A stretch of DNA of 63,934 nucleotides, counting the filler, from Stramenopiles sp. TOSAG23-6 (lineage: Eukaryota): the NCBI GenBank assembly GCA_900128565.1. It is 28 parts of 28 records of this genome, joined end to end, with 100 filler letters (N's around TTAATTAATTAA, not from the genome) between each part and the next. Parts side by side here need not be neighbours in the genome. Positions count along the whole stretch, not along the records: positions 2,305 to 4,507 come from LT638214.1; positions 4,608 to 6,809 come from LT638215.1; positions 6,910 to 9,110 come from LT638216.1; positions 9,211 to 11,408 come from LT638217.1; positions 11,509 to 13,706 come from LT638218.1; positions 13,807 to 16,003 come from LT638219.1; positions 16,104 to 18,298 come from LT638220.1; positions 18,399 to 20,593 come from LT638221.1; 20 more parts are not named here. One strand, given 5' to 3'. Each line of letters begins with the position of its first letter. Position 1 is the first letter of the stretch. Below the pieces are notes generated by a model, which was given only the letters and a program-made list of their open reading frames with translations, searched no databases and was not told where the DNA came from. Shown one piece after another: positions 1 to 63,934 of this stretch. The translations under genes and the position numbers were made by a program.

Positions 1-34
1 AAATTTTACAAAAAAAAATATTTTTCCACAATAC

Positions 35-594
35 GTGTATATTCAACGCCGTGGAACTGAAATTCTGAATGAAACCTTTCCAGAAAATGGAAAACCTCGC
101 TTTTCCTGGATTCTCCTTGTCGATGATGACACATGGGTTAACTTACAAGTGCTTATCGATTTTTTAGACGATTTGGAATCGAGTGTTCAAAATGTGGCGG
201 AGCTTCCGCTGTCTTTTGGGCATGTTTTAGATGGAACATTTGCAAAAGGTTCGCCTACTCCTTTCATAACTTCGGCCTCTGGTATATTACTTACCCGTGA
301 GGCGTTTTCCCGCCTTGTAAAAACAATGCATCTTGCCAAATACTCGAAAATTCAAAGTCTTACAATTTCAAAAGTGCAAAAACGAACACAATATGCCAAT
401 ATGGACGCCTTGATCAGCCGGACTCTCTGGGCAGCACAGATACAATTGATACATGGTGGTACAGGTCTCTTCATGCCATTTCCAGCAGGTCATATTCTTG
501 GAGATTATATAAGTTCGTTAGACAAATACAGAGGGGGTGGTAGCCCTTTTAAGGGTTCACCCAATAGATATGACTTGTGGAACCCGATTACGAT
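35..594 (+). CDS. Fringe/GT31-like glycosyltransferase exon (partial)
   Basis: WILLVDDDTWVN (DxD motif) and FITSASGILLTREA. Preceded by the 3' end of a family intron. Confidence 0.65.
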
Positions 595-632
595 GTATGT
601 TTTATTTTTTTTCAATTTCGAATTTATTTTCG

Positions 633-2203
633 TACGATGGCGCAGGTCTTCGACATTTAACGAGTCGCGCTATTATGCAAGCTTCAAAGCAGCGACTCCA
701 CCGAACCCACCAAGCTACAACAGTGGCATTTTATTCGAATGAAAGTAGTACTACTTCATCTTGTAGTTTGATAAACAAAGAAAAGAATTTTGGCGAATCA
801 AAAAAAAATCACATCCACATTTTGATATTTTCGAGAGATCGTGCTGCACAGCTAGACCTTCTACTTCAAAGCTTGGATAAACATTTTCCTGCTTGGCGAT
901 GCAAAATGATGAACATCTCACACACTGTGATTGTTCGGACGAGTGATGAAAACTTTCGCCAAGGCTATGAGCGCCTTCAGGATTTGTATGGTGAACAATT
1001 TTTGAACCTCGTGTTTGAAAACAATACTGCTGAGGGGACTCATTTTCGGGGCCTCCTTTATGCTGATTTAAAAAAGTTAAAAAAGGTAGAGAAACAAAAT
1101 GAGAAAATGAACATGTTTGTGATGACATTTGTCGATGATGCTGTACTTCGAGCACCAATTGATCCTGATGAAATTTTCTTTGCAATGAGAGACAATAAAG
1201 TATTCACATTAGACCTCCGCCTATGGCCAGGAATTCGTCGATTTTACATGTTACAGTCTGTGTATTCACCACCACCTTCTGATATTACGGAAACTAATTT
1301 TGCGTATCTAGAATGGTTATGGACGAATGTGGACCCACAATTAGGACCAATGTTGCAGTGGGCATCGTCACAACCAATTTCTGCAACTGTGTTTCGATTG
1401 GCTGATTTGCAACGTTCGCTAAATCTTTCTCCATTTAGCAGCCCAAATACGCTTGAGAATGAAATAAATAGGGGTCTACCTAGACATGTAGCAGCTGAGA
1501 GCCAACCAAAGAGAGCATGTTTTGCTGTCCCCCGGGCAATTAACTTGCATTTAAATCGTGTTCAGACTGACTTCCGAAGCAACCGATTTCATGAAAATGG
1601 GGCAAATACGTCTCCCAAAGCTCTGAATAGTCAATTTTTGCAAGGAGATCGTTTACATCTCCCAGCAGCAATGTTGACATTGTCAGACATGCAATCAATG
1701 GACATTGTGCCGGAGTGGAAAAGTGTTTCTGATGAGCTCCTAATGTTTAGACACAAACCATCAGGGTATCCTGTTGACAACACAATCTTTGAAAATGCCG
1801 CTGTGTTTTGCAAACAAAAGAAGGAGAAAGAAGAGGGTTCTTCATTGAGCAAGTGCATCCTTGATGCAGTTACAATGTGGCTTTCCAAAAACAGTGAAGT
1901 TCGCTTATTTCATTGCCCAAGTACAAATGCAACTGACAAGCTCGCCATGCAAATAGTTCAGAAATGGCTGCAAGATTTAGATGCTTGTAACATTGAGTAC
2001 GTCATCTGGAAAATTGACAATCCAAAGTGTTTCCCACTTTATATTCGCAGGGGGATGGATGTTGACATCGTAGTCAATGTTCCAGCATTTCCTTCTGATG
2101 TTGTCCACTGCTTTGCAAGGAGAAACATGGTCAACATCACCCGTATGTACATGGCCAACACATTGCAACTCCAGCTGGATCATCTTGATGAAATTGGCTT
2201 GGT
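633..2203 (+). CDS. GT-A-like glycosyltransferase domains, probably the same gene as 35-594 (3' partial)
   Basis: Long ORF with ILIFSRDRAAQLDLLLQS and FVDD motifs typical of GT-A folds. The junction to the upstream exon is unresolved. Confidence 0.5.
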
Positions 2204-2446
2204 TNNNNNNNNNNNNNNNNNNNNNNNNNNNNNNNNNNNNNNNNNNNNTTAATTAATTAANNNNNNNNNNNNNNNNNNNNNNNNNNNNNNNNNNNNNNNN
2301 NNNNTTTTTTTTTTTTTTTTTTTTTGTTTTTTAAAAAAATTTTTTCCCAAAAAAAAAAAAAAAAAAAAAAAAAAATTCAATATGTTTTATCAGAAATATA
2401 AACATATTAAACAATAAAGATATTGAAATATTTTCATATAATACAT

Positions 2447-3170
2447 GTCATTGGTGCCACGAATAGACCTCAAGAATTAGATGAAGCAGCTAGACGTCGT
2501 TTTGTGAAGCGGTTATATATAGCTTTGCCTGTAGGTTTGGATTTTTTTTTTTTTTTTTCATACGAAATTTTGTACCTAACGAAAAAAAATTTGGAAAAAA
2601 AATTTCAGTAAAAAAAAAAAAATATTCTTCACAATATATACTCAAGAAGCTAGAAGTGCATTAATTACTAGATTACTACAAAAAAACAGTTCAAATGTGT
2701 CTAAAAATGAGATTAAACATATTGTTCAAAAATCAAAAGGCTTCTCTGGCTCAGATCTCCATGCTTTATGCACAGAAGCTTCAATATACGTTTTTTTTAT
2801 ACGAAATTGTATACCTAACAAAAAACAAATTTTCAATTTTTTTTTTTCAATTTTTTTTTCAAATTTTTTTTAAATTTTTTTTTTTATAAAAATTTTGTAC
2901 CTAACAAAAAAAATTAATTTTTCAAAAAAAAGAAAAAACTATATTGTTGTACATTATTTGGGACCTATTCGAGATTTAATGACTGGATCTGATATAATGA
3001 CATCAGCAGCAAAAATGAGTGCTGATTCAGTGAGACCAATAAAAATGACTGATTTTGATACCGCATTCCGACAGGTTCGTGCAAGTGTCGCTCAACCAGA
3101 ACTTTTATCGTATATTAAATGGAATGAAGAATTCGGAAGTTTTGGTGAATCCAATGAAAAACAAGACTAA
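2447..3170 (+). CDS. Fidgetin/spastin-like AAA ATPase, C-terminal exons (2447-2530, 2640-~2785, ~2960-3170)
   Basis: Spliced translation [36 protein letters not shown]...[20 protein letters not shown]...WNEEFGS. Confidence 0.9.
2531..2639 (+). other. Family intron, GT..AT
   Basis: CCT|GTAGGT...TTTTGTACCTAAC...CAATATAT|ACT restores LP-TQEAR. Using the internal CAG at ~2608 would give an immediate TAA. Confidence 0.85.
2786..2959 (+). other. Family intron with AT start and two branch motifs (boundary ambiguous by 2 nt)
   Basis: AT|ATACGT...TATTT|G GGA (or 2784-2957, AT..AT) restores EAS(M/L)GPIRD. Confidence 0.7.
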
Positions 3171-3463
3171 TTTTTTAAAAAATGGCCGATGGCCGATGGA
3201 ACAAAGCTGTTTTTTTTGACCTGACCTCGGAGATCGCGTCGCGCGAATATTCAATATATTATTAAATTTTTGATCGATGCTCTAAAAAAAAGTTTGTGTT
3301 TTATATACGGAGGAAGTTTACTATACCTTTTTATTTTATATACGATAACGAATACAAAAAATATATCTTCAATTGCTAGCTCTGATTGATTGTGATATGA
3401 CGAAATAAAAGTTAAACTCTATATACTGATTCTAGAATACATTATTTTTGTTTGTGTTTCCGA

Positions 3464-4429
3464 ATGGGTGATACTTCATCTCGAATCAGTGATGAAACTT
3501 CTGGATTTGCTAATGTAGCGTGTAAAGAGTGTCTCGAGACTACAACACCAGAGTGCATGCTTCTTTGTGATGGTTGCCCTAATGCTTATCATACGTTTTG
3601 TTTACATCCTCGCCTTGATGAGATACCAGATGGTGACTGGTTTTGTCCGAGTTGTGTCGAGCGCCCAAAAGAGAACAACACAGAGTTGAAAAAAGAGACG
3701 AGACTAATGTGTAGTATACCTCAAATGACACAGTCAAGTGTAGTGTCTTCCGATGATACCGATACTAATTTCAATGGTATTATTGATGATGATGAAGTCA
3801 AACTCAAAAATACTAATAAACCTACACTTCATTCATCAGATTCGTGTGATATAGAAGCTGATCTTGAAGCCTATAGAAATGAAATTAATGAAAAAAATAA
3901 TGCCTCATTGTCTCTCAATACTCTCAATACTCCAGGCAGAATAGATTCAGAAATAACTGAAAATGTTTCACAAGTAAAAGAAAAAAAAGAACCTACACTG
4001 CAATCATCAGATTCATGTGATATACAAGCTGATCTTGAAGCCTATAGAAAAGAAATGAAACTAAAAAATGAAAATTCTACAAAAACTTTTGAGAGTGGAC
4101 ATGAAAAACACGAAAAACACAAAACAATACGAAAGCATCCTATACTTCAATCAACCCTGTTATCAGATTCATCCGATTCATCTGACATAGCAGCTGATAT
4201 TGAAGCATATAGAAATCAGGACATAATTGTACCTAACCCTAGAAACACTAAAAACACTAAAAACACTAAAAATACTAAAAATACTACAAACACTACAAAA
4301 ACACAAAAAATGGATGAAATATCTCTGGACAATATTGTACCTAACCCTAACCCTAGTACTATATCACAACCAAAACGACGATTGAGTTCAAGATCAATCC
4401 AAAAACGTGTCGTTACCATAGATGGACAT
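3464..4429 (+). CDS. PHD-finger protein (3' partial) with three SSDSxDIxADxEAYR repeats
   Basis: CxxC...MLLCDGCPNAYHTFCLHPRLDEIPDGDWFCPSC. A family intron starts at 4430 (GTCCGT). Confidence 0.85.
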
Positions 4430-5018
4430 GTCCGTTTTCAATATTGAATTTCGATTTTTTTTTTTTTTTTTCATACGAAATTTTGTACCTAACGAAAAAA
4501 AATTTGGNNNNNNNNNNNNNNNNNNNNNNNNNNNNNNNNNNNNNNNNNNNNTTAATTAATTAANNNNNNNNNNNNNNNNNNNNNNNNNNNNNNNNNNNNN
4601 NNNNNNNCGTATTCAGTTGATATTACGTAGATTCAATTCTTTATTCGAGTAAAAATTGAATACGTAGATCTCAAGAGGAGGACCCGAAGAAGATTGAAGA
4701 TTTGAGAATCTCGGCACTTTTTTAAGATTCGGGATTTCAAAAAATATAAAACACAACACGAAATCCAAATAATTGAGCAAAAAAAAAAAAAAAAAAGAGT
4801 CAAACAAAAAAAAAACTAAAACAAAAACAAAACAAAAACAAAACTAGCTAGTACAGTAGTATTGTTTGTTAAGCAAGCACAAGTACCGGAAAACGTTCTA
4901 CGTAGCGGTGCTCTACATTTACATTTTGCACGCTCTCTGTATATGCATACTATAGATAAGGATAATAACTTGTTTTGGTTGCTATAGCATTTTTCAACAA
5001 CACAAAAGAGTAGAGTAA

Positions 5019-6660
5019 ATGGTGTATTTTATACGTTTACCCGTTTCCATCCTTATGGGACGAAACAGCAGACGCTGCTTTTTTAGTAAACATTATGTAC
5101 GATCATTCATATCATATCTAGAACCAAACTCATATATGATAAATATATCGTCAAAGCCAATATTTCCATATCGAGTACAGTACATCCGTCCTTTTTCTGA
5201 GTATAAAGAGTCAACAAATACTAGTAGTAGGAATACGTCTCCAACATCTTTAACTGGCCCAAATAGTTTTCAATCAAATTCTACTCCTCCCACAGATGTT
5301 GATGTTGGTACAACAAATACAGTCAATACAACTACAAATACGAATCAAAACAATAAAAACAAATCAAAGAATTCTTCTTCTCGCGTTGACATTGTCAAAG
5401 CTCTTCGAGAAGTGTTAAAAGCAAAAGGCGATGTATGTTTTATTTTTTTTTTACAAAAAAATCGAATTTTTTTTTCATACGAAATTTTGTACCTAACAAA
5501 AAAATTAGATTTTTTTTGAAATATTTTTCTAAAAAACATGGAAAACTATTTCGCATTGATAGACATGATAGCATGTCGGAATATTTAGTAACTGATCCTG
5601 ACTTAGATACAATACCATCAGAGTCTGTAGAAAATCCGATAACAGGTAAAACAATAAAATGGTACAATATTAAAGATGTAAAAACACTTGTCGTTCGGCG
5701 ATGGGGATCGTTTGAAGCCATGTATGTTTTTATTTTTTTTTTTTTATTATGAATTTATATAATTTTTTTTATTTTTTTTCATAGTAAATATTGTACCTAA
5801 CAAAAAACAAAAAAAACAAAAAAAAATTGAAATATTGTTTTTCAATTTTGAATTTTTTTTTTTTCATAGTAAATTTTGTACCTAACGATTTTTTTTTTTT
5901 CGTAAAAAAAAAATATTTTTGTAAAATACATGGAACTTGAGAAAGAAAAACGTCGCAGTGCGTTTTGGAGTCAAAAAAAAAAGAAAATTCGGTTACAAAG
6001 AGAGGATAGTCAGCGTCAATATCAAAAATACCAAAATAAAGACAATACACAACCTTCGAAACAGAAGCATCGATATCGATCGTTGGGTCATGAAGAAAGC
6101 AAAAGTATCTTTTTTATTATGAAATTTTTTTTGTATGAATTTTTTTTTTTTTTTTTTATTATGAATTTTTTTTTGTATGAATTTTTTTTTGTATGAATTT
6201 TTTTTTTTAATGAATTTCAAATTTAATTTTTTTTTTTGAGTTTTTATTTGATAATAATAATATTTTTTTTTGTACCTAACAAAAGTGTATTTAAAAAATT
6301 TTGACATATTTTTTCATATATATCATATCCAAGCACTCGAAAAGGACAAACTAGAGTCTGGCAAGAAAGATTAGGTCATTTAAAAAAACAAAACCCTAAC
6401 CCTAATCATGAAAACCCTAACCCTAATCATGAAACATTCTTGGCAAATGATAATTTGAATAGTATAACAACTCATCCAAGTCGAAGTGATCGATTTGACC
6501 AAAAAATTAATAAACAACATAATTCAATTGATTCAAAATCAGTGGTTGAATTAGCAGTGAAAGGTAATGGAGCTGTTGCAATTATGAAATTTGGTGCATT
6601 TGTACATTTTAATCATGAAATTTTTTACCTACATTATTTTTCATACGAAATTTCGTACCT

Positions 6661-6699
<39 letters not shown>

Positions 6700-6748
6700 A
6701 ATATATGCCGTCACAGGTTCAGGTTCAATGTTATCAGAAGCTATTCAT
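5019..6748 (+). CDS. SLC30A9: Zinc transporter 9-like CDF protein, 5 exons (3' partial)
   Basis: XPA-like segment (EYLVTDPDLDTI...DVKTLVVRRWGSFEAMELEKEKR) plus the CDF start GNGAVAIMKFGAF|AVTGSGSMLSEAIH after removing four GT..AT introns. Confidence 0.85.
5433..5539 (+). other. Family intron, GT..AT
   Basis: GAT|GTATGT...GTACCTAAC...AAAACAT|GGA, in frame. Confidence 0.85.
5722..5931 (+). other. Family intron, GT..AT, with duplicated branch unit
   Basis: AT|GTATGT...AATACAT|G GAA gives EAM-ELEK. Two TTGTACCTAAC motifs. Confidence 0.85.
6105..6323 (+). other. Family intron, GT..AT, with internal tandem expansion
   Basis: A|GTATCT...GTACCTAAC...CATATATAT|CA joins into the downstream frame. 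Confidence 0.7.
6602..6706 (+). other. Family intron, GT..AT, containing (TA)n
   Basis: TTT|GTACAT...AAATATAT|GCC restores KFGAF-AVTGSGSMLSEAIH. Confidence 0.88.
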
Positions 6749-6960
6749 GTATGTTTTTATTTTTTTTTTTACAAAAAAATCGAATTTTTTTTTTATAGTA
6801 AATTTTGTANNNNNNNNNNNNNNNNNNNNNNNNNNNNNNNNNNNNNNNNNNNNTTAATTAATTAANNNNNNNNNNNNNNNNNNNNNNNNNNNNNNNNNNN
6901 NNNNNNNNNTCGTATGAAAAACAAAAAAAAATAATTTTGAAAAAAAAATTAAAAACATAC

Positions 6961-7515
6961 ACTGAAATAATAAAAACAAGTGACAAAACAAGTAAAATGA
7001 AAATTATTGTATACTGTACAGCTAAACTGTGTCTTCGAATAATATGATTCGATCGTCTTCGTGCATGAGTATGTTGATGCTTTTATGTATTGTAAGAAAA
7101 TATTTCATTTTTTTTTGATTTTTTTTTGTTAGGTACAAAATTTCGTATGAAAAAAAATTGAGCAAAAAAAAAATCTAGACATTTTTTTTGGTGACCACTT
7201 ACGATGATGTTTTTGTTCTGTTGTATTGACGTTTTGAGTCTTGTACGCTGTATTTGGAATTCCATTGCTTTGTTGTTTAGGTCTACTAGTAGACACAACG
7301 GGTGGCGTGTAAGCAGTAGGATCAGATTTGATAGTAGAAGAAGAAAACATATTTTCAGCATGCAGTGTTTTGAGCATTTCGTGTTTTTTTGTTTTTTTTA
7401 TCTTTTTCAAATGCGTCTTTTGAATGTTTTGTTTTTGAATAACTTCATGTCCAACTCCGTTGTCGACTGAACTGAAAAGAAACAAAGCAAATAAGAAGAA
7501 TGGAGTTTTGTTCAT
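6961..7515 (-). CDS. Signal-peptide/membrane protein of unknown function (partial), family intron at ~7085-7180
   Basis: Hydrophobic N-terminus MNKTPFFLFALFLFSS. Intron motif on the minus strand; phase unresolved. Confidence 0.45.
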
Positions 7516-8215
7516 TGTCTTTTTTTGAAGTTTTGATTTGGGTTAGTTCGATGTCGAGATTCTTATTTTGTTGTTGTTCTTGTTGGTTTTTAGTTATAAT
7601 GTCACAACTTCACTTGTGTGTTGATTAAAGATATTCTATATATATATTATATACAGGCGAATATGAAGTATTATTGTGTATGACTATGACTGAAAAGGTA
7701 CAGACTATACTATGTTTTGACGTGTTTTTAGAATAACAATATCACTGACGACAACAACAGACAAACACAAACACAAACAAGATCTCATCAAATTTAAAAA
7801 AGAAAAAAAGAATCGAATCGAAATTAAAAATTGAAGAAAAAAACTTCTTACAAACCTGCTTCGCTAGAAATTCAAAAAATCAAAAAATATCAAAAAATCA
7901 AAACATCAAAAAAAACACATCAAACAAAAACAAAATTTTTAGACAAAACGACAAAAACCGTCTCTACAAAAAAAAAAGAAAAAAGTCGTATACTAATATC
8001 ATACATTTCGATTGTCATAAAAACTAGTGCAAAGCAAGAAAAACTGGGTGTATCCATGATGAAGGTGTACTGAGGTAATTGGTCAAGCAATTTGTCAATT
8101 TGTGTTGATAATATTGAAAAAAATTGCACATCTTTGTTGAACATTCTGTGAACAACGTATTTGAATATAATCAATATAAAAGTATTCAAAGAAAGCTTAA
8201 AAAAACACAAGAATA

Positions 8216-8984
8216 ATGATATTTCATCGTGATAATTGGAATCGAAACACAATTCTTGCATTTCTTTTTGCAGCTACAAATAATGCTGCATATGGAGTAT
8301 GGGGATCTCCACTTTTACCTACATTTATTTACATTGTCCAAAATGAACTTGCTACTAAAGTTGGATATGCAGAAGCCGTCCAAGGGGCATTTCAAGCAGC
8401 TCTGGCAATCCCTGCAGGTTGTCTAGCTGATAAAGGTAGTCGTCATTATGTATTAAAATTTGTTTGTTACATGTAAAACTATGTCAAATGATTTATTTCA
8501 ATATATGATCATTTCACTTTGAGTAATGTAGTTTAGTAAATGAGATATATAATACAAATGCACCATTATTTCACATTTTTTCTTTTAACATATTTACCAA
8601 ACATGATATGCAGCGATAGTTCAAATCTTGGCAGCATTGGCTACAGGATATTCTGTGTTAGGCTTCCAAAATAGTAACCCTAACCCTACTACTACTACGA
8701 ATACTCCTACTACTCCTACAAATCATACAACAAGAGATGAACAGTATATGTTTTATTTTTTTTTTTTCTGGAAAAAAAAAAATCGATTTTTTTTTTGGTT
8801 TTCGTACGAAATTTTGTACCTAACAAAAAAATTTAATGTTTTTTTTTTTTGAAATATTTTTCCAAAATACATGGAAATGGTTACTGATTTCGTGCTCACT
8901 ATGGGGATGTTATGCAGGATTATACGGGCCACCTTTGGAAGCTATATTTGGTGATTCAGTAACTACAGGAAAACGAGCTTATAT
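8216..8984 (+). CDS. MFS transporter, N-terminal exons (8216-8461, 8610-8745, 8873-8984)
   Basis: AIPAGCLADKGSRHYVL (MFS motif A-like), hydrophobic helices, PPLEAIFGDSV. Confidence 0.75.
8746..8872 (+). other. Family intron, AT..AT
   Basis: CAG T|ATATGT...AATACAT|GG AAA gives EQ-W-KWLL. The next intron at 8985 also starts ATACGT. Confidence 0.75.
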
Positions 8985-9341
8985 ATACGTTTTATACGAA
9001 TTTCTAATTTTTTTTTTTTTTTTTGGTTTTTTTTTTCACAGTAAATTTTGTACCTAACAAAGTTTTTTTTTTTTTTGAAAAAAAAAAATTTTTAAATATT
9101 TTTCCAAAAANNNNNNNNNNNNNNNNNNNNNNNNNNNNNNNNNNNNNNNNNNNNTTAATTAATTAANNNNNNNNNNNNNNNNNNNNNNNNNNNNNNNNNN
9201 NNNNNNNNNNGAAATTTTGAATTAGCTGAGTTTTTGATAAAGAAAGGTGCAGATTTTGATGCTGATAAATGGTATATAAAACTCCAGGATTTCTATAAGA
9301 ACTAAAAACGCGTGTGAAAAAAATAAATATTTTTAAAAGTT

Positions 9342-11329
9342 TTATTTTTTGGAACTCAATACATTTTTAAAAAACTGAAAGTAAGTTGAGCTTAATACGG
9401 CATCAGAACAATTTACAGTAACTTTTGAGTCCCCTGTTTTGATATCTGAATCAATACTCAATAAAATTGAATCATTTGTATCAATCCGACATCCGGTAAA
9501 CATTGCTTTACCGCTACATAGAAAATCATCCTCAACTGGTAACAGAAATAAGTTAGCAGAGATGAGAATTTTTTGTACACAATTGTCCAAACCTAAAATC
9601 GATACATGACCTGAAGATTCTTGCATTCCCGCCATATGAACCTTAACTTTTTCAAATTCATCACGAGACATTGGAAGGGACCGTATTAGTTCCCCGATCG
9701 GAATTTTCATTTTTATTGGATAAATTCCTCGACTGCAAGAAATTGAAAATTTGACTGGCTTTTCTTTTCCTTTGAAATCTACAGGAATTCGTGTAGGGAA
9801 CATTACTTCTGGAAGTAATTTCGGAATTTCTTCAAACGTTCGAATTGATTTTTCATCTTCTACTTTAATCATTCGAATATTTTCAATGCTGTAGGGTTTG
9901 TTATTTTTAATATGAAACTCAACAATATTGAAATTGGTACCTAGAGGAGAAATTTCACGTAGAAAAACTGTTTCAATACTCAACCCATTTCCCATAACTT
10001 TGCTCAAGAGACAATGCTTTGTCAATAGATTATTAGAAATCGTATCTCCCGATTGTGTCGTTGTACCTTTCTTGACGATTTGTTCAGGACTCGAGAGAAT
10101 TTCACAAAGACCTGAATGCAAAATATGCTCATCTTCATTATCACCCTCAACTTCATCAAGTGGATCAAATGAGTCATTGTGTTTGATCGTTTCATGATTT
10201 TCTTCTTTTATCTTTGATGTATTACTATCAACATTGAAACTATCAAACATTTGCAAAAGATCATCCGAAGTGGATACATTTTTGGTATCTACATTTGCAT
10301 TAATACTTTTAGAGGGTTTCAACAGAGGAGATAATCCTGGAAGAAGTTTTTCAACTGGTTTTAAATTATTTCTATGCTTTTTATTCACTACGGTAGGTGT
10401 GTTTACATAACTACTAGTTTCAACAGTTGTGTCACTATCGCTATCACTGTTGCTGCTATTCGAATCATCATCATTAGAATCATCATCACTACTATCGCTA
10501 CTACTACTGCTATCACTATCAGAGCTACTACTACTACTACTACTACTACCATCATCATTATCATCATCATCATCATCATCAGATGATGATGATGATGATG
10601 AATAAAAACCATCAGCCAAACTTTTTACTTCTCTATTTGTTTTTTGTTTTTTTGATTTCTTTCGATTCGCTGAATTCGCGGCATCAAAGTCATCTGAATC
10701 CGAATCATTCAAATGAGTGGATTCTCTTACACTGGAGTCAAGAGGATCAAGGGTCCAATCGGGAAGTTTTTGATATCCAAAAGCCGCATGTTTTACACAA
10801 TGTGATAATGAACCTAGTATAAATTGTGTACGTTTTTGAGACATGGTTTCGTCTTTCGGACATTTTTTCGAAATATCTGTATCCATTTTATCATATTTAC
10901 TTGTAAAAAATATTCGTTTTGCGTAAGAAACTATATTAGCATCTTTCTCTTCACCAATACATATTGTTTCAAATAATTTTGCTCTGTCCCTTACGTCATA
11001 GTTTAAGTCATATTTTGCTAATTGTAAGATATACTTTAAAAGTAAATACAAATTATTATGTATTTTGGAAAAATATTTCAAAAAAAAAAACTCAAATTTG
11101 TTAGGTACAAAAAAAAATAAAATATACATCATTTGGATTTTTCATCTGAAGTTTTACAGCTAAATTTACAATTTGCATTTTGACTTCAGAATTTTCTCTC
11201 TGAAAACCAAGCGCAAGTTTTCGAAGAATATCTGGAGCTTCTACGCTGAAGATAGAGTAAAAATCTCTGACAATCCAAACGATAGATGCTCTTGCGGCTG
11301 GGACTTTGACAGAGTCCAATAGAGATACA
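9342..11329 (-). CDS. AP3B: AP-3 complex beta subunit, C-terminal part
   Basis: PAARASIVWIV, APDILRKLA, VKMQIVNLAVKL, YILQLAKYDLNYDVRDRA, acidic Ser/Asp hinge and ear domain. Confidence 0.9.
11058..11127 (-). other. Minimal 70-nt family intron, GT..AT
   Basis: GAT|GTATAT...TTTTGTACCTAAC...AAATACAT|AAT, in frame (NPND-NNLYLL). Confidence 0.85.
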
Positions 11330-12540
11330 TTGTATTGTGAAAAATTATTTTTGTTTTGTTTTTGTTAGGTACGAAATTTCGTATGAAAAAAAATAAATTC
11401 CAAATTGANNNNNNNNNNNNNNNNNNNNNNNNNNNNNNNNNNNNNNNNNNNNTTAATTAATTAANNNNNNNNNNNNNNNNNNNNNNNNNNNNNNNNNNNN
11501 NNNNNNNNCACACCTCACGAACAATACAATACTGTTCCTTTGATTTCAAAATCTACATAATCTCAAATCTTATCAAAACGTAAGTCGAAACTATATCACA
11601 TAATTATTTCCCATATAAACTAACCCACAGATAGAAATTGTTTTGAAGAAAATTACAGCTCAGTAATGGTGAATAAAAATAGGAGCAAGATGAGTTCAGT
11701 GGTATCAACCCCGTTCGTTCTTTGGATATGGATTGTTATTCACGCAAGATGTAAAAACAATACCAAAGTCAACACTGTATGTTGTGCCTAGAGATGTAAC
11801 TGAATTCAAGTACATTCTCAGTGTGGAAGACCATCTTTTTCTCAAATGTAAACTACTCCTCCCGAAGATGCGTGAAGACATGTCTAGATNNNNNNNNNNN
11901 NNNNNNNNNNNNNNNNNNNNNNNNNNNNNNNNNNNNNNNNNNNNNNNNNNNNNNNNNNNNNNNNNNNNNNNNNNNNNNNNNNNNNNNNNNNNNNNNNNNN
12001 NNNNNNNNNNNNNNNNNNNNNNNNNNNNNNNTGTCGAGGCACCAACTTCCTTTCTCTGTAGCTTTACAATTTTTCAATTGTCGAGGTCTATTGATTGGCA
12101 TTGTTCTGTTCATGATGATTTCATTGTTAATCACAGTGATCTTTTTTAGGAAAGAATGGTCTAATTATCAACCAAAAGACTAAAAGAACATGGAGTTGGA
12201 TTCATGCGAAGATATCACCGAAAGCTTTACTTGTTTACGGTCATTTTCAACCAGGTTGGCAAACGACAGCGAAAAGGAAATGATATTGGTGTATACGTGT
12301 GATGGAAACATGTATTCGATTGAATGTACCCACCAAAAAGCTTGTACAGCGATTACCTTTTTCGAGTATGCTTGGTTGTCTACATGAAAAATTGTCATCA
12401 AACTGATTTCTCATTCTAGAGGACACTTTGCTGCATCTTTTACTGGTCTCTCTGGATCTCATATAGTTATCTTGACAACTATCAAGTCGAGTTTTAAAAC
12501 TAATTGGTGCCCGCAATGTGATCGAATGGCCAGCAGAGTA

Positions 12541-12893
12541 TGAGACAACACTAGAATCTCGACACGTCTCTTTTTTTTTCCGAAATTTCGGCCGATTTTG
12601 GACTACGTACCATTTAAGTACGAAAATTATTTTTAGATTTCGTGTCTTCACGAATCAATCCATGTTATTGTTCGGCATTCGTATGCATTGTCTACAGGAT
12701 ATCCTAGCTAGAAAAAGTGGAAAATGCATTGCTCTTCAACGACTACGTGTGCAAAGTTTCAACCTCCAAAGTCCATTTTTAGATCCATTTTTGAGGAAGT
12801 TATTTGTTGTGATTTTTGAAACTTTACCTCCTCAAAAATAGGTCTAAAAATCGACTTTCGACGAGACTTTGTTGAGATTCTAGTGTTGTCTCA
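12541..12893. mobile_element. Putative MITE (353 bp) with terminal inverted repeats
   Basis: TGAGACAACACTAGAATCTC at 12541 and its exact reverse complement ending at 12893, with imperfect extension. No obvious TSD. Confidence 0.55.
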
Positions 12894-12982
12894 GACAATG
12901 CAAGTCGAAGTGTGCTACGTATTATTGGATGTCTACTAGTTTTGTTGTACTGTTAAACTTTTCAAAAAAATGGTAGTAATCG

Positions 12983-13070
12983 AATATTATGGGCAATACT
13001 AATATTACGGGCGATCTACCAATATTACGGGCAATCTAATTTAATATTACGGACAATCTAATATTAAAGA
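12983..13070. repeat. Degenerate tandem repeat, unit AATATTACGGGCAATCT (~5 copies)
   Basis: Seen directly in the sequence. Confidence 0.7.
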
Positions 13071-14268
13071 CTGTATGTATCAACCTTGGCAGAATTAGTA
13101 AATTACTTGCAAATATGAATCCTCTATCATGCGGAACACCAATGATTATATTCTGCATAGGACACCCGGCGAGGTCGTCATTGAATGCTACACAAAATAC
13201 TAATACCGTTTGGGGCTGCATGGATGATATTATTTCAAATATATATTTTAAAATATATTTGTAACAATATAGACATCAAAAGAATATATTATTTATTTAT
13301 TTACACTCACACAATTAATATTTCAACTATATATTTACCACAAAAAGAAAATGGCAAACATGAGTAAACTTTTAAAAGCTGCGGTGATCGGAGTACTTGC
13401 AGTATCAACTGGAGTGTCTGCATCGAAGTATCCACTATTAGAAGAACAGAAAGTTAAAAAAACGAATCATTTTTATACTATCAGTTTTTATTCATTCATG
13501 ATGTCATTTTGAAATAATTTACATTATTTAGTGATACGTATTTTCTATTGATTATAAAGCATAATTGAAAAATCAATTACTTGTGATTGAATAATAATGA
13601 TTCATTTGTTTTGTCGTTTGATTATTGTATACATTATATGGTGTATTTTTAATTTATTTCTAATAGTAAGAAAACAAATAATTATTTGATAGAATTTTGA
13701 TTACTCNNNNNNNNNNNNNNNNNNNNNNNNNNNNNNNNNNNNNNNNNNNNTTAATTAATTAANNNNNNNNNNNNNNNNNNNNNNNNNNNNNNNNNNNNNN
13801 NNNNNNTTGGTGTTTCAAGTGACGGTAACTGCTTCTCAAATTGTAGCAGAGGATGATGATGTTCTGCTTCTTTAGAGTTTTCATCAGTTGGTGCAGTTAC
13901 ATTTGATTGTTCATCTCTTGTGTCCTTTACTGCAACAACAGCCATTCCAAGAGGATTTGCTTTTGTTTGAGCAATTGGCATATTTCTTGAAGTTTACTTG
14001 TTGTTGTTGAACTTAAATGGTATATGCTTTAACATACACTCAAATTCTTTATAAAAAATTCAAAATTTCAAATTTAAATTGAAAATAAGAAATAAATCGG
14101 ATTACCGGGTAATTTATGAAAATTCTATGATTATAGTCAGCTGCGCAATTTTAGTACAAATCTGCTATCATTCAACTTCAACACAATTATTAAATTAAAA
14201 CTCATGCCGCATGCGAGCCCTTTATTAACAATCTTAAACCGTGCGCAATACCTAACAAAAAGCTCAAC

Positions 14269-15604
14269 ATGGTATTTTCTATCTTAATGTTCTTGGGAGC
14301 ATTATTCGTGTCTGTGGATGCATTGGGGGTAAGTAATTTTGACAACTTCAAAGAAACTTGGAGAGAGACTCTCCAAGCAAACTGGGATGAAGAAGTTCCT
14401 CTGAAAGAAATCTATTTGAACAAAGAAAGGACAAAGATGTTCACTCGAGTGCGATACAAATCGCGTCGTAATGTTGATTGTGTTTCTTATTTTGAGAAGA
14501 GTCTTTTTCCTAAAACATCAACAAATGTTTTTGTTGATGAATACGGAGTCATCGCGGGTTTTGTCAATTCGCAATATACTTATCCAGAAAATCCCCCAAG
14601 TGAAACGTATATATGCGACCGTGTAACTTCTTTCGATAAATACTTTACAATCACCACAATTAAACTTCATTTTAATAATTCTGTTGACGCGTACACAAAT
14701 TCCGGAGAGGAATTAAAATTCCAACTAGATCGTACGCATGTGGCCAAACCATTGGAGGATCGAGGTATTACAGGATCATACGTTGGCAAAAACCAGGATG
14801 GCGATTTGAAAATGGAAGTTAACTTTGACGATTCCAGCGCAACATCAAATGGCCGGTTTACCATGATTTCCATGGAACTTAGTCCAATAGACACACCTGA
14901 CAGAGACAGGACTTTTTGTAGTTGTGAAATGCCTCTTACCATAAATTTGGCTTTTGACGGTGTTTTTGATGCCAAGAGGAAGCAAGCAACTTGTACGGAG
15001 CAAAAATGTGAAAAATATCTTCCTCCTTCTTCTGCATACATACCTTTCACGACATTTGAAGATGGTTTTATAATTTTTCCCCTAAATGGTAGACGGATGG
15101 TGTTGAAGAAGAAAAAAAACGCACAAAAACCCACCCACGAAACCGAGTCTAAAAAAACACCAACAACGCAAAAACCTGAAAACACAGCACAACAATCTGT
15201 AACAACAACGCGAAAAATTTCAAAAGCCAGGGCAAATCTCGCGAANATTACAGTGGAGGAGAGAGATAAGATGATTCGAATAGTAGACGACGCACTTGGA
15301 AACACAGCACAACAATCTGTAACAACAACACAAAAACATGAAAACACAGCACAACAATCTGTAACAACAACGCAAAAATCTAGACAATCAAAATTCGATA
15401 CCCAGGAAATCGGGAATTCGGGTCTCAATTGAGATTAAGAAAAACAGAAAAAATAGCACAAAACCTGAAAACACAGCACAAGAACCTGAAGAACCTGAAC
15501 AATCAAGAATTGGTGTCGGTCATAAAATCTTTCTGATTGTTTCAGGAGTTATCTGCGTTGGAGTTATCGGCGTTTTTGGACTTGGATTTTATTTTGATGA
15601 ATAG
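14269..15604 (+). CDS. Type I membrane/secreted protein with ENTAQQSVTTT repeats; apparent frameshift near 15375
   Basis: Signal peptide. Another frame continues with KPENTAQ and a TM helix IFLIVSGVICVGVIGVFGLGFYF to a stop at 15604. Confidence 0.6.
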
Positions 15605-16142
15605 TAATGCTAATGAATCTCAAGAACTTGAAAACTATAAATGTAGAATAAATTTTTATAATTTAACTTTTTTTTTTATAAATTTTCAAATTTTGCATAT
15701 TTTTTTAATTTATAATTTAACATCCTTTGATTTGTAATTCTATTTCACCTGGATTTTTTTCAAATTTTGCATATTTTTTTAATTTATAATTTAAATTGCT
15801 TTTATTTGTAATTCTATTTCACCTGGATTTTTTTGTGTGTTTATACTTTTTGGTGCATCTGGTTGAACATCAGCATCGCTTAATCCAAGTAATGACTCCT
15901 GATGCGTCACATGTAAATGATGACTTACATATATTGTCAAAAAATATTTAAAATTTTTTTTTTTTTTTTGGTTAGGTACAAAATTTTTTTACGAAAACCA
16001 AAANNNNNNNNNNNNNNNNNNNNNNNNNNNNNNNNNNNNNNNNNNNNTTAATTAATTAANNNNNNNNNNNNNNNNNNNNNNNNNNNNNNNNNNNNNNNNN
16101 NNNGAACATGTATTTTTTGAAAATATTTTTTGAAACGTTTCA

Positions 16143-16177
<35 letters not shown>

Positions 16178-16244
16178 TTTTTTGGTTTTTGGTTTTTGAC
16201 CAAAAAAAAAAAATTAAATTAATAAATTCATGATGAAAATATAC

Positions 16245-17157
16245 ATGGTAATGATGATGGTACTGCAGACAGTTGAAGCTTTTCAAAAGCTGTTCGGAGA
16301 TTTTTACGAAATCTAGCAGCTTCGTCCGAAGAATGAATGTCAGAACATGAGAGAGTTGATGTTGAAATTGATGTAAATGTCTTTGTGCTTGAACTATTTT
16401 GAATTGTAGATTTTGGGTTAGGGTTAGGGTTTACTTGTGGTAAATCTCTTGATAATTTTCGACTGTATAATTTTGAACGTGTGCGGCGATTTCCACCAAA
16501 TGTAGGTCTTAATAACTTTGTATTAGTGTCATAGAAACTTCTGCTCCAATAGGATTGTTCAACAACAATCTTCTCATTATCTTTCCCTCTTGATGGTCTT
16601 GATTGTTTCCCATGAGATCTTTTNGACCNTTGAGTGTCATTATCATTTACATTTGATGGAGCTCCAAATTCAACAGACTTTTTATGAGAAATCACATCTA
16701 AAGACATTTGCGTGACATGATTCGTTTCAAATACTTCATATTCACCATGATCCTTTTGTCTACCATGTCTTAATTCTTCAGGATAGTAATACCAACGAGT
16801 TTCCATCCATTTCTGTTTGTCTTGGTCTTCCCAAAAACAGACAATGTCAACTAACCAGAAATGTTCTTTGTGTCGCCCAACTCGGACAACACGACCTGAA
16901 TTCACAGCTACTGTATCACCTACACTGTAATTCGTTCCATCTTTATCTGAAACCATTGCATAATAAGTATCAGTGTCAACTGTCTGAACAATAGAACCAC
17001 GCCATGACCAAGTATTATCTACATCACACTGTTCTGAAACATTGGAATCATTATCGCTAGTATCATCACTGGATTCATCAATCAGTGTACGTTTTTTATT
17101 TGCGCTAGNTGATATNTCATCATCANTAATGCTTGAAATTGGTCGCTTATTTCTCAT
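16245..17157 (-). CDS. ORC1: Origin recognition complex subunit 1, N-terminal BAH exon (partial)
   Basis: BAH features (YSVGDTV, WMETRWYYYPEE, EVFETNH) followed by KLQLSAVPSSLPC. GT..AT intron at 16108-16244. Confidence 0.75.
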
Positions 17158-17441
17158 ACTATTTATATTGATTCTTTGTCAGTACTCAGTAGTACTTGGT
17201 CAATAATTAGTCCGTGATGGTCAACGTCAATTTATCAAAATGGTCAATCAAAAAAAAAAATCAAAACGCAAAAAAAACATCAAAATTTTTTTTTTATTTA
17301 AAGTCGCCTTTTTTTTCGATTTGCTATTTTTTTTTTAATTTTTTTGTTTTTGTTTACAATAGAAATCGTCATTGAAGAGAGCGCAACAATACGTAACTTT
17401 TACAGTTTTTACATGCTATAGTACCTATACATAAAAAATTG

Positions 17442-18056
17442 ATGATGAAATTACTTGTACTATTGATGGTATTTAACACTTATTGCGCTGAGGGTGCAGT
17501 ACCAAATGAAATTGGTCAACTATCAAAGCTTGAAAGATTGGAATTGGATGAAAACGAACTATCGATTGGTGAATCTGGTGCTTTTGTTGAGGATGTTGGT
17601 CAGTTAAGCCAAGAGGAGGAGGCTAATGCTGCCCGTTTTGATGCAGCCACACGGCACATCACACCTGAACCTGAACCACTATTGAATCCGACCCTGGAAC
17701 CTGAACCACCGTTGGATCCGACCCTGGGACCTGAACCACCGTTGGATCCAACCCTGGAGCTGGAACGCGAGTACAAATCAGCTCTTGAAACCGAGCGAGT
17801 ATTGGATTATTTGTCAAGGTTATATCCGGTGAATCAGCTGGTGTTGAGCCAGTTAGTTGAAAAACCCAAACACGGCAAATTTCGTGCTGTTGCTACTGCC
17901 ACCAGCTCAGAGAAAGAAGAAGAAACTGACACGGAAGAAGTTGTTACAGAAACTGGCAGAGATAGTCCGTTCTTACCCTCAACAGCAATTTTAGCATTGA
18001 GTGGATTAGTAGGATTGGGGTTAATTTTACGATCAATACTTTCGGAATTCTCGTGA
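17442..18056 (+). CDS. Signal peptide + single LRR + PEP repeats + C-terminal TM protein
   Basis: GAVPNEIGQLSKLERLELDENEL, EPEPPLDPTL repeats, hydrophobic tail. Confidence 0.6.
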   Translation: MMKLLVLLMVFNTYCAEGAVPNEIGQLSKLERLELDENELSIGESGAFVEDVGQLSQEEEANAARFDAATRHITPEPEPLLNPTLEPEPPLDPTLGPEPPLDPTLELEREYKSALETERVLDYLSRLYPVNQLVLSQLVEKPKHGKFRAVATATSSEKEEETDTEEVVTETGRDSPFLPSTAILALSGLVGLGLILRSILSEFS

Positions 18057-18398
18057 TGTTACTTATCAAGCGGATGATTTTGATCTAGTCAAAAATTAAA
18101 GAATTTCGTAATCAAATTTTTAATGGTAACAAAAACTAACAAAAATAACAAAAATTAAAAATTTTAAAGGTCTTCTTTCTCAACACTATTATCTTGTTCA
18201 TCACTGTTTTTTTCATCTTTGTCAGTATTAGAATCGTCATCACTTTCATCGGCTGTTGATTCGTCATCTTGATCAACATTATTTTCATCATCTTGATCNN
18301 NNNNNNNNNNNNNNNNNNNNNNNNNNNNNNNNNNNNNNNNNNTTAATTAATTAANNNNNNNNNNNNNNNNNNNNNNNNNNNNNNNNNNNNNNNNNNNN

Positions 18399-19432
18399 TT
18401 GCAATTACGAGTGTTTTTAATAATTCGATTGATTGCTGGTTGTTTCTTCATTGCAGTATATTTGATATGACGAGTATGTTTTACAGTATAACCATTGACT
18501 GAACCAATATATTGTTTTAAATTTCGCACACGAGATATCATTTTTTTGGAGGGCGGTGGCGTTCCAGGTCTTGTTGAGGGTTTTGAATGACGCACTCTTG
18601 ACTGGATTGATTGTAAGCGAGGTCTTTTGAGTGGTTTCGTATAGTCATTTTTGGGGCTTATATTCATTGAATCTGTTTCAGTACACGATGTTTCGTTTAC
18701 TATGTTAGTAAACGTGAAAGACAATTTCCTCGCGGGAGAATCTTCTTTTATTTGAAATCGAGAAGATGCATCTTTTCCAAGTTGAAATTTCGTTTGCTTT
18801 GATTTTTTTGTGATATTTTTGATTGACAAATTACACTTATTATGAGTAATGTTTTGTGGTTGTCTTTTTAGAATTTTATTTGCTTGAATTTTCTGTTTCT
18901 TGAGGTATATACGGTTATACTTTTCAGTGGTTTCTTTGAAGACGATTGGATCCTTCGCTGTTTCATCCGTTGCTTTTACGTGGTCCAGAAATTCATTCAT
19001 ACGTAAATCCTCGCGTGGTGGTCTGTTTGCTGCTTTATTTGGATCAATTACGACGTTAGGTGAGCAAAGACTATCACGTTTGAATGAAACTTCATTGTTA
19101 CCAAAGGCTAAACGTTGTCGTGCATTTTCTAGGAAGCTTTTCTTACCAGTACCACCACTATAAACACTAGAATGATTCGCTCCAGGTGTTGCAGCGTTTT
19201 CTTTTCCTCCTGTTCGTCGTAGTTTCTTCGCGCTAGAACGTCGTTTCCGTTTTGCAATTGAACTTGGACTAAGCTTTTGAAGAGGGGTCAACACTCGACT
19301 AAAGTCCTTTTTCAAACCATTGCTTGGTGTGTGAGACTGAATTCGCACTCTGAGTGAACTCCTCATTTTTCTAGTCTCTGGGGAAAGGAAAGAAGATTGC
19401 TTCCGCTTTGGACGGTGGTTGTATTGCATCAT
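18399..19432 (-). CDS. Basic low-complexity protein of unknown function (partial)
   Basis: Open ORF of about 345 aa with no recognised domain. Confidence 0.55.
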
Positions 19433-19735
19433 TCTTCCTTATATCTCCTTCTTTAAGAGAGTCTATAATATGTTGTNNNNNNNNNNNNNNNNNNNNNNNN
19501 NNNNNNNNNNNNNNNNNNNNNNNNNNNNNNNNNNNNNNNNNNNNNNNNNNNNNNNNNNNNNNNNNNNNNNNNNNNNNNNNNNNNNNNNNNNNNNNNNNNN
19601 NNNNNNNNNNNNNNNNNNNNNNNNNNNNNNNNNNNNNNNNNNNNNNNNNNNNNNNNNNNNNNNNNNNTTTCTTTGAACTTGAGAGTGAACTGAAAACAAG
19701 AAAACTCCCGTGTTTAAGAAAGAAAATCAAATAAA

Positions 19736-20593
19736 ATGCCGTGTTGTTCAGTCGTTGGAACCGCCGGTATGTGTGCATGTATGGGGTTGAATGGATGTGC
19801 TTCAGGATGCAATACTGCTGGTAAGGCGGGTGATAAACCTGCGAGAATTACGTTTCTTGTTCTTTTTTTGTTTTCTGCAGTCACAGCAATTGTTTTACGT
19901 ATAAGTGGGGCTTCTCTATTTAGAAAGCATACGAACTTTGTCGCACATAATTGCATATCAGATGATTGTGTCGGAAACCAAATTATATACCGTTTTAGTT
20001 TCGGTAATGCTATTTTCTTTGCTTTGATGGCAGCGATTGCACCCTTCTGTTTGATGGTTCATCGGCAGTTATGGCAAGCTAAAATCCCTTTCTATTTGCT
20101 TCTTGTTGTAGGTTCATTTTTCCTTCCAGAGGAGTTATTTGAAGGCTTTGAAGTAGTAGCTCGGTATATGTCTACAATATTTTTGATCCTGCAGGTTATT
20201 ATTTTGGTTGAGTTTGCGTATGACGTTCACGAAAGTTTAACTGCTTCAGCTGAGGAAGCGGATAAAGAGCTCGAAGGGGGCGTGACCGCTGAAACCACGA
20301 CATGTGAAATGTTGAATAAGTATCGTATTGTATATCTTATTCTGATATTAATGTTTTCTTTATTTTGGTTGATTGGTTCCATTCTGTTGTTTACCACATT
20401 TAAATGTCCTTTCACCAGAAAGGTAACGGCTGTGACCATGTCTTTTGGACTTCTTTCAATGGTTGGTGCGTCTCTGTCTAAAGATGGTGGTTTATTACCC
20501 GGGGCAACTGTTGCAGCATACTGTACATGGCTAACGTTTTCAGCATTATCTTCAAATGATGATTTAGACTGTAATACATTTGCTAAAGCGAGA
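19736..20593 (+). CDS. SERINC: Serine incorporator family protein (3' partial)
   Basis: Cys-rich N-terminus, CVGNQIIYRFSF, FLILQVIILVEFAY, GGLLPGATVAAYCTWLTFSALSS. Confidence 0.9.
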
Positions 20594-20693
20594 NNNNNNN
20601 NNNNNNNNNNNNNNNNNNNNNNNNNNNNNNNNNNNNNTTAATTAATTAANNNNNNNNNNNNNNNNNNNNNNNNNNNNNNNNNNNNNNNNNNNN

Positions 20694-22471
20694 TATATTG
20701 CACCTGAAAGCACATTACGAATATGATACGGCCATTCTGTCTCTTCGACAGCTATTTATTGTGAAAAATATTTTTTTTTTGGTTAAAAACAGTTGTTAGG
20801 TATGAAATTTTCATAGTAAAAACTTCATTCTCGATGAAAACGTACTTTAGCCAAGACAATTCTGTCGATGTTGATGGAGTAGATTGGAGGAGAGATCCAA
20901 ACTTTGATAGACTATTTCGCATCGCATGGATGTTGGCAATTCCTAAATACTTGATACTAGCATTTTTATAATTGCTATTACTTTCCACGCCACCACCATT
21001 TAAACCATTTGCATACGCCGCTGCTTTGGCTCGACAATCAGCAATTAGCAATTTATTTGATTTTCTATTTGACATTCTGACGGAGGAGAGCAAAAGCTCA
21101 TCTTCTCTATTACGATTTCCTCCAGCACCGACTACACCAAGACCTACCTTTGGTTGTGATGACCTCCACATTGTAGGTCCCTGTATTGTGAAATTCTTTT
21201 TTAAAAAGTAAAAAAAATTGGTTACTACAAAATTTGGTAAAAAAACAAAAACAAAAAAATATTGAAAGTCAAAACATACATTTGGCTGACCTGGGAAACA
21301 CCAAGAGAACGCAGGAATGCGTCCTTTTGAACGAAAACTTGCACATTTCCACATATATAGCGAAAAATATATCACAAAAAAAATCATTAGGTACAAAATG
21401 TTTTGGAAAAAAACAGTTGAAATGAATGATGAAAAAGTACATGGAAGCTTCAGAAAAATCACGCGGCTTGATTAATTGTTCGGGATATGTAGGTGTCATT
21501 CGATACCCATTATTACTAGTTGAAAATACGAACGGCGATGTTTGTGATGTGATTCCAAGACGATTATATTCTTGTACTGCATTGTACTGGTAGGGTAAGC
21601 CATCTGGCGAACTTTCAGTAGTAAGTTGACTAAAAAAACAAAAAGCAAGTTCAACTTTACTAGGAAAAGCCATTGTTTTCAATGTTTGAAGAGCTTTTTT
21701 ACGGGTTTCTTCGCATTTAAACCCAAATACAAGCGTGCGGAGATCTTTACATTTGACACAAATAAGGACTTTTCGCCCATTTTTTGTACTGTGTAATTCC
21801 AATTTTTGGATGCATCCCAAAGGAACGTCAAAATATTTTGGAGGGAAATCGTAGGATTCAGTAGGGAAAAAACGCAGTTGGTATGTAGTACACATCAACT
21901 CACCAGCAACCATTGGAGGAACACCTGGTTCACAACGCAATGCAGCACTAAAAAAATAACAATCTCCTACTTTCATTTCTATCAACAATTGTTCCCCCGG
22001 GAGAAAAGAATCACGGGCATTAAAACTACCCAGGGGCTTTGGCCGATTCCGCGGGAGACCGAGTGCCGATTTAGATCGTGGGCAAACACAAGAAGGGTCT
22101 ACAACATCTACTGCGACATTGTTTTTGTTGCGTTCCGTTGTTTGAGAAATAAGAGAACTAGCAGACACTACAGGTTGACTTCCGACAGGTTCATTTCTGG
22201 TAGTCTTCGTCCTTCCGTGTCTACCTTGGCTTTTAACGCGCTTCGATGCTTTATTGCTCGAATTTAATTTGCGGCCTGATAAATTAGTCTTTGGTGCCTC
22301 TGACATGGATAAAAATGGATTATTCACCAATTCATGATCAAAACTGGCACTGCGATTTATCGCCTTTTTTGCTTTTTCTTCTTTATCCTTTGCTAATTGT
22401 AGTTTTGCATCTTGCGCAGCAAACATTGAGAGTGGGTCGTTCATACTATGTAAGAAAATTCTTGAACTCAA
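20694..22471 (-). CDS. Myotubularin-related phosphatase with GRAM domain, 4 exons (partial)
   Basis: TPTYPEQL, ASFRSKGRIPA, WRSSQPKVG, IADCRAKAAAYAN, IANIHAMRNSL, W..HIRNVLSGA. Confidence 0.92.
20754..20845 (-). other. Family intron, GT..AT; an AG 2 nt downstream is out of frame
   Basis: AA|GTACGT...AATAAAT|A GCT restores SWLK-AVEETEW. Confidence 0.82.
21181..21279 (-). other. Family intron, canonical GT..AG variant
   Basis: AAT|GTATGT...CACAATACAG|GGA. Confidence 0.85.
21353..21440 (-). other. Family intron, GT..AT
   Basis: AT|GTACTT...CTATATAT|G TGG restores EASM-WKCASFRSKGR. Confidence 0.85.
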
Positions 22472-22991
22472 ATTGAGATAGAACAGTTACAGTAATAAAC
22501 ACGTACTTGAATCTAAATACACAAATGTTCAACCAATCGATTTTATAACGAAGATTTTACAACACAACAACGGTACGACAGTAGTAGTAAAAAAAAACAT
22601 CAGAAATTTTCGATGTTTTTTACGATTATTCGATTTGAGCGGATTGACCTCCAAGAAAGCAGCTGTTATAATATACCGATACATAAGTAGGGTTAGGGTT
22701 GTACGTGGCTAAATTCGACATTCGACTATGAAAAATTATTTAAATTCTTTTATTTTTCTTCTTGTAACAAAGTACAATTACTAGCTACAGTATGACTTAA
22801 ACAAAACCTTCCGGCATATCACCAGCAGAATCCCCATTTTTTTCCTCATTCAAAGTCTTATTATCCCTTGTTTCCGGTTCANNNNNNNNNNNNNNNNNNN
22901 NNNNNNNNNNNNNNNNNNNNNNNNNTTAATTAATTAANNNNNNNNNNNNNNNNNNNNNNNNNNNNNNNNNNNNNNNNNNNNAAATTCTACT

Positions 22992-23429
22992 ATGATGCCA
23001 TATTTGAGTTCTGCAGATGGATCAAACTTTTTACGATGTGTTATTAAATATCCTAATGCAGGAAATACATGGGAGTTTCTGGGTATGGAAAAACCGAATT
23101 GGGTAGAAGTTTCATTAAGAAAAAGATGCGAGCAAGCAATATCTTATCGTTGGTCTGTTTCTCGTTCTAAAAACACGGAACAGTTTGACCGTGTCTTTAA
23201 CAATTTATGTCATGCAAGTAATAAAAAAAGACCACGAATATCAAATGGTGATGATGACAATAATGATTTACCTATGAAAATTCTTAAAAAGTGTATGAAG
23301 GATACTATGAAATATAAGGAAGCGATTGCCAGAAGGATTCATAATGACGATAAAAGAAAATTAGAAATAATGCAGAAAAAACTGGAGATAGCTGAATCGC
23401 GACTCCAGCAGTATGAGTCAAAGACATAA
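22992..23429 (+). CDS. Unknown protein, C-terminal part
   Basis: ORF only. Confidence 0.45.
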   Translation: MMPYLSSADGSNFLRCVIKYPNAGNTWEFLGMEKPNWVEVSLRKRCEQAISYRWSVSRSKNTEQFDRVFNNLCHASNKKRPRISNGDDDNNDLPMKILKKCMKDTMKYKEAIARRIHNDDKRKLEIMQKKLEIAESRLQQYESKT

Positions 23430-23481
23430 TTTATTTATTTGTTAAAGTCTCATTCTAAGAATAAACAACCCGAGATAATTA

Positions 23482-23841
23482 CTAATCATTGAATTTTATA
23501 CCCTGTGCTTCGAATTGACTTTTTGCGGCTAATATAGCTTCCGCTCTTTCCATCGAAAACTCGTCTATATTTTCTTGGACAGCATCTTCAAAAGTTGAGT
23601 GTGAAATAGTTTTTGCTTGATTCATCACAGGAATTTCTCCAGTTGCAAAAGCATTCAAACGACCTTCGAAAGCATTTTGCGCAGTTATAGCATCAGCTAG
23701 TTGCTGAGGAGTCATCAAATGGCCTGAGGAGCTTGAAACTTTCGGAGCACTCGTAATGGATTTCTTTAACTCTTCCTTTGACATGGGCGTGAAGTCATTT
23801 TTACTGCTCTTATTCTGAAGATGGACATTAGAACCAGTCAT
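23482..23841 (-). CDS. Small protein with an ARMC6 N-terminal-like motif
   Basis: ISHSTFEDAVQENIDEFSM...AKSQFEAQG resembles the ARMC6 N-terminal motif (recalled, not searched). Confidence 0.5.
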   Translation of the reverse strand: MTGSNVHLQNKSSKNDFTPMSKEELKKSITSAPKVSSSSGHLMTPQQLADAITAQNAFEGRLNAFATGEIPVMNQAKTISHSTFEDAVQENIDEFSMERAEAILAAKSQFEAQGIKFND

Positions 23842-24167
23842 GCTAAGCGATTCCCTACTTTTACTAGAGTAGAATGTACCACAAGTACTTGTGCAATATC
23901 TAGAGCTACACTAGCAGTAAAAATCTTGTTCTACCTAAAACTAAACTTCGAGCATGGTTTATGAGTTTGTTGACGACGACAGTCGCAATAATATTATCAT
24001 GACAGAAACAGTCAAAAAAGTTCACATTACCGGGTACGTACACTAAAAAAAATGGCCAGGTATTTCTTTTGCCAGTCATCTCGACCCAGTCATCCTTCTT
24101 TCCCTTGCGTAAAAAAGCGTATACTCTGTGAGATTTAGCTAGATCCCGAGTTCGCAATTACCCAAGA

Positions 24168-25130
24168 ATGATGATTTTCGACACCATTTTTTTCAGTAGA
24201 GCAGCTGTACAAGTGTACGCTGTAGTTGGAGTCATATGGATTGGTCAGTTTCTATTGAGTCTATTGCTCAACTTTCGTTTTTTCAGATTCTTATGTGGTG
24301 AACGTCGCGTAAATTTCCGAAAGTGTAAAGGTTGGGCTGTGGTGACAGGTGCTACTGATGGAATTGGCAAAGCACTTGCAGTGGAGCTTGCTCGTCGTGG
24401 CCTATCAATCGTATTAATATCTCGAACTCAGTCTCGTTTGGATGCTGCTGCTGCTGAGTGTCTTGCTGCAGGTCCAAAGGGAATAAAGACTAAAACAGTG
24501 CAGGTCGATTTTAGTCTCCAGAATGCGGGAATATATGAAAAGCTAGAAGAAGCTTTACAAGGGTTGAATATTTCTGTGCTCATTAACAACGTTGGTGTCT
24601 CCTATCCACATGCTCAATACTTATGTGAAGTAGATGATGCCGTCTTGGATTCTTTGAGCTCAGTAAATGTAAAGGCAATGATGCGTGTTTCAAAAATAGT
24701 TTTGAAGAACGATTTGATGAAAGCTGGTAGTGTGATAATAAACGTAGCTTCAGGTGCTGGTATAATTTCGAGTGATCCATTGTATGCCGGTTATGCAGGT
24801 TCTAAATCTTTTGTTGATGCGTTTTCTCGATCTCTTGCCGTTGAATTGCGACCAAGGAAAATGTACGTTTTCAAATTTGGAAGTTGAAATTTTTTTTTTG
24901 TACGAAATTTTGTACCTAACAAAAAACAATTCTAAAAATATTTTTTCACAATACATTGTCGTTCAGTGCCATTGCCCTCTTTTTGTTGTCTCTAAACTCG
25001 CAAAAATTCGCAAACCATCATTTTTTGTCCCCACTCCTGCAGATTATGCGACGGTGGCCCTCAATTCAGTGTATGAAGGAAAACGTGTAACAATTGTTCC
25101 TCATTGGCCACATCGATTGCAACTTTACAT
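24168..25130 (+). CDS. Very-long-chain 3-oxoacyl-CoA reductase / HSD17B12-like SDR (3' partial)
   Basis: WAVVTGATDGIGKA, LINNVGVSY, YAGSK. After the intron: IVVQCHCPLFVVSKLAKIRK. Confidence 0.9.
24863..24956 (+). other. Family intron, GT..AT
   Basis: AT|GTACGT...CAATACAT|T GTC gives RK-I-VVQ. Confidence 0.88.
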
Positions 25131-25328
25131 GTATGTTTTATTTTTTTTTCAAATTCGAATTTTTTTTCNNNNNNNNNNNNNNNNNNNNNNNNNNNNNNNN
25201 NNNNNNNNNNNNTTAATTAATTAANNNNNNNNNNNNNNNNNNNNNNNNNNNNNNNNNNNNNNNNNNNNAATTTTGTACCTAACAAATTTTTTATGATTTT
25301 TTTTTTGAAATATTTTTCCAAAATACAT

Positions 25329-27455
25329 GAAGCACACTTGAAACATTTGGAAATTCTATTAAAGCATCATTCACATGCACGTGAGATTATGCTTCATGGT
25401 GATTTAAATGGTGGAACGGCAATGTACATTATACTTAATTTTTTTTGTTTTTTTTTTGTATGCAAATTTTGTACCTAACCAAATATACATATATGTATTA
25501 AATATTTCTTTATAATACAGGACTCTTGCAATTAAGTATAATCAAGAAAATGTTGTGCAATTTTTACTTTCAAATAAAGCAGACATTTACTATCAAAATT
25601 CAAAAACTGGTATGTCGTTTGCAAAAGCAGCATTTCAGTTTGAATATCATTCTGCTGGTTATGCTGGTTTTGCAATAAGAATTTTAAAAGATGGAATACA
25701 ACGTGGAATGTATGATATTCATAAATTAATTTCACAGGATGTAAAAGTATTTTCGTTAATTCCAGATGAAAAGAAAACTGAGAAAATTATCAAAATGGCG
25801 CTTCAAAATGATGTTAACGTATTTACGTTAATTCCAGATGAAATGAAAACTGATGGTATTATCAAAATGGCGCTTCAAAATGAAATAAATGTATTTAGAT
25901 TTATTCCAAATGAAAAGAAAACTGATGATATTATCAAAATGGCGCTTCAAAATGATGGATATTTACTTGATTCTGTTCCTCGAGACAAATTAATAAGACA
26001 AAATCAGGAATATTTAAAACTTGCAATGGATAATCTATTACATAACAAAAAGTCATGGGAAATCAATAACTTATTACAAAAAGGTTTTTTTGGAAAGGAT
26101 TCAAATGGTTCAATGTCAATGAGTGGATTACACCCCAGCTATTACTCTCCTGTACTACCGCATGTAGATAAGCGTGACGTATGTTTTATTTGTTTTCAAT
26201 CGAATTTCGAATTTTTTTTTTTCGTACGAAATTTCATACCTAACAAATTTTACAAAAAAAAATATTTTTTTCACAATAGTTGAAACAATTTCTCAGTCAA
26301 ATGCCACAGCAAGTAAGAGACGATATCAATGCTACTCAAAGAATATGTCATGTGAAAACGATGTACGTTTTCATTTCAATTTCGAATTTATTTATATTTT
26401 TTTCGTACAAAATTTTGTACCTAACGAGTTTTTTTTTGAAATATTTTTTCGTAATCTATGGATAAAGATTATACTAGCATTATAAATGAGTTTTTCCCAG
26501 ATTTGATTCTGCATCAATATTCTGAGCAAGAATTGAATAATTTAATAATAAAAGGATATTCAATTGAAGCTATTGATACCGCCATACAACGATTCCCAAA
26601 CAATAATAAATCCAATCTACTTCCAGCGACGGATTTGCAAAATATTGAAGAATATGTACGTTTTCATTTCAATTTCGAATTTATTTATTTTTCGTACGAA
26701 ATTTCGTAGCTAATAATTTTTTTTTTTAAATATTTTTTCAAAAGACATTTAGCCGATGGGGGAGGTACGGATGATAGTGGCTTCGTCGATAAAGTTGATT
26801 CATCAGAAGATCAGCTGCACAATCCTCTTTTACATGTACGTTTTGTTTCAGATTTTATCAATTTAAAAAAAAAACATTGTATAATATTACCAATTTACCA
26901 ATTTAAAAAAAAAAATCACACCTACGCTCAAATCAAATCCAAAATTTTTATACTTTTTTATACCTAACATTTTAAAGATTTTAAAATTATTTTTTACAAC
27001 ACATGTGAATAAAGAAAATGGTAAAAACAAACGATGTGTTACGCTTACTGACCTTAGTACTGCGCAGAAGGCCAAAGAAGAAAAAGTTTTGTTTGGTGCT
27101 ACCGATGAGCAAATTCAATGGAAACAAAAACATTTTGAATTTGTAATGGAAAAATTTGAAAAAATGAAAATGGACTATCAGATACAACAACGTAGAAGAA
27201 TCCCTTCGGGGAATTATAAGATTGATAAAATTGAATATTGTGATAATGAAACATTGGAAAACAAATACAAAGCCTTTTCTTCTCGTATATATCAGCAAAA
27301 GAAGAACACGAATGAAATGTGGTTATTTCATGTACATTTTCATCATGAATGAATTTATTTAAATTATTTTTTTTTGATTTTTTTTTGTAGTAAATTTTGT
27401 ACCTAACAAAAAACATTTTTTTTTTTTTTTTTTCACAATACATGGAGGCCCCTTA
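25329..27455 (+). CDS. Ankyrin + DUF4116-like repeats + UBA-like + PARP-like catalytic domain protein, at least 7 exons (partial)
   Basis: GGTAMTLAIKYNQENVVQFLL, IPDEKKT..IIKMALQND repeats, KIDKIEYCDNETLENKY...NEMWLFH|GG. Confidence 0.7.
25424..25520 (+). other. Family intron, GT..AG variant
   Basis: AT|GTACAT...AATACAG|G ACT. Confidence 0.82.
26179..26279 (+). other. Family intron, GT..AG variant
   Basis: GAC|GTATGT...CACAATAG|TTG. Confidence 0.8.
26363..26459 (+). other. Family intron, GT..AT
   Basis: AT|GTACGT...AATCTAT|G GAT. Confidence 0.82.
26656..26748 (+). other. Family intron, GT..AT; an AG 4 nt downstream is out of frame
   Basis: TAT|GTACGT...AAGACAT|TTA GCC. Confidence 0.8.
26836..27004 (+). 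other. Family intron, GT..AT (long)
   Basis: CAT|GTACGT...ATACCTAAC...AACACAT|GTG. Confidence 0.8.
27332..27443 (+). other. Family intron, GT..AT, splitting the PARP LFHG motif
   Basis: TTT CAT|GTACAT...AATACAT|GGA. Confidence 0.88.
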
Positions 27456-27555
27456 NNNNNNNNNNNNNNNNNNNNNNNNNNNNNNNNNNNNNNNNNNNNT
27501 TAATTAATTAANNNNNNNNNNNNNNNNNNNNNNNNNNNNNNNNNNNNNNNNNNNN

Positions 27556-28217
27556 GCAGCTTCCACTTTAGCATTCAATGCGTTAACTCCCGCTTCGGCC
27601 TTAGCTTCCATGGCTTCCAGCTTCCAACAATATTGCTTTTTGCTTTTCGTTGTACCATTTTCACGCTGCAACGAGAGCACAACTGGAAAATCAACATGAA
27701 GTTTGAGTCCCAACTCAAAGTCAGCAAGACTTCGACTAATACGACGAATTGCGCGAAGTGCTGGAATGCGAATACTTGAACTAGAATCAAGGGCCGCTGT
27801 GCGTAATGCTATCAACAACTGCTCTCGTTTTTCATCTGGACAAGACCAAGCTCTTTGCTGACACTTTGTCACAAAATCTGCAAGTATTGCAGCTCTACTT
27901 GGAGTTTTCGATTGTCTTTCGATGCGTAGTTTTGGTGTACCCTCTTGAGTACTAGGATCTATTTCTTTATTAGAAGAGTCGAGTTCTTTACCAGGAGAAT
28001 AATGATAATTAGAGTTCTTTGGAAATTTACCACTACTAACTGGAGGTGCAAAATATGAAATGACGTTTGTGGTTGCGTCATCAGATAAACTATCTGCTTC
28101 TGGTAAGAGATTTTCGTCTGAAGTACTAACACAACGCAGACCCCTCAACCCCTTATTCCTAGACAATGGGCTAGCCCCTGGTGATATAGTAGCATTTCCA
28201 GGGCTTTGCTCATTCAT
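27556..28217 (-). CDS. RICTOR-like N-terminus (partial)
   Basis: IRIPALRAIRRI...LHVDFPVVLSLQRE resembles the Rictor N domain (recalled). Confidence 0.5.
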
Positions 28218-28514
28218 TTTGACCTTTAACGAGATGATGCACTAAATTATGATCTCCCTTCTTTTGTTTGGCCATTTTGTTTGATAACACGTCGACAAGC
28301 GTAGGTTTGTTTTTTTTTATAATATTTCGTGTATTATATACTAATTTACTAACTAGAAATTTTGTTATATTTTCACCAGCTGACATGCTACATGCTTGAC
28401 TGACGCCAGCTCAAAGGAACGTCAGCCAGTGAACGTATCGATTTGCTACTTACTTTTTTGTGTGCACTTCATAAGTTTATCATTTACTATATTTCGCTAA
28501 ACTTAAAGCTTTAA

Positions 28515-29578
28515 ATGTTCAACATGTTACTATATGCAGTATTACTCATTGCCGTGTACGTGGTCGAAGGAGGCAGAGAAGGTTTTCATGAAAGTCATGG
28601 AACGTGTGCGGGTTTGTTCAAGCACCATATAATGGAAGAAACTGGAGTTTGCTACAAAAAAATTAATCCCTTGTTGTCTCGTAATGACTGCCCAAACGGT
28701 AACCCCGGTTGTGACTGCGGTGGATATGACTTCACAAAGGGATCCGTTTTAAATTTTGAGGAAACAGATACAGAATGTTGCTCGGCGTTGTTGGATATAC
28801 AGGAGGTATGTTTCTGTCCATGTTGTAGTAAGTTGGAGAGATATCAGAAACCAGCCACGCTTGCATATATTGCGCTGTGCAAAGGACAAACTACTGCGAG
28901 AGAAGCCGCATTGAAAACTGAAGTGGAAGCTGTGGCAGCAAGGGAAGCCGCATTGAAAACTGAAGTGGAAGCTGCGGCAGCAAGGGAAGCCGCCGCATTG
29001 GAAGCTAATTTCGAAGCGGAAGCTGCCGCATTGAAAGCTAAGAAAGATTTGGAAGATATGAAAAATAAACGAGAAGCTCACAAAGTGCAAGTACATGCAG
29101 CAAAAATAATTCAAAAAGAATGGCGTGCGAGAGCTGCGAAGAAAGATCAAGATCGCAAAAACACAGAAGAGAAGGACGGATTTTTCTCATCAAAACGATT
29201 GATATTATATGCTATTATTGGAGGAGCTTTACTTTTTGTGCTTGTTGTATTTATTCTCTGCTGGTGCCGACGGAATAAAAATGTTGAGAAAAGGAAGTTA
29301 ACTATTAAGGAAGGAAATGTATGTTTTATTTTTTTTCAAATTCGAATTTTTGTTTCGTACGAAATTTTGTACCTAACGAATGTTTTTTCAAATATTTTTC
29401 CAAAATACATGCGTCGAGAGTCGTCCATCGAAAACATCACATGGAACCACAGGTAATACAAAAACCAGTGAAGAACTTAAACTGGTTTAAGTTTGGGTTC
29501 CTAAAAACACGAGAAACACCTGCGAATGGCGTTGTAAATGGCGGTAACAGTATTAGTGATAAATGTATACCAGTGTAA
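28515..29578 (+). CDS. Type I membrane protein: Cys-rich ectodomain, AAREAALK repeats, TM; GT..AT intron at 29319-29410
   Basis: Signal peptide and TM LILYAIIGGALLFVLVVFILCW. AAT|intron|GCG joins in frame. Confidence 0.7.
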
Positions 29579-29742
29579 TATGTGGTATGAATGGTTGTGA
29601 TAAATGTATACCAGTGTAATATGTGATATTAATGGTTGTGATAAATTTGTACTACTGTAATATTATTAAGAATAAATAATACTGGTAGTGATAAGGTGGT
29701 GATAAATTTGTATTATTGTAAAGAATAAATAATAATAGTGGT
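29556..29742. repeat. Degenerate ~41-bp tandem repeat (GTGATAAATGTATACCAGTGTAATATGTG...)
   Basis: Seen directly in the sequence. Confidence 0.7.
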
Positions 29743-29987
29743 NNNNNNNNNNNNNNNNNNNNNNNNNNNNNNNNNNNNNNNNNNNNTTAATTAATTAANN
29801 NNNNNNNNNNNNNNNNNNNNNNNNNNNNNNNNNNNNNNNNNNGGGGGGGGGGGTGTCTGACGACAAAAAAATAAGATTTCTCCTGTGCGCCTTCCTTCCT
29901 GTGTCGGTTGTCGCTACACACAAAGATCCCTTGTTGTTCTGTATCTACTATATCAAGTAACTGGATCCAGATTTATCCAAAAAAAGA

Positions 29988-30336
29988 TGACACGCAGCAA
30001 CGTAATCGTCATAATCACAGTTATATGCATGCATATTTCACTCGCAACCGCTCTACAATGTATAACTTTCGCATTCGGTATCAACGTGGGCATGAAAACA
30101 TGTGATGTGAAATTGTGAATGTTAATCAATGCTATGCAGCAAGGGTTGATACTGGAGATGGAGCTCCACTTGATGTATTTTCTTGTGATTCGGATAAATC
30201 ATGTAAAGCAGATTCGCCGCCATGCTGTTATATAAAGCAGGGTGGCGGAACATCGACAACGTTTTGCTCCAAGACTTCAATTACAGAGGTCTTTACTGAT
30301 TTCTCTTGCAGTGTGAAGTGCCAAAAGAATCACTAA
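29988..30336 (+). pseudogene. Small secreted Cys-rich protein with a frameshift near 30112 (pseudogene or sequencing error)
   Basis: Signal peptide ...ATALQC; the Cys-rich sequence continues in another frame. Confidence 0.4.
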
Positions 30337-31019
30337 ATAATCGAATTTATCACTAAATATTCGAATTTTAAAAAAATGCATATTTCGTGTTTTTGTACCA
30401 AAATTTTGTACCTAAGGTTTTTTTTTAATTAGGGTTGGGGTTACCAATTTTTTTTGCGGGGGGAGTGCTCATCCTCATCAAATATTGTTACCGCATCTAC
30501 ACTAGTAGTAGCGTTAATCATGTCATTGTACGCTTAAAAACGGTACGTTTCCATCGACTTCCATACGATTGGCATTTACAGAAAGATGTGCTATTTTTCA
30601 TATTTAGTAATTTTTGCCATTATTGGAGTAAACTGAAGGGGAAAAAGTGAAAAAGTCAGGAAAAAGTATGAATTATTCGATTGAATTTGGTCAAAATTTT
30701 CTTTTTAATATTTTTTAAAATATAAAAAAATACACTCTAGCCAACATAGTTTTATAAAATATGTAAACAATATTCTTTCGCCAAAATAAGGGTTTATGTG
30801 TCTTTATGTGTTAAGTCATTCACAAATTGTCTCAACGATTTTGTTGACTTTTTTATATATTCAGATTCATTAGGATTTCGATTGATTTTTTATTATTTCG
30901 TGTTTTTTTTATTTCGAAACACAATAAAATTATAAAAAAATAAAAATTTCGAAACCTTGTCAAGAAGAGAGGCTCTTTTTAATAAAGGCAAAAATATCGA
31001 AATACATTTACTCTAGACA

Positions 31020-31959
31020 ATGTTCTCGCGCCAGGCTATTTTAAGAAGTAATGCTAATATTTTTAAGCGACTATATTCTGTGAAAGCATTAAAAAAGACT
31101 CCATTACATAGTTTGCATATTTCTATGAAAGCATTCATGACAGGCTTTGGCGGTTGGGACATGCCACTTTATTATGAGGATGGAATAATGAAGGAGCACG
31201 TTCACTGCCGTACTGAAGCTGGGCTTTTCGATGTGTCTCATATGTTGGGAATAAAAATCACTGGATCTGATCGTGTATTATTTGCTGAAAAATTTCTCCC
31301 CGCAAATGTTGCTGAGCTTGCAGATGGGCATGGTTGCCTGACAAATATTCCTAACTCTGAGGGCGGACTCATTGATGACTGTATCATTACAAACGCCGGT
31401 GATCATCTTTTTCTTGTAATAAACGCTGGACATGAAGAAAAAGATGTTCCACACATGCATAAGATATTAGATAGTTTTGATGGAGATGCTCATTTTGAGT
31501 TACAAGAAGGAAAAGGCATTCTTATACGTTGAATCTAAAAAAAAAAAAAAAAAAAAAAAAAATCCTAAAAAGCAGTTTGTACCTAATGTTTTTTTTACTA
31601 TTTTTTTATTTTCACAATACATGCACTTCAAGGCCCTAAAGCGACTTCTGTATTAGAAAGACATACTTCCAATGTTGACTTTAGTACGTTTGGATTCATG
31701 ACAGGTCGTTCAATGTCAGTGTACGTTTTTATTTGAATTTCAAATTTATATTTTTTTTTTTGGTTTTCATACAAAATTTTGTACCTAACAAAAAAAATCT
31801 AGACAATATTTTTTCATCTATATGAATGGCACTGAATGTTTTGTGACCAGAAGTGGCTATACAGGAGAAGATGGATATGAAATTTCTGTTGCTGGGGATC
31901 ATACCGAAGCTTTAGCAAAAACATTACTCGGAGAACCTGAAGTAAAACCAATTGGACTT
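31020..31959 (+). CDS. AMT: Glycine cleavage system T protein (aminomethyltransferase), mitochondrial, 3 exons (partial)
   Basis: KTPLH, FGGWDMPLYY, GLFDVSHM, GIL|ALQGPKA, VTRSGYTGEDGYEI. Confidence 0.95.
31524..31622 (+). other. Family intron, AT..AT
   Basis: CTT|ATACGT...GTACCTAAT...CAATACAT|GCA restores GIL-ALQGP. Confidence 0.88.
31721..31823 (+). other. Family intron, GT..AT
   Basis: GT|GTACGT...TCTATAT|G AAT gives MSV-NGTECFVTRSGY. Confidence 0.85.
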
Positions 31960-32129
31960 GTACATTTTGAATCATGAATTTCGAATTTATTTTTTTTTTC
32001 GTACGAAATTTTGTACCTAACAATTTTTTNNNNNNNNNNNNNNNNNNNNNNNNNNNNNNNNNNNNNNNNNNNNTTAATTAATTAANNNNNNNNNNNNNNN
32101 NNNNNNNNNNNNNNNNNNNNNNNNNNNNN

Positions 32130-32966
32130 CTTTATACAGTAGTAGTACTGCGCTGGCGATTTTTTGTACGAAATTGTATACCTAACAAAATTTTGAAATT
32201 TTTTGAATTTTTTGTACAATATATGACGATCCTTTAGTGATTTTATCGGACAGTATATTCAACGAAAACATGGTACATTAAAATCCATTATTGATGGATC
32301 TATTTTAGGTACTCATTATGGGTTGGAGTATAGTACCATTGGACAGAGCGCGCGTATTGGGGGTGCAAAAGAGAGATGGGTTGTGGTACGTTTTCATCAT
32401 GAAATTATAGTAAAAAGAATAATATTTTTTTTTTCGTAGTACATTTCGTACCTAACAAATTTTAAAAAAAAATGAAATTGTTTTTTTCACAATACATGTA
32501 GGAAAAGAAAAAAAAGATAATATTGTTTTATGTGCTCCTGGTTTAAAACATCCTTCTATTTATTTTCGTACTATTTATTTACAAAAGTCAGAAATCTGTT
32601 GGATATCAAAAAATGGACCTCCAAGTGATTTGTGTATGTTTTATTTTTTTTCAAANTTNAANTTTTTTTTTTTNGNTTTTCGTACGAAATTTTGTACCTA
32701 ACAAAAAAATTTAGATTTTTTTCAAATTCGATTTTTTTTCAAATTCGATTTTTTTTTTTTGGTTTTTTATAAAAATTTTGTACCTAACAAAAAAATTTAG
32801 ATTTTTTTAAATATTTTTCCAAAATACATACCATAAAAATGGAATGACTGTTTTTTATAGAATTCGTCATGGCCAAAAATTAGGTAAATGTCGTATTCTA
32901 TTGGAAAAAAAGAATTCATCAGATATTCAATACACAAAATATACACAAAATATACAATCAAATACA

Positions 32967-33011
<45 letters not shown>

Positions 33012-33152
33012 GAATTATTTCGTGTTGAATTGGAATTGCCTCAAAGAGCAGTGTCGCCAATGCAAGTGATTGCATTTTATTCAAATAGCTGTGGAGAAAT
33101 ATGTTATGGAGGTGGGCCAATATGTATGTTTTATTTATTTTTTTTTTTTTTC

Positions 33153-33196
<44 letters not shown>

Positions 33197-33248
33197 CAAA
33201 AAAAAAAAATTAAAAAAAAAAATTTTTTTTTTTAATTTTTTTTTTTTG

Positions 33249-33292
<44 letters not shown>

Positions 33293-33433
33293 GAAAAAAA
33301 AAAAAAATAAATAAAACATACATATTGGCCCACCTCCATAACATATTTCTCCACAGCTATTTGAATAAAATGCAATCACTTGCATTGGCGACACTGCTCT
33401 TTGAGGCAATTCCAATTCAACACGAAATAATTC

Positions 33434-33478
<45 letters not shown>

Positions 33479-34315
33479 TGTATTTGATTGTATATTTTGT
33501 GTATATTTTGTGTATTGAATATCTGATGAATTCTTTTTTTCCAATAGAATACGACATTTACCTAATTTTTGGCCATGACGAATTCTATAAAAAACAGTCA
33601 TTCCATTTTTATGGTATGTATTTTGGAAAAATATTTAAAAAAATCTAAATTTTTTTGTTAGGTACAAAATTTTTATAAAAAACCAAAAAAAAAAAATCGA
33701 ATTTGAAAAAAAATCGAATTTGAAAAAAATCTAAATTTTTTTGTTAGGTACAAAATTTCGTACGAAAANCNAAAAAAAAAAANTTNAANTTTGAAAAAAA
33801 ATAAAACATACACAAATCACTTGGAGGTCCATTTTTTGATATCCAACAGATTTCTGACTTTTGTAAATAAATAGTACGAAAATAAATAGAAGGATGTTTT
33901 AAACCAGGAGCACATAAAACAATATTATCTTTTTTTTCTTTTCCTACATGTATTGTGAAAAAAACAATTTCATTTTTTTTTAAAATTTGTTAGGTACGAA
34001 ATGTACTACGAAAAAAAAAATATTATTCTTTTTACTATAATTTCATGATGAAAACGTACCACAACCCATCTCTCTTTTGCACCCCCAATACGCGCGCTCT
34101 GTCCAATGGTACTATACTCCAACCCATAATGAGTACCTAAAATAGATCCATCAATAATGGATTTTAATGTACCATGTTTTCGTTGAATATACTGTCCGAT
34201 AAAATCACTAAAGGATCGTCATATATTGTACAAAAAATTCAAAAAATTTCAAAATTTTGTTAGGTATACAATTTCGTACAAAAAATCGCCAGCGCAGTAC
34301 TACTACTGTATAAAG
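32130..34315. repeat. Whole-contig perfect palindrome centred at 33222/33223 (probable fold-back artefact)
   Basis: The second half is the exact reverse complement, including the N positions. Mirrored ORFs 32844-33314 and 33131-33601. Confidence 0.95.
32225..33123 (+). CDS. TRMU: tRNA 2-thiouridylase, C-terminal exons; GT..AT introns at 32386-32497 and 32634-32829
   Basis: FSDFIGQYI, ILGTHYGLEYSTIGQSARIGG, RIRHGQ, PQRAVSPMQVIAFY, CYGGGPI. Confidence 0.88.
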
Positions 34316-34415
34316 NNNNNNNNNNNNNNNNNNNNNNNNNNNNNNNNNNNNNNNNNNNNTTAATTAATTAANNNNNNNNNNNNNNNNNNNNNNNNNNNNN
34401 NNNNNNNNNNNNNNN

Positions 34416-34448
<33 letters not shown>

Positions 34449-34853
34449 TCTACGGAAATGTAAAGTAGGTATAAAAATAACATGCATTGTGAAAAAAATA
34501 ATTAAAACAAGGAAAAATAATAAAAATACTTATTACCTTTATTGATGCTTTTGAAATCAGCAAGATGCTTCTGTTGTGCTAATTCTACTTCTAAATTTTC
34601 TTCATATTTTCTAACTTTCAATTGGTTTATTTTTTCAAACCACTAATATTCATCTTCAACGAATTATTTTCATTTTTTAGTGCATCACGCATTTGAACCA
34701 ATGAATACTTTCGTGTTTTTAAGTTGTCTTATTCTATGAATATCTATATCAATTGAGTCCGATTTTGACACTTTTAAATTTAATGATTTTTACACTTTGC
34801 TAAAAAAAAGTTGACAAGTTTTGAGATTTTTTTCGTACGAAAAATTAGTAATC

Positions 34854-35861
34854 TTAGCGTTTGCCTCGTTTTGACGATTGTTGCATAGTTTTCATCATAT
34901 TATTCATCATATTTACAAAATCACCTTGAGGTTTTACTGGTTTGGAACCAAAGTATTTACATTCTATAGAATTTAGTATTTTATTTACCTTTGGATCGGT
35001 GTCTAACACTGTAGAATATGAGTTCCTTAATAATTTCGATAAAGCAAGGCTATTGGATTGATTATATGACGTCATAATAGTACAGAAAAGTCCAATAAAA
35101 TTCAATAGTGGTTCATTTACATTGGCATGGGAAGATCCCTCGCGTCTATCTTTAAAGGAAGACATAAAAATGTTTGCCTCATTCACACCTAGTTTCAAGC
35201 CTTTTGTTCCACAAATAGAAAGTATTTTGAGAGCTGTACGGGCACCAAACATTGGCCATTCCTCAGGTTTTGCCAAGGATGCCCATTCACTAACCATACA
35301 TGCAAATTCTTCTGGTCTATGCGCCAAAAGATAATGTTTTTCAGCAGTAGCAAATAAAATAGCTGCATTTTGTTTCTTGCCATTGCTAATTGATATTTTA
35401 GCAGTCCTAAAGAATATGCTTGCAGCACAACGATGCAAGTCAGAAACAACATTATTCTCTGCAAATACACGCAATTTAGTATCAACTTTACTACAGTGAC
35501 GTATCCATCGGAAAGATGACTTCAGGAACAAAATTTGTTCTTGACTGCCAGTTGGAAAAGCACTCGTAGCACTTATAATTGATGATATTGCTTTGGCATC
35601 AACTGGTAAGTTTGTATCGTGAAGTGTTTTACATAGTTCTTCTCCTAAATCTAACACAAATCGAGCCTGCCCAGATTCAGACATTCTTTGCATACCATGT
35701 ACGAGTAATTCTATCGCACGTTTTCCTTTACTTTGCCGTGAATACCGTGATGATACCGCCTTAATCATTTGAAGGGCTTCATAAAAGTTTTCTTCTTCGA
35801 TACGTCTGTCAATACTGTTTAGAACAGCAACTTGACCAGATGTAGTCACCTTAGAAACCAT
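34854..35861 (-). CDS. GET4: Golgi-to-ER traffic protein 4, intronless
   Basis: IEEENFYEALQMIKAVSSRY, AEKHYL, PLLNFI, IECKYFG. Confidence 0.8.
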   Translation of the reverse strand: MVSKVTTSGQVAVLNSIDRRIEEENFYEALQMIKAVSSRYSRQSKGKRAIELLVHGMQRMSESGQARFVLDLGEELCKTLHDTNLPVDAKAISSIISATSAFPTGSQEQILFLKSSFRWIRHCSKVDTKLRVFAENNVVSDLHRCAASIFFRTAKISISNGKKQNAAILFATAEKHYLLAHRPEEFACMVSEWASLAKPEEWPMFGARTALKILSICGTKGLKLGVNEANIFMSSFKDRREGSSHANVNEPLLNFIGLFCTIMTSYNQSNSLALSKLLRNSYSTVLDTDPKVNKILNSIECKYFGSKPVKPQGDFVNMMNNMMKTMQQSSKRGKR

Positions 35862-36239
35862 TGTAAATACTTATACTTAATTTAGAAGATTGTTGCCCAG
35901 AAAACGCTTATGGTGCACTCCTATCGGTAATACTAATAGCAATAGCTGCCTGAAATACACAAATTAGTTCTTGTGCTATCTTTCAAGTTAGAACATAAAC
36001 CTATAGTACTAGCTAGAGCCTAGCTAGAAAAATAAATTTAGTAGGTAGTGCGATGTAAGTCGAAGAAGCTCGAACAACAAGTCAGAAAAAAAGAGAAAAA
36101 AAAATGGAAAAAAATGGAACACACCTGCTCGATCGCGAATGCCAACCGAACCCGAAACAAACTGGTCAACAGTTTCATTTCATATCTATTCTAAAAGGGT
36201 ACTTCGATCTATCATAGAGATAGTCTAGCATTTCCCTAA

Positions 36240-36601
36240 ATGGCTGGCATTGCAACTGTAGTAATTATTATAGGATGTATTATATTGTGCGGTTTAGTAA
36301 TTTGGTCGTTCTTTCATCGTTATAAGAGTGACGGTGCCGATAGAAACAGCACTGATCGTAGAGAACTAAAAAGAGACATTGTTGGAGTGGAAACTGCTGG
36401 TACTGGCCCACAGACTCTTCACGAAGCGTTTGGGATTAGTTTAGAGCGTGATGCGCATATGCAAGTCAACGCTTCGCCGACACAAGTAACACCAACACTG
36501 CCAACAGTGGAGGCTGAACTTGATGTAAGTGACACAAAAGTTAATAGTTCAAGAAGTGTGGTGGTTGTGGTTGTTGGGCTTGTGGTGGTAATGCGAAGGC
36601 T
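36240..36601 (+). CDS. Single-pass membrane protein (partial)
   Basis: N-terminal TM helix. Confidence 0.45.
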
Positions 36602-36701
36602 NNNNNNNNNNNNNNNNNNNNNNNNNNNNNNNNNNNNNNNNNNNNTTAATTAATTAANNNNNNNNNNNNNNNNNNNNNNNNNNNNNNNNNNNNNNNNNNN
36701 N

Positions 36702-37285
36702 TGAAATATTTTCCCACTTGAAGCAACAACAACCAATTCCTCAGATATATTCAATGGTGTTGCGGCTATAGCAGGTGTTAGAGGTCTTCCATCAAATTTT
36801 ATACGCGCAAAACCTCCTGTTCCAGACGATACCAACTGTTGTGAAAAGAGCAAATCTCCTTTGGAACTAACGAAATGCAACTTCCCACACTCAGTACCAA
36901 CGACAAGTACCGAACAAGTCATGTTCCAAGCTGCAGTCTGAGGTTTCGTTTCTGCAGGTAGGAAAGCCGTAGCTAAATTTGGGGTGGATTTCTCATCGCA
37001 GCCAAAAGAAAACGTACAGATTTGTACCTGGGACGAATTCGACAGGATGCATACACGCTCTAATTCAGACGTAGAGCCTGATGCTACACTAACTACGGTG
37101 ACGTCATTGCGTTTTTTTGACTCTTTAGTAAATTCACCATTTATTGCAGATGTAGTATTCTTTATGCAGCTTTTATTCTCATCATTTTCTTGGAGCTCTT
37201 TAGTAAGTGAATCCTTAATGGTGGTATCAACGTCAATTGGTAAACGAAATCCTACGGGATCTAAAACAAACATTTGTGAACTCAT
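36702..37285 (-). CDS. Beta-propeller N-terminus, possibly KNTC1/Rod-like (partial)
   Basis: AAWNMTCSVLVVGTECGKLHFV. Confidence 0.4.
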
Positions 37286-37718
37286 TCTAGGAGAAAAATA
37301 TCGTCAAGCTTGCTTGAAATTATAAATTGATCACTAGTAACACGTTGACGTATGTCCTCTATTCTCGGAATCTTAATATATACAATATCTTGGTTTGCCC
37401 AACAATGAGTTGATGACAACAAGGGAATAATTGATGACAACGGATGATGAAAGTGAAGAAGAGAAGAAGTGAGTCAAAATTGAATAATTTGAATATTGAT
37501 GTTTTTTGGCGGGATCGGAGGTTATAATACTGTAAAAGCTTAAGATTTCGTGTAGAAACCGAATAAAACCGACAATAACTGCTTTTCGTTGGTAGTAAAT
37601 TTTGTACGTAAAATAATCTAGAATGAAACGGTCGAAGCGATATCTTACTCGGTCTGTGCAGAGTTCCAATTGGCACACAACCTGAACGACAATTATTCAA
37701 TTATTACAGTTCAAAATA

Positions 37719-38862
37719 ATGAAGCTAAATTTAAGCGTGTTGTTTTTGCTCATAAGTGTAAGTGTAGCAACGAGACCAAACGCATTGAGTGAAAATGGAT
37801 TTTCTCTTTTACACAGTGTACGAAATAATTACACTGATAATACTACGCTCTCCCGGGCAAAACAGAAGACAACTACGATACTTCTTGACCGAATAAAAAA
37901 GGAATGGATGATGGCTCTGCTTAGTGGGCAAGATGAGGTAAATGAAATCAGGAAGTCGGTGATTTTCGTACAGAGAGAAAAATCTAAAAATGAGCCCATA
38001 CACAAAGAATCATATCTCGCGTCAAAACTCAAAGGTAGAAAGCTACATAACTATGTGGTAAGTGGTCAATATGGATCGACTGGTTGGTTTAAATGGGCGG
38101 CTACACCTGGTATGTCTAGTGAGTATGTGGTGGCAACAGATCAACATGCTACAAAAACTAATGCGTACTATCGTATGAATTTGTCGAGCGATTATTTTTA
38201 TATGGAGATTGGACCTGGTCACAAGAACTCCAGCGGAGAGTACGATGCCGTAAATTATAGTGAAGGAAAGCTGCCAAATCTGCCAACAGGTAGCCCTAGA
38301 TGTCAAGGTGGGGTTCCTCGTTATTGGAAAAATTTTCCAACACATGCAAACGACCAATGTTTTTCTCATTACTTTAGAATGCTGTATGGCAAAAGCCTTT
38401 GTAAATTGCCTAGTTGGATAAGGAACTGGTGGAAAAATTACTACAAAAAGTGCTTTTACGAAGGAAAAGACGCTGCGTATGAATTTCAGTGGCATCGTTA
38501 TATGGCGGGGCGACCAAACCACTGCCGAAAACATACAAATGCTGGAGTTTACAGGGAACAAGCTGGCGAAAGGTGTTGTGTGAACCAGAGATTCGCAAAG
38601 CATTCTTTAAAATCTCACGAAATGTATCTTGAATACAAATGCCTACCAGGTTCGTATCAACAGGAAAATTCTAACCCAATGTTTCCAACTTACCCAGAGG
38701 GCACTTGTAATCGAAACGCTTTTTCAAATAGTAGACAATGTAATTTTGGACAATATTCGAAAGGGGGATTTTTTTCATCCGGAGAAGACGAAAAAAGTAC
38801 ATGTATTGATTGTCCAACAGGGAAATATCAAGATCAACAAGGGCAGTCAGAATGTAAAACCT
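37719..38862 (+). CDS. Secreted protein entering ephrin-receptor-like Cys-rich repeats (partial)
   Basis: Signal peptide and CIDCPTGKYQDQQGQSECKT. A family donor GTACGT is at 38863. Confidence 0.7.
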
Positions 38863-39028
38863 GTACGTTTTCATTATGAATTTCAATNNNNNNNNNNNNN
38901 NNNNNNNNNNNNNNNNNNNNNNNNNNNNNNNTTAATTAATTAANNNNNNNNNNNNNNNNNNNNNNNNNNNNNNNNNNNNNNNNNNNNTGCGTCAAACGAT
39001 ACCAAAAGATAAACAATTATTCAACAGT

Positions 39029-41169
39029 GTGCACAGCCGGGGTAAAATCCAACGTCTGTGGCATATAATCGATAACAGCAATATTGGGTATATTACACTT
39101 ACTGAGGTTATAGATTTCTTGATAAATGTGAAGGAATTTTCCCGTTTCAATAATCTTGTTGCTGTAAAGTGTGCGTTTGATTGTACTGTCCATAATATTA
39201 GTGCACGAACCGATGGCACCTTGGGAAGGCACGACTTTCCATCACTACTAAAGAACATATATTACATAGATACCCTATTCACAGTATTTGGTGTCTCGCT
39301 TAATTCCAAAATTGACTTCGATGAGTTTTCTCTAGGTCTTGAAAAACTCGGTGTATCTGCCATTCCTGTAGAGGATAGAAGAAAAATATTTTCTTCTATA
39401 TCCAATAATGGTAATAGTGATTATATACTTCTTAGCAGGCTTTGTGATTATACTTGCCGTCAAGCACAATCTCTATCGAAAAATCCCCCGCGCACAAAAA
39501 ATAATAAATACTTTAAAAAACATTGGGTTGCAATATTTCAGCAACCAATTTTTGACATTCAAACTATGAGTCCATTACTTGGTACGGGAAGTAAAATTTT
39601 AGTGAACAGTGAAAATAAAACCGAAGAATCCAACAAATCCGAAGATACCACTAAAATACATAAGGTACGCGAAGAAAGGGATTCGAGGTTCGCAACGGAT
39701 GATCCTTCAGATGAGAAAGTAGATTCTAAACCAATTAAAAATGAAAAAATCAGCAATAAATTGAAAAAAAGCATGAGTAAATTCAAAAATGCCAGACTTT
39801 TTGCAATAAAAGCTTCTTTATTGGCAAAAGCAAACGCTAAACAAAAAAAAAGCAAAGTTCTGTATCATGTAAAATCTAGGAAACTTAAGCTTCCACAAGT
39901 TGAAGTAAAAGAAGAATTTTCGGAGGAAAATTTCGAAGCAGATCGACAAGCTCATCAACGGGCTTTAGCTTCTGCGCTGAGTACACTTCCTTGCTATGAA
40001 TTATCCGTAGATAATTTTATTCGACATTGTGTGTCATCACTTGGTATATTGAATCAGTTGCCGTGCAAAGAGCTATGTGATGAAAATAGACAAGCTCACC
40101 GAAATGCATTACAAGATGTGCTAGCTATGCTTCCCTGCTCTGAAATGTCGAAAGCAAATTTTCTTCTACATCAAAATGCTTTGCTTGGCGTGTTGAATCA
40201 ACTACCTTGTAATGAGCTATCGAATGTAAATAGAGAAGCACACCGAGTTGCAATGCTTGGAATATTGAGTAATCTTCCTTGTAAAGAAATGTCACTGAAT
40301 AACTTCATTCTACACCAGCGAGCTTTTCGAGGCGTATTGAGTCAACTGCCATGTAATGAACTATCTAATAAAAATAGGGAAGCACACAGAATTGCGATGC
40401 TTGGTATTTTAAGTTATCTTCCATGCTCGGAAATGTCAGTAGCTCACTTTATACTACACCAACAAGCATTACGTGACGTATTGAGTCAATTACCATGTAA
40501 TGAATTATCTGGTTCGAATAGAGATGCACATACAATTGCCATGCTAGGTATATTGAGCACACTCCCATGCTGGGAAATGTCAGAAATTAATTTCGTTCTA
40601 CATCAACAAGCTTTTCGTGGTGTATTGAATGATTTAATTTTCACTCATGTCTATAGTCCAAACAGAGAAAAACACAGAGTATCCATGCTGGGAATACTGA
40701 ATAGTCTTCCTTGTTGGGAACTATCTGCTGTAAACAGGGAAGCACACAGAATTGCGATGCTTTATATATTAAGTACTCTTCCTTGTTCTGAAATGTCAGA
40801 AGCAAACTTTATCATACACCAACAAGCTCTACGAAGTGTATTGAGTCAACTACCGTGCAATGAACTATCTGCTGTAAACAGGGAAGCACACAGAATTGCG
40901 ATGCTTGGTATATTAAGTACTCTTCCTTGTTCTGAAATGTCAGAAGCAAACTTTTTTCTACATCAACAAGCTTTGCGAGATGTATTGAGTCAGCTACCTT
41001 GCAATGAACTATCTGTTGCAAATAGAGAATCACACAGAATTGCGATGCTTGGAATATTGAGTCAACTACCTTGTGATGAACTATCTGTTGCAAATAGAGA
41101 AGCACATAGATTGACGATGCTTGGAATATTGAGTAGCCTTCCTTGTTCCGAAATGTCCGAAGCTAATTT
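39029..41169 (+). CDS. Calflagin-like EF-hand protein with ~17 copies of a 24-aa LPCxExSxxNxxxH repeat (partial)
   Basis: LWHIIDNSNIGYITLTEV, FPSLLKNIYY; alternating A/B 24-aa units. Confidence 0.75.
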
Positions 41170-41269
41170 NNNNNNNNNNNNNNNNNNNNNNNNNNNNNNN
41201 NNNNNNNNNNNNNTTAATTAATTAANNNNNNNNNNNNNNNNNNNNNNNNNNNNNNNNNNNNNNNNNNNN

Positions 41270-42300
41270 AAGCATGTATTGTGAAAAATATTTTTTTTTT
41301 TGGTTTAAAAAAAATCGTTAGGTACAAAATTTCGTACGAAAAAAAAATGTTGGTAAAAAAAATCAATTTTGAAAACGTACAAGCTGCGTATGTTTCTGAG
41401 TTCGTCAATACATTCAAACTTGCGGCAGCTGCTTTAAATTCTCTATTGGTTTTTGCAGTTTCTAAATCCGTCATGAGAAGTTTGTAGTTTGTAGAAACTG
41501 TTGTAGCTTTAGAAGCTTCGCACGAAATACTTTGTTTTGTCACTTTTGTTGCTGGGGTGTCTTTTAAACTTTTTCCGGTTTGATCAACGAATTTAAATCC
41601 TCCAGTCGTTGCATCACCAGCCAAAAAAGAAAATTCCAAAGTTCCATCTGCATCACATTTTGCCAATTTTTCTTTCGTCAACGTAGTGGGATACTTTTGA
41701 CCATTATGAACGAAATCAGTAAACATAACAAAAGCTACTTTTCCTTTTTGAAAAACTTGTTTTCCGGTTTTGGCTCCAAATTGTTGGAACAATGCTTCTT
41801 GTGGTTGTTCAGAAGGCTGGACAGTAAATAGAGTGCTTACAGGTGGACCATTGTTTCTTGCATTTGTAAGCGTATCGGAGCCACAGCGAATTTGAAAGTT
41901 GCCGCTCCATAAACTTGCAATTAATGTGAAAGAGTGTCCTTCGTGCTCTNNNNNNNNNNNNNNNNNNNNNNNNNNNNNNNNNNNNNNNNNNNNNNCTCGG
42001 GTCAACTTTCATTTCTTTTATCCACGATTTGATGTTTTCTTCGGAACTGTCGGAAGATATGCGATAGATTTTACTATCTGTAAAGCCATCAGAATGCTTT
42101 TGATTTGGATCCTGTGTTAAGGAATCGGCAAGCTGAAGATAAATATCCTTGCTGTCCTTCGTAACACATTGTACAGATACGAGGCTTCCTGACATTCCGT
42201 CCATGTTAAAGGAACCTGAACGGTATGTGCATTTGTCCATACCCATCGCACTTACAAAACATAAGCAAATAACATAAGATGTGAGAATATATCTCATCAT
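41270..42300 (-). CDS. Secreted protein of unknown function (internal gap); GT..AT intron at 41274-41380
   Basis: Signal peptide MMRYILTSYVICLCFVSAMG. Confidence 0.55.
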
Positions 42301-43039
42301 TTGGGAACTCAATGAAAAGTAATTACAATTCAATGAGTTTGATATACTAGCTCGCTTTTTCGTTTTCATCGAAACTCGGCAAACTGCAAATCCTCGCAAA
42401 CTCGCTCCAAATTGACTCCTCCGACTCCTCCTGATCGATGCGCGGGAATTTTTTTGAACAAACCTGCTTGATTTTCCGTGGCGCGTCATATTCGACAATG
42501 ATATCAAATGCTCTGTTACTATGTATCATATTGTTCTGCACTGTCGTTTCAACATCATATGCCGCACTCGAAGGCTTATAGCAAATCAGGGGTTTATATT
42601 TAAACTTCCTGGGTGACTATTCTTTTAAGCTTAAACAAATAAATATATATGTAAATATACAAGTGTTCAGAATTGTGTTTTATTGTATTATAATGTAAAT
42701 GGTTAATATGCACTGGCTATAATGTACAGCCATTGCAGATTTCAACCATGACTAATATAAGAATGAGATTCTGAGATTTCTCTCGAAATCTCTAAGTATT
42801 TTTATCTCTTTTTATGGATAAACTACTCCAGTATCTTTGACTAAAAGATACCGTATCTTTCTAATTTGGAATTTCTATTTTTGAATAAAAATAATAAATT
42901 CATAAATTGAAATTAAAGATAGAATGATAATTTAATTAAATGAAATTAATCAAATATTAATTTCAAATATATAATTAATTAAATTAGATTTTCTATAGGC
43001 TTTGGACTACCTCCTAGGCACACTCCGCGGGAAACCGAG

Positions 43040-43395
43040 TTGCATAAGCTTGATTTCTTCAGATTAAAGGCAAAAGTCAAGGACCAAATCAAGAAAAGAC
43101 GCTATAATAACTTACAGAGTCTAGTGATTCCTGGGAAACCATACATGAATCCCCTTATTGCTAAGAAAATATCTTCATATGTAGGGTGGCTTGATGAGCG
43201 TGGTAAACCTAGCGAATCGAAGGTGTTTCACAGAATGTTTACTGACTTCAATCAACCATTGTTGATTGCTGCACGCGATGGCCTTGTTGGTCGTGTGAAA
43301 ACATTAATTGATGCTGGAGTAGACGTAAACCAACAGTCTTATAGGTACGGTGGGATCTATGGTCTGCCACAAGGTAACACTTCGTTGTCTTTAGC
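43040..43395 (+). CDS. Ankyrin-repeat protein (partial)
   Basis: PLLIAARDGLVGRVKTLIDAGVDVN...GNTSLSLA. Confidence 0.7.
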
Positions 43396-43641
43396 TGTAC
43401 GTTTTCTTCAAATTTTAATTTTTTTTTTGGTACTACATGTTGTGCCTAAGNNNNNNNNNNNNNNNNNNNNNNNNNNNNNNNNNNNNNNNNNNNNTTAATT
43501 AATTAANNNNNNNNNNNNNNNNNNNNNNNNNNNNNNNNNNNNNNNNNNNNAAAAAAAAAAAAAAAAGAGAAAGAACAAAACACGAACAGTTTTTTTTGTT
43601 CTGTTCGTATCTTTTCATCTTTTCGATGAGCAGCAAATCAA

Positions 43642-45730
43642 ATGAGAGAAGATTTAAAGGATTATGATGAGCAATTGCGGATAAGCACTGCAATCAAGGA
43701 AAAATCGGGTTGCGCTGTTCAAGGAGTCCATCCACATGTAGATTTGGACTTGTCAAATCGTCTTTCAAAGAAAAATAGAGTATATTTTCCAGATTGTCCA
43801 AAGGAGCTACACAGTGTGTCGAAAGAAAATGATACCCAAATACTGAAGAGTCGCCAATATAATTTACATATCATTAGAGCGAGCAATGTAAATCTCCCAA
43901 AACTTTCGAAACTTGAAAAACTTGAAGAATGGACTTCGCGTATCTATATAAAAGGACATGGTCGCGAAGGTATTTGTTCTGAAGTCTATTCGGTGGATGA
44001 TGAAGGTATGGTACCATTTGATTTTTGCTATACAGTTGAAGATTCAGAAGAAGAGACACTCAATGTTTCCCGCACAAATGGAATTGAAGTTAAAGTGGAA
44101 TGGAAATCTCCTAAGAAATCAATACTCGGTAGATGTAGAATTCCTTTCAGTGACTTTCGAAAAACGAAAAGAACTAGAACATTCAATCTATTTGGAGCAA
44201 GTAATAAGAGTTATAAGAGAGTAAAAAATTTAGGGCAAGTGAAAATTGAGTTTAACCTAGAAGGATCATTGGTGTTCTCTCTTCCTCTTGGTGGGCCATT
44301 TGGTATCCTCCCTTTAAATAGGAAACTGTCTTGCCATAAATTAGTCCCTTGGGCAGAACCGCTATTTTTAGCAGTAGGTTCTACTCAACTCCCTCTAAAT
44401 GAATTTGTGATAAAACAGGTTCCAGACATTATTGCAAGCCATGCCCTAGGTACTAAACATTCGTATTTACAAAGAGGTGATTTGATTTTAACATCGCATC
44501 GCATTTTATATCTTCCGTACAGTCTGCCTGGTATGAGTTCAAAAAATATGAATAAAACAGAAGAAAATGTTACAATTCATGATATAAATAAAGACACAGA
44601 TGGTCTACATCATCCCCTCACCATGCCGTTGTCAAGCATTCATCTGATACTCTATGCAGATTGTCAAGAAGAGACAGGGGAAGTTATATCATTAGGAAAA
44701 ATACGAGTCTGGCGCAAAACAATTCAATATACAGAATTTCATGCATCCAACAGAATTTCGTGTCTAACACTAAAAAGAATTGTTCACGAAGTTTATGTAC
44801 GGTGCCAAGAACGAAACTTTTACCGCACTTCAGAAAATTCAAATGATTATGAAGTTGAACGACAAAATAATTATGTGGATGGAAACATTCGTTTTTTTCC
44901 AAGGCTAGAGACACATTACACACCACCATGTCCTAGTGTAACTAAAATATTACTTGCAGATTATGCCCGAATGTATGCTGTAGAGAGTAATAATTGGCGC
45001 GTCACAAAAGTAAATACAAATTATGATTTGTGTACGTCTTATCCTCCGATCTTTTGTATCCCTTGCAATGTTAGCGACGAAACCCTAAAGACTGTAGCAA
45101 TATGCTATGATAAAAATCGTTTTCCTCTGCTATCATGGATTCATCCCACTATGAAAACATGTATTTACCGGTCTGCTCAAAAAATAACAAATGACCAAAA
45201 AGCAATGAACGCTGATGAATTTTTCGTAAAAGCTCTACAAATGAAAGGTACAATACTTACTTTCGATGTACGATCCCGCCTGGATGCTACTTATAATAAG
45301 ATTACAAAAGGTGCATCATTTGATCCAAATCAAACCTTCTTTCAAAACATTTACTCCTCGCATCTTTTAAGTCGTTTGTTCGATGATGTAATGGTGGAAT
45401 CAGTAACAAGAGAAAATACTGGTGAACATTTGCCACCAATGATGCTTTCCAAAGATGGAAAAGACAAACAGCCAATTAGTACGTGGCTGCATCAAGTTCG
45501 AATGTTATTGCACAGTTCTTGGATAATTTCGTCAAGACTTGAAGACGGATATTGTGCACACATTCATTGTTCTCATGGATGGGATAGAACAACACAGATC
45601 AGCTCTCTTGCACAGTTAATTTCAGATCCATATTATCGTACAATTAAGGGGTTTCAAGTTCTAATACAGAAAGAGTGGTTGGCTTTCGGTCACAATTTCA
45701 ACACTCGAACGGCGTATCTCCCTCTAGCAT
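43642..45730 (+). CDS. C2-GRAM-myotubularin phosphatase (partial)
   Basis: LCTSYPPIF, RFPLLSWIHP, HIHCSHGWDRTTQISSLAQL, DPYYRTIKGFQVLIQKEWLAFGHNF. Confidence 0.92.
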
Positions 45731-45862
45731 NNNNNNNNNNNNNNNNNNNNNNNNNNNNNNNNNNNNNNNNNNNNTTAATTAATTAANNNNNNNNNNNNNN
45801 NNNNNNNNNNNNNNNNNNNNNNNNNNNNNNTTTTACAAAAAAAATATTTTTTCACAATACAT

Positions 45863-47075
45863 GATGTGTTGTCTTTTAATACACACATTGGAATCTATCA
45901 TAGTCGTGTTTTGGTTTTGTGACAAGAAGAAAGGAAATACAAAACTTTCATATCATCTTTATTTTGAAACAATATTAACTTGGACTTCGCTTTTAGCTGA
46001 ATTATCTGTCCAAATAATACATAGCCCAAGTAAAAGTGTATATTGTATGACATTTTTACCCATAACTAGAGGTTTTCGAGTGCTTCGTTTACTCACAGTA
46101 TCGTCATACTTTGATAGAATGTGGAGGGCAATTGTTGTTGCAGTACCAGTTCTATTTGCTCTTTCAGCAGTTTGGTTAGGTCTTACATATTCATACGTAA
46201 TTGTTGGTATGGAACTATTTGGAAAAATTGGTGATAAAGAAGCACTTGCAGGAGAAGTTGATGATTATGCTCCTTTTGGTAGGAATATAGGTAGACTTAG
46301 AATAAATAAAATGCTTCATCAAATTGAAAGAAATAAAAATCCTGCAGCAGATGCATTTGTAAATCACCAACATGTACGTTTTTGTCATTAATTTCCAATT
46401 TTGTTTTTTCGTACGAAATTTCGTACCTAACAAAAAAACAACCAAAAATTTTTTCACAATACATGCACTATTTACTGGTTTTGCATCAACATTAGGTCTA
46501 CTTTGGCAATTGACAGTATCGAATAATTGGCAAGATATGTACGTTTTCACTATGAATTTGAATTCTTTTTACGACGAAAATTTTTTACCTCACGAATTTC
46601 AAATTTCAAATATTTCTTAGGACACATAATGCATCCCAACATTGAGCGTACGAGTCAATACTATTCCTGGTATTTTACAACTTATTATTGGTTATGCCAT
46701 ATGTTCCTATTAGATGTTATTATTGGTGTTGCGATTGATGCTGTACAAAATTTAGATGATGAAGATAATAAAGTGAAAGATAAAGTCAATGAGGGAGGTA
46801 ATCGCCATTCTAGCATATCTAGTTTAGATTACAATACTTCTGGTCTTAGTTGGAATTCACTTTTAGGTTTTTCTGAAGACGTCACAATAGAGAATGTTCT
46901 CAAAGAGGACCACAAAATGGTTGATGGAATGACAGCAAAGTTGACTGCTCAATCAAGAGAAATAGCATACGATACATTTTCAGATCAAACGTCTAAAGCG
47001 GCAAAACTTTGGAAAAAAGCCATCACTGCAGCCATGTCACCTAAAAAGTTTCCTCAACTTCACCAAAAAGACTAA
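45863..47075 (+). CDS. Two-pore/voltage-gated cation channel C-terminus; GT..AT introns at 46374-46464 and 46539-46627
   Basis: S4-like RGFRVLRLL, YVIVGMELFG, pore LTVSNNWQD-I-M, FLLDVIIGVAIDA. Confidence 0.8.
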
Positions 47076-47132
47076 AACTTTTGATGTATAAAAAACTAGA
47101 AGTTTCTGTCATATTTGTTTTTTTATTTATAA

Positions 47133-48010
47133 TCATGAAATGATACAACAACTTTTTTGATGTTGTTTCTTTGGTATATTAGTCTCTGATACAGACTTTC
47201 CATTTCGAGTGCAGACCGAACTTTCTAAACTACATTCGTCGTCACTCTTACCTTTATTGCATGTTGTTGCTTCACTTGAATAATTTTGTTTTTTTTCTTT
47301 TGTATTCATATCTTTGCTGCATGTTGTTGAATAATTTTGTTTTTTTTCTTTTGTATTCGCCGAGTCAAATTCATTGTTTGGTTTCTCTATTTCTGAAATG
47401 TTGACATTTATTGGTTCAACCTCACTATTTGGTTTCTCTGTTTTTGAAGTGTTAACCACAAGATTTTTTGAATTCTCTTTATTTTGAACTCTTTCTAAAA
47501 TGTTCCGCTTTGTTTTGGCTTTTAACATTTTTTCTCTCTGTCTATCTTGCTCCCAAGCAAAGCGTGCGGTTGCATTTGCAGGTGGTGATACGTCTCCTCG
47601 TGATTGCTTTTGAAGTTCAAGGCGTTCTTTTNNNNNNNNNNNNNNNNNNNNNNNNNNNNNNNNNNNNNNNNNNNNNNNNNNNNNNNNNNNNNNNNNNNNN
47701 NNNNNNNNNNNNNNNNNNNNNNNNNNNNNNNNNNNNNNNNNNNNNNNNNNNNNNNNNNNNCTTCAGCTGGTGTAATTGATTCAACAAAATTGTCATTCCT
47801 ATTTGGTGTCCTTGGCGTATAGAAATTGGGCGAATTTACTGCACCTTGACTATGAAAGGGTGACGTTGAAGAAATTTGTAAGTGATGTGGTAGACTTGCT
47901 TTGACATGCAGAGAATCTTTGACAGTATCATTTTGAGTATTCATTGTCAGTCCAGTTTTAAAAGGTATTTCCGATAGGTACTCGCGCTGCTTATTTGGAG
48001 AGTAATACAT
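47133..48010 (-). CDS. Low-complexity protein ending in a CaaX box (CIIS), internal gap
   Basis: C-terminus KSCCIIS*. Confidence 0.5.
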
Positions 48011-48110
48011 NNNNNNNNNNNNNNNNNNNNNNNNNNNNNNNNNNNNNNNNNNNNTTAATTAATTAANNNNNNNNNNNNNNNNNNNNNNNNNNNNNNNNNN
48101 NNNNNNNNNN

Positions 48111-50288
48111 TAGACGCAATAAATGAATTAGAATCCGAAATTATTGCCCTGGTCAAAGATAAAGAACGACTTCGCAATCTTTGGCATATGATTGATTTTA
48201 ATGGAAATGGAAAGGTCTCTCTTGCTGAAATTGATAGACTTATAACCGAGGCATATCCCATTCTTGATAACAAGCTTGCAACAATGCGAGCATATAGAAT
48301 TACAATAAAAACGGGTGATGGTGATGCATGGGTTGAACAACACGAATTTCGATCACTCCTTCGTAATCTTTTTTATTTTAACAAACTCAGTGTCATGTTT
48401 GATAAAATTGATTCTAATCATGACAGACGTATGAGTTTTGACGAATTCTACAAAAGTCTTGATCTACTGGATCTACAACTAGCTAAACAAGAAGCTCGTG
48501 AAGAATTTGAACTAATGGATCAGAATCACGGGGGTATGGTTTTATTCGATGAGTTTTGTAAATGGTATGCTGAAATTACAATGCCTATTCCCAGGGATAG
48601 AGGTTATAGTAACAAAGTACCAAAGGATAGATCACGTTTTGATGAGAATGAATCTCAAGAAGAGCAAAGATATTTGCCGCGGCAGCATTTTGTAGATGTG
48701 TGTAAAACTTCAATACTCAGAAATCCTATGTATCTCTCCAAACGATTTTCAGATATAGAGCCTGATATACTACAACTTTTAAAAAATTCAAATAGGTTGG
48801 AAAATATTTGGTACGGATTTGATTCTGATAAAGATGAAGTAGTTACATTAGCCAAAGTTTATGAAGTAATGATGAATGCGTTTTCATTATTAGATAGTAA
48901 AGTTGCGGCAGCTTATGCGTATTCCGCAGCCAAGAACTCAAATGCCAGTAAAATCCGTGAAAATATTTCAAACAATTCAAATAACTCCGATGATGAATCT
49001 AGTGATTTTTTTGCCACTGTTGATTCTTTACAAGCCGAGAAGGATATGAAGAAGAAGAAAGCATCTTCAATGATAGCCAATAAAAATAGTTTTTCTAGCA
49101 GCGACAGTATTGATAAGGTAATGTCCGAAGTTGTGACATATGCAATATTTCCTGAATTATTGTGTAATATATTCTACTTTAATCGTGGTTTCGCAATTTT
49201 TAATCTACCTGAGAGAAACAGTAACGAGCTAATCGATTGTGAAGCATTCATACAGAAATCATCCGATATGGGTATTGCAGAATTATCACGTGAAGTAGCA
49301 CTATCTAGTTTTCACAGTATTGATTCCAAATCAGAACAAAGTGGTTATATTACATACATAGAATTATTTAAATGGGTCAGTCATTACCGTAGATCTTCAT
49401 TGAAGCAAAATTCATTTTCGGATATAAAAGAAATATCAAAAGCAACACACCCAGATCAAAATGAAGAAATGCAAACAAAACTAAGTAGTCGTGTGATTCG
49501 TGAAAAAAGCAATCGGCGAGCATCTCTGACAAGCATTCATCCTGACGTCGATGCAAATCATCCTGCATCATGTCAACATCCAGATCAATTAAAAGCAAAT
49601 ACTACTATATATTATGTAGGAGATACTGTTACCGTATTTGATCCATCTAACCCAACGGGTATTCCAGAAAAAGATTGGGATATTGCTACTGTGACGGAAA
49701 TATTTCCTGAAGATCTTGATATTGCTGTAAAATATAAAGTAAAAGATATCGATGAAGAAGTTGTTGGCTCCGACGAATTGCGAATGATTTCGCGTGGTCC
49801 ACTTGGAAAAATCGCTGAAGCAAAGAAAATATCATCATCTGCAGAGAAAGAGAATGCAAAGGATGAAATACCTTCGAATGAACATTCGCATGTGCTAACA
49901 ACAAACGAGCTTGCGTCAATACTCAATCCGGCTATGCTTACCTGGTCATTAAAAGATTGGATTATTCACGCCAGAGTGCAACAAATAGTAGACGAAGACA
50001 ATGCGGCTGGCTATTGTCCTTGGATTGAAGTATGGAATCCTGAAAGTAGCTCCTATTACTTTTGGAATTCAGATACACAGGAAACAACATGGGAACAACC
50101 AAATGATTATAGAATGAAAGCTGATGCTAGAACTATTACAGCGGTGCTACGATTACAAATGTGGGCCCGAATTATTAATGCTAAAAAGAATTTGTCGGAA
50201 CGTCGCCAAGTTGTGACAGCAGCAGCCAAGATAGCAATGTGTAAAGATAAATTGTTTCTTCAAGACACAGTTGAAAGTGCCTCAGCAA
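48111..50288 (+). CDS. Calflagin-like EF-hand + WW + IQ protein (partial)
   Basis: DFNGNGKVSLAE, DSNHDRRMSFDE, DQNHGGMVLFDE, WIEVW...YYFWNSDTQETTWEQP, LQMWAR. Confidence 0.85.
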
Positions 50289-50507
50289 NNNNNNNNNNNN
50301 NNNNNNNNNNNNNNNNNNNNNNNNNNNNNNNNTTAATTAATTAANNNNNNNNNNNNNNNNNNNNNNNNNNNNNNNNNNNNNNNNNNNNAAAAAAAGTGTA
50401 TGATCAAAACGAAAAATGTAGTTTGAAAAAAAAAAAATTATATTTTTTTTGTTAGGTACAAAATTTCGTATGAAAAAATAAATCTAAAATTCATGATAAA
50501 AACGTAC

Positions 50508-51505
50508 AAGGTCACCGTCTTTCCTTGCCTTGGATAATGATGAATGAATGGTCTCATCGTCAATGGATTGAGTGAAAATAACACTAGATAAATTTGTGTT
50601 ATTCAATGACATATTTTCGAGTTGGTTTGGGTTATTATTATTTTTCTCTTGTAACTGATTATTTAAATCTCGATCTTTTCTCCAATTTGAAAGTTTTTCC
50701 ATTGTTTCGTCGATATTAGCAATAATGACGTCATGTTTAGCACAAGCAGCTTCTAAAGACTCGAGTTGTTTTAGACGAACACATGTGTTGTGAAAAAATA
50801 TTTTTAAAATTGTACATTGGTCAAAAAAAATCATTATGTACGAAATTTCGTACAATTGTTTTTTTTTTTTTAAACATACCATCTTCAATGACACGAGAAG
50901 AAGATGTCAAAGTATTAGTTGCTTGTAAGAGAGCATTGTTGCTTGATGAATGTTGATACGTTAGCTCATCGACTTGATCCACTGCTTCAGATGCTGTAGC
51001 CATCGCACGGGCATGTCGTGATACAGCAGAATTTGAGTGAGGCGGAGATATCTCTGTTTGAGTCATGGATGAAGACTCTTCTTTGCCTTTTTCTATCGGA
51101 GAATTCATTTTCAAGAAAGTTGTAAATTCCACAACAATGATGGAATCAATTAGTCTTCTGCTTGCCAGTATTTTTACTTGTAGTGCTTGTGGATGCCCTC
51201 AACAATTTCCAATTAGAGCGGACACAGTAAATATAGGGCAAAGAAACAACAAATGGAGCAAATATAATCCAGTAACCTTCAACTCCAGTCACAGTAGAGA
51301 AAGTCTGAAGAATCAATAAAGTAGATCCAAGGATACTACAAATTATGTACACGCACAGTATTAAATCGTAATTTACGCCGACTGCCGGTTCAAAGATATT
51401 CATTTCTACAATGCGTAGATGTTTGGTCCGACGCGAACACAGACAAAAAAGCAAAGAGAAAAAGACAGAAAAAAGACAAAAAAGCACAAAAAAGAGAGTG
51501 ACCAC
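50508..51505 (-). CDS. Membrane/coiled-coil protein of unknown function; GT..AT intron at 50783-50879
   Basis: G|GTATGT...AACACAT|GT gives EDG-VRLKQ. Possible frame break near 51140. Confidence 0.45.
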
Positions 51506-51699
51506 TTTTCCACTTTTCGACTTGACTTACTTTGGTCAACTTTTCTCGGAACACGAAATATTTGAATTATTGATTCGGAAAAATCGGGGATGAAAATTTG
51601 CCATCATAAAAAAAACTTCTCTCACTCTCTTAGTTCCAAAATAAGACTTACATAGTAGTAAAAAAGGGAGTCTTCTTTCTTAACATTGTTTTCTTCTAC

Positions 51700-52564
51700 A
51701 TGCCTCCTCCGACTCTTCGTAATCTCAGTAAAGCTTTATGTGGTGATTCCTTTGATGCACCAAGTAATAGAACTTTTGAAAAATGTGAGAGTTATTCGAA
51801 CTTGAGTACCGCCAATACTCCTACTGTGGAGATCAGTAATAACAACAATACTTCTCCTGATAAACTATATACCTCAACTGTTAGGATTTTGTGTGCAAAA
51901 TCAATATACTATCAAGGTTTCCTTAGTTGCCAAGGCTTCAATGGTAAGGCAAGGCAAAATGTGTTTTGGGTCGTATTAGATGGTCCAATGATTACGTTTC
52001 GTAAGCACCGAACACATAAAGTGAAGAAAGTAGTCCACCTTGGAGCTAATTCACAAGTCATAGAACACAAACACCCACCCCACTTCAGTTTAATTATAGA
52101 AAATCCATTGACTCCAGTTCATTCGCAATACAATAGACTGATTTTCAATGTCCAAAGGAGTGAAGATGCACATCTAACATTGCATTCTTGGAAAACAGTT
52201 TTACAAGGCAGTATCAACGCGCTACTAGAGACGAATTGTGTCAACTTTCCTTTTCAATCTGTTCAAGAAGTAGTTGAAGACTTTTTTGAAGATGTTGAAC
52301 TTGATCAGACAAATGAATCAGATATACGAAGCATGTCTCCTTCGGATGCAATACATGCGCGTCGAAATCGTAATAGCTTGAAAACTCTACTTTTTGAACA
52401 AGGAGAACAAAATGAGAAAAATTTGGATAATAATTCGTCACATCGTCGAAGACTTTTGTCAGGCGACAAAACTCTAGAAAATCAAAATTGGAATTTTATT
52501 TCATCCACATCCACCGATAGGATATCAACTTCACCTTTACTTCAATTTCATATTTTACTTTCTG
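51700..52564 (+). CDS. PH-domain protein (partial)
   Basis: YYQGFL...FWVVLDG...SWKTVLQGSI. Confidence 0.65.
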
Positions 52565-53147
52565 NNNNNNNNNNNNNNNNNNNNNNNNNNNNNNNNNNNN
52601 NNNNNNNNTTAATTAATTAANNNNNNNNNNNNNNNNNNNNNNNNNNNNNNNNNNNNNNNNNNNNAAATTACAAGAAAGATCGTTTTTGGTTGTTCATCGT
52701 GATTTATTATCTTTTTGTTGCTGTGTTTGCCAAATACCAATATGAGGAGTTGATGCAGACATGTCACTGAACCCATTTGATGTGCCCAGACTACTGCCCC
52801 ACATTATGATAGCTGAATACAATGACTTCTATATTCTGAGTACTGGTGTAAGAATGCTATTTTTCTTACCCGCTTTAATATTTTAATACACCGTGCTGAA
52901 TCTCAGGAACCCAAAGAATGTTGACCTGCCATCATTTGATATCTATCTGTCGTCTCGAGAAAGATTTCATTTTTTAGGTATCAAATTTTGTACTTATTAC
53001 GAATATTTGTACTAGTGGCAAACACGAAATCCGAAACTTTGTGCCCACCAGTAGTTTTGAATTGTGACCACTTGATTTCTCAAGAGATCTGATCGATCTG
53101 GTCATCATCAAACACAACAGTGTCTCTCCGCATTCTTAATCAGAAAA

Positions 53148-54393
53148 ATGGGATTCGGATTAGTTGCCAAATGTATTGCACTTCTTGCAGTCATTGTAGG
53201 TGTTGTAATTTTCGTCCTTCCTCCAGATGTGCTGAAAGGAATATCATCCAATGTTGTTCTCAATAATTGGCAGCTTCAATTGACCGTAACCGGGTTCTGT
53301 TTTTCGGGGCTTCCGCAAAGATTACTCCAACCTGAACGCGGCCTTGATATTGGCGGTGATTTCGATTTTGCTACTGATGGTGATCTTGAAAACGACGATT
53401 ACAATAAGGCATCGATTTATTCACTTTTGTATGGAATGTATGCGAATGCTGGTACAGTCATCTCTGACTTGGGTGTTCCTTACCAATTCACGTTTAATAC
53501 TTGGGGAATCGCACCAAGTCCGTACCCTGTGAATGATCCACAACGCCACGGCAAAGCGGCATACACAGGTCTCGTTCGTTTCCCACAAGTTCTGGAGTAC
53601 TTAGAAAATGTAACGGATTCTCCGGTCATGGTGGAAATCGGCAGTGGAACTGGAGCCGGAGCTAACCTCATTACTCGTGAACTTATTCCTAAGGCTACAT
53701 ATTATGCCATTGACATGCAAGCTGCTGGTGTAGCCACGTGTAAAAAACTTCATGGTAACGAATCAAATCCAAATCTTAAGTGTGTGCATGCTCCAGAAGG
53801 TATTGGAGTGGGTGGTAATCGTGTAAAATATCCTGACGGTAGCTTAATGCCTGACCATTCCGTTGATTTCGTGATTATCTGTGAAACTCATATTGCAGAT
53901 GTCGAAATTGGAGTAGAAGAAAAAGCAATATTCGCTGAAATTCACCGTATTTTGAAACCAGGAGGATATTTCTTATGGGGTAATGCTTTACCTACGCGAG
54001 TTTGGAATGCTGCCGTTCCTTATCTCAACGATAATGGTTTTAGTCGTCAAATGAGTTTAAATCACACTGCCGGTGCCATTACTGCGCGAGACGAAGATGA
54101 AAACCGTGTAAACGCGTACTGCGATTCCCTTATGGGTGGATTCCCCGTCTTCAAGGCTCCATTTGGTTGGGGTGACGAGTGCCATCTTGTCACTGATCGA
54201 CTCATTAAAAACTTTTACAGACATCCTGGTACTGTACGTTTTCATCATCAATATCAAATCTATTTATTTTTTTATAAAAATTTTGTACCTAACAAAAACA
54301 ATTTGAAAATATTTTCCTAAAATACATGCGTTGTATTTGAAGATGGTTACTGGTTTTGATTCATATATGCATGAAGCATACCAAGCAAATTGA
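53148..54393 (+). CDS. SAM-dependent methyltransferase with N-terminal anchor; GT..AT intron at 54234-54327
   Basis: VEIGSGTGAG, FAEIHRILKPGG. ACT|intron|GCG gives RHPGT-ALYLKMVTGFDSY. Confidence 0.85.
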
Positions 54394-54939
54394 TTTGTGA
54401 AGAGCATTGAATGTGGTTTTGATATTTTTTAGTGTTTAGTTTATGTTGAAGTTCTTGTTAGTGTTTTTAAAGTGAAGTTCTTTTTTTAATGAAGAATGAG
54501 TTTGAAGGTATATGACAATCTTTAGTCAAGGAATTTAGTACTGAGAAAATGTTTTATTCTGTTTTGTTCGTACTACAATAACAAGCTAGAGTCAGTGTAT
54601 ACAATCGAAATAAATGGTTTTATTTTTTTAATGATTGTTTAAATATTTTAAATTGTTATAATTGATTACTTTAATACGACTTTGTACGTTAGCTTACGTA
54701 ATATAGGCATCTTCGATACAAACAAATCTGGTTCATCAAATAGTTGAGGACTTGTAGAACCACCAGATGAAACAATGTCTTTAAAATATGTATTTTGGAA
54801 AAATATTTCAAAAAAAAATCGTTAGGTACAAAATTTCGTNNNNNNNNNNNNNNNNNNNNNNNNNNNNNNNNNNNNNNNNNNNNTTAATTAATTAANNNNN
54901 NNNNNNNNNNNNNNNNNNNNNNNNNNNNNNNNNNNNNNN

Positions 54940-55516
54940 CTTTATCCACAACTTTCTTCGGTTTATCGTGTCCATTTATTTCCGAAGTCAGTTTTTGATC
55001 TTCTTCTTTGTCGTTGGTGATTTTAGGTTGAACTAGAATTGGAAATAAATCCTCTATCATGGATCTATGTACTCCTAGTAGAGATTTCAACGCAACACGG
55101 GTAGTATTACACCACACAGTGTCTTGAATAGATTGTCCTCTGGATTGCTTCTGCGAGATACTTGATGAAAATTCCCCATTGATACGTGTATTAGAAGTTA
55201 GAAGTTTTGTACTAGTTGATATAGTAGAAGAGTTTTTTCTAGTTTCCTTGCGATTTTCGTGACGAGTCGTTGATAAGAATAATTGAGGATCTAATGTAAG
55301 ATATGAATTATCGTTTTTCATTGGCATACTATTCACACCGCTTTCTTCCTCATGTAGAGTTTCATCTAACATTTGATTATTCATACAAGTTGTTTGTTTT
55401 TCATTACCGAACCAACTTTCATCTTCTAATAAAATATCCTCAACTGTGTGTTGTAAAAGTCCTTGAGGATCAGCAGCAGATGAAGACTTTTTAGCAGTGT
55501 AATTCATTCTACTCAT
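54940..55516 (-). CDS. Unknown protein N-terminus (partial)
   Basis: ORF only. Confidence 0.45.
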
Positions 55517-55935
55517 GGATATATATAATCAAAAAAGAATAGTTATTGTGCAACAACAATACAACAACAAGGAGTTGTATTAAGAAGTAAGTCTCAAGAA
55601 GAAGCATCGGAGTTGTTAATCTAGTCAATACCCACAGTTACAGATTTCCGCAGAAATCTCCTCAAATTGACGACCGCCGATATACGGTACCGGGTATTAT
55701 TTTTCTGTGTGGAACACAGCGACAGCTCGTGTGAACAACTCACAGAAAGCCTCATTCTACGGGTACATTTTTTCACACCTGTTTCGCAATTCTCTATTTG
55801 CATTACAAAGTCTTATTTTATCTCTCGGAGTAAGAAGAACACATAGATAAGATTCTGCTAAAGTTTGGAGTTACACCAAGCAAAGATAAAAGAAAAAAAA
55901 CCTATTGGTGCAAACATTATTTAGAAAAAAACAGT

Positions 55936-56878
55936 ATGTTTTCATATCGATTAGTGAGTTGGGCTAGAGCTGCAGGCATAGCAAACGTTTGCCGAAGAGG
56001 TTTAGCCCAATCTGCTGCGGGTAAAGTGGTTGTTGGGTCTCAAAGTATAAAGCCACGCCGTAGACGACAACTTAAGGCTGCTCTTTCATTGGTACGTACA
56101 ATTTGCCATATTTTGTGTTTTATAGAATTTGCTTTGTATGATGCATTGCTTTTGTTATTCTGTGTTATATCATTTTCACTATGCTCTCCACACTTGATGA
56201 CATTATTTATATCAATATGATACAAACGACATCTTTTTAACAAAGAATACTCTTTATGATATCATTATTTCCATAGACTGATGCAGCTGCTGATAGAGTA
56301 AAAGAATTATTAGAAGGAAAAGATGATGTACGTTTTCATTATGACTTTTCAAATTTATTTTTTTCGTAGGGAATTTTCTATCTAACAAATTTCATTTTTT
56401 TGTAATATTTTCCCAAAATATATGTTATTGGAGTTCGTATTGGAGTCAAAACTAGGGGATGCAATGGACTTTCATACACAATGAATTATGCAAAAGAAAC
56501 AGAAAAGTTTGAGGAGGTAGTAAAAGAAAAAGGCGTGACTGTTGTAATAGAATCAAAAGCGCTAATGCATGTATGTTTTACTTTTTTTCGATTTTGAATT
56601 TATTTTTTTTCGTACGAAATTTTGTACCTAACATTTTTTTTTGAGTAAAAAAAAAATATTTTTACAAAATACATGTACGTTTTTCATAAGGAATTAATTT
56701 TTTTTTTAGTAAAAAGAGAAGTTTTTTTTAACAAAAAAATTAATTTGATATATTTTTCACAACACATGTCGTAGGTACAACAATGGACTACGCAACAGAT
56801 GAAATATCTGCAGAGTTTGTGTTTCATAATCCAAATGCTAAAGGAGCTTGTGGTTGTGGAGAAAGTTTTAATACATAA
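55936..56878 (+). CDS. ISCA1: Iron-sulfur cluster assembly protein IscA/Isa1, mitochondrial, complete (exons 55936-56091, 56277-56327, 56424-56570, 56768-56878)
   Basis: AALSL|TDAAADRVKELL...|VIGVRIGVKTRGCNGLSY...KALMH|VVGTTMDY...NPNAKGACGCGESF. Confidence 0.95.
56092..56276 (+). other. Ordinary non-family GT..AG intron
   Basis: TTG|GTACGT...CCATAG|ACT, without the family motifs. Confidence 0.88.
56328..56423 (+). other. Family intron, GT..AT
   Basis: GAT|GTACGT...AAATATAT|GTT. Confidence 0.88.
56571..56767 (+). other. Two back-to-back family introns (56571-56674 and 56675-56767) with no exon between them
   Basis: CAT|GTATGT...AATACAT|GTACGT...AACACAT|GTC. Confidence 0.85.
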
Positions 56879-57277
56879 TCACAGTAAAAGTAATGAAAAT
56901 AAATGTTAAATCACTGTATGATCACTATAAAAGTAATGAAAATAAATGTTAAATTACTGTATTAGATGTTACATATTTGAAATTGAATCTGTACTACATT
57001 CTGGTAAACATATACATCACCTATCTCTCTTTTTACTATCGACTGCACTGAGTACTACCAGAAGTCACTTAACTCATGATACAATCAGAAGTCACTTAAC
57101 TCATGATACAATCNNNNNNNNNNNNNNNNNNNNNNNNNNNNNNNNNNNNNNNNNNNNTTAATTAATTAANNNNNNNNNNNNNNNNNNNNNNNNNNNNNNN
57201 NNNNNNNNNNNNNGAAAACCAAAAAAAAAAAAAAAAAAAAATTCATCGTAAAAAAAAAATTCATAATGAAAATGTAC

Positions 57278-58078
57278 AGAACTGCTTTTAATCGAGCTTG
57301 AATTGTTACTGTCAGAGAACTGATTAGTTTTAACGCTTCATTTTTTTCTAGTTGTTCTTTAGACTGTCATGTTTCATAGAAAAATATGTCAAACGTTTAA
57401 AGAAAATGTTAGGTACAATTTTTTGTATGAAAAAAATCGAAAAATTTTAATCAATGCATTTGAACATTTGAAATGATTTTCTTCAAAATAAAAACGAAAG
57501 AAATTAGTAAAGTACAAAAAAATGAATCAATATAACAAACTTGGTCTTCCGTATGATGTATTACTAGAATTACGACGTTGTTGTGCGTGTACGGGTGGTC
57601 TGTTTTGTTGATCATTTCGCATAGGTTGGTTTGCAGGTCTAGCATAAAGCGGCGGATCTTTCCCAAAAATAGATGAAGCTGCAGCAACTCCAAGAGCTAG
57701 ATTGCTGGATGCTGAATTCCACTGAGATAGATATGGCATATATACTTTCCCATCACTACCAACATTCTTATGTCTTGGAGGAATCATCAGTGTTGGGGTA
57801 GGTGTTACGTACATGACTGGACCTTGGACGGGATATTGTTCGGGTAGCCAAATGCGCATGGGGATATTATACCCTACCCCTTTATGAAAAATCTTCACTG
57901 TACCCTCCATTTTAAAAAGAAACCGTGAGGTACCATCGTTTTGAACCAATGTCCCTGTTTTTGGGCGCATATTTGGGCATTGTGAAAGCAAAGCGACGAC
58001 ATGTTGACGTACATAATTGAATTTATATGGCATATTGACTTTGGCTAGTTCACTGTCTAACACGGCGTAGCTATTCAT
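57278..58078 (-). CDS. TSG101: ESCRT-I TSG101/Vps23 (UEV domain; partial); GT..AT intron at 57369-57540
   Basis: GTVKIFHKGVGYNIPMRIWLPEQYP..P..YVTPT...HKNVGSDGKVYMPYLSQW. Confidence 0.9.
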
Positions 58079-58545
58079 TATATTATATTTTTCACGTAGA
58101 TCTTTTATCTACTGGAAGATCAATGTAAACACTTAATATTGTATGATGTAATCGTTGTATCGAAACACTGTAATGGTAGTAATTGTATAAATATCACCTA
58201 TAGTATATTATATTTTGTTCAATGTTTACAACGAATGAAAAAGACTCGAAGAAGAAGAACTCGGAAGACTTTTACTTTTACATTGTTTGAAAACCCTAAC
58301 CCTAGCTATTATTTACTACAGCCAACAAACAATAAAACCCTAACCCTAACAAAAGCCGTTATTTTATAACGGCCAAAAAAAACATGAAAAAAAAAAAATA
58401 TTTTTCGGATCTACACTACTACTACTATATAGTATTTACTACACAAACTAAATACTAATACTCCACGCGGATCCAATACAATTCATCCAGTATTTATCTT
58501 TATCAATCTATTTCTGTACACACACTTCAACCAATACATTTAATC

Positions 58546-59350
58546 ATGCGATCTGATCTATCTTGGTCTGATCAAGTCCCTGAGAAAGATGATAGAGACA
58601 ATTCTGTGTGGGACATTGCATTCTCTCCTGACGGTTCTCAAATGATTGTTGCCGTCACAAATAGGGTTTTAGTATATGACGCAATCGATGCTGAATTGAT
58701 CAATTCATTAAGAGGACATAAAGGTACAGTATACTCAGTATCATACTCATATGATAGTAAAATGTTTGCCTCTGGAGGTTCGGATTCAACAGTAATTATA
58801 TGGACTTCCGAATTAGAAGGAAAACTAAAATATTCGCACTCATCATCGGTACAAAATATTGCCTTTAACCCAGTGACAAACCAACTCATATCATGCACAG
58901 AAGATGATTTTGGGTTTTGGTCTCCTCGCGCAAAATCTGTGAAAAAACACAAAGTAGATTCAAGGATTTTATGTGTCAGTTGGACACCAAATGGACAGTA
59001 TTTTGCACTTGGTCTGTTTAATGGTGAAGTATCTATCCGTGCTGGCAATGGAGAACAAAAAGTTTGTATACAAAAAAGTGATCCAATTTGGACACTTCAA
59101 TGGAATCCAGATGAATCAAATCAAAATGATATTTTAGCCGTTGGCTGCTGGGACCAAACATTAAGCTTTTATACGTTAGATGGTCAAGAACAATTGGTTA
59201 AACATATTGGATATGATCCATGTAGTATTAATTATTTTTCGAATGGCGAATATATTGTCATCGGCGGATCAAATAATAAAGTACTATTAATGACATCACA
59301 AGGAGTTGCATTGGAGGAAATATATACTGCTAATTCATGGATTTGGACAT
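58546..59350 (+). CDS. IFT122: Intraflagellar transport protein 122 (WD40; partial)
   Basis: DIAFSPDGSQMIVA, LRGHKGTVY, FASGGSD.TVIIW...EGKLKYSH, LAVGCWDQTLSFY. Confidence 0.93.
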
Positions 59351-59993
59351 GTATGTATGTTTTATGTTTTTTTTTTTTTTTTACCGANNNNNNNNNNNNN
59401 NNNNNNNNNNNNNNNNNNNNNNNNNNNNNNNTTAATTAATTAANNNNNNNNNNNNNNNNNNNNNNNNNNNNNNNNNNNNNNNNNNNNTTTGTTAGGTACA
59501 AAATTTTTTTACCAAAAAAAAAAAAATAAATTCGATTTTTTTTGTAAAATAAAAAAATAAAAAAATAAAACATACATTACATTCTTGTTCAGTTACATGA
59601 CCTGTGCTGGAAGAGGTAACGTTGGTACTATGTTCAAGATGTTCAACATCTTGAAGATGTTCAATATGTTCAACATCTTGAGGATTTCTTTTATATATCT
59701 CTATGATTCGCGAAGATAAAGCCCAAAACTGAAATTTTAAAATACCACTGGACGGCACTATCATGTGTGAAAAATGATTTATAGAGTTTTTATTTGTTAG
59801 TTTTATGTACAAAGTGTAAAACTATTGATGTAAAAACAAATATTCAAGTCAAACTTTGATTGTTGTAAAGTGTTTTGGACCTGTACAAAAAAATTAGATT
59901 TCAAATTTCAAATATATGATAATTCAAAGTGAAAAAAAATTATAAAAAAATTGTTAGGTAAAAAATTTCGTATGAAAAAATCAAATAACCTAC

Positions 59994-61593
59994 AATTCCA
60001 TCTCGTCGACATCACTTGAGTAGATGGTATTGGTTTACCATTAAGAGTAACATTGCGCCAATATTCACTTATATTCAAATCACCCTTTGCTGTATTGTGA
60101 AGAAATACTAAAAAAAGAAAAAAAATTAGGGCTAGATTTTTTTACAAAAAAAAAAAATGTTTGTATAAAAAAAAATCTTGATGACAATGTAAAAATTTTT
60201 TTTTTTTGATTTTTTTTTGTTTGGTATGAAATTTTTTTACAAAAAAAAAAAAAAAAAAAATCTTGATGACAATGTACAAGTTTGGAATTTCACTCTATTT
60301 AACAAAATCGTAGATATTGTAAATTCACGAGATATGGACAAATTAAATTCAAAATTTTCAATTTTTCTACAATTTTTGTGATAATGTGGTTGGACAATTA
60401 CATATTGAAATTGTAAAACTCCACATTTAGGTAAACCAAATGGTTTGATTATATTTTCATATTTTTCATTGATGTTGTCATTTTGTTTTCCTGAATGTTT
60501 TGAATTTTGAATTTTCGTTTTTTTCTTGTTTGATTTTCGTTTTGTGATTTTTGTGATTGATGGATCGATCTTATTGATCATATTGATATCTTGATGTAGT
60601 TTATCTACGCCGTATTCTTCTTCTACTGAAAATGTAGCACCATCAATGGTTGAATTCGTCCAATGTTCACCCACTCGATGTAAAACACGAAATCTAAGAT
60701 TTTCAGCCAAATTTCTTTCATCACAATTTGATAAATTCAATGTATAAAAGTCCGATAAAACATATAAAGGATTTCGTGTAAATATTTCGAATTCTAAATG
60801 TCCATGGTTTGGCAATTTTAAAATATGCATTGCTTTTTGTTGACTATTTGGTCTACTATTGAGTTGCTTTTGTTGAGTATTTGGTCTACTATTGAGAAGT
60901 TTTTGTTGAGTATTTGGTCTACTATTGAGATGTTTTTGTTGACTATTTGGTCTACTATTGAGATGTTTTTGTTGAGTATTTGATATCATTGAGTTCATCG
61001 AATCTTCGTGACTTATTTCTTCATTGATATCAACAGTACAACCAATGGATTCTTCTTTTATTTGGTTTCTTTGATGATTGGATGTTGATCTATTTGTACC
61101 AATTTTAGAATTTCCCAAACATTTCTCAAACCAGTCTTTTATTTTGACTTCATTTCCATCTAATGTTGGCTTATACCATACATTCAAGGGTGATAATGCT
61201 GTAGATTGGAAAATATTTCAAAAAAAAAAAAAAAAAAAAGTTGGGAACAAAATTTTTTTACCAAAAAAAAAAAAAATCGATTTTTTTTTTACCGAAAAAA
61301 AAAAATAAATAAAACATACCTATATCCTCTAAGAACAATTGAGCGGCTTTATTTTGTAATTTGTCGCTTAGGACAAAAGATTTTTTTTCACTATAATTCA
61401 TTCGGAAAGACACGAAATCAAGTTCTATTCGGCCTTCCTTTTTTTGCTCAATCCAATGTGTGCCACGTGGCACAGACTCATCAAAATCAAAAGGTTCATG
61501 ATTATATGATTCATTTAGAATGTTCTCACCAGGTTCGTTCCGTGCTGCTTCTAAAATACTATAGAAAGTTTCTCTATGTTTTTGTAACTTCAA
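59994..61593 (-). CDS. Unknown multi-exon protein with QQKxLNSRPN repeats; family GT..AG introns at 60090-60277 and 61199-61319
   Basis: In-frame joins EDI-A-LSPLNVW and FQT-S-KGDLN. Confidence 0.55.
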
Positions 61594-61613
61594 ATCTAAT
61601 ACAAAATGAATAG

Positions 61614-61653
<40 letters not shown>

Positions 61654-61875
61654 TTTTTTTTNNNNNNNNNNNNNNNNNNNNNNNNNNNNNNNNNNNNNNN
61701 NNNNNTTAATTAATTAANNNNNNNNNNNNNNNNNNNNNNNNNNNNNNNNNNNNNNNNNNNNTGGTGAAATAAACCGACCGATAATATATTGTGAAAAATA
61801 TTTTTGTTTTGTAAAAACTCGTTAGGTACAAAATTTACCATTAAAAAAGAATCAAAATTTATGATGAAAACGTAC

Positions 61876-62581
61876 ATACACTGCATTAATTTTGATGGGA
61901 TAAGCATCTTGATAGATTTTTGAAATTCTCTTTTCATGGATGTTGCAAAAATATTTCAAAAAAAATCTAAAAAAATTGTTAGGTACAAAATTTCCTATAA
62001 AAAAAAAAATTCGAAATTGAAAAAAAAATAAAACATACATCCAATATTTCCCAAGCCTCTTTAAAATCTTCATACGCCAAATGATACTCACCTAGACTAC
62101 AGTATGCGCGTCCCCGACTATAAAAAAGAAGATGAACGGGGCAATCAAAATGCTCAAAGCTACCTTTTTGTACCCAATGTAAAGCATTTGTGAACTCTGC
62201 AACGGCAGATCGAGGCCGATTCATATGTTTTTTGGCAGCATTATAACAATTCCAAAATTCCATTATCATTTTATTTTGATGGCAAGTGTTACTATTTCCC
62301 AAAAATAGCTCAGACTCTGAAGAGACTGCCTGTATATCTAAGTGCTTATCAATAGAGTTGGAACATTCCCTTTCCAGAGAAACAAATTCATCATGTATTG
62401 AAGCTTCATCTTTTTCAGTTATCGTGATATTATCTTGATATACGTTTTGCTGGGAAGCAACTACAGCTTTTGCGCTTTGTACAGCAAATTCTGTCATTGC
62501 TTGCAAAACTAAACGCTCTTGTAGTAACGCAAGACGCCGAAGGTGGTCAACCATATCGGCATCAGCTTCCAATAGTGTCAT
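61876..62581 (-). CDS. TPR-containing protein (partial); GT..AT intron at 61936-62038
   Basis: LFYSRGRAYCSLGEYHLAYEDFKEA. Confidence 0.7.
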
Positions 62582-62824
62582 TTATAATATACTATAATAA
62601 CTCTCTATACAACAACTATAGTAGACTTATTGATGATGATCAGAATGACAGTCTCTGACGCTGACTGACTCTAGCGGCTGGCTGCGTAGGCTAGGGTTAG
62701 GGTTCAGTGTAAATAATTGTGTTTGTGTTCGCTTCGATAAGTTGGTTGGTTTTATACTTGCCTGCGCAATAACTAAATATTGGATCTTATATTACCCATT
62801 TTCTTGAAAATTACGTTCGAAAAC

Positions 62825-63562
62825 ATGGAAGGTGGACAACGCAGGCGATTGCAGCTTGCACCTCGCTCTAAGAAGGCAGGCGCTGTCGGCGGTTACGCAG
62901 CTCCTTCGACAAAATCTTCAATATTTGGAGCAGCTCGCCCACGGGAGGAAATTCTCAAGTCCAAGGGAATTGACTTCAAAAAGGTTGAGGAGGATTTAGA
63001 AAAGCGCACTTCATCTTACCCACGCATGGATGAGAAAGCCCTTGAAAATGTGAAGGCTATTGAAAGTGAAATATCTCATGCAAAGTCTGAGCTAGAAGAA
63101 ATTAGTGTTGACGCATCTGCTGAAGAAAAGCAAAAGTTGGAGAATGTTCTGAAAACCAAGGAAGCAGAACTCACTACCTTTCTCGAAAGCGTTGTAGCAC
63201 AGAATGCCGCAAATCGTAAATTCGAGCGCCCATCCGAGCGAAGGCGCAGACAAGAAGACAATAGGCGTGAAAATGGTGATTATGGAAGTCGTAGTGGTAA
63301 TCATGACGACACTACTTTCAGTAATTTTGGAAACTCCCGCAATCGTCGTAATAGCGGCGGAAGACGCAATCGACAGCGAGGTAACGACAATAGAGGCTAT
63401 GACAATAGAAGTTATGATAATGGAGGCTATGGTAATGGAGGTTACAACTCCCGAAGAAAAGACAGCTTCGACAGAGATGAAGGTGGTCGAAATCACAGGC
63501 AAAAATACGACCACATTGACCGTGCACTTGAAGGAGACGATAACCTTGGAGAAGCGTGGTAA
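62825..63562 (+). CDS. eIF4B-like protein
   Basis: RRRLQLAPRS, SSIFGAARPREEIL, R/G/D/N-rich tail. Confidence 0.65.
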   Translation: MEGGQRRRLQLAPRSKKAGAVGGYAAPSTKSSIFGAARPREEILKSKGIDFKKVEEDLEKRTSSYPRMDEKALENVKAIESEISHAKSELEEISVDASAEEKQKLENVLKTKEAELTTFLESVVAQNAANRKFERPSERRRRQEDNRRENGDYGSRSGNHDDTTFSNFGNSRNRRNSGGRRNRQRGNDNRGYDNRSYDNGGYGNGGYNSRRKDSFDRDEGGRNHRQKYDHIDRALEGDDNLGEAW

Positions 63563-63934
63563 TTTTTTTAATATTCTAGTAGTGAAGCCATATTTTGGAT
63601 TATACCCCATTACTTGTGGTTGTATTATTTCATCCACATGTATTTTTATTAATGTTTTGTTGGCGGATTAACCATAATATGTTGTTATTTTCTAAGAAGG
63701 CGCAATGACAAATGGTTTGTTGATGGATGAACCATAATATATTCGTTTTTAGAACTTTGATAAATTTTTTATACAATGTAAACATTATTGTCTTTAATTT
63801 TTATTATTTTTCAGACATTTTTATGTCAATAAAATAGCCGATAGCCCTTTCTTTTTAAAAAATAAAACTTCCTTGTTTGTTCATTTTTTTTTCTACGTCT
63901 TGTTGAGTTCAATATCGCCATTCCTAGAATATTT

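Follow-up and report, generated by a model that had tools for sequence, protein, structure and literature searches.

We describe a family of short elements, lying in unrelated genes of an AT-rich marine eukaryote, whose exact excision at a terminal AT leaves proteins colinear with their homologues. The elements are probably introners that are removed as spliceosomal introns ending in AU by the major (U2-type) spliceosome. The window, by which we mean the whole stretch of DNA that was analysed, is a 64-kb sample of one assembly only, consisting of 28 pieces of about 2.2 kb each with N spacers between them. The best protein match carries a MAST-3 stramenopile label, and Rfam gave no matches in the 64-kb window.

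A family of elements with RT..AT boundaries

The element is about 90-110 nt long and is found inside unrelated genes among the 28 pieces. Its 20-base core, TACGAAATTTTGTACCTAAC, has 35 matches at up to 3 mismatches, compared with 0.00 expected from 100 shuffles. Curation by coordinates gave 36 complete copies, 31 ending in AT and 5 in AG, in good agreement with the approximately 37, 30 and 5 counted in a preliminary description of this DNA; at least 10 additional copies, interrupted by piece ends, fall outside the curated 36. Two copies that had presumably been taken as AG cases (20754-20845 and 46539-46627) are better read as ending in AT. All 36 are in sense orientation relative to the flanking reading frames. 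Each copy opens with the 5′ site RTAYGT and has, 29-60 nt upstream of the 3′ end, a conserved box, GTACCTAAC; its 3′ part is made up of a T-tract and then the terminus AATAYAT. The base counts within the AT class are +2 T and +3 A in 31/31, +5 G in 26/31 and +6 T in 30/31 at the 5′ end, and -2 A in 31/31 and -3 pyrimidine in 30/31 at the 3′ end. The start is GT in 28 of these copies and AT in 3, an A instead of G that had been missed previously. The five AG-ending copies have AG at the very position where the others have AT.

With one unique-sequence GT-AG intron included, the AT type accounts for 31 of the 37 recognised introns. The earlier claim that the majority class ends in AU stands for this sample, in which RT..AT are the only uniform boundaries; the label “genome-wide” has a 64-kb sample as its basis.

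Junctions placed by homologues and by reading frame

The genes with homologue-checked AT junctions encode a FIGNL1-like AAA ATPase, an SDR, an aminomethyltransferase (AMT), IscA and a myotubularin, and their introns are as follows.

2531-2639, plus strand: intron A, GT..AT; FIGNL1-like AAA ATPase gene
2784-2957, plus strand: intron B, AT..AT, two core boxes; same AAA gene
20754-20845, minus strand: intron J, AT-type, unambiguous GT..AT; myotubularin gene
21181-21279, minus strand: intron m, AG-type, diverged core; myotubularin gene
21353-21440, minus strand: intron K, AT-type; myotubularin gene
24863-24956, plus strand: intron L, AT-type; 3-ketoacyl-CoA reductase (SDR) gene
31524-31622, plus strand: intron T, AT..AT, starting with A (TA..CA if shifted by one); AMT gene
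31721-31823, plus strand: intron U, AT-type; AMT gene
56092-56276, plus strand: unique-sequence canonical GT-AG intron, unrelated to the element family, with GTACGT as its 5′ site; IscA gene
56328-56423, plus strand: intron d, AT-type; IscA gene, full CDS open from ATG to stop
56571-56674, plus strand: intron e, AT-type, abutting intron f; IscA gene
56675-56767, plus strand: intron f, AT-type, in tandem with e, with a zero-length exon between; IscA gene

Cutting precisely from R(+1) through T(-1) leaves residue-for-residue colinearity at nine AT-type introns (A, B, L, T, U, e, f, K and J). In the AAA gene, the exons on either side of intron A meet at residues 251 (..YIALP) and 252 of human FIGNL1 (chain 3d8b_A), and a TTTCAG lying 31 nt before the end of the intron would, as acceptor, shift the frame. 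The exons around intron B run to S299 and from L300 of the same chain, with two other in-frame boundary choices possible at the cost of one altered residue. At intron L, the joint RPRK-I-VVQCHCPLFV is gap-free against P0002, P0003 and P0007, while the public gene model P0001, which uses canonical GT-AG sites around this intron, has RPRKMYCHCPLF here, so that the conserved VQ is missing. The AMT comparison set contains 40 homologues of 50-82% identity; QEGKGIL|ALQGPKA at intron T is gap-free in 40/40 of them and identical in several, and at intron U, RSMS-V-NGTECFVTRSGYTGEDG is colinear with them and the Pfam GCV_T positions run on with offset 0. In IscA, removal of the intron at 56092-56276 is required for the complete 154-aa reading frame, and with both e and f removed, the flanking exons meet at residues 71 and 72 of the E. 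coli protein (1r94_A). Introns J and K were compared with P0242 and 18 others. At J, the model reads WLK-AVEETEWPYHIRNVLSGAI against WLKAVEDTEWPYHVRNVLSGAV in P0242, an equivalent boundary shift is impossible, and taking the AG located 2 nt downstream as acceptor would break the frame and bring in a stop; at K, SEAS-M-WKCASFRSKGRIP aligns gap-free with GESSMWQVAAFRSKGRIP of P0242. The AG-type intron m of this gene is likewise gap-free (FPGQPN|GPTMWRSSQPKVG) against P0242 and P0243. Three junctions proposed earlier, IALP|TQEAR, RK-I-VVQ and KALMH|VVGTT, thus match homologues.

The AT site of introns that lack such a comparison is placed by family position and frame only. These copies, together with the remaining AG-type ones, are listed below.

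5433-5539, plus strand: intron C, AT-type; frame-compatible, three-exon model with 0 stops
5722-5931, plus strand: intron D, AT-type composite with two core boxes; frame-compatible, model with 0 stops
6602-6706, plus strand: intron F, AT-type, KFGAF-AVTGS junction; in-frame, downstream frames open 3/3
7085-7202, minus strand: intron G, AT-type, 5′ GTAAGT; longest frames joined on both sides, equivalent shift impossible
8746-8872, plus strand: intron H, AT..AT (protein unchanged under a GT..AC reading); frame-compatible
11058-11127, minus strand: intron I, AT-type short copy, AP-3 beta gene; joins 79- and 571-codon ORFs
25424-25520, plus strand: intron M, AG-type; frame-compatible, seven-exon model with 0 stops
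26179-26279, plus strand: intron N, AG-type; seven-exon model with 0 stops
26363-26459, plus strand: intron O, AT-type; exon chain compatible, seven-exon model with 0 stops
26656-26748, plus strand: intron P, AT-type; frame test and open seven-exon model
26836-27004, plus strand: intron Q, AT-type; frame test and open model
27332-27443, plus strand: intron R, AT-type, LFH-G junction; downstream exon of only 4 codons, then piece end
29319-29410, plus strand: intron S, AT-type; joins 268- and 55-codon ORFs
32386-32497, plus strand: intron V, AT-type, minus-strand mirror in the palindromic piece; joins 53- and 52-codon ORFs, leftward boundary shift impossible
32634-32829, plus strand: intron W, AT-type composite with two cores, mirror copy in the palindromic piece; frame test
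41274-41380, minus strand: copy X, AT-type; downstream exon of only 4 nt, then piece end
46374-46464, plus strand: intron Y, AT-type, Ion_trans channel gene; open model
46539-46627, plus strand: intron Z, AT-type, same channel gene; NNWQD-I-MHPN.., open to terminal stop
50416-50507, minus strand: intron a, AT-type, short last exon; frame uninformative
50783-50879, minus strand: intron b, AT-type, diverged core; joins 106- and 98-codon ORFs
54234-54327, plus strand: intron c, AT-type, methyltransferase gene; curated copy
59881-59993, minus strand: intron g, AG-type, short last exon; frame uninformative
61199-61319, minus strand: intron j, AG-type; joins 113- and 319-codon ORFs
61784-61875, minus strand: intron h, AT-type; three-exon model with 0 stops
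61936-62038, minus strand: intron i, AT-type; three-exon model with 0 stops

An automated frame test found the longest frames joined by 17 of 20 informative introns, and the other three (O, i and m) adjoin short exons and are compatible within the exon chain. The seven-exon ANK spliced model is free of stops, whereas the other two frames contain 30 and 56; stops are also absent from the TPR and piece-3 models, and the channel and IscA models have only the terminal one. AP3B1 C-terminal domains were found in the gene of intron I. An AG lies between the branch box and the 3′ end in 12 of 29 AT-type introns and would shift the frame in 9 of these 12; among the decoys rejected as acceptors for this reason are the AG 4 nt before the end of intron P and the one at 46619-46620 in intron Z. 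Some junctions put forward earlier are less informative. KFGAF-AVTGS is frame-compatible in a context where all three downstream frames are open, NNWQD-I-M has an open reading frame as its sole confirmation, and the LFH-G junction has only four codons downstream of it, in a gene whose PARP assignment drew no Pfam match.

Recent gain and likeness to known introns

At the AMT loci of relatives, the gene is a single uninterrupted match in 19/19, the core box is absent from all 19, and the empty site of intron T (ATTCTT-GCACTT) is nucleotide-identical in relatives L003 and L005. Since the relatives' AMT genes lack these introns, the elements are recent gains of the introner type, an aspect that the preliminary description had missed. 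Huff et al. are said to have presented introners in 2016 as intron-generating mobile elements. Such elements occur in Micromonas, Aureococcus, dinoflagellates and others (PMC9860276). The likeness lies in near-identical short non-coding elements inserted in sense in unrelated genes, with a hundreds-of-copies logic, each copy being an intron with its own splice signals that relatives' orthologues lack. The described families are GY-AG, however, compared with 31 of 36 copies ending in AT here, where insertion is at (A)T|G and a target duplication of fixed length is absent.

Two other lineages are instructive. Fritillaria borealis has a U2-type spliceosome that handles non-AG 3′ ends, AU included, with GT/AG in less than 10% of introns and duplicated, divergent U2AF subunits, so that non-AG specificity can evolve (PMC13326754); that is an animal lineage with diverse termini, whereas here a single family has a canonical-looking 5′ site and the last base alone changed. 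Amoebophrya, also a marine protist, possesses non-canonical introners, a repeated class of intronic element that has complementary termini and short direct repeats but lacks GT-AG borders. Those borders vary widely and show no dinucleotide signature, and a non-standard mechanism is suspected (PMC7789003), in contrast to the uniform RT..AT borders, textbook 5′ site and branch box seen here. The literature searched contained no introner family that is dominant and uniformly GT-AT. The novelty claimed earlier was overstated, as GT-AT and AT-AT termini are known as rare U12-type variants, 3′ AU introns from Fritillaria and non-canonical introners from Amoebophrya. Introner surveys take annotated introns as their starting point, and a family whose splice sites are unfamiliar is dropped if it lacks transcript support (PMC12130899).

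How the elements may be removed

Spliced joints were found in none of the four metatranscriptome runs, whose coverage consists of exon 31008-31510 and element cores only, and the protein searches returned no same-species transcript-derived protein. Given P0241, an ORF from a 928-nt Logan contig that runs through both intron m and intron J and shares the ..CACAATAAATAG found here, the element sequence is apparently no assembly slip; P0241 may share source runs with the window and is thus not independent evidence. An RNA-library contig of run X10 bears the end ..ACAATACAT|G of another copy. From the sequence, we infer that the elements are removed at the RNA level and, given metatranscriptome runs without joints, the changed spliceosome specificity proposed earlier is likewise something we infer.

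In the mechanism we propose, an introner would be a short non-coding mobile sequence, lately multiplied, that brings its own splice signals, and every surviving genic copy would be excised from pre-mRNA as a spliceosomal intron. The putative signals are the 5′ splice site (G/A)UAYGU, the branch box GUACCUAAC (CUAAC), an A-rich spacer, a U-tract and the terminus AAUAYAU; a small hairpin, CGUACGA/UUGUAC, often immediately precedes the box. Saccharomyces-type introns, with GUAUGU ... UACUAAC ... YAG, have a near-identical 5′ site and branch core, with a pyrimidine at -3 and A at -2, and differ in the last base, which here is U and not G. The major spliceosome is favoured because the unique IscA GT-AG intron has the same GUACGU 5′ site and because 29-60 nt separate the branch box from the 3′ end. 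Its second step would ligate after A-U, not A-G, and as copies with G(+1) and A(+1) both end in U(-1), an R:U contact (wobble or Watson-Crick-like) may replace the usual G(+1):G(-1). Parker and Siliciano reportedly found in 1993 that yeast introns with A(+1) fail at the second step except where they end in C. The acceptor could be set by position (U-tract and AAUAYAU, or pairing of the intron ends), not by the first AG. It counts against the proposed mechanism that a spliceosome tolerant of AG as well as AU would be expected to fall for the good TTTCAG in intron A and, in copies with ..ATATAT ends, for the TAT decoys lying 2 nt upstream. The spread into (A)T|G sites might occur by direct insertion or reverse splicing, which the absence of a fixed-length target duplication favours over a classical cut-and-paste transposon.

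The elements could be U12-type-like introns processed by a diverged U11/U12 system, a possibility that we consider unlikely. U12-type introns have the 5′ site RTATCCTT and a branch box, TCCTTAAC, 10-26 nt from the 3′ end, and their machinery accepts either purine at +1 as well as 3′ ends other than AG or AC. The elements resemble them in the +1 base (G 28/31, A 3/31), the A-T end, a nearly invariant box similar to that of U12 introns, and RTAY, the first four bases of RTATCCTT; but G (26/31) and T (30/31) occupy +5 and +6 in place of CC, the box lies too far from the 3′ end, and a canonical GT-AG intron in IscA shares the GTACGT 5′ site. For human and mouse together, 7 GT-AT and 12 AT-AT U12-type introns are documented, spliced by the U12 machinery, with these same dinucleotides and A/G tolerance at +1, and such termini are rare, at about 5% of an already rare class (PMC1557818), whereas here they dominate the sample, with a GUAYGU 5′ site and the more distant box.

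It is still less probable that removal is structure-guided and non-standard, with pairing of the intron ends defining the cut sites as in euglenid nonconventional introns or Amoebophrya introners, the latter bearing inverted and direct repeats at non-canonical borders (PMC7789003). Such removal would account for the ignored upstream AG and TAT decoys, and is consistent with the complementarity of the first and last 9 nt in exact register (228/324 positions pair, against 71-165 in shifted registers), with the exon-intron microhomology of 1-6 nt that spans both junctions, and with junctions paired in the minimum-energy fold of 4/8 copies. Folding is, however, no better than in shuffles (z -2.57 to +0.46, 1/8 below -2), the helix is short and A-U/G-U rich, compensatory change is absent, and, all copies being one family, terminal complementarity counts as one observation only; the spliceosome is indicated by the clean signals GUAYGU and CUAAC and by the five copies with AG at the very same position. 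Least probable of all is that nothing unusual is spliced, whether through cryptic GT-AG sites (as in P0001 around intron L; about two thirds of introns have an in-frame GT/GC-AG alternative within ±30 nt), unspliced insertions (element cores occur in RNA libraries, as retention predicts), single-cell assembly artefacts (of which the palindromic piece 32130-34315 is one from amplification) or DNA-level elimination, since canonical alternatives lose or add conserved residues at L, T, U, J, K, A, B and e+f and are absent in the windows scanned for H, R, W, Y and a, the terminal T is common to 31 independent copies, the frame is kept exactly in all informative copies, as random insertions or errors would not do, and the boundaries differ from the TA..TA of ciliate eliminated sequences.

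The 3′ end of introns is almost universally AG. Introns ending in AT, as we think the major spliceosome probably removes here, bend this near-universal rule of splicing and break standard gene prediction.

A family of AT-ending elements in one genome

The core box of the element, TACGAAATTTTGTACCTAAC, matches the window 35 times at no more than three mismatches, against 0.00 matches expected. Curation by coordinates gave 36 complete copies, spread over 15 or more different pieces and over unrelated genes of one genome; at least 10 further copies, cut by piece ends, fall outside this curated set. The copies have a median identity of 0.78 to their consensus and share a single order of parts: (A)T | GTAYGTTTT, a T-rich stretch, CGTACGAAATTTTGTACCTAAC, an A-rich stretch, and finally ATATTTTTC(A/C)(C/A)AATAYAT | G. 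Two subfamilies can be told apart, GTATG...CCAAAATACAT and GTACG...TCACAATACAT. Thirty-one of the 36 copies end in AT (28 starting with GT and three with AT), and the other five end in AG, which occupies the same aligned position as the AT of the others. The observation of an AT-ending element family reported in the preliminary description stands. Some copies are composite introns with two core boxes each, and two abut one another:

2784-2957: intron B, composite, in a FIGNL1-like AAA gene
5722-5931: intron D, composite
32634-32829: intron W, composite
56571-56767: introns e and f of the IscA gene, tandem copies with a zero-length exon between them

The ..ACAT|G with which one tandem copy ends provides a new (C)AT|G, the favored site of insertion, for the following copy. 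Outside the curated set, a stretch in a TSG101-like gene (57290-57540, minus strand) combines a diverged 5' site, GTTTGT, with a normal core and a ..GAAACAT end, and is a probable further AT-type intron, going by frames only. A 20-mer of the element has no match in the metagenome contig collection and one exact match in prokaryotic genome contigs, in a Bacteroidales MAG (L020, 6187-6206, minus strand), which we take as chance, as all other element features are absent from that MAG.

The 28 pieces, about 2.2 kb each with N spacers between them, have long reading frames in the standard code, and GC in the window is 22-40%. The best protein match of an exon of the SDR gene (3-ketoacyl-CoA reductase) is P0001, at 94% identity, which EukProt labels as a MAST-3 marine stramenopile assembly. 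A search of sequencing runs found the window's DNA also in a small 2015 run and in seawater metagenomes from 2024; marine metatranscriptomes contain small shares of its words, and we infer no habitat from such small-share runs. Three peculiarities of the pieces deserve mention. Piece 32130-34315 is a perfect inverted duplication in which elements and ORFs are mirrored (e.g. 32811..33314 on the plus and 33131..33634 on the minus strand), and it looks like a chimera of single-cell whole-genome amplification rather than biology. At 595-650, in piece 1 (GC 0.40), an element 5' half, GTATGTTTTATTTTTTTTCAATTTCGAATTTATTTTCGTACGA, ends abruptly and gives way to unrelated, GC-richer coding sequence; this is explained either by truncation of the copy or by a chimeric join made in assembly. 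Telomere-like CCCTAA repeats within coding sequence (4229-4360 and 6380-6440) encode NPNP stretches, and the likeness of their GTACCTAACCCTAACCCTAG to the branch box of the element is chance.

Intron boundaries in homologues and reading frames

Copies within genes coincide exactly with introns, in sense orientation, as judged from colinearity with homologues and from stop-free spliced models; in total, nine AT-type introns and one AG-type intron were verified at the level of residues. The three exons of the FIGNL1-like AAA gene meet human FIGNL1 (3d8b_A) at ..251 | 252..299 | 300.., with zero residues lost or gained, which validates introns A (GT..AT) and B (AT..AT); B also has two further in-frame boundary readings, with one residue changed. 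Excision of the SDR intron L as GT..AT gives RPRK-I-VVQCHCPLFV, ungapped against the protein matches P0002, P0003, and P0007, where the public model P0001 reads RPRKMYCHCPLF. A three-exon model of the aminomethyltransferase gene (AMT) was aligned with 40 homologues at 50-82% identity. The junction of its intron T, QEGKGIL|ALQGPKA, is ungapped in 40/40; hence the first base of intron T is A (AT..AT, or TA..CA on a 1-nt shift), a GT start occurring in no reading; the junction of intron U, RSMS-V-NGTECFVTRSGYTGEDG, is ungapped against 37, the remaining three homologues having a one-residue insertion of their own. In IscA, once e and f are removed together, the flanking exons meet at residues 71 | 72 of E. 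coli IscA (1r94_A). The myotubularin introns K, m, and J yield ..EAS-M-WKCA.., ..GQPN|GPTMW.., and ..SWLK-AVEETEWPYHIRNVLSGAI, respectively, in models colinear with the protein match P0242 (68% identical) and 18 other homologues. Colinearity with Pfam is approximate (offset 0 for U, -1 for T, and +1 for e and f together). Local alignments of AMT to PDB entries end before the junctions, and its exon 2 alone has zero matches there. The protein search returned no homologues of the Ion_trans channel gene, whose Pfam coordinates leave a loop insertion, so that junctions Y and Z have no homology test.

Reading frames give a similar picture. For 20 introns, an automated test identified a single frame on either side that is clearly the longest, and 17 of these introns join the two frames. 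The remaining three (O, i, and m) lie next to short exons (20-28 codons); there a spurious frame continues through the adjacent intron, and the three are compatible once placed in the exon chain. The seven-exon spliced model of the ANK gene has no stops, where the other frames have 30 and 56, and the TPR-like and piece-3 models have none either; in the channel model the terminal stop is the only one, and the IscA model, 154 aa long, is complete, with both its ATG and its stop.

Since an exon mostly ends in (A)T and the next often begins with G, the boundaries can slide. A leftward shift by 1 nt (TG..CA) is allowed in 24 of 29 AT-type introns and one by 2 nt (AT..AC) in 16; introns B, G, and J allow zero shift. 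Both shifted readings were dropped as general rules, as they are limited to these fractions and neither fits B, G, and J, and RT..AT is therefore the sole reading that fits all copies. In-frame GT-AG or GC-AG alternatives exist within about 30 nt of most introns (none for H, R, W, Y, and a), and these canonical alternatives remove or insert conserved residues wherever homologues are at hand. An AG lies between the branch box and the 3' end in 12 of 29 AT-type introns and is frame-shifting in nine of the 12. The strongest such decoys are the TTTCAG of intron A, a good site with TAA directly after it, an AG that precedes the end of Z by 7 nt, and another that follows the end of J by 2 nt; in ..ATATAT ends the TAT two bases upstream also needs to be ignored. 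The interpretation offered in the preliminary description, a majority class of GT-AT introns with relaxed or changed 3' splice-site specificity, holds in large part, removal at the RNA level being presumed.

In RNA runs X6, X7, X8, and X10, compared at 90% likeness, the stretch 29843-32029 has zero joints, and cover is confined to the exon 31008-31510 and the element cores; this outcome weighs neither for nor against splicing. Protein searches returned no transcript-derived protein of the same species. Element cores were found in contigs of polyA RNA libraries, which fits unspliced precursors or DNA carry-over; in one such contig another copy ends in ..ACAATACAT|G, which at least shows the AT end outside the assembly. 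P0241, from a 928-nt Logan contig, has the window's sequence throughout introns m and J, and its source runs may be the same as the window's.

Splice signals and the choice of spliceosome

Few eukaryotic signals are as conserved as the AG that ends U2-type introns. At their 5' end, the element copies carry a U2-type site (GU with +5 G; GURAGU / GUAYGU): over all 36 copies, +1 is G in 33, +2 is T and +3 is A in every copy, +5 is G in 30, and +6 is T in 35. The 31 copies of the AT class have T at +2 and A at +3 throughout, G at +5 in 26, and T at +6 in 30. U2-type introns have a CURAY branch site some tens of nt before the 3' end; of the 29 AT-type introns examined here, 28 have a CTAAC-type box at a distance of 29-60 nt from that end. 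The U2-type 3' YAG is the exception, with an AG end in only 5/36 copies; in the AT class, -2 is A in 31/31 and -3 is a pyrimidine in 30/31, giving a YAT terminus in 30/31. The signals of the element are those of yeast-like major-class introns, but differ in the last base. The IscA gene also contains a unique-sequence intron (56092-56276, GTACGT...CCATAG), which indicates that ordinary GT-AG introns sharing this 5' site are spliced in the organism, and it is mainly for this reason that we prefer the major spliceosome.

A serious rival is removal of the elements by the minor, U12-type system. U12-type introns have the 5' site consensus RTATCCTT and a branch box, TCCTTAAC, about 10-26 nt from the 3' end; their termini are AT-AC or GT-AG, with AT-AN and GT-AT tolerated. 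The RTAY of that 5' site is present in the element, but +5/+6 are G/T rather than C/C, and the element box, ACCTAAC, at 29-60 nt from the end, falls outside the U12 branch distance. The rival gains from the tolerance of U12-type introns for A or G at +1 and for GT-AT and AT-AT ends, according to passages of PMC1557818, the elements here being GT..AT in 28 and AT..AT in three cases. No Rfam family reached threshold in the 64-kb window, and no snRNA was found in it. Euglenid-type nonconventional and Amoebophrya-type introns have variable borders and a stable structure that links the two intron ends; the borders here are uniform, and folding of the copies is no more stable than that of shuffles, with z < -2 in only 1/8.

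For removal by the major spliceosome, we propose that in this free-living marine stramenopile lineage the second step is routinely completed after A-U, with R(+1):U(-1) replacing G:G, and that the acceptor is set by an element-encoded position and not by the first AG; we put the chances of this proposal at about even. The intron ends are complementary over about 9 nt in exact register (228/324 positions, versus 71-165 in shifted registers), with G(+1) or A(+1) opposite U(-1), which suggests either an R:U terminal contact or end-pairing that would fix the acceptor. Next to the branch box, the conserved core sequence CGTACGAAATTTTGTACC (e.g. 29357-29377) can form a small hairpin of 6 bp, seen in 4/8 minimum-energy folds, with a 3' arm that extends into the CTAAC branch motif. 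This hairpin might serve to display the branch site, or might be left over from the mobility of the element.

Recent gain and what it would mean

AMT loci of environmental relatives are uninterrupted in 19/19 cases, with the core box absent, and in two of these relatives the empty T site reads ATTCTT|GCACTT, the window sequence after excision. P0242 (815 aa, from a 6.4-kb contig) is likewise continuous across K, m, and J. The introns are thus gains specific to this lineage, from an introner-type element. The relatives' loci (L001-L019) span AMT identities of 50-75% and GC of 0.28-0.69, with AMT genes intronless throughout, and the intron burst seems to be confined to a narrow lineage. The exon context of the 31 AT-type introns favors T at -1 (26/31), A at -2 (18/31), and G at +1 (20/31). 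Transposons typically show terminal inverted repeats and a fixed target-site duplication; in the element, the ends are complementary over about 9 nt, and the microhomology (duplicated bases) at the junctions ranges between 0 and 6 nt, so that a target duplication of fixed length is not apparent. The idea that AG copies are older AT copies is unsupported: mean identities to the consensus are 0.75 and 0.73 (Mann-Whitney p = 0.16, n = 31 and 5), and with such equal divergence a conversion of AT to AG with age cannot be claimed.

The claim to novelty in the preliminary description, which knew of no described lineage with this pattern, was too wide. Passages of the respective papers describe introners (PMC9860276), non-canonical introners in Amoebophrya (PMC7789003), a U2 spliceosome handling 3' AU and AC ends in Fritillaria borealis (PMC13326754), and U12-type GT-AT and AT-AT introns, which are rare (PMC1557818). 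Our literature search returned no family or lineage dominated by a uniform GT-AT class with a canonical 5' site and branch box. For MAST lineages, whose splice-site tables may exist in supplements, it found no description of non-canonical introns, and unusual introns go unmentioned in the term-matched portions of four MAST genome papers (PMC5778133, PMC8163842, PMC12614181, and 10.64898/2026.04.17.719054).

Gene prediction that admits only canonical sites mis-annotates such genomes, whose proteomes serve phylogenomics and the mapping of ocean metatranscriptomes. Compared with window 24132-25130, the public model P0001 has canonical sites forced on it: its donor falls within the element by 4 nt, and its acceptor within the exon by 10 nt. 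The model loses the conserved VQ, has two residues altered, and splices out 13 more residues (CEVDDAVLDSLSS) that homologues keep. Predicted proteomes of this lineage that rest on GT-AG introns are probably damaged in most intron-bearing genes.

With GUAYGU and CUAAC kept and the last base alone swapped, the elements would offer a clean natural test of how the 3' end is read in the second step, in a system that also takes A at +1 and passes over nearby AGs. If the proposal is true, an introner with an AG-less master copy could colonize most intron-bearing genes, and more introns of the genome would end in AU than in any other way. An introner family could then spread without supplying or recruiting an AG, and surveys that start from annotated GY-AG introns would miss such a family.

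Follow-up and report, generated by a model that had tools for sequence, protein, structure and literature searches.

A repeated family of probable spliceosomal introns that end mostly in AT, found in a single gene-dense 64-kb window

Known departures from the terminal AG

Few signals of eukaryotic genes are as conserved as the terminal AG. To our knowledge, Fritillaria is the only well-studied large-scale exception in which introns end in 3'AT, and there the change has affected the two ends of the intron and U2AF jointly. U2AF is duplicated in the Fritillariidae, and for Fritillaria the binding of U2AF-like proteins to intron ends has been assayed. Introners, as reportedly set out by Huff in 2016, are intron families derived from transposons.

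The closest known case to the introns described here is the 3'AT splicing of Fritillaria tunicates. According to Soo et al. 2026 (PMC13326754), more introns of fritillariid larvaceans end in 3'AT than in anything else (44% for F. pellucida, 34% for F. borealis). YAY forms the last three bases and often also stands before the 5' site, the introns retain a T-rich tract, and 5' ends are mostly non-GT (AG/AC, AG/AT), with GT/AG making up just 5%. The same study has these introns removed by the major spliceosome and proposes that they arose from transposons, with inverted repeats and duplicated target sites. In Physarum, GT-AT and AT-AT account for 17% and 8%, respectively, of 1,014 U12-classed introns among 1,425 non-canonical introns (bioRxiv 10.1101/2020.10.12.336362). 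Published introner surveys took AG and AC as 3' ends and discarded unfamiliar ends unless transcript-supported (PMC12130899). Among the titles and abstract openings searched, no genome is described with GT-AT as its main intron class; no paper joining GT-AT with introners was found, and GU-AU combined with spliceosome returned unrelated papers only.

An intron family and its ends

All counts given here come from one window, meaning the whole 64-kb stretch of DNA analysed, which is gene-dense, has 34% GC and was masked every ~2.3 kb (4.5% in all), leaving several copies unscored. Using nhmmer we detected 51 matches to a single intron family, five of which are mirror copies from fold-back, and nearly all introns of the window belong to this family, with lengths of 90-110 bases. 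The copies have a mean pairwise identity of 68% and share three conserved blocks. A curated set of 33 introns with both ends visible, spread over more than nine separate gene segments, was used for scoring. The placed introns are listed below, each being a family intron unless described otherwise.

2531-2639, plus strand: GTAGGT...ATAT, in an AAA ATPase, fidgetin-like gene; AGs at -31, +7 and +10 out of frame
5433-5539, plus strand: GTATGT...CAT; open spliced frame
5722-5931, plus strand: duplicated branch-site block, GTATGT...CAT; open spliced frame
6602-6706, plus strand: GTACAT...TAT; nhmmer match
7085-7202, minus strand: GTAAGT donor with the family's 3' half, ending CAT
11058-11127, minus strand: short copy, GTATAT...CAT, in an AP-3 beta gene; frame kept, 79 and 571 open codons
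21353-21440, minus strand: intron GTACTT...TAT, in a myotubularin gene; open spliced frame
21181-21279, minus strand: CAG end, myotubularin gene; gene-level frame test
20754-20845, minus strand: GTACGT...AAAT, myotubularin gene; gapless with MTMR2; AG at +2 out of frame
24863-24956, plus strand: GTACGT...CAT
25424-25520, plus strand: CAG end
26179-26279, plus strand: TAG end; open spliced frame
26363-26459, plus strand: GTACGT...TAT; open spliced frame
26656-26748, plus strand: GTACGT...ACAT; open spliced frame; AGs at -4 and +4 out of frame
26836-27004, plus strand: longer intron with the family's ends, GTACGT...CAT; open spliced frame
27332-27443, plus strand: GTACAT...CAT, preceding a PARP-like WLFHG motif; X1 polyA RNA contig
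29319-29410, plus strand: GTATGT...CAT; frame test passed
31524-31622, plus strand: intron ATACGT...CAT (A at +1), in GcvT; gapless GIL/ALQGP by tblastn, three homologues
31721-31823, plus strand: GTACGT...TAT, in GcvT; gapless MSV/NGTECF, split codon GT+G giving the conserved Val; in-frame AG 21 nt upstream of the end
32386-32497, plus strand: GTACGT...CAT, in a tRNA 2-thiouridylase-like gene; open frame; AG at +4 out of frame
32634-32829, plus strand: duplicated branch-site block, ending CAT; gene-level frame test
41274-41380, minus strand: GTACGT...CAT; downstream side masked
46374-46464, plus strand: GTACGT...CAT, in an ion-channel gene; open frame; no AG from branch+10 to +30
46539-46627, plus strand: GTACGT...ACAT; frame open with the AT end, broken by stops if cut at the TAG 7 nt upstream; TPC2 pore helix
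50416-50507, minus strand: GTACGT...CAT; downstream masked, stop three codons past the tentative junction
50783-50879, minus strand: GTATGT...CAT; frame kept, 106 and 98 open codons
54234-54327, plus strand: GTACGT...CAT
56328-56423, plus strand: ending TAT, in an Fe-S assembly (IscA-like) gene; open spliced frame
56571-56674, plus strand: first of two abutting copies, ending CAT; 56571-56767 removed whole gives an open frame
56675-56767, plus strand: second abutting copy, GTACGT...CAT; open frame as for its neighbour, 56571-56767 being removed whole
59881-59993, minus strand: the family's 5' half, CAG end
61199-61319, minus strand: CAG end; frame test passed
61784-61875, minus strand: GTACGT...TAT; visible downstream sequence 22 nt only
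61936-62038, minus strand: GTATGT...CAT; open spliced frame

For an intron near 2785-2950 and a donor near 8744-8746 the base-exact placement is ambiguous, with several readings of equal length keeping the frame.

The initial annotation had put AT ends on the introns at 2531-2639, 20754-20845, 26656-26748 and 46539-46627, and we found all four exactly there. Across the curated set the last dinucleotide is AT in 28 introns, which thus lack the terminal AG of U2-type introns, and AG in the other five; the two align at one column, so the AT acceptor proposed for the family holds for most copies but not for all, and the machinery appears to read YA[T/G]. Position -2 is A in all 33 introns and position -4 is A in 31, while 27 of the 28 AT-ending copies finish in YAT. 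The 3' site lies within a conserved 14-nt motif, TTTTCA[C/A]AATACAT, with the cut before a G, and ATATTT is present in the tail of 19/27 introns; conservation of the 3' motif may in part reflect common descent rather than function.

The remaining signals are those of U2-type introns. The 5' end is GTAYGT-like and complementary to U1/U6, with G at +1 in 32/33, T at +2, A at +3 and T at +6 in every curated intron, and G at +5 in 28/33. The branch motif is CTAAC in 25 introns, CTAAT in three and a variant in five (CTCAC, ATAAT, GTAAC, CCAAC and the inner TTAAC of the tandem pair), and is followed by a pyrimidine tract with T at -14 to -11 in 24-31 of the 33. From the branch A to the intron end we counted 34-46 nt in 29/33 introns (about 35-45 nt in the initial annotation), the others having 51, 60, 73 and 136 nt (the last being the tandem pair). 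With canonical GT-AG introns that have a yeast-like TACTAAC branch site the family has in common its 5' GTAYGT, CTAAC at the branch, the T-run and an A at -2, as well as a YAG end in its five AG copies, and it differs from them in its last base and in the AGs skipped past the branch. Unlike the U12-type introns of Physarum, these copies lack the [AG]TATCCTT 5' motif, having GTAYGTTTT instead, and their branch site does not lie 10-12 nt from the 3' end, nor in the 10-15 nt range of U12-type introns generally. These data establish the boundaries of the introns, their relationship as one family, their invariant positions and, as set out below, the passing-over of AGs.

Likeness to the Fritillariidae is seen in the YAT ends and in the (A)T preceding the 5' site, with T at exon position -1 in 27/33 and an AT exon end in 18/33 (A at -2 in 21/33; the other 15 exons end differently). 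We scored the fritillariid YAY triplet as present at the 3' end and before the 5' site, though Y occupies exon position -3 in just 16/33. In contrast to the mostly non-GT fritillariid introns, GT begins 32/33 of those described here, the GTAYGT being strong and the branch site yeast-like; since G+1, GTAYGT and the branch site are kept, the departure from the rule is confined to the last base. The two systems further differ in that all copies here belong to one sequence family and in their hosts, the present one not being a tunicate by its GcvT tree. In this tree the window's protein clusters with environmental protist sequences, with chlorarachniophytes adjacent, and animals are absent from the 120 best GcvT matches. 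The host, a marine organism, looks like a protist. Its genes read with the standard genetic code. Matches to AP-3 beta were a mixture of animals and protists at 23-40% identity, a word-based search with the myotubularin ORF gave no matches, and a protein atlas search returned generic WD40 clusters only. The family's exact 20-nt core had no match in JGI metagenome contigs, where a gapped pattern gave 34 loci with none fitting the family profile; scans of viral contigs for the family and of the window against Rfam likewise gave no matches.

As with introners (Gozashti 2022/2025, PMC12130899), the copies are many and alike, lie in unrelated genes of what seems to be an aquatic protist, are always in sense orientation, and carry short direct repeats at their junctions, here an AT(G) repeat together with an imperfect end palindrome of 5-6 nt. 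Unlike introners, they were accompanied by no transposase or coding copy, clear inverted termini, insertion polymorphism or target-site duplication beyond the AT(G) repeat within the window, and for this reason we infer, rather than observe, an introner origin.

Passed-over AGs and the position of the cut

Nearby AGs are indeed passed over in favour of AT, as the initial annotation had proposed. An AG between branch+10 and the intron end is skipped in 7/27 AT introns, and 17/28 have one 10 nt or less from the end. In 9/28 an AG ends exactly 10 nt downstream, a seeming excess. The AG 2 nt downstream of 20754-20845 is out of frame, as is that 4 nt downstream of 26656-26748, where a second out-of-frame AG, previously unmentioned, lies 4 nt upstream; use of the TAG 7 nt upstream of the end of 46539-46627 leads to many stops, and the internal CAG of 2531-2639, 31 nt upstream of its end, is followed by TAA. 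Earlier ATs are treated in the same way, with a mean of 3.7 AT and 1.6 YAT sites skipped per intron, and the first AT past the branch is also not the site used. AG-exclusion statistics for the window gave a weak depletion in the tails (12 observed vs 17.8 expected, P about 0.05, with G making up 4% of the tail), but no strong AG-exclusion zone was seen in the family tails.

The suggestion that the 3' site is set by a motif plus distance or structure, and not by the first AG, was supported in part: the site does sit in a conserved motif at a narrow distance from the branch, whereas structure found no support, and what sets the site may be the motif, the distance or a protein factor. Under the structural alternative, an RNA fold would join the intron ends and so set the 3' end, as in the nonconventional introns of euglenids and diplonemids; base-pairing between the ends of diplonemid introns is reported (PMC12621601), and here the exonic AT together with GTAT complements the final six bases of the intron, ATACAT, as a palindrome of 5-6 bp. 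Against this, RNAalifold predicted no pairs on 24 copies and the position tables show no covariation between the 5' and 3' ends, with C at +4 in 19/33 while its partner at -6 is A in 28/33; the exonic A at -2 is retained in AG-ending copies, the 5' and branch sites are fully conventional, and the ends are uniform, unlike those of the euglenid and diplonemid introns. We consider structural definition of the 3' end quite unlikely.

Reading frames place the junctions at the AT. In a per-intron test, 13/16 informative introns joined long flanking frames (binomial P about 1e-4), and the three misfits were short exons between two introns, resolved at gene level. At that level, covering nine segments and 22 introns, splicing at GT...AT gave a stop-free frame in 8/9 segments, with 8-54 stops in the alternative frames; segment g50 has one stop, seven codons before its end; the stop follows intron 50416-50507, downstream of which the sequence is masked. 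Homology is gapless across the junction at five introns (2531, 20845, 31524, 31721 and 46539). Both GcvT junctions are gapless against three homologues by tblastn, FIGNL1 structures are contiguous across intron 2531-2639 (3d8b 251/252 and 4l15 223/224), the MTMR2 alignment runs without a gap through the SWLK/AVEETEWPYHIRNVLSGAI junction of intron 20754-20845, and the exon before intron 46539-46627 matches the TPC2 pore helix, ending NNWQ. At the 20845 junction the window's own myotubularin paralogue was too divergent for the alignment to reach it, the exon upstream of it has a PDB match that ends 13 residues short, and a 20-residue exon piece gave no PDB match.

RNA reads were mapped over 25269-27455 only. 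One polyA metatranscriptome contig (X1, n=1, depth 4.9) is joined at 27332/27444 and is exact up to the donor. Past the junction, 9/12 visible exon letters agree with those following ACAT, so the contig may derive from a strain or paralogue, and it keeps GGAG, which would be lost if the next AG were used. No RNA covered the exons belonging to the first four introns of the mapped stretch. A second run, X2, matched almost solely intron-family repeats, at a depth of up to ~14,000; its apparent joints were rejected as evidence of splicing, being cross-matches between family copies.

These results bear on whether the AT ends are used at all, since splicing could instead use AGs close by, paired with compensating donors, or the AT copies could be retained in decaying genes. 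Some AG lies between branch+10 and +30 in 25/28 AT introns, in frame within reach in nine, and direct RNA evidence for the AT ends is thin, coming from one contig. However, 19/28 lack an in-frame AG within reach and 3/28 have no AG at all, eight of the nine gene segments are open only with AT ends, homology is gapless at five junctions, and the X1 contig retains the letters noted above; we regard disuse of the AT ends as very unlikely.

Less probable again is that these are AT-AC introns, with both cuts 2 nt upstream (ATGTAYGT...ATAC), which would restore the known compatible pair of first A and last C. U2-type AT-AC introns exist (Sheth 2006, PMC1557818), and wherever the upstream exon ends in AT (18/33) the spliced product is the same under the GT-AT and AT-AC readings; likewise, with T at exon -1 or AT at the exon end, mRNA at those introns cannot separate GT...AT from a cut shifted by 1 or 2 nt. 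The 15 exons without an AT end, which include those upstream of introns 2531, 31524, 31721, 32386 and 20845, argue against the shift, which would replace a conserved P (2531, FIGNL1), V (31721) and L (31524) that unshifted cuts alone keep, as do the AG found at the same column in five family members and the GTAYGT itself, which suits the U1/U6 register with G at +1. Least credible is excision from DNA, in the manner of the internal eliminated sequences of ciliates, for although the elements are short, AT-rich and numerous, break up coding sequence and end in short direct repeats, every spliceosomal signal is present in them at constant spacing, their ends are not TA, their genes use the standard code, and the family sequence is abundant in the RNA library, though DNA carry-over is possible there.

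A proposed re-tuning of the 3' splice site and its significance

In our view these introns are probably spliceosomal and of the major (U2) type, descended from one repeated, introner-like ancestor that was itself probably transposon-derived, with a 3' site chosen by motif and position and a last base of T or G. All family introns would have arisen from copies of that one element, each bringing a strong 5' splice site, GTAYGTTTT, and a branch site in the TACCTAAC block followed by the T-run, and the cut would be made after the YAT closing the 14-nt motif, about 34-46 nt past the branch A. The host machinery would let an intron finish in T, or more rarely in G, with A at -2 obligatory; such tolerance, combined with the obligatory A, would have the 3' site picked by motif and position and not as the first AG past the branch. 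From these signals we infer removal by the major spliceosome and, beneath the use of AT, a re-tuned reader of the 3' splice site, which might be a factor like the U2AF small subunit or might lie in the way the last base contacts G+1 during the second step.

On a broader view, which we hold tentatively and at somewhat less than even chances, a protist lineage unrelated to tunicates may have shifted its major spliceosome from YAG to YAT while 5' and branch sites stayed textbook, with one introner-like family spread genome-wide in perhaps tens of thousands of copies. If true, it would provide an independent second natural experiment, and a much 'cleaner' one, on the reading of the last base, whether through the G+1 contact, the U2AF small subunit or second-step factors. 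An organism with perfect 5' and branch sites, a changed last base and G in a minority of copies would isolate the question of 3' splice-site recognition. A standard gene finder that insists on AG would leave almost all genes of this genome broken, and introner surveys limited to AG or AC ends (PMC12130899) would miss the AT-ending family.

The GT-AT intron family and its host

The 63,934-base window has a G+C content of 33.7%, with genes tightly packed on both strands throughout, and those recognised include, among others:
fidgetin-like AAA ATPase
AP-3 beta
two myotubularins
Ank/DUF4116/PARP-like gene
GcvT
tRNA thiouridylase
ion channel
EF-hand/WW proteins
IscA-like protein

The best named relatives of the GcvT protein are protists (chlorarachniophytes, haptophytes, a ciliate and Euglena; 50-58% identity), environmental sequences reach 73-82% identity, and no animals were found among the best 120 matches. 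FastTree analysis of GcvT, a weak single-gene placement, put the window inside an environmental clade adjoining chlorarachniophytes. The DUF4116, Ephrin_rec_like and EF-hand/WW architectures presumably also fit a protist, and because of these relatives, the tree and the domain architectures we treated the host as a marine protist and not a tunicate.

Using a GTANGTT scan we found that the introns of the window are copies of one sequence, beyond mere likeness of splice signals, with the aligned layout (AT)^GTAYGTTTTCAT..AATTTCGAAT..TTTTTTCGTACGAAATTTTGTACCTAAC..A/T-rich spacer..AAATATTTTTTCACAATACAT^G, where ^ marks a splice junction. Three blocks are conserved, at bases 1-9, over a segment of ~22 bases that closes with the branch motif, and over the 14 bases at the 3' end, and mean pairwise identity is 68% (range 53-87%; 24 complete copies). 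A profile made from 23 copies gave 51 matches in the window, five of which are mirror copies within a perfect inverted repeat of 1,093 nt with zero spacer (arms 32130-33222 and 33223-34315). This repeat occupies the entire stretch 32130-34315 between two masks. It holds a section of the tRNA thiouridylase gene in mirror image, introns and single-N positions included, and was probably created by fold-back during assembly or amplification. The masks themselves consist of N44, TTAATTAATTAA and N44, ~2.3 kb apart, together with a few longer N runs, and partly cover at least 10 introns of the family. We curated a set of 33 introns with both ends visible, from which masked copies and the fold-back mirror duplicates were excluded.

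In this set, 28 introns end in AT and five in AG, the last three bases being CAT (20), TAT (7), AAT (1), CAG (4) and TAG (1). Adenine is present at -2 in 33/33 and at -4 in 31/33, and at the 5' end G+1 is found in 32/33, T+2, A+3 and T+6 each in 33/33, and G+5 in 28/33. The branch A, within the CTAAC-like motif, lies 34-46 nt from the intron end in 29/33. Introns 5722-5931, 32634-32829 and ~2785-2950 carry a tandem-duplicated branch-site block with two CCTAAC motifs, and two family introns adjoin at 56571-56767 (ACAT^GTACG) with zero exon in between. The IscA-like frame is restored when both are removed together, either as one 197-nt intron or by two-step splicing via a zero-length exon. We also observed a non-family stretch from 28301 to ~28385 (GTAGGT, then ACTAATTTACTAAC, with a CACCAG end), possibly a conventional GT-AG intron of greater age.

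AT ends as splice junctions

Four lines of evidence, from reading frames, homology, position of the 5' cut and RNA, indicate that the AT ends are real junctions. When introns were assessed singly, 13 of 16 informative cases connect long flanking frames (binomial P ~1e-4), the three misfits being exons of 60-83 nt between two introns. Joint removal of all introns per gene left a stop-free frame in 8/9 gene segments (22 introns overall, 20 of them AT-ending), with 8-54 stops in the other two frames, and in the remaining segment one stop occurs, seven codons before the segment end and after intron 50416-50507. This gene-level test is weak for four of the 22 introns, with little downstream sequence visible (20754-20845, 27332-27443, 61784-61875 and 50416-50507).

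Alignment of GcvT with three homologues (identity 56-61% in the initial aligned segment) is gapless across 31523^31623 (GIL^ALQGP) and 31720^31824 (MSV^NGTECF), where the split codon GT+G encodes a conserved valine. Likewise, matches of the exons around 2531-2639 to fidgetin-like 1 run to residue 251 and resume at 252 in chain 3d8b, and run to 223 and resume at 224 in chain 4l15. Spliced 20754-20845 reads SWLK^AVEETEWPYHIRNVLSGAI, gapless against MTMR2 when lined up by eye, and splicing at the AG located 2 nt further downstream would lead into an unrelated peptide that soon terminates. The 24-residue exon upstream of 46539-46627 matches the pore helix of TPC2, which ends in NNWQ, at a marginal E of 0.5 but with the motif exact, and only the AT end leads in frame into the final transmembrane helix.

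The upstream exon ends in AT at 18/33 introns, so that an AT...AC reading, with the cut shifted by 2 nt, yields identical mRNA there. This shifted cut was rejected at introns 2531 (exon end CT), 31524 (TT) and 31721 (GT), where the conserved P, L and V, respectively, are kept only with the unshifted cut.

Small shares of the stretch 25269-27455 are present in two marine metatranscriptomes. A 151-nt polyA-library contig is identical to 27246-27332, beyond which come letters that the intron does not contain; these agree with 9/12 of the visible letters after the ACAT end of intron 27332-27443, including the first four, which would be lost under the next AG acceptor. As this contig is single, of low depth and possibly derived from a related strain, it lends modest support to the AT junction. 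Matches in the second run (X2, a seawater RNA library) fall nearly all on intron repeats and are uninformative for splicing; over 25269-27455 the summed depth of the intron family reaches ~14,000, compared with an exon depth of 0-4, a pattern compatible with thousands of copies in the genome, seen as pre-mRNA, as excised introns or as DNA carry-over.

Bypassed AGs and recognition of the 3' site

The initial annotation had named introns 20754-20845, 26656-26748, 46539-46627 and 2531-2639 as bypassing nearby AGs for AT, and all four were confirmed with the AG neighbours described, 26656-26748 having an additional AG 4 nt upstream. Such bypassing extends through the family: an AG lies between branch A +10 nt and the intron end in 7/27 AT introns, four of these AGs, in 2531, 31721, 26656 and 46539, being 14-31 nt beyond the branch A, and within 10 nt of the intron end in 17/28. 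Only 9/28 have an in-frame AG between branch +10 and +30, and three of 28 have no AG there. The sole in-frame upstream AG, at -21 in 31721-31823, would if used add seven residues without counterpart in homologues. The AT ends used are not the first AT either, with a mean of 3.7 AT and 1.6 YAT skipped. An AG-exclusion analysis within the window showed only mild depletion in the tail between branch A and intron end (12 seen, 17.8 expected from shuffles, P ~0.05), where G itself is rare (4%). In addition, 9/28 AT introns (2531, 5722, 6602, 24863, 26836, 29319, 31524, 32386 and 56328) are followed by an out-of-frame AG that ends precisely 10 nt past the junction, against ~1.7 predicted for each offset from the 52 AGs at +2 to +31; a hand estimate gives Poisson P ~1e-4, or ~4e-3 after correction for 30 offsets.

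The earlier proposal that the 3' site is set by motif plus distance or structure was thus partly supported. The conserved motif and narrow branch distance favour its first part; structure is unsupported, as RNAalifold gave no pairs across 24 copies and no covariation was seen in the short palindrome joining the two intron ends; and G must be added as an accepted base. The 5' site, branch motif and T-run match major-spliceosome introns, and U12 signatures are absent from the curated introns. The host machinery would take YA[T/G], A being fixed at -2, where the motif TTTTCA[C/A]AATACAT^G closes, and this is the simplest reading because the five AG copies have G in the very aligned column of the others' T. 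In spliceosome structures A-2 touches the branch adenosine and the last intron base touches G+1, contacts with which an invariant A-2 and a relaxed last base agree. A+1 combined with T-1 is also tolerated, because intron 31524-31622 starts ATACGT and ends CAT, both ends being fixed by GcvT homology. An A at +1 (ATACGT or ATATGT) with a CAT end was also observed at ~8746, ~9000 and ~2785, donors that permit equal-length GT...AC readings, only 31524 being pinned by homology.

Known systems and origin of the family

GT-AT ends in Physarum are only a minority of U12-type introns (bioRxiv 10.1101/2020.10.12.336362). Our literature searches gave no paper linking GT-AT with introners and, in titles and abstract openings, no genome with GT-AT as its main class, although Henriet 2019 or the supplements of the Fritillaria papers may already report GT/AT classes for that genus. 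Introner surveys expected 3' ends of AG or AC and dropped unfamiliar-ended families unless transcript-supported (PMC12130899). Among the intron ends of Fritillariidae tunicates 3'AT ranks first, accounting for 44% in F. pellucida and 34% in F. borealis; their introns close with a YAY triplet, often present ahead of the 5' site as well, and the U2AF subunits of F. borealis are duplicated and diverged (Soo et al. 2026, PMC13326754). Fritillariidae introns also bear inverted repeats and target duplications, according to a review (PMC11282704). The window family resembles them in the 3'AT, in the (A)T repeated ahead of the 5' site and in a likely mobile origin. It differs in keeping GT together with a strong branch site, in drawing all copies from one family, and in having a host of a different eukaryotic lineage.

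Neither a transposase, nor clear inverted termini, nor polymorphism was seen for the family, and for this reason we infer its origin: a transposon-derived 'introner' family would fit the density of profile matches per 64 kb, the sense-only orientation of copies, the copies with duplicated branch blocks, the two copies abutting without an exon, and an AT(G) direct repeat shared by the two junctions (T at exon -1 in 27/33, A at exon -2 in 21/33 and G at exon +1 in 21/33).

Follow-up and report, generated by a model that had tools for sequence, protein, structure and literature searches.

The motif at positions 24896 to 24920 is probably the inherited central block of an introner-like element, whose copies now serve as introns that run from GT to AT, would be read at the donor by a variant U1, and would not need the palindrome within the block. 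The motif was studied in a window of 63,934 nucleotides, the whole stretch of DNA analysed, in which spacers separate 28 contigs, each about 2.2 kb long. Genome searches covered the 21.1-Mb assembly of this eukaryote (6,236 contigs), which is partly redundant because it contains duplicate contigs. Near-identical public proteins bear the EukProt label GSMAST32.

A recurrent block in the branch region of an intron family

The window holds 26 matches to the 25-mer with at most three mismatches, 7 of them exact, whereas 100 shuffles gave none; the recurrent motif family noted in a sequence-only reading of the window is thus real and far above chance. Two of the 26 matches (33743 and 34259) are mirror duplicates inside a self-inverted contig, which leaves 24 independent matches, 6 of them exact. 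In the assembly as a whole, the core TTYGTACCTAAY has 10,377 matches, a number inflated by duplicate contigs, against 31 for the reversed control. The features discussed here are listed below, with a slash marking the exon-intron junction.

24171..24862, + strand: exon 1 of a short-chain dehydrogenase (very-long-chain 3-oxoacyl-CoA reductase-like), ending in AT (Pfam adh_short, E 3.9e-31; homologues)
24861..24871, + strand: donor AT/GTACGTTTT, complementary to the U1 5' end of this genome (sequence; U1 alignment)
24863..24956, + strand: predicted 94-nt family intron GTACGTTTT...CACAATACAT (GT-AT) holding the motif (protein-profile score of 3' ends)
24896..24920, + strand: central block, an imperfect palindrome followed by GTACCTAAC, with the predicted branch A at 24919 (sequence; branch from canonical U2 pairing)
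24942..24956, + strand: conserved 3' box TTTTTCACAATAC, then AT, the predicted acceptor and putative copy of the target dinucleotide (profiles; duplication test)
24957..25130, + strand: exon 2 of the dehydrogenase (restores homologous sequence)
25131..25168, + strand: start of a second family intron, AT/GTATGTTTT, truncated by the contig end (sequence)
29319..29410, + strand: family intron with the exact 25-mer (motif match)
32130..34315, no strand: self-inverted contig in which motif copies are duplicated, probably as an artefact of assembly or amplification (mirror-symmetric segments, identical matches on both strands)
46374..46464, + strand: copy of the intron family inside an ion-transport gene, with the perfect 16-mer at 46411-46426 (Ion_trans in the frames on either side)
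54234..54327, + strand: family intron whose donor is preceded by CT and whose palindrome has decayed (sequence)

Mirror-image contigs like that at 32130-34315 also occur elsewhere (C2, C4) and are likely amplification chimeras.

The block was assigned by the earlier reading to the branch region of spliceosomal introns, and this is right: it is the branch region of a family of introns of about 100 nt. Other parts of that description stand in modified form. The copy at 24896-24920 reads TTTTGTACGAAATTTTGTACCTAAC, with a single mismatch to the quoted motif, and its 12-mer is therefore not a perfect palindrome. The perfect 16-bp palindrome said to lie directly before CTAAC at about 46410-46425 does exist, at 46411-46426. 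Near-invariance applies to GTACCTAAC, whose positions are conserved at 91-98% in a set of 148 introns chosen without the branch motif, and not to the four C/G positions of CGTACG, at 61-72%. In the same set, CTAA is present in 132 introns, the 12-mer palindrome in 47, the exact 25-mer in 30 and the perfect 16-mer in 9. The GTAC that precedes CTAAC is conserved at 0.94; the branch window was positioned by best match, which inflates its conservation. An Rfam scan of the window returned no matches.

The introns end in AT

We scored all candidate 3' ends from 24921 to 25049 of the dehydrogenase intron against a profile of 119 homologues. The best end was 24956, an AT, with 344.8 bits. Two AG ends reached 273.2 and 272.6 bits and the unspliced sequence 270.7 bits. 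An AG acceptor was rejected for this intron, as it breaks the protein match (about 273 against 344.8 bits for the AT end). Protein homology thus argues for removal of 24863-24956 as a GT-AT intron.

Clean copies of the motif are flanked by the donor GTAYGTTTT and the 3' box TTTTCACAATACAT in introns of 82-137 nt, and 112 of 178 motif matches passed the filters applied. Two sets of introns were defined by their ends, without the branch motif: the 148 introns mentioned above, obtained from 380 donor matches with overlaps included, and 228 introns for which one donor mismatch was allowed. Both were drawn from match-rich contigs and are not a random sample. Among the 228 introns, 174 are GT-AT, 14 GT-AG and 9 GT-TT. 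The donor consensus is GTAYGTTTT, with G at +1 in 218 introns, T at +2 in 220 and C or T at +4 in 227, one donor mismatch being allowed.

These introns possess the GT donor of U2-type introns and a branch box that matches the GUAGUA of U2, and they lack the AG acceptor of that class (GT-AG in only 14 of 228). An AG lying between the branch and the true end is bypassed in 29 of the 190 non-AG introns, and the distance from branch to end varies from 32 to 58 nt, a spread that rules out a fixed branch-acceptor distance. Neither scanning for AG nor a ruler from the branch fits these observations. Assignment to the U12 type by sequence was rejected as well: the -2 register creates stops, and the donors read GTAYGTTTT and not RTATCCTT, the consensus of U12-type donors.

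The register was examined at the protein level in a second gene, which we take to encode a thiamine-diphosphate enzyme. Cuts at GT or GG...AT restore motifs common to its homologues. A shift by -2, to AT-AC, places a stop inside GNDACW, the most frequent form in homologues with GND (29); the AT-AC register also yields stops in further genes. Shifts by +1 or +2 turn WIIWGDG into WIMWGDG, and a shift by -1 is compatible with the protein. The public model of this gene drops conserved residues.

Direct evidence of splicing comes from a gene other than the dehydrogenase, presumably ATP synthase beta, in which RNA contigs jump exactly 91 nt. This joint, which fits GT..AT and AT..AC equally, was present in three of the four runs examined, from two studies (X1 and X3 share a sample, and X7 belongs to the second study); no splice joint was seen in this intron in the fourth run, X2. 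Exact restoration of the gene is therefore seen in RNA for one intron and at the protein level for two genes.

Several other loci show the range of the family. A single gene at L032:953-2954 carries nine family introns, which start with GT, AT, GC, GA or GG, and the branch block is internally duplicated in two of the nine. The window itself holds an intron-rich gene at 25269-27455 with ankyrin-like and DUF4116 repeats, which includes family copies ending in AG; its WLFHG motif is presumably PARP-like. At L052:7427-7549, the depth summed over the intron in the non-polyA run X2 is about 2,600, compared with about 2 for the neighboring exons. This depth likely reflects collapsed repeats from DNA or pre-mRNA, and it may reflect stable intron RNA.

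A variant U1 matches the donor

The 5' end of U1 in this genome reads AAACGUACAUGG, in comparison to the Rfam consensus AUACUUACCUGG, and the differences lie at donor-pairing positions. The variant end is complementary to CCAU/GUACGUUU, the exonic U included, so that the pairing region matches an atypical donor as in coevolved U1 RNAs. The informative position is exon -1, which played no part in the choice of the 148 introns: it can pair in 0.89 of them with the variant U1 against 0.04 with a canonical U1, whereas pairing from +1 to +8 holds by construction. Both C and T at +4 pair with the new G5 of the variant, and the mixture of C and T at this position could come from CpG decay alone. The changed snRNA predicted by the sequence-only reading was therefore misplaced rather than absent: it is not U2 at the branch but another snRNA, U1, at the donor.

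The U1 gene is present in two identical copies, inside a U5-U2-U1-U4 cluster of 645 nt that itself occurs twice. No further U1 copy and no canonical U1 5' end were found in the assembly. The four genes are arranged head to tail and separated by 2, 23 and 5 nt, at L075:9-645 (G000:C1146) and on L002 (G000:C6122), the two being identical to base 664, and the cluster is possibly one polycistronic snRNA transcript. One of the U1-cluster contigs also carries a family intron. The U5-U2 cluster pattern had no match in metagenomes.

It is possible, though we consider it unlikely, that the GT-AT introns are real and that the variant U1 is non-functional or minor, the donor being picked by an unassembled canonical U1 or by U6 and U5 alone. 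The U1 gene scores 54.1 bits in Rfam, below the cut-off of 69.5, and both of its protein-binding loops diverge. U1-70K, U1-C and Luc7 were not found in a loose first-look search of an incomplete assembly, where absences are no evidence; a zf-U1 match considered for U1-C belongs to a 509-aa protein and was judged otherwise. Together, these properties could describe a divergent or dead copy beside a canonical U1 that was not assembled. Two other systems lend this possibility some weight, since the available text on Fritillaria describes a retained canonical U1 5' end (PMC13326754) and that on Amoebophrya describes no detectable U1 (PMC7789003). However, in the U1 studied here, the changes occupy the positions at which they bring back pairing to the consensus donor; the RNA has kept its ability to fold (z -2.31) and its Sm site, and its two identical copies stand between intact U2 and U4 genes. 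These observations favor a functional variant U1.

U6 has a canonical ACAGAGA box and U5 a canonical loop 1, and genes for Slu7 and Prp8 were found. Prp8 (L082:2886-8951, minus strand) is a 2,021-codon open frame without introns; by comparison with the human protein only, residues 1453-1591 are closely alike and 9 of 12 residues differ in 1440-1451. The 1585-loop region of this Prp8 is canonical. One frame, recognized by eye, is presumably U2AF65-like. U2AF35 was not found among 16 CCCH matches, by reading RRM loci or by a degenerate motif search, of which one match was discarded as out of frame in another gene; METTL16 was not found in the assembly either. Neither result is evidence of absence.

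A probable mobile-element origin of the introns

Look-alike introns in unrelated genes, the hallmark of introners, are found here: the 228 introns have a median pairwise identity of 73% and a nearest-neighbor identity of 85%. Variable sites far apart in the intron are linked (p 2e-15 and 5e-13), and this linkage between opposite ends marks subfamilies. The second hallmark, a target-site duplication, is found with a length of 2 bp. Among the introns that do not end in AT, 14 of 25 end in the same two bases as the preceding exon, against a mean of 1.25 and a maximum of 7 in 20,000 shuffles, which is the signature of such a duplication. The match between exon and intron end exceeds chance at -1 and -2, weakly at -3 and not at -4. 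In 33 of 148 copies, the AT end is not matched by the end of the exon, for which the duplication model needs later mutation. The empty site resembles the palindrome CATG (C at 0.35 on the left, G at 0.56 on the right); together with the 2-bp duplication, it points to a DNA element. The consensus terminal inverted repeat, GTAY...ATAC, measures only 4-5 bp.

We did not find a parent element with a transposase and the ends of the family in a search with one transposase family, which gave 5 matches. A complete Harbinger-like transposon occupies L171:502-3610 (G000:C2432), with a transposase, a convergent second frame, 28-bp inverted repeats and an apparent TAA duplication. Its ends differ from those of the intron, and a shortened family copy lies between its two frames. 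Another transposase locus showed no family ends. Searching metagenomes with the motif returned a single record, in which L077 (MDTB01012742.1):1461-1568 is a family intron whose exons are unmatched in this assembly; its source is either a missing part of this genome or a relative. Viral contigs gave no matches to the motif. Frames on L156 and L157 (G000:C2020, C1393) have a make-up unlike the rest of the assembly, possibly through contamination.

Spread through RNA, by reverse splicing into CAU/G proto-sites, with the central block kept since copies must splice well, appears improbable to us. The minimal inverted repeats and the lack of a matching transposase in our search would agree with it, and the site consensus CAT/G also suits U1 pairing. 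However, plain reverse splicing does not predict that rare end dinucleotides repeat the last bases of the exon, and the roughly two-fold symmetry of the site preference likewise speaks against it. Among the explanations offered in the sequence-only reading, an inherited part of the parent element, possibly a site for putative transposase binding, fits best.

The palindrome as a proposed hairpin

Another proposal was a hairpin in the RNA (GUACGA/UYGUAC) presenting the branch adenosine; splicing would depend on it. Such a helix can form: folding energies are -4.4 kcal/mol for the consensus and -6.5 kcal/mol for the perfect form, with CUAAC left free, structure prediction for the intron 24863-24956 includes the helix, and the 16-mer hairpin has a pairing probability above 0.5 in 38% of 136 introns folded. 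Alignment of the 148 introns speaks against any requirement for it. None of the six hairpin pairs covaries beyond a column shuffle (p 0.07-0.94), all six are kept in only 59 copies, and the closing pair is an A-C mismatch in 37. Even with the best of three registers, six pairs are retained in just 79 of 227 copies. Moreover, the fold of the intron 24863-24956 is no better than those of shuffles (z -0.30), and the intron confirmed by RNA lacks the palindrome and carries CCAAAAG in its place.

The hairpin also decays with the age of the copies. The six pairs are kept in 45% of 92 copies with intact ends and in 16% of 38 copies with at least two end mismatches. As the ends decay, identity of the palindrome core falls from 0.79 to 0.62 and that of CTAAC from 0.97 to 0.94 (227 of 228 introns used; placement by best match favors CTAAC). 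At the four C/G positions of CGTACG, 134 of 255 substitutions are CpG-type transitions. The shorter 12-mer hairpin was discarded, with a mean pairing probability of 0.008; its three inner column pairs exceed the shuffle, the two innermost being unable to close an RNA loop, and we read this signal as register slips and subfamilies. We conclude that a hairpin needed for splicing is very unlikely. As the helix is possible in 38% of the introns folded, it may act as a modest modulator of splicing.

The branch-binding snRNA

The remaining proposal, in which an altered U2 or U12 carries a longer complement (GUAGGUAC, for example), has almost no chance of being correct despite the well-kept GTAC before CTAAC and an assembly that may be incomplete: it is refuted for this assembly, in which both U2 copies read AAGUGUAGUAUCUG with the canonical GUAGUA, a search for the U2 5' stem with up to 3 mismatches yielded those two copies alone, and U12, U11 and U6atac were not found (weak negatives, as control queries also had no match). 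By inspection, CUAAC forms the usual four pairs with U2 around a bulged A; three further pairs, with GUA, become available if one C is looped out, which may explain the good retention of GTA. The branch A would be the last A of CUAAC, at 24919 in the copy at 24896-24920.

A model for the origin and splicing of the family

We propose that a non-autonomous mobile element of about 92-100 bp became most of the introns seen in this protist. At the DNA step, the element would insert at AT, preferably within CATG, and duplicate 2 bp. At the RNA step, the major spliceosome would remove the element along with one copy of the dinucleotide and thereby restore the gene exactly. The U1 gene is present in the assembly, and its product would act by pairing AAACGUACAUGG with CAU/GUAYGUUU: its G5 would tolerate C or U at +4, and its A9 would pair with the exonic U, at a position where ordinary U1 pairs with G. 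Canonical U2 would pair with CUAAC and bulge the branch A. The 3' cut would then fall two bases past the conserved TTTTCACAATAC box, whichever bases follow, and would thus be set neither by AG nor by the distance from the branch. The palindrome would be dispensable for splicing, an ancestral sequence perhaps once used in mobilization.

On a broader level, we lean slightly towards the view that the major spliceosome of a free-living stramenopile has been remodeled around a single transposon, with AT in place of AG at both junctions (CAT/GT ... CAT/G), a U1 rewritten for the donor and the duplicated exon base, and a 3' cut directed by a box carried on the element without recognition of AG. The 3' AG and the 5' end of U1 rank among the most conserved features of splicing. 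Thousands of GT-AT introns alongside a donor-matched U1 and canonical U2, U5 loop, U6 box and Prp8 region would constitute a natural experiment that brings two questions within reach of a test: the mechanism of the second step in the absence of AG, and whether a mobile element can drive the evolution of an snRNA. On the practical side, public gene models of this organism delete conserved residues at family introns. We found no report of GT-AT introns with a matching U1 in the literature searched, which mostly did not extend to subscription journals; the supplements of introner studies may list this organism.

Comparison with known systems

The following comparisons refer to the portions of each source that were available. 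The family resembles introner elements, such as IE1 of Micromonas pusilla and others, in that thousands of look-alike short introns are present and in that the element brings the donor while the target-site duplication supplies the acceptor (PMC11282704; PMC12130899). The duplication of the M. pusilla example measures 3 bp and supplies AG (PMC11282704; PMC12130899). Here, in contrast, it is 2 bp long and supplies AT, sometimes TT or GT, which implies that the spliceosome accepts a non-AG end, and the inverted repeats are very short.

Fritillaria borealis likewise possesses genome-wide non-GT/AG introns of transposon origin, which are handled by the major spliceosome and have a 3' end derived from the duplication (PMC13326754; PMC11282704). 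Its introns are described as mostly AG-AC and AG-AT, with a strictly preserved U1 5' end and a duplicated U2AF (PMC13326754; PMC11282704). The present family differs in its GT donor, its strong branch box and its changed U1 5' end, and U2AF35 was not found in our search. Repeated non-canonical introns with direct repeats at their borders are also described in another marine protist, Amoebophrya, whose introns have highly variable ends and inverted repeats of 8-20 nt forming hairpins, and in which U1 was not detected (PMC7789003). The family studied here has uniform ends and no evident end-to-end hairpin, and its genome contains a matching U1.

Finally, U1 RNAs that coevolved with atypical donors are described in Entamoeba (AACAAAC) and Mastigamoeba balamuthi (ACGUAC) (bioRxiv 10.1101/2022.06.08.495308). 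The U1 studied here shares the ACGUAC core with M. balamuthi and has an A opposite +7 as in Entamoeba. In the available text of that study, the altered U1 positions all lie opposite the intron, with no mobile family given as the cause. In contrast, the U1 of this stramenopile also carries a C-to-A change facing exon -1, in agreement with the AT target site of the element.

Follow-up and report, generated by a model that had tools for sequence, protein, structure and literature searches.

Two introns in one gene of Stramenopiles sp. TOSAG23-6, starting at positions 26363 and 26656, open with the same sequence. Is this the trace of an intron-generating element, or does the likeness go no further than the signals that splicing needs? 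The window, that is, the whole stretch of 63,934 nucleotides analyzed, is a chain of about 32 pieces of unrelated scaffolds (~2.2 kb each) with N/TTAATTAATTAA linkers between them. Both introns lie within one scaffold (25269-27455). The ORFs of the window are long under the standard genetic code, for which reason ciliate-type DNA elimination and non-standard codes were set aside. In the reading proposed here, the host of the introns would be an uncultured, free-living, stramenopile-like marine protist.

A family of look-alike introns

In ~60 kb searched with nhmmer (E < 0.01), 53 non-overlapping matches to one intron family were found, four of which are mirror copies in a scaffold that forms a perfect palindrome. 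The unit is ~90-110 nt in length, and the 34 complete copies were used for the statistics of ends, common prefixes, and AT dinucleotides. The host genes (Table 1) include those for myotubularin, an ion channel, IscA, GCV_T, a short-chain dehydrogenase, AP-3 beta, and a methyltransferase. The 5′ motif GTAYGTTTT was counted 42 times (2.5 expected) and the branch motif TACCTAAC 48 times (1.07 expected); the family motif counts are 17 to 45 times above those of shuffles. Information content peaks in three blocks, all of which could be signals. However, the conventional GT-AG intron of the IscA gene shows none of the family motifs, though family copies interrupt the same gene; orthologues run on across this intron, and the gene model P0001 reads into it. 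The conclusion is supported that introns in unrelated genes look alike; in view of this intron, their likeness probably exceeds minimal splice signals, contrary to the possibility that the similarity is limited to functional ones.

There are two 5′ variants, GTATGTTTTATTTTT with eight matches and GTACGTTTTCAT with nine, one of each being a mirror copy in the palindromic scaffold. They are not cross-combined in one element: the combination GTACGTTTTATTT has no match in the window, and GTATGTTTTCAT has a single match, at a start codon outside any element. Position 4 of the 5′ end is fully linked to positions 10-12 (6/0 versus 0/12, p = 5e-5). The two donor subfamilies reported by the first-pass annotation were thus recovered, but its wording "across the window" is misleading for a chain of joined scaffold pieces. 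The 28 same-scaffold pairs have a mean identity of 0.650 versus 0.665 for the 437 others (permutation p = 0.76), and the idea that neighbouring copies are generally more alike was rejected. The variants are linked only weakly to the rest of the element (p about 0.05 to 0.13). That they represent lineages of whole elements was also considered and given up as not significant (p = 0.125 and 0.10; also 0.086 and 0.053).

Table 1. Copies of the intron family and related introns, with positions in the window
Feature	Position	Strand	Length (nt)	Ends	Phase	Remarks
3′ part of family copy	25269..25328	+				cut by scaffold start
Family copy	25424..25520	+	97	ACAG end	2	family-aligned last base G instead of T
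Neighbouring family copy	26179..26279	+	101	GT...AG	0	GTATGTTTTATTT 5′ variant
Flagged intron 1	26363..26459	+	97	GT...AT	2	GTACGTTTTCAT 5′ variant; AT before GT
Flagged intron 2	26656..26748	+	93	GT...AT	0	33-nt 5′ block of the 26363 copy
Intron with family ends	26836..27004	+	169	GT...AT		family 5′ end, branch motif, and 3′ tail; body unrelated
Family copy	27332..27443	+	112	GTACAT...ACAT	0	12 nt of exon, then scaffold end
Conventional intron, IscA gene	56092..56277	+	~186	GT...AG		contrast case; no family match
Family copy, IscA-type gene	56328..56423	+	96	GT...AT	0	
Family copy	56571..56674	+	104	GT...AT		GTATGT variant; directly abuts 56675 copy; junction gapless versus P0002-P0005
Family copy	56675..56767	+	93	GT...AT		GTACGT variant; begins right after terminal AT of 56571-56674
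Family copy, myotubularin gene	21353..21440	-	88	GT...AT	2	Pfam profile 3-68, then 73-91
Family copy, myotubularin gene	21181..21279	-	99	GT...ACAG	0	profile 73-91, then 96-200
Family copy	20754..20845	-	92	GT...AAAT	2	AG 2 nt further on excluded by frame
Family copy, Ion_trans gene	46374..46464	+	91	GT...AT	0	best-scoring; ACAT both sides
Family copy, pore region of Ion_trans channel gene	46539..46627	+	89	GT...AT	2	
Family copy, GCV_T gene	31721..31823	+	103	GT...AT	2	no AT before GT; profile 140-172, then 176-222
Family copy, short-chain dehydrogenase gene	24863..24956	+	94	GT...AT	2	
Family copy	29319..29410	+	92	GT...AT	0	GTATGTTTTATTTT variant
Family copy	5433..5539	+	107	GT...AT	0	GTATGT variant
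Compound copy	5722..5931	+	210	GT...AT	2	body and branch module duplicated internally
Compound copy	32634..32829	+	196	GT...AT	1	internal duplication
Family copy	32386..32497	+	112	GT...AT	0	mirror at 33948-34059 is assembly palindrome
Family copy, methyltransferase gene	54234..54327	+	94	GT...AT	0	CT before GT
Family copy	61936..62038	-	103	GT...AT	0	GTATGT variant; 208-aa ORF
Family copy	61784..61875	-	92	GT...AT		GTACGT variant; 21 nt of exon, then gap
Family copy	50783..50879	-	97	GT...AT	1	TG before GT
Family copy	50416..50507	-				long upstream frame fits end 2 nt further (TT; TT also before GT); 24 nt of exon, then gap
Family copy	2531..2639	+	109	GT...AT	0	GTAGGT 5′ end
Family copy	7085..7202	-	118	GT...AT	1	GTAAGT 5′ end
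Short derivative, AP-3 beta gene	11058..11127	-	70	GT...AT	0	middle missing

Splice ends and reading frames

Few rules of splicing are as constant as the recognition of a 3′ AG, and ordinary splice ends had been assumed for these introns. This assumption probably does not hold: among the 34 complete copies, GT stands at the start of 33, and the family-aligned end is AT in 31 and AG in three. When copies are removed from GT to AT, the reading frames become long and the alignments with Pfam profiles or orthologues run on without a break. The flagged scaffold without its six introns becomes a single ORF of 486 aa (six junctions), and the other ORFs after excision are of 504 aa (three junctions, supporting the 21353 copy), 354 aa (two), 102 aa (three), and 208 aa (two). 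A frame test over 26 junctions (23 AT-ending and three AG-ending copies) favours the family register, and continuity of homology or of Pfam profiles at six junctions fits exact GT-AT or GT-AG removal.

Against the orthologues P0002-P0005, the IscA junctions show no gaps; P0002 and P0003 are called without a break as ORFs on contigs (791 and 2611 nt) that may be DNA or RNA. The gene model P0001, from a near-identical organism, lacks conserved residues at exactly these junctions. Thus, the predicted proteomes of this lineage are likely to be damaged in many genes.

The branch A lies 34-70 nt from the 3′ end (median 41.5 nt). An AG lies between the branch and the end, and would be skipped, in 13 of 26 copies, while 15 of 23 copies have an AG within 15 nt after the terminal AT. 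As far as reading frames and alignments can tell, these observations fit the conclusion that the family introns would have to be cut from GT to AT and not from GT to AG. An AT-AC register was rejected: only 20/34 copies have an AT before the GT, whereas the GT (33/34) and the terminal AT (31/34) are uniform.

It is likely that each unit brings its own splicing signals, namely the donor GTAYGTTTT, a long branch block TTTTCRTACGAAATTTYGTACCTAAC, a T-rich tract, and a 3′ tail ATATTTTTCACAATAC-AT. The unit would be removed from GT to the terminal AT, ~42 nt beyond the branch A, the AGs before and after being ignored, and such removal would restore the coding sequence exactly. The major spliceosome may carry out this removal.

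Wherever the frame of the host gene can be decided (27 sites), the copy is intronic and in the sense orientation. As annotated before, insertions occur in all three phases (16, 3, and 8 sites in phases 0, 1, and 2). Compared with AT sites in coding sequence, there is a mild deficit of phase 1 (13/0/6 observed, 8.2/5.5/5.4 expected, p = 0.015). The earlier claim of insertion into conserved motifs holds for the copies inside the Pfam domains Myotub-related, Ion_trans, Fe-S_biosyn, GCV_T, and adh_short; the flagged pair lies in a stretch with neither a Pfam nor a PDB match. A PARP-like domain once considered at the end of the flagged gene was dropped for the same lack of a match, and protein searches with the exons of this gene gave none either.

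The pair with a common 5′ block

The identity of the first 33 nt of the introns 26363 and 26656 is exact, as the first-pass annotation stated. The string occurs exactly twice in the window, at these two introns, and never in 100 shuffles. No other of the 561 pairs formed by the 34 complete copies has so long a 5′ prefix in common, the runner-up being 22 nt, and the derived 5′ block is common to this pair alone. Exact matches of at least 33 nt anywhere in the unit occur in 7/561 pairs, so they are not rare within the family. The two introns are indeed neighbours in one gene, but they are not "near-identical": their identity over the full length is 83.5%. The likeness is uneven, being 33/33 in the 5′ part (rank 1 of 378 pairs), 82% in the conserved core (average for the family, rank 210), and 76% in the 3′ part (rank 24, within the top 6%). 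The exon flanks are unrelated. In the second intron, the branch motif has decayed to GTAGCTAAT, and an AG 4 nt before the end is unused.

How did the pair come to share its 5′ block? Both copies would descend from one variant source copy; they may have been inserted separately, 293 nt apart, and gained private changes afterwards. Gene conversion between the two introns, instead of copying and insertion, could explain why the identity is complete in the 5′ part and ordinary in the core. It seems rather unlikely for this pair, since the high rank of the 3′ part shows that the two copies are related beyond the 5′ block as well. In addition, same-scaffold pairs are generally no more alike than others, which argues against frequent local conversion, and the exons around the two introns are unrelated.

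In the same scaffold, the intron 26836-27004 has no nhmmer match to the family at E < 0.01. The scaffold before position 25269 closes with the 5′ part (25131-25168) of the copy whose 3′ part lies at 25269-25328.

Related sequences in seawater

Four seawater runs from three studies, two of RNA (X6 and X8) and two of DNA (X3 and X4), were queried with the scaffold 25269-27455. The element parts matched 4384, 1536, 668, and 16 contig pieces (identity of at least 90%) whose flanks are unlike; nearly all exon bins of the scaffold are without cover in both RNA and both DNA runs. These runs yielded neither splice joints nor empty sites for the scaffold; the read "joints" listed for it come from other copies that map twice. 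The 16 pieces are from the polyA run and the 668 from the other RNA run, a difference that was not taken as evidence of splicing since the abundance of the organism may differ between runs. A pattern search for the element found one locus in metagenome contigs and none in viral contigs or prokaryote genomes. In the independent metagenome contig L001, one copy of 104 nt with GT...AT ends has ACAT on both sides, and its removal leaves a 225-aa ORF. For the orthologous locus of the flagged gene, 382 pattern matches in metagenome contigs were obtained, none of them confirmed.

Origin of the family

An AT directly precedes the GT in the 20 copies mentioned above, i.e., about six times as often as in 23.5 kb of coding sequence (9.5%, p = 1e-12). 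The copies 56571-56674 and 56675-56767 abut with an exon of zero length and have the middle AT in common. Three copies are compound, with internal duplications. On account of the AT enrichment, the abutting tandem pair, the compound copies, and the look-alike pieces from seawater, I consider that the family consists of non-autonomous, insertion-derived, introner-like introns and that the flagged introns are two copies of it, with a probability of roughly 0.6. The units would sit in unrelated genes, in sense orientation, usually straight after an exonic AT and often at (C/G)AT|G, and they may have arrived by a DNA insertion that duplicated the AT. Within the window, the flanking repeat does not co-vary: of the 14 copies lacking the upstream AT, 13 nonetheless end in AT and one in AG. 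Only the 50507 copy hints at a TT/TT repeat, its downstream frame being just 24 nt. Terminal inverted repeats, read by eye from the alignment, are only ~4 nt (GTAY/RTAC).

The same family could consist of ordinary introns inherited vertically, if the spliceosome of this host required long signals (donor, branch block, and non-AG tail) to which the introns converged without any mobility. The concentration of information in three blocks and the intron 26836-27004, which keeps the blocks around an unrelated body, agree with this, as do the limit of 85% on the identity of any pair and the lack of both a polymorphism and an autonomous element among the sequences searched (no transposase Pfam domain in 43 ORFs of at least 150 aa, on scaffolds of 2.2 kb that are too short for a long element). 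Nevertheless, convergence on required signals is quite improbable in view of the conventional IscA intron, which has none of the blocks, the linked variants in the variable 5′ body, and the derived block of the flagged pair. Nor does it sit well with the excess of AT before GT, the two units that abut without an exon, the compound copies, or the tendency of assembly breaks to fall at copies: 15 of the 62 scaffold ends are no more than 40 nt from an nhmmer match, while the matches make up 6.9% of the bases. Spread at the RNA level is a different matter. Excised introns may reverse-splice at AT|G-like sites and be copied back into DNA, the terminal AT then belonging to the intron and not to a target duplication. 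The sense, intronic position of all 27 decidable sites and the constancy of the 3′ AT beside a non-co-varying upstream AT would follow, and neither a transposase nor a clear inverted repeat was seen. I regard this as improbable; no reverse transcriptase was seen among the ORFs of the window either, selection alone can purge antisense and unspliced copies from a gene-dense genome, and repeated insertion at a duplicated AT would lead to just such an abutting pair with a single common AT. It is hardly credible that single-cell amplification or assembly created the repeats. The window is indeed made up of short scaffolds, one of which is a perfect palindrome, and the copy at 595 breaks off against unrelated sequence, but the copies differ from each other, lie at frame-preserving places in different conserved genes, and have look-alikes in the runs of three other studies and in the contig L001.

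If the family is insertion-derived, how old is it? The earlier suggestion of a "recent or ongoing" spread was not borne out, as even the best pair is 85% identical and proximity on a scaffold brings no extra likeness. Judged by pairwise identity, the copies appear to be old enough to differ by at least 15%. For the theory of intron gain, the flagged pair and the abutting pair would provide concrete cases of insertion sites.

A bolder proposal may be made tentatively, and I think it doubtful as a whole: the major spliceosome would process thousands of introns derived from a mobile element, cutting them at a 3′ AT set by the T-tract and CACAATAC-AT ~42 nt past the branch, skipping AGs, and the element would still be mobile, the flagged pair being a local re-insertion. 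If this is true, the AG rule could be dissected with an abundant AT-ending family that shares its host genes with GT-AG introns. It would be a natural system in which the choice of acceptor is uncoupled from AG while donor and branch are canonical. Introners would also come to include a non-AG form, which is filtered out in surveys that rely on annotation.

Comparison with known introns

Typical of U12-type introns are an RTATCCTT-like donor and a branch motif lying 10-20 nt before the 3′ end. The family resembles them in its long, rigid donor and branch motifs and in tolerating non-AG 3′ ends; however, with a GTAYGTTTT donor and a branch much farther from the 3′ end, assignment to the minor spliceosome was rejected. 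U12-type introns have reportedly expanded in Physarum (bioRxiv 10.1101/2020.10.12.336362).

Introner elements are described from Micromonas pusilla and other eukaryotes (PMC11282704; Gozashti et al., PMC9860276 and PMC12130899). The family is similar to them in comprising many look-alike short introns with their own donor in unrelated genes of an aquatic host, with a short direct repeat at the exon-intron borders, one copy of which would be taken by excision. According to the review, some introners are without clear target duplications or inverted repeats, and the 3′ AG of Micromonas IE1 is co-opted from the target duplication (PMC11282704). In contrast to Micromonas introners, the 3′ end here is AT rather than AG, and the repeat is 2 nt long and does not co-vary; the inverted termini of ~4 nt and a likeness of 85% at most are further differences. 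The survey methods of PMC12130899 accept AG and AC as 3′ sites. Therefore, annotation-based surveys of that kind would tend to miss a GT-AT family.

The report on Amoebophrya describes introners without dominant end dinucleotides, whose ends pair through inverted repeats of 8-20 nt, in a host apparently missing U1 (Farhat et al., PMC7789003). Like these, the present family consists of repeated non-GT-AG introns of a marine protist with short direct repeats overlapping the borders, on which standard gene finders fail. Unlike in that description, the present family has a strong donor of the U1 type (GTAYGT) and a uniform AT end. In the tunicate Fritillaria, MITE-derived introns have AG-AC and AG-AT as their commonest ends (PMC11282704; PMC13326754). 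Transposon-like introns, 3′ ends including AT, a 3′ site tied to an exonic repeat, and rare canonical introns alongside are common to both systems. Here, however, the donor is canonical and the acceptor alone departs, and the host is a stramenopile-like protist, not an animal.

No Rfam family matched. A structure pairing the intron ends, of the euglenid or Amoebophrya type, was not found by RNAalifold with 20 copies (-0.12 kcal/mol), which gave five base pairs between the donor and the branch block. The branch motif TACCTAAC itself falls between the U2-type and U12-type consensus motifs.

GT...AT ends and excision

The most striking property of the repeated ~100-nt introns, absent from the first-pass annotation, is their uniform non-AG acceptor. 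Among the 34 copies with both ends settled, the family-aligned intron end is AT in 31 and AG in 3, of which two end in ACAG (G in place of T) and the third in ATAG. Removal of six introns from scaffold 25269-27455 left a single ORF of 486 aa spanning the entire scaffold, and excision also gave ORFs in other genes (Table).

Table. Introns of scaffold 25269-27455 and ORFs of other genes after excision
Feature	Position	Intron end	ORF after excision (aa)	Junctions
Intron	25424-25520	AG		
Intron	26179-26279	AG		
Intron	26363-26459	AT		
Intron	26656-26748	AT		
Intron	26836-27004	AT		
Intron	27332-27443	AT		
Myotubularin			504	3
Ion channel			354	2
IscA			102	3
Further gene			208	2

A frame test over all copies favours the family-aligned register in 23 AT-ending and three AG-ending copies. 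Six were undecidable or odd (2786, 6191, 6602, 8744, 41380, and 50507), and two (27332 and 61875) have a downstream exon too short for the test. The spliced IscA sequence (...KDD|VIGVRIGV... and ...ALMH|VVGTTMDY...) aligns without gaps to the related proteins P0002-P0005. P0001, a public IscA gene model from a near-identical organism (98% over the exon), is missing conserved residues at both GT-AT junctions (window 55934-56875) and reads into the conventional intron 56092-56277. Thus, gene finders relying on canonical sites mis-annotate such genes. Pfam profiles are continuous across the junctions of myotubularin (3-68, 73-91, and 96-200) and of GCV_T (140-172 and 176-222).

Judging from the sequence, AGs both before and after the terminal AT appear to be skipped. 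An AG lies between the branch and the end in 13 of 26 copies, up to 31 nt beyond the branch, and the bypassed AG of intron 26656 is only 4 nt before the end. Downstream, an AG follows the AT within 15 nt in 15 of 23 copies; at 20845, it comes 2 nt past the AT and is ruled out by the frame.

Two more family-like introns, both ending in ACAG, were seen on the minus strand at 59880-60277; one is ~188 nt long with an internal tandem duplication. Counting these and 61199-61319, the AG-ending copies total about six. Three copies (8744-8872, 2786-2954, and 8987) begin ATATGT or ATACGT, with A for G at the family-aligned first base, and may be natural tests of first-last intron base pairing. At copy 8744, the frame favours a 127-nt removal, which is either GT...AC from 2 nt upstream or AT...AT.

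Family size and anatomy

A profile made from 14 clear copies found 53 non-overlapping matches in the window (E<0.01). Motif counts in the window exceed expectation: 42 vs 2.5 for GTAYGTTTT, 48 vs 1.07 for TACCTAAC, and 34 vs 1.8 for TTCGTACGAAATTT with up to two mismatches allowed. In the unit, GTAYGTTTT is followed by a variable body (ATTTTTTTT... or CATCATGAATTT..., frequently with TTTCGAATTT), a T run, CRTACGAAATTTYGTACCTAAC, and then, after an A/T-rich spacer, ATATTTTT(C)ACAATACAT. The donor, the branch block, and the tail have the highest information content, and the branch A sits at a median distance of 41.5 nt from the intron end. The inverted termini are only ~4 nt, RNAalifold gave no base pairing of the unit ends, and Rfam had no match for the family.

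At 595-640, a copy of the GTATGT variant has only its first 43-46 nt, which are followed directly by unrelated, GC-richer DNA. The frames there suit a removed length of 1 mod 3; 43 nt would do, as would 79 nt with an AT end. The copy may have been truncated or rearranged, or the join may be chimeric.

Common descent or splice signals

Do the shared blocks reflect descent from common copies or splice signals? The conventional GT-AG intron of IscA (186 nt) has neither a family match nor TACCTAAC, so these blocks are not a general requirement of the spliceosome. Donor position 4 is fully linked to positions 10-12 (6/0 vs 0/12, p 5e-5), and introns 26363 and 26656 alone have a derived 5′ body in common. 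All three observations would speak for descent from common copies. A caution comes from intron 26836, in which the three blocks are kept and the body is unrelated. The two donor subfamilies proposed at first, whose strings have 8 and 9 matches, reflect a genuine dimorphism of about the first 20 nt but are not demonstrated lineages of whole elements, since the variants predict both the 3′ tail (p 0.086 and 0.053) and the rest of the element weakly (identity 0.678 within vs 0.656 between, p 0.125; p 0.10 with the first 45 nt left out). In the window, GTACGTTTTATTT has zero matches, and the single match of GTATGTTTTCAT is the IscA start codon region, outside any element. The repetition itself is real, and reading it as an introner-like family is reasonable, with a probability of about 0.6.

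Known relatives in kind, as far as excerpts of the sources describe them, are introners (review PMC11282704; PMC12130899), the introns of Amoebophrya (PMC7789003), and those of Fritillaria (via review PMC11282704). In a literature search, supplements excluded, no paper describing introns of this kind in MAST lineages turned up. In the portions consulted of a single-cell stramenopile genome paper (PMC5778133), introns come up in the methods alone, and the word 'intron' is nowhere in the text of the Incisomonas paper (PMC12614181).

Putative insertion sites and phase

AT directly precedes GT in 20 of 34 copies, whereas over 23.5 kb of coding sequence AT makes up 9.5% of the dinucleotides (p 1e-12), and the rebuilt empty site, with flanks read by eye, is often (C/G)AT|G. 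Two copies, 56571-56674 (GTATGT) and 56675-56767 (GTACGT), abut with zero exon between them, an arrangement of two units and three bracketing ATs; the conserved IscA sequence requires the removal of both. Such a pattern would arise if a second unit had inserted into the AT next to the first. On the other hand, the 14 copies with no upstream AT still end in AT in 13 cases and in AG in one, a constancy that would argue against a simple target-duplication model. The sole hint of a TT/TT pair, at copy 50507, rests on 24 nt of frame. Three compound copies have internal duplications (5722-5931, 32634-32829, and ~60090-60277). Of 62 scaffold ends, 15 have a family match within 40 nt, while matches make up 6.9% of bases, which fits assembly breaks at the repeat.

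The introns do occur in all three phases, as the first-pass annotation stated, with 16, 3, and 8 of 27 sites in phases 0, 1, and 2. NAT codons precede many phase-0 sites, and AT-flanked sites are distributed 13/0/6, where the AT sites of coding sequence would predict 8.2/5.5/5.4 (p 0.015).

Proposed local propagation

The window consists of ~32 N-free pieces, most of ~2.2 kb and sorted by falling length from 2204 to 2173 nt, with linkers of 100 nt of N with TTAATTAATTAA (e.g. 25169-25268). It is thus many scaffolds and not one locus; 'neighbouring' is meaningful only within a scaffold, and adjacency across a linker is biologically meaningless. Introns 26363 and 26656, described as near-identical neighbouring copies, do lie on one scaffold (25269-27455). 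Their common first 33 nt are exact and occur nowhere else in the window at up to 3 mismatches, but their full-length identity is 83.5%. This ranks second of 465 pairs, behind a pair of 85.1% whose members are on different scaffolds. By part, they rank 1/378 in the 5′ body, 210/378 in the core, and 24/378 in the 3′ part, and each core carries changes of its own, among them CTAAC to CTAAT in 26656. Their exon flanks are unrelated, and so the pair is not a segmental duplication. From this identity, the uneven ranks, and the flanks, they are probably the closest kin in the sample, and they are not young. Their kinship may come from either one variant source or partial gene conversion.

Recent or ongoing activity with local propagation is unproven. 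The 28 same-scaffold pairs are no more alike than the other 437 (mean identity 0.650 vs 0.665, permutation p 0.76). The chance of one same-scaffold pair in the top two is ~12% (from 28/465).

Seawater data, relatives, and host

Fourteen public runs contain part of 20001-30000. Scaffold 25269-27455 was compared with seawater runs from three studies, two of RNA and two of DNA; the comparison yielded neither splice joints nor empty sites. Its exons had almost no cover, while contig pieces matched its element parts in the RNA runs (668 and 16) and the DNA runs (4384 and 1536) with unlike flanks, indicating that the family is abundant in the sea. The run with 16 pieces was polyA-selected RNA and similar in size to the one with 668; the difference could reflect removal from mature mRNA, or organism abundance only. 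In JGI metagenome contigs, one exact core match was found (L001), a phase-1 GT...AT copy of 104 nt with ACAT on both sides, whose removal gives a 225-aa ORF. Searches of viral contigs and prokaryote genomes for the element gave zero matches, and a search of metagenome contigs for an orthologous locus of the myotubularin exon found none. For the relatives P0002 and P0003 (78% identical), the gene calls are unbroken ORFs (contigs of 791 and 2611 nt), which would mean loci without introns if those contigs are DNA.

The window is AT-rich eukaryotic DNA (about 30-37% GC) with ORFs matching AP-3 beta, two myotubularins, IFT122, GET4, Serinc, GCV_T, UEV, IscA, and others. The nearest database protein to the IscA exon (98% identity) has the EukProt source name 'GSMAST32.ASY1.ANO1.980.1 assembled CDS', and the top organism-named match is an oomycete Lagenidium protein (71%). 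These protein matches suggest a MAST-3-type marine stramenopile. Scaffold 32130-34315 forms a perfect palindrome (arms of 1093 nt, 100% identity, no spacer), probably a chimera of amplification or assembly; it doubles four family matches, and its copies were entered once in the counts. Short telomere-like CCCTAA/TTAGGG repeats are scaffold-internal (~6390-6440 and 30430-30445 in the window; ~2260-2310 in L001), one of them inside an open frame. Of the two myotubularin paralogues, 43630-45786 has profile positions 25-288 in a single exon, and 20694-22881 has three family introns in the same domain.

Follow-up and report, generated by a model that had tools for sequence, protein, structure and literature searches.

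Head-to-tail copies of a putative mobile intron family in the ISCA gene of Stramenopiles sp. TOSAG23-6

Introduction

Introner elements have been described in Micromonas, Aureococcus, dinoflagellates and other lineages (Gozashti et al. 2022, PMC9860276; 2025, PMC12130899). The 2025 survey of introners started from annotated introns and accepted AG and AC as 3' ends (PMC12130899). Non-canonical repeated introns have been reported from Amoebophrya (Farhat et al. 2021, PMC7789003) and from tunicates (PMC13326754). Splice sites that abut with no exonic nucleotide between them are known from recursive splicing: zero-nucleotide exons occur at the ratchet points of Drosophila (bioRxiv 10.1101/006163), and two zero-length exons, associated with short introns, have been described in S. 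pombe (bioRxiv 10.1101/226894). Finally, the stwintrons (spliceosomal twin introns) of fungi are complex intervening sequences composed of a pair of U2-type introns, the removal of which may take successive reactions; some stwintrons are repeated and mobile (PMC8469720, PMC9024468). We found no report of introners or of GT...AT introns in MAST lineages in the open-access literature. The MAST single-cell genome paper contains the word 'intron' twice, at least once in its methods.

Here we analyse a 63,934-nt stretch of DNA (the window) from assembly GCA_900128565.1 of Stramenopiles sp. TOSAG23-6. The window has a G+C content of ~32% and consists of contigs of ~2.2 kb that are chained via N44-TTAATTAATTAA-N44 linkers. 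On the contig at 54940-57113, the + strand carries an ISCA gene in which two units, E1 and E2, lie head to tail within 197 nt. On balance, we lean towards the view that E1 and E2 belong to a high-copy family of mobile introns ('introners') and were inserted separately, and that they would be removed stepwise.

Results

The ISCA gene and its intervening sequences

Frame reading and collinearity with relatives resolved the ISCA gene into four exons on the + strand, separated by introns that are all phase 0 (Table 1). The gene product is a mitochondrial-type ISCA. PF01521 (Fe-S_biosyn) was found in 31 of 31 protein matches to the exon 3 query, and the C-terminal CGCGESF motif is present. The closest database protein, P0001, is 98% identical over exon 3 and, to judge from its source label ('eukprot:GSMAST32...'), probably represents a MAST-3-type marine stramenopile. 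The protein collection contained no spliced protein of the same organism among the 31 longer and four near-length matches to exon 3, of which only P0001 exceeded 78% identity. When the same collection was queried with the reductase described below, P0036 alone exceeded 68% identity.

In the frame test, intron 1, which lies outside the mobile family, gave 86 open codons at offset 0 versus at most 13 at other offsets. Intron 2 matched positions 1-96 of the family profile with 41.8 bits and gave 85 open codons versus at most 20; its predicted junction, GKDD-VIGVRIGV, is collinear with relatives. The 3' region of the gene also contains short tandem duplications, at 56875-56960 (43 nt x2, 91%) and at 57053-57106 (27 nt x2, 93%).

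Table 1. Positions of the ISCA gene features, of the abutting units and of other family copies in the window
Feature	Position	Strand	Description
ISCA exon 1	55936-56091	+	MFSYRL...KAALSL; frame reading; collinear with P0002-P0004
ISCA intron 1	56092-56276	+	185 nt; GTACGT...TTAAC...CCATAG; GT-AG; outside mobile family
ISCA exon 2	56277-56327	+	TDAAADRVKELLEGKDD; frame reading, relatives
ISCA intron 2	56328-56423	+	96 nt; family copy; GTACGT...CTAAC...ATATAT; GT-AT
ISCA exon 3	56424-56570	+	VIGVRIGVKTRGCNGLSY...ESKALMH; last bases AAAGCGCTAATGCAT at 56570
E1 + E2 stretch	56571-56767	+	197 nt between the His and Val codons of ISCA
E1	56571-56674	+	104 nt; family copy; GTATGT...TACCTAAC...ACAT
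E1 5' site	56571-56576	+	GTATGT
E1 branch-like motif	56625-56632	+	TACCTAAC (GTACCTAAC ending 56632); A at 56631, 43 nt from end
E1 3' end	56671-56674	+	ACAT; tail AAAATACAT
Inner junction	56674/56675	+	ACAT|GTACGT; E1 3' end directly against E2 5' site
E2	56675-56767	+	93 nt; diverged family copy; GTACGT...TTAAC...ACAT
E2 5' site	56675-56680	+	GTACGT
E2 branch-like motif	56728-56732	+	TTAAC; A at 56731, 36 nt from end
E2 3' end	56764-56767	+	ACAT; tail CACAACACAT
ISCA exon 4	56768-56878	+	starts GTCGTAGGTACAACAATGGAC; VVGTTMDY...CGCGESFNT; stop TAA 56876-56878
Family copy	5433-5539		example; GT...AT, usual ends
Family copy	24863-24956		example; GT...AT, usual ends
Family copy	29319-29410		example; GT...AT, usual ends
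Family copy	46374-46464		example; GT...AT, usual ends
Family copy	54234-54327		example; GT...AT, usual ends
A-start family copy	31524-31622		ATACGT or ATATGT start, AT end
Probable A-start family copy	8746-8872		ATACGT or ATATGT start, AT end
Probable A-start family copy	2790-2944		ATACGT or ATATGT start, AT end
Probable double-core intron	2790-2954		two GTACCTAAC cores, no inner 3'|5' junction
Double-core intron	5722-5931		210 nt; two GTACCTAAC cores, no inner 3'|5' junction
Double-core intron	32634-32829		196 nt; two GTACCTAAC cores, no inner 3'|5' junction; copy at 33811-33616

The third intervening sequence consists of E1 and E2 with zero bases between them, which on direct reading constitutes a zero-length exon. 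Inside this intervening sequence, a 3' site of the family's own end type thus stands against a 5' site. Among the 26 AT|GTAYGTTT sites in the window, the one at 56675 is the only one to be preceded by an intron tail. An earlier, sequence-only reading had proposed that two complete units of different subfamilies abut here. Both parts of the proposal hold: the two units can be read directly and were each aligned end to end by the family profile, and their end types differ (GTATGTTTTA...AAAATACAT in E1 and GTACGTTTTTCAT...CACAACACAT in E2). Against a family profile built without E1 and E2, both units aligned to positions 1-96 of 97, E1 with 36.8 bits and E2 with 6.6 bits. E2 reached E = 0.47 in the profile search of the whole window, a value that is not callable on score alone, and we assigned it to the family because its 5' and 3' ends, not its middle, are conserved. 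E2 is the most diverged family copy, with a decayed middle and both ends kept; E1 is near the family consensus.

An Rfam search of the window yielded no match. RNA folding z-scores relative to shuffled sequences were -1.4 for E1, 0.0 for intron 2 and -1.2 for the whole 197 nt, none of which folded better than shuffles, and -2.1 for E2, which was weakly better. With this weak exception, folding gave no reason to invoke pairing of the intron ends as a mechanism, and we rejected it.

A dense intron family in the window

The family core, GAAATTTTGTACCTAAC, had 52 matches in the window at up to 3 mismatches, and 27 copies were curated and aligned. The profile built without E1 and E2 gave 80 matches at E<=1 in 64 kb, a number that includes antisense shadows and one duplicated contig. 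The density of the family is ~1 copy per 1.2 kb. Its many copies are similar in sequence and occupy unrelated positions in unrelated genes, as is characteristic of introners. The copies are built from a 5' module (GTAYGTTTT...), a middle module (...CGTACGAAATTTTGTACCTAAC) and a 3' module (...AAATATTTTT(C)CA(A/C)AAYACAT). Two end types occur: GTATGTTTTATTTT...CCAAAATACAT, which E1 fits, and GTACGTTTTCATCATGAATTT...CACAAYACAT, which E2 fits.

A few copies depart from the usual layout. The aminomethyltransferase exons on either side of the A-start copy at 31524-31622 occupy collinear stretches of Pfam GCV_T (profile to ~142, then from 142). When this junction was compared with the PDB, the 32-aa exon had no match and the upstream alignment ended early. 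The double-core introns may be collapsed head-to-tail pairs or internal duplications. The contig that carries one of them, 32130-34315, is self-mirrored around 33223, with the centre within an intron copy, and is probably an amplification or assembly chimera.

Summed contig depth over the E1 core region (56546-56691) exceeded 10,000 in two RNA runs and 50,000 in a DNA run. Repeats related to E1 must thus be plentiful in the seawater samples concerned, whether in the form of RNA or of carried-over DNA.

The ends of the family

The 3' boundaries were evaluated by splicing out all curated introns together and shifting each boundary by -2 to +2 nt. The curated boundary gave the unique longest junction-spanning open frame at 20 of 25 informative junctions, the chance level being one in three per junction; 16 of these 20 end in AT and 4 in AG. 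At a further four junctions the flanks are short and non-discriminating, and the last one is that of the copy at 8744, which fits only if its 5' end is moved 2 nt later, so as to start with A. This chain-aware test superseded a simple best-frame test (17/26), which was misled by short exons.

Homology supports the curated ends at three junctions: ISCA intron 2, ISCA E1 + E2, and a 3-oxoacyl-CoA reductase in which ELRPRK-IVVQCH is collinear with P0037 and P0038. At each of these three junctions, the source's GT-AG models (P0001, P0036) lose conserved residues. As shown by frame and homology, the predicted ends of the family are mostly GT...AT, with a few AT...AT or GT...AG. The same evidence supports each copy being an intron that would leave the message. 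In the copy at 46539-46627, an AG at 46619-46620 is skipped and the ACAT end 7 nt further on is alone in frame (149 open codons versus at most 28), which suggests that the ACAT end is specifically recognised.

U12-type introns have the 5' consensus /RTATCCTT and the branch consensus TCCTTAAC. The family does not belong to the U12-type AT-AC class, its 5' ends being GTAYGT. Formally, E1 and E2 can each be read 2 nt leftward as AT...AC. Such a shift is impossible for 11 of 26 copies, whose 5' exons do not end in AT, and GT...AT is therefore the general reading.

Removal of the pair

Five splicing models were compared for the 197-nt stretch. Removal of all 197 nt yielded a 154-aa ISCA that aligned with P0004 with 0 gaps over 139 columns. 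When E1 was kept, a stop occurred at 126 aa, and when E2 was kept, at 122 aa. The relatives P0002, P0003 and P0004 have an ungapped KAL[LF]HVVGTTMD[YF] at this position, and the claim of the sequence-only reading that both units must leave to give KALMH-VVGTTMDY is thereby borne out. In the Pfam Fe-S_biosyn profile, residues 4-48 of exon 3 correspond to positions 23-76 and residues 3-32 of exon 4 to positions 81-110; the two matches are thus collinear, with an offset of at most one profile position at the junction. They score 23.1 and 21.4 bits, under the cut-off of 26.3, because each piece is a fragment.

Both units of the pair start with a 5' site of yeast-like sequence (GTAYGT) and finish with ACAT, the non-AG end that is usual in the family; a branch-like YTAAC lies 36-43 nt before that end. 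Both would presumably be removed by the spliceosome. Three routes would yield the same mRNA: E1 first, E2 first, or both units in one step. Stepwise ("recursive") removal, for which the sequence-only reading put the pair forward as a candidate, is plausible. While being transcribed, the perfect-consensus E1 would be matched to a branch site and an ACAT that both belong to it. Its removal would join exon 3 (...CAT) to GTACGT and so give back to the E2 5' site the exact context of the time before E1 was inserted; E2 would then leave as it did at that time. We favour E1 as the first to leave because it is transcribed first and because its branch motif, 43 nt ahead of the ACAT at its end, has the consensus sequence.

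The pair might instead be removed in one step, as a composite 197-nt intron that uses the 5' site of E1 with the branch and 3' end of E2 or, in a variant, combines the E1 branch with the distal 3' end; on this route the ACAT|GTACGT in the middle would never be used. The final mRNA would be identical to the stepwise product. Both double-core introns bear on this route, as they are in frame only when taken whole (5722-5931, 88 open codons versus at most 64; 32634-32829, 98 versus at most 29). One-step removal of ~200 nt past an upstream decoy core is therefore feasible here. Nevertheless, the branch motif of E1 matches that of the family perfectly, and E1 has an ACAT of its own at 43 nt, the distance that is usual for the family. 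Moreover, if ACAT is specifically recognised, as the copy at 46539 suggests, it would be recognised at 56674 too. We consider one-step removal a possible but doubtful route, and stepwise removal the one to be preferred.

Origin of the pair

Similarity between the two units amounts to 60%, compared with 80% between E1 and the copy at 62038(-) and 72% between E2 and the copy at 50507(-). Because each unit resembles a copy elsewhere more closely than it resembles its neighbour, two separate insertions appear likelier than duplication in place. If a single resident intron had been duplicated in tandem and the two copies had then diverged, this would account for the overall layout that E1 and E2 have in common and for the short direct repeats that they share (31 nt at 84%, 26 nt at 77%). 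Such a duplication is difficult to reconcile with the low overall similarity of the units, with their different end types and with the occurrence of each unit's closer relatives in other genes, and we judge it very unlikely.

Two insertions at one site are readily accommodated by the site preference of the family. The 5' exon ends in AT at 15 of 26 copies, as compared to an AT dinucleotide frequency of 9.8%, and the 3' exon starts with G at 17 of 26, as compared to 17% G. The family inserts preferentially at AT|G sites, and every copy recreates AT|G at its own borders. That the second unit inserted at the CAT|GT border of the first, as had been proposed from the sequence, is plausible: the AT|G bias would be satisfied by a CAT|GT on either side of a copy already in place. 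In a rough model that uses the observed site bias, ~0.5 abutting pairs are expected per 50 insertions. A single pair is thus no anomaly but a by-product that the bias leads one to expect.

E1 is probably the later arrival, inserted at the border between exon 3 and E2, since it has stayed near the consensus and E2 has decayed; the profile on which this age contrast is based is dominated by core-keeping copies and may be biased against E2. In related metagenome ISCA loci, an intron between MH and VVG was present in none of the 34 loci checked of 37, the other three (L032, L033 and L036) having the same coordinate pattern as L031 and L035. The family core was found in 0 of the 37 loci. The best segments of these 37 relatives are 35-67% identical, and none is of the same species. 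On sequence comparison, the E1/E2 position is a recent, lineage-specific intron gain.

The aligned copies contained neither long terminal inverted repeats nor a clear target-site duplication, and their shared ends amount to ~ATGTA/TACAT. The 5' flank is AT at 15 of 26 copies and most introns end in AT; a 2-nt duplication would require that 11 flanks have changed since.

The database gene model

For the ISCA gene, the protein collection carries a different model (P0001), in which a canonical GT-AG intron opens with a cryptic GT at 56575, closes with the AG at 56773-56774 and leaves the junction KALMHVC-TTMDY. This model preserves the frame and most of the ISCA C-terminus. As compared to full removal, it has one residue fewer and loses the Gly of VVGT that is kept by all relatives shown. 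The full-removal model scores 475, 547 and 449 against P0002, P0003 and P0004, respectively, and the database model 453, 525 and 427, which is 22 lower in each case, with one extra gap. The database model also bypasses a perfect GTATGT 4 nt upstream. Finally, models from the same source lose conserved residues at ISCA intron 2 and in the reductase (P0036), and the GT...AT reading restores them. It is thus most improbable that the database model is right. Another GT-AG candidate, GT(56571)-AG(56774), was rejected as the ISCA C-terminus is lost.

Support from reads

One DNA run (X3) and three RNA runs (X5, X6 and X8) were used, as assembled contigs. An X3 contig, 56647-57088, comprises 28 nt from the E1 tail together with the complete E2 and exon 4, and has no difference from the window within 56647-56878. 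Its 28 nt to the left of the E1|E2 join are 3 nt under the 31-nt bridging rule. Exon 3 had no contig cover in X3, X5, X6 or X8. The tandem structure claimed by the sequence-only reading is thus supported by independent DNA from the tail of E1 through E2 to exon 4, and the continuity of exon 3 with E1 comes from the assembly alone.

Among the joints listed, 56570, 56674/56675 and 56768 were crossed by no contig of the three RNA runs; contigs of this kind cannot reveal rare intermediates. RNA-run contigs extended from exon 1 through intron 1 (X5, 55945-56216; X6, 55931-56207; X8, 56028-56332) and also covered the 3' end of the gene (56859-57016), in both regions collinear with DNA. As they are collinear with DNA through intron 1, the RNA-run contigs on the ISCA gene may be unspliced RNA or DNA carry-over.

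An assembly artefact, in which two alleles or loci with one unit each were joined inside a shared repeat, is the least credible explanation of the pair: although window contigs (~2.2 kb) often break inside family copies, contig 32130-34315 appears as a mirror-image chimera and the passage from exon 3 to E1 is without independent cover, a separate DNA run (X3) has the tail of E1 followed by E2 and exon 4 on a single contig, and at the join the sequence common to the two units is too limited for a misjoin mediated by a repeat.

Discussion

The tandem pair in the ISCA gene is a real structure and, given its family, a statistically unremarkable one. It provides a natural test of how an intron-definition spliceosome deals with a 3' site set against a 5' site when the chemistry is non-AG. 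It also suggests a way in which longer composite introns come about in dense families of mobile introns.

Of wider significance is the family of GT...AT introns itself, which we did not find described for these stramenopiles in the open-access literature. A class of GT...AT introns at ~1 copy per 1.2 kb would explain the losses of conserved residues in the GT-AG-only models P0001 and P0036. It would further imply systematic mis-prediction of the gene sets of such uncultured protists, and surveys that start from annotated GT-AG introns would overlook such families. We tentatively raise a broader scenario, which we hold to be speculative. Mobile introns with GT...AT, sometimes AT...AT, as their normal ends might occur genome-wide in this stramenopile lineage, and its spliceosome might routinely accept U as the last intron nucleotide and be able to skip a nearby AG. 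Targeting of AT|G would create AT|GT ratchets, the one in the ISCA gene among them, that are removed in two steps and that later collapse by small deletions into double-core introns like those in the window.

The family resembles the repeated introns of Amoebophrya and tunicates in being invasive and repeated and in escaping the GT-AG rule on a genomic scale. Those introns have highly variable end dinucleotides and inverted repeats that pair the ends. By contrast, the family in the window has one dominant arrangement, GTAYGT...YTAAC...ACAT, and folds like shuffled sequence. With stwintrons, the pair shares the property of being a complex intervening sequence composed of two introns. However, in a stwintron one of the signals of the outer intron (donor, branch or acceptor) is split by the inner intron, whereas the signals of E1 and E2 are intact and the units abut without overlap.

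The family resembles introners in several respects. It consists of many similar copies of ~100 nt in unrelated genes and positions, is lineage-specific, and its copies coincide with predicted introns and bring their own splice signals. Unlike introners, which are GT-AG, it has mostly GT...AT ends, and neither a clear target-site duplication nor long inverted repeats at the termini were found. A survey that starts from annotated introns and accepts AG and AC as 3' ends would probably miss a GT...AT family lying under gene models forced to GT-AG.

Finally, the pair shares an arrangement with recursive splicing at zero-length exons, a 3' site directly against a 5' site, such that removal of the upstream unit would regenerate a 5' site at the end of the exon. 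The ratchet point would be AT|GT here, as opposed to AG|GT, and the distance is 197 nt instead of tens of kilobases. Moreover, in contrast to recursive sites that are conserved as an aid to processing, the site in the ISCA gene appears to have been made by two mobile copies.
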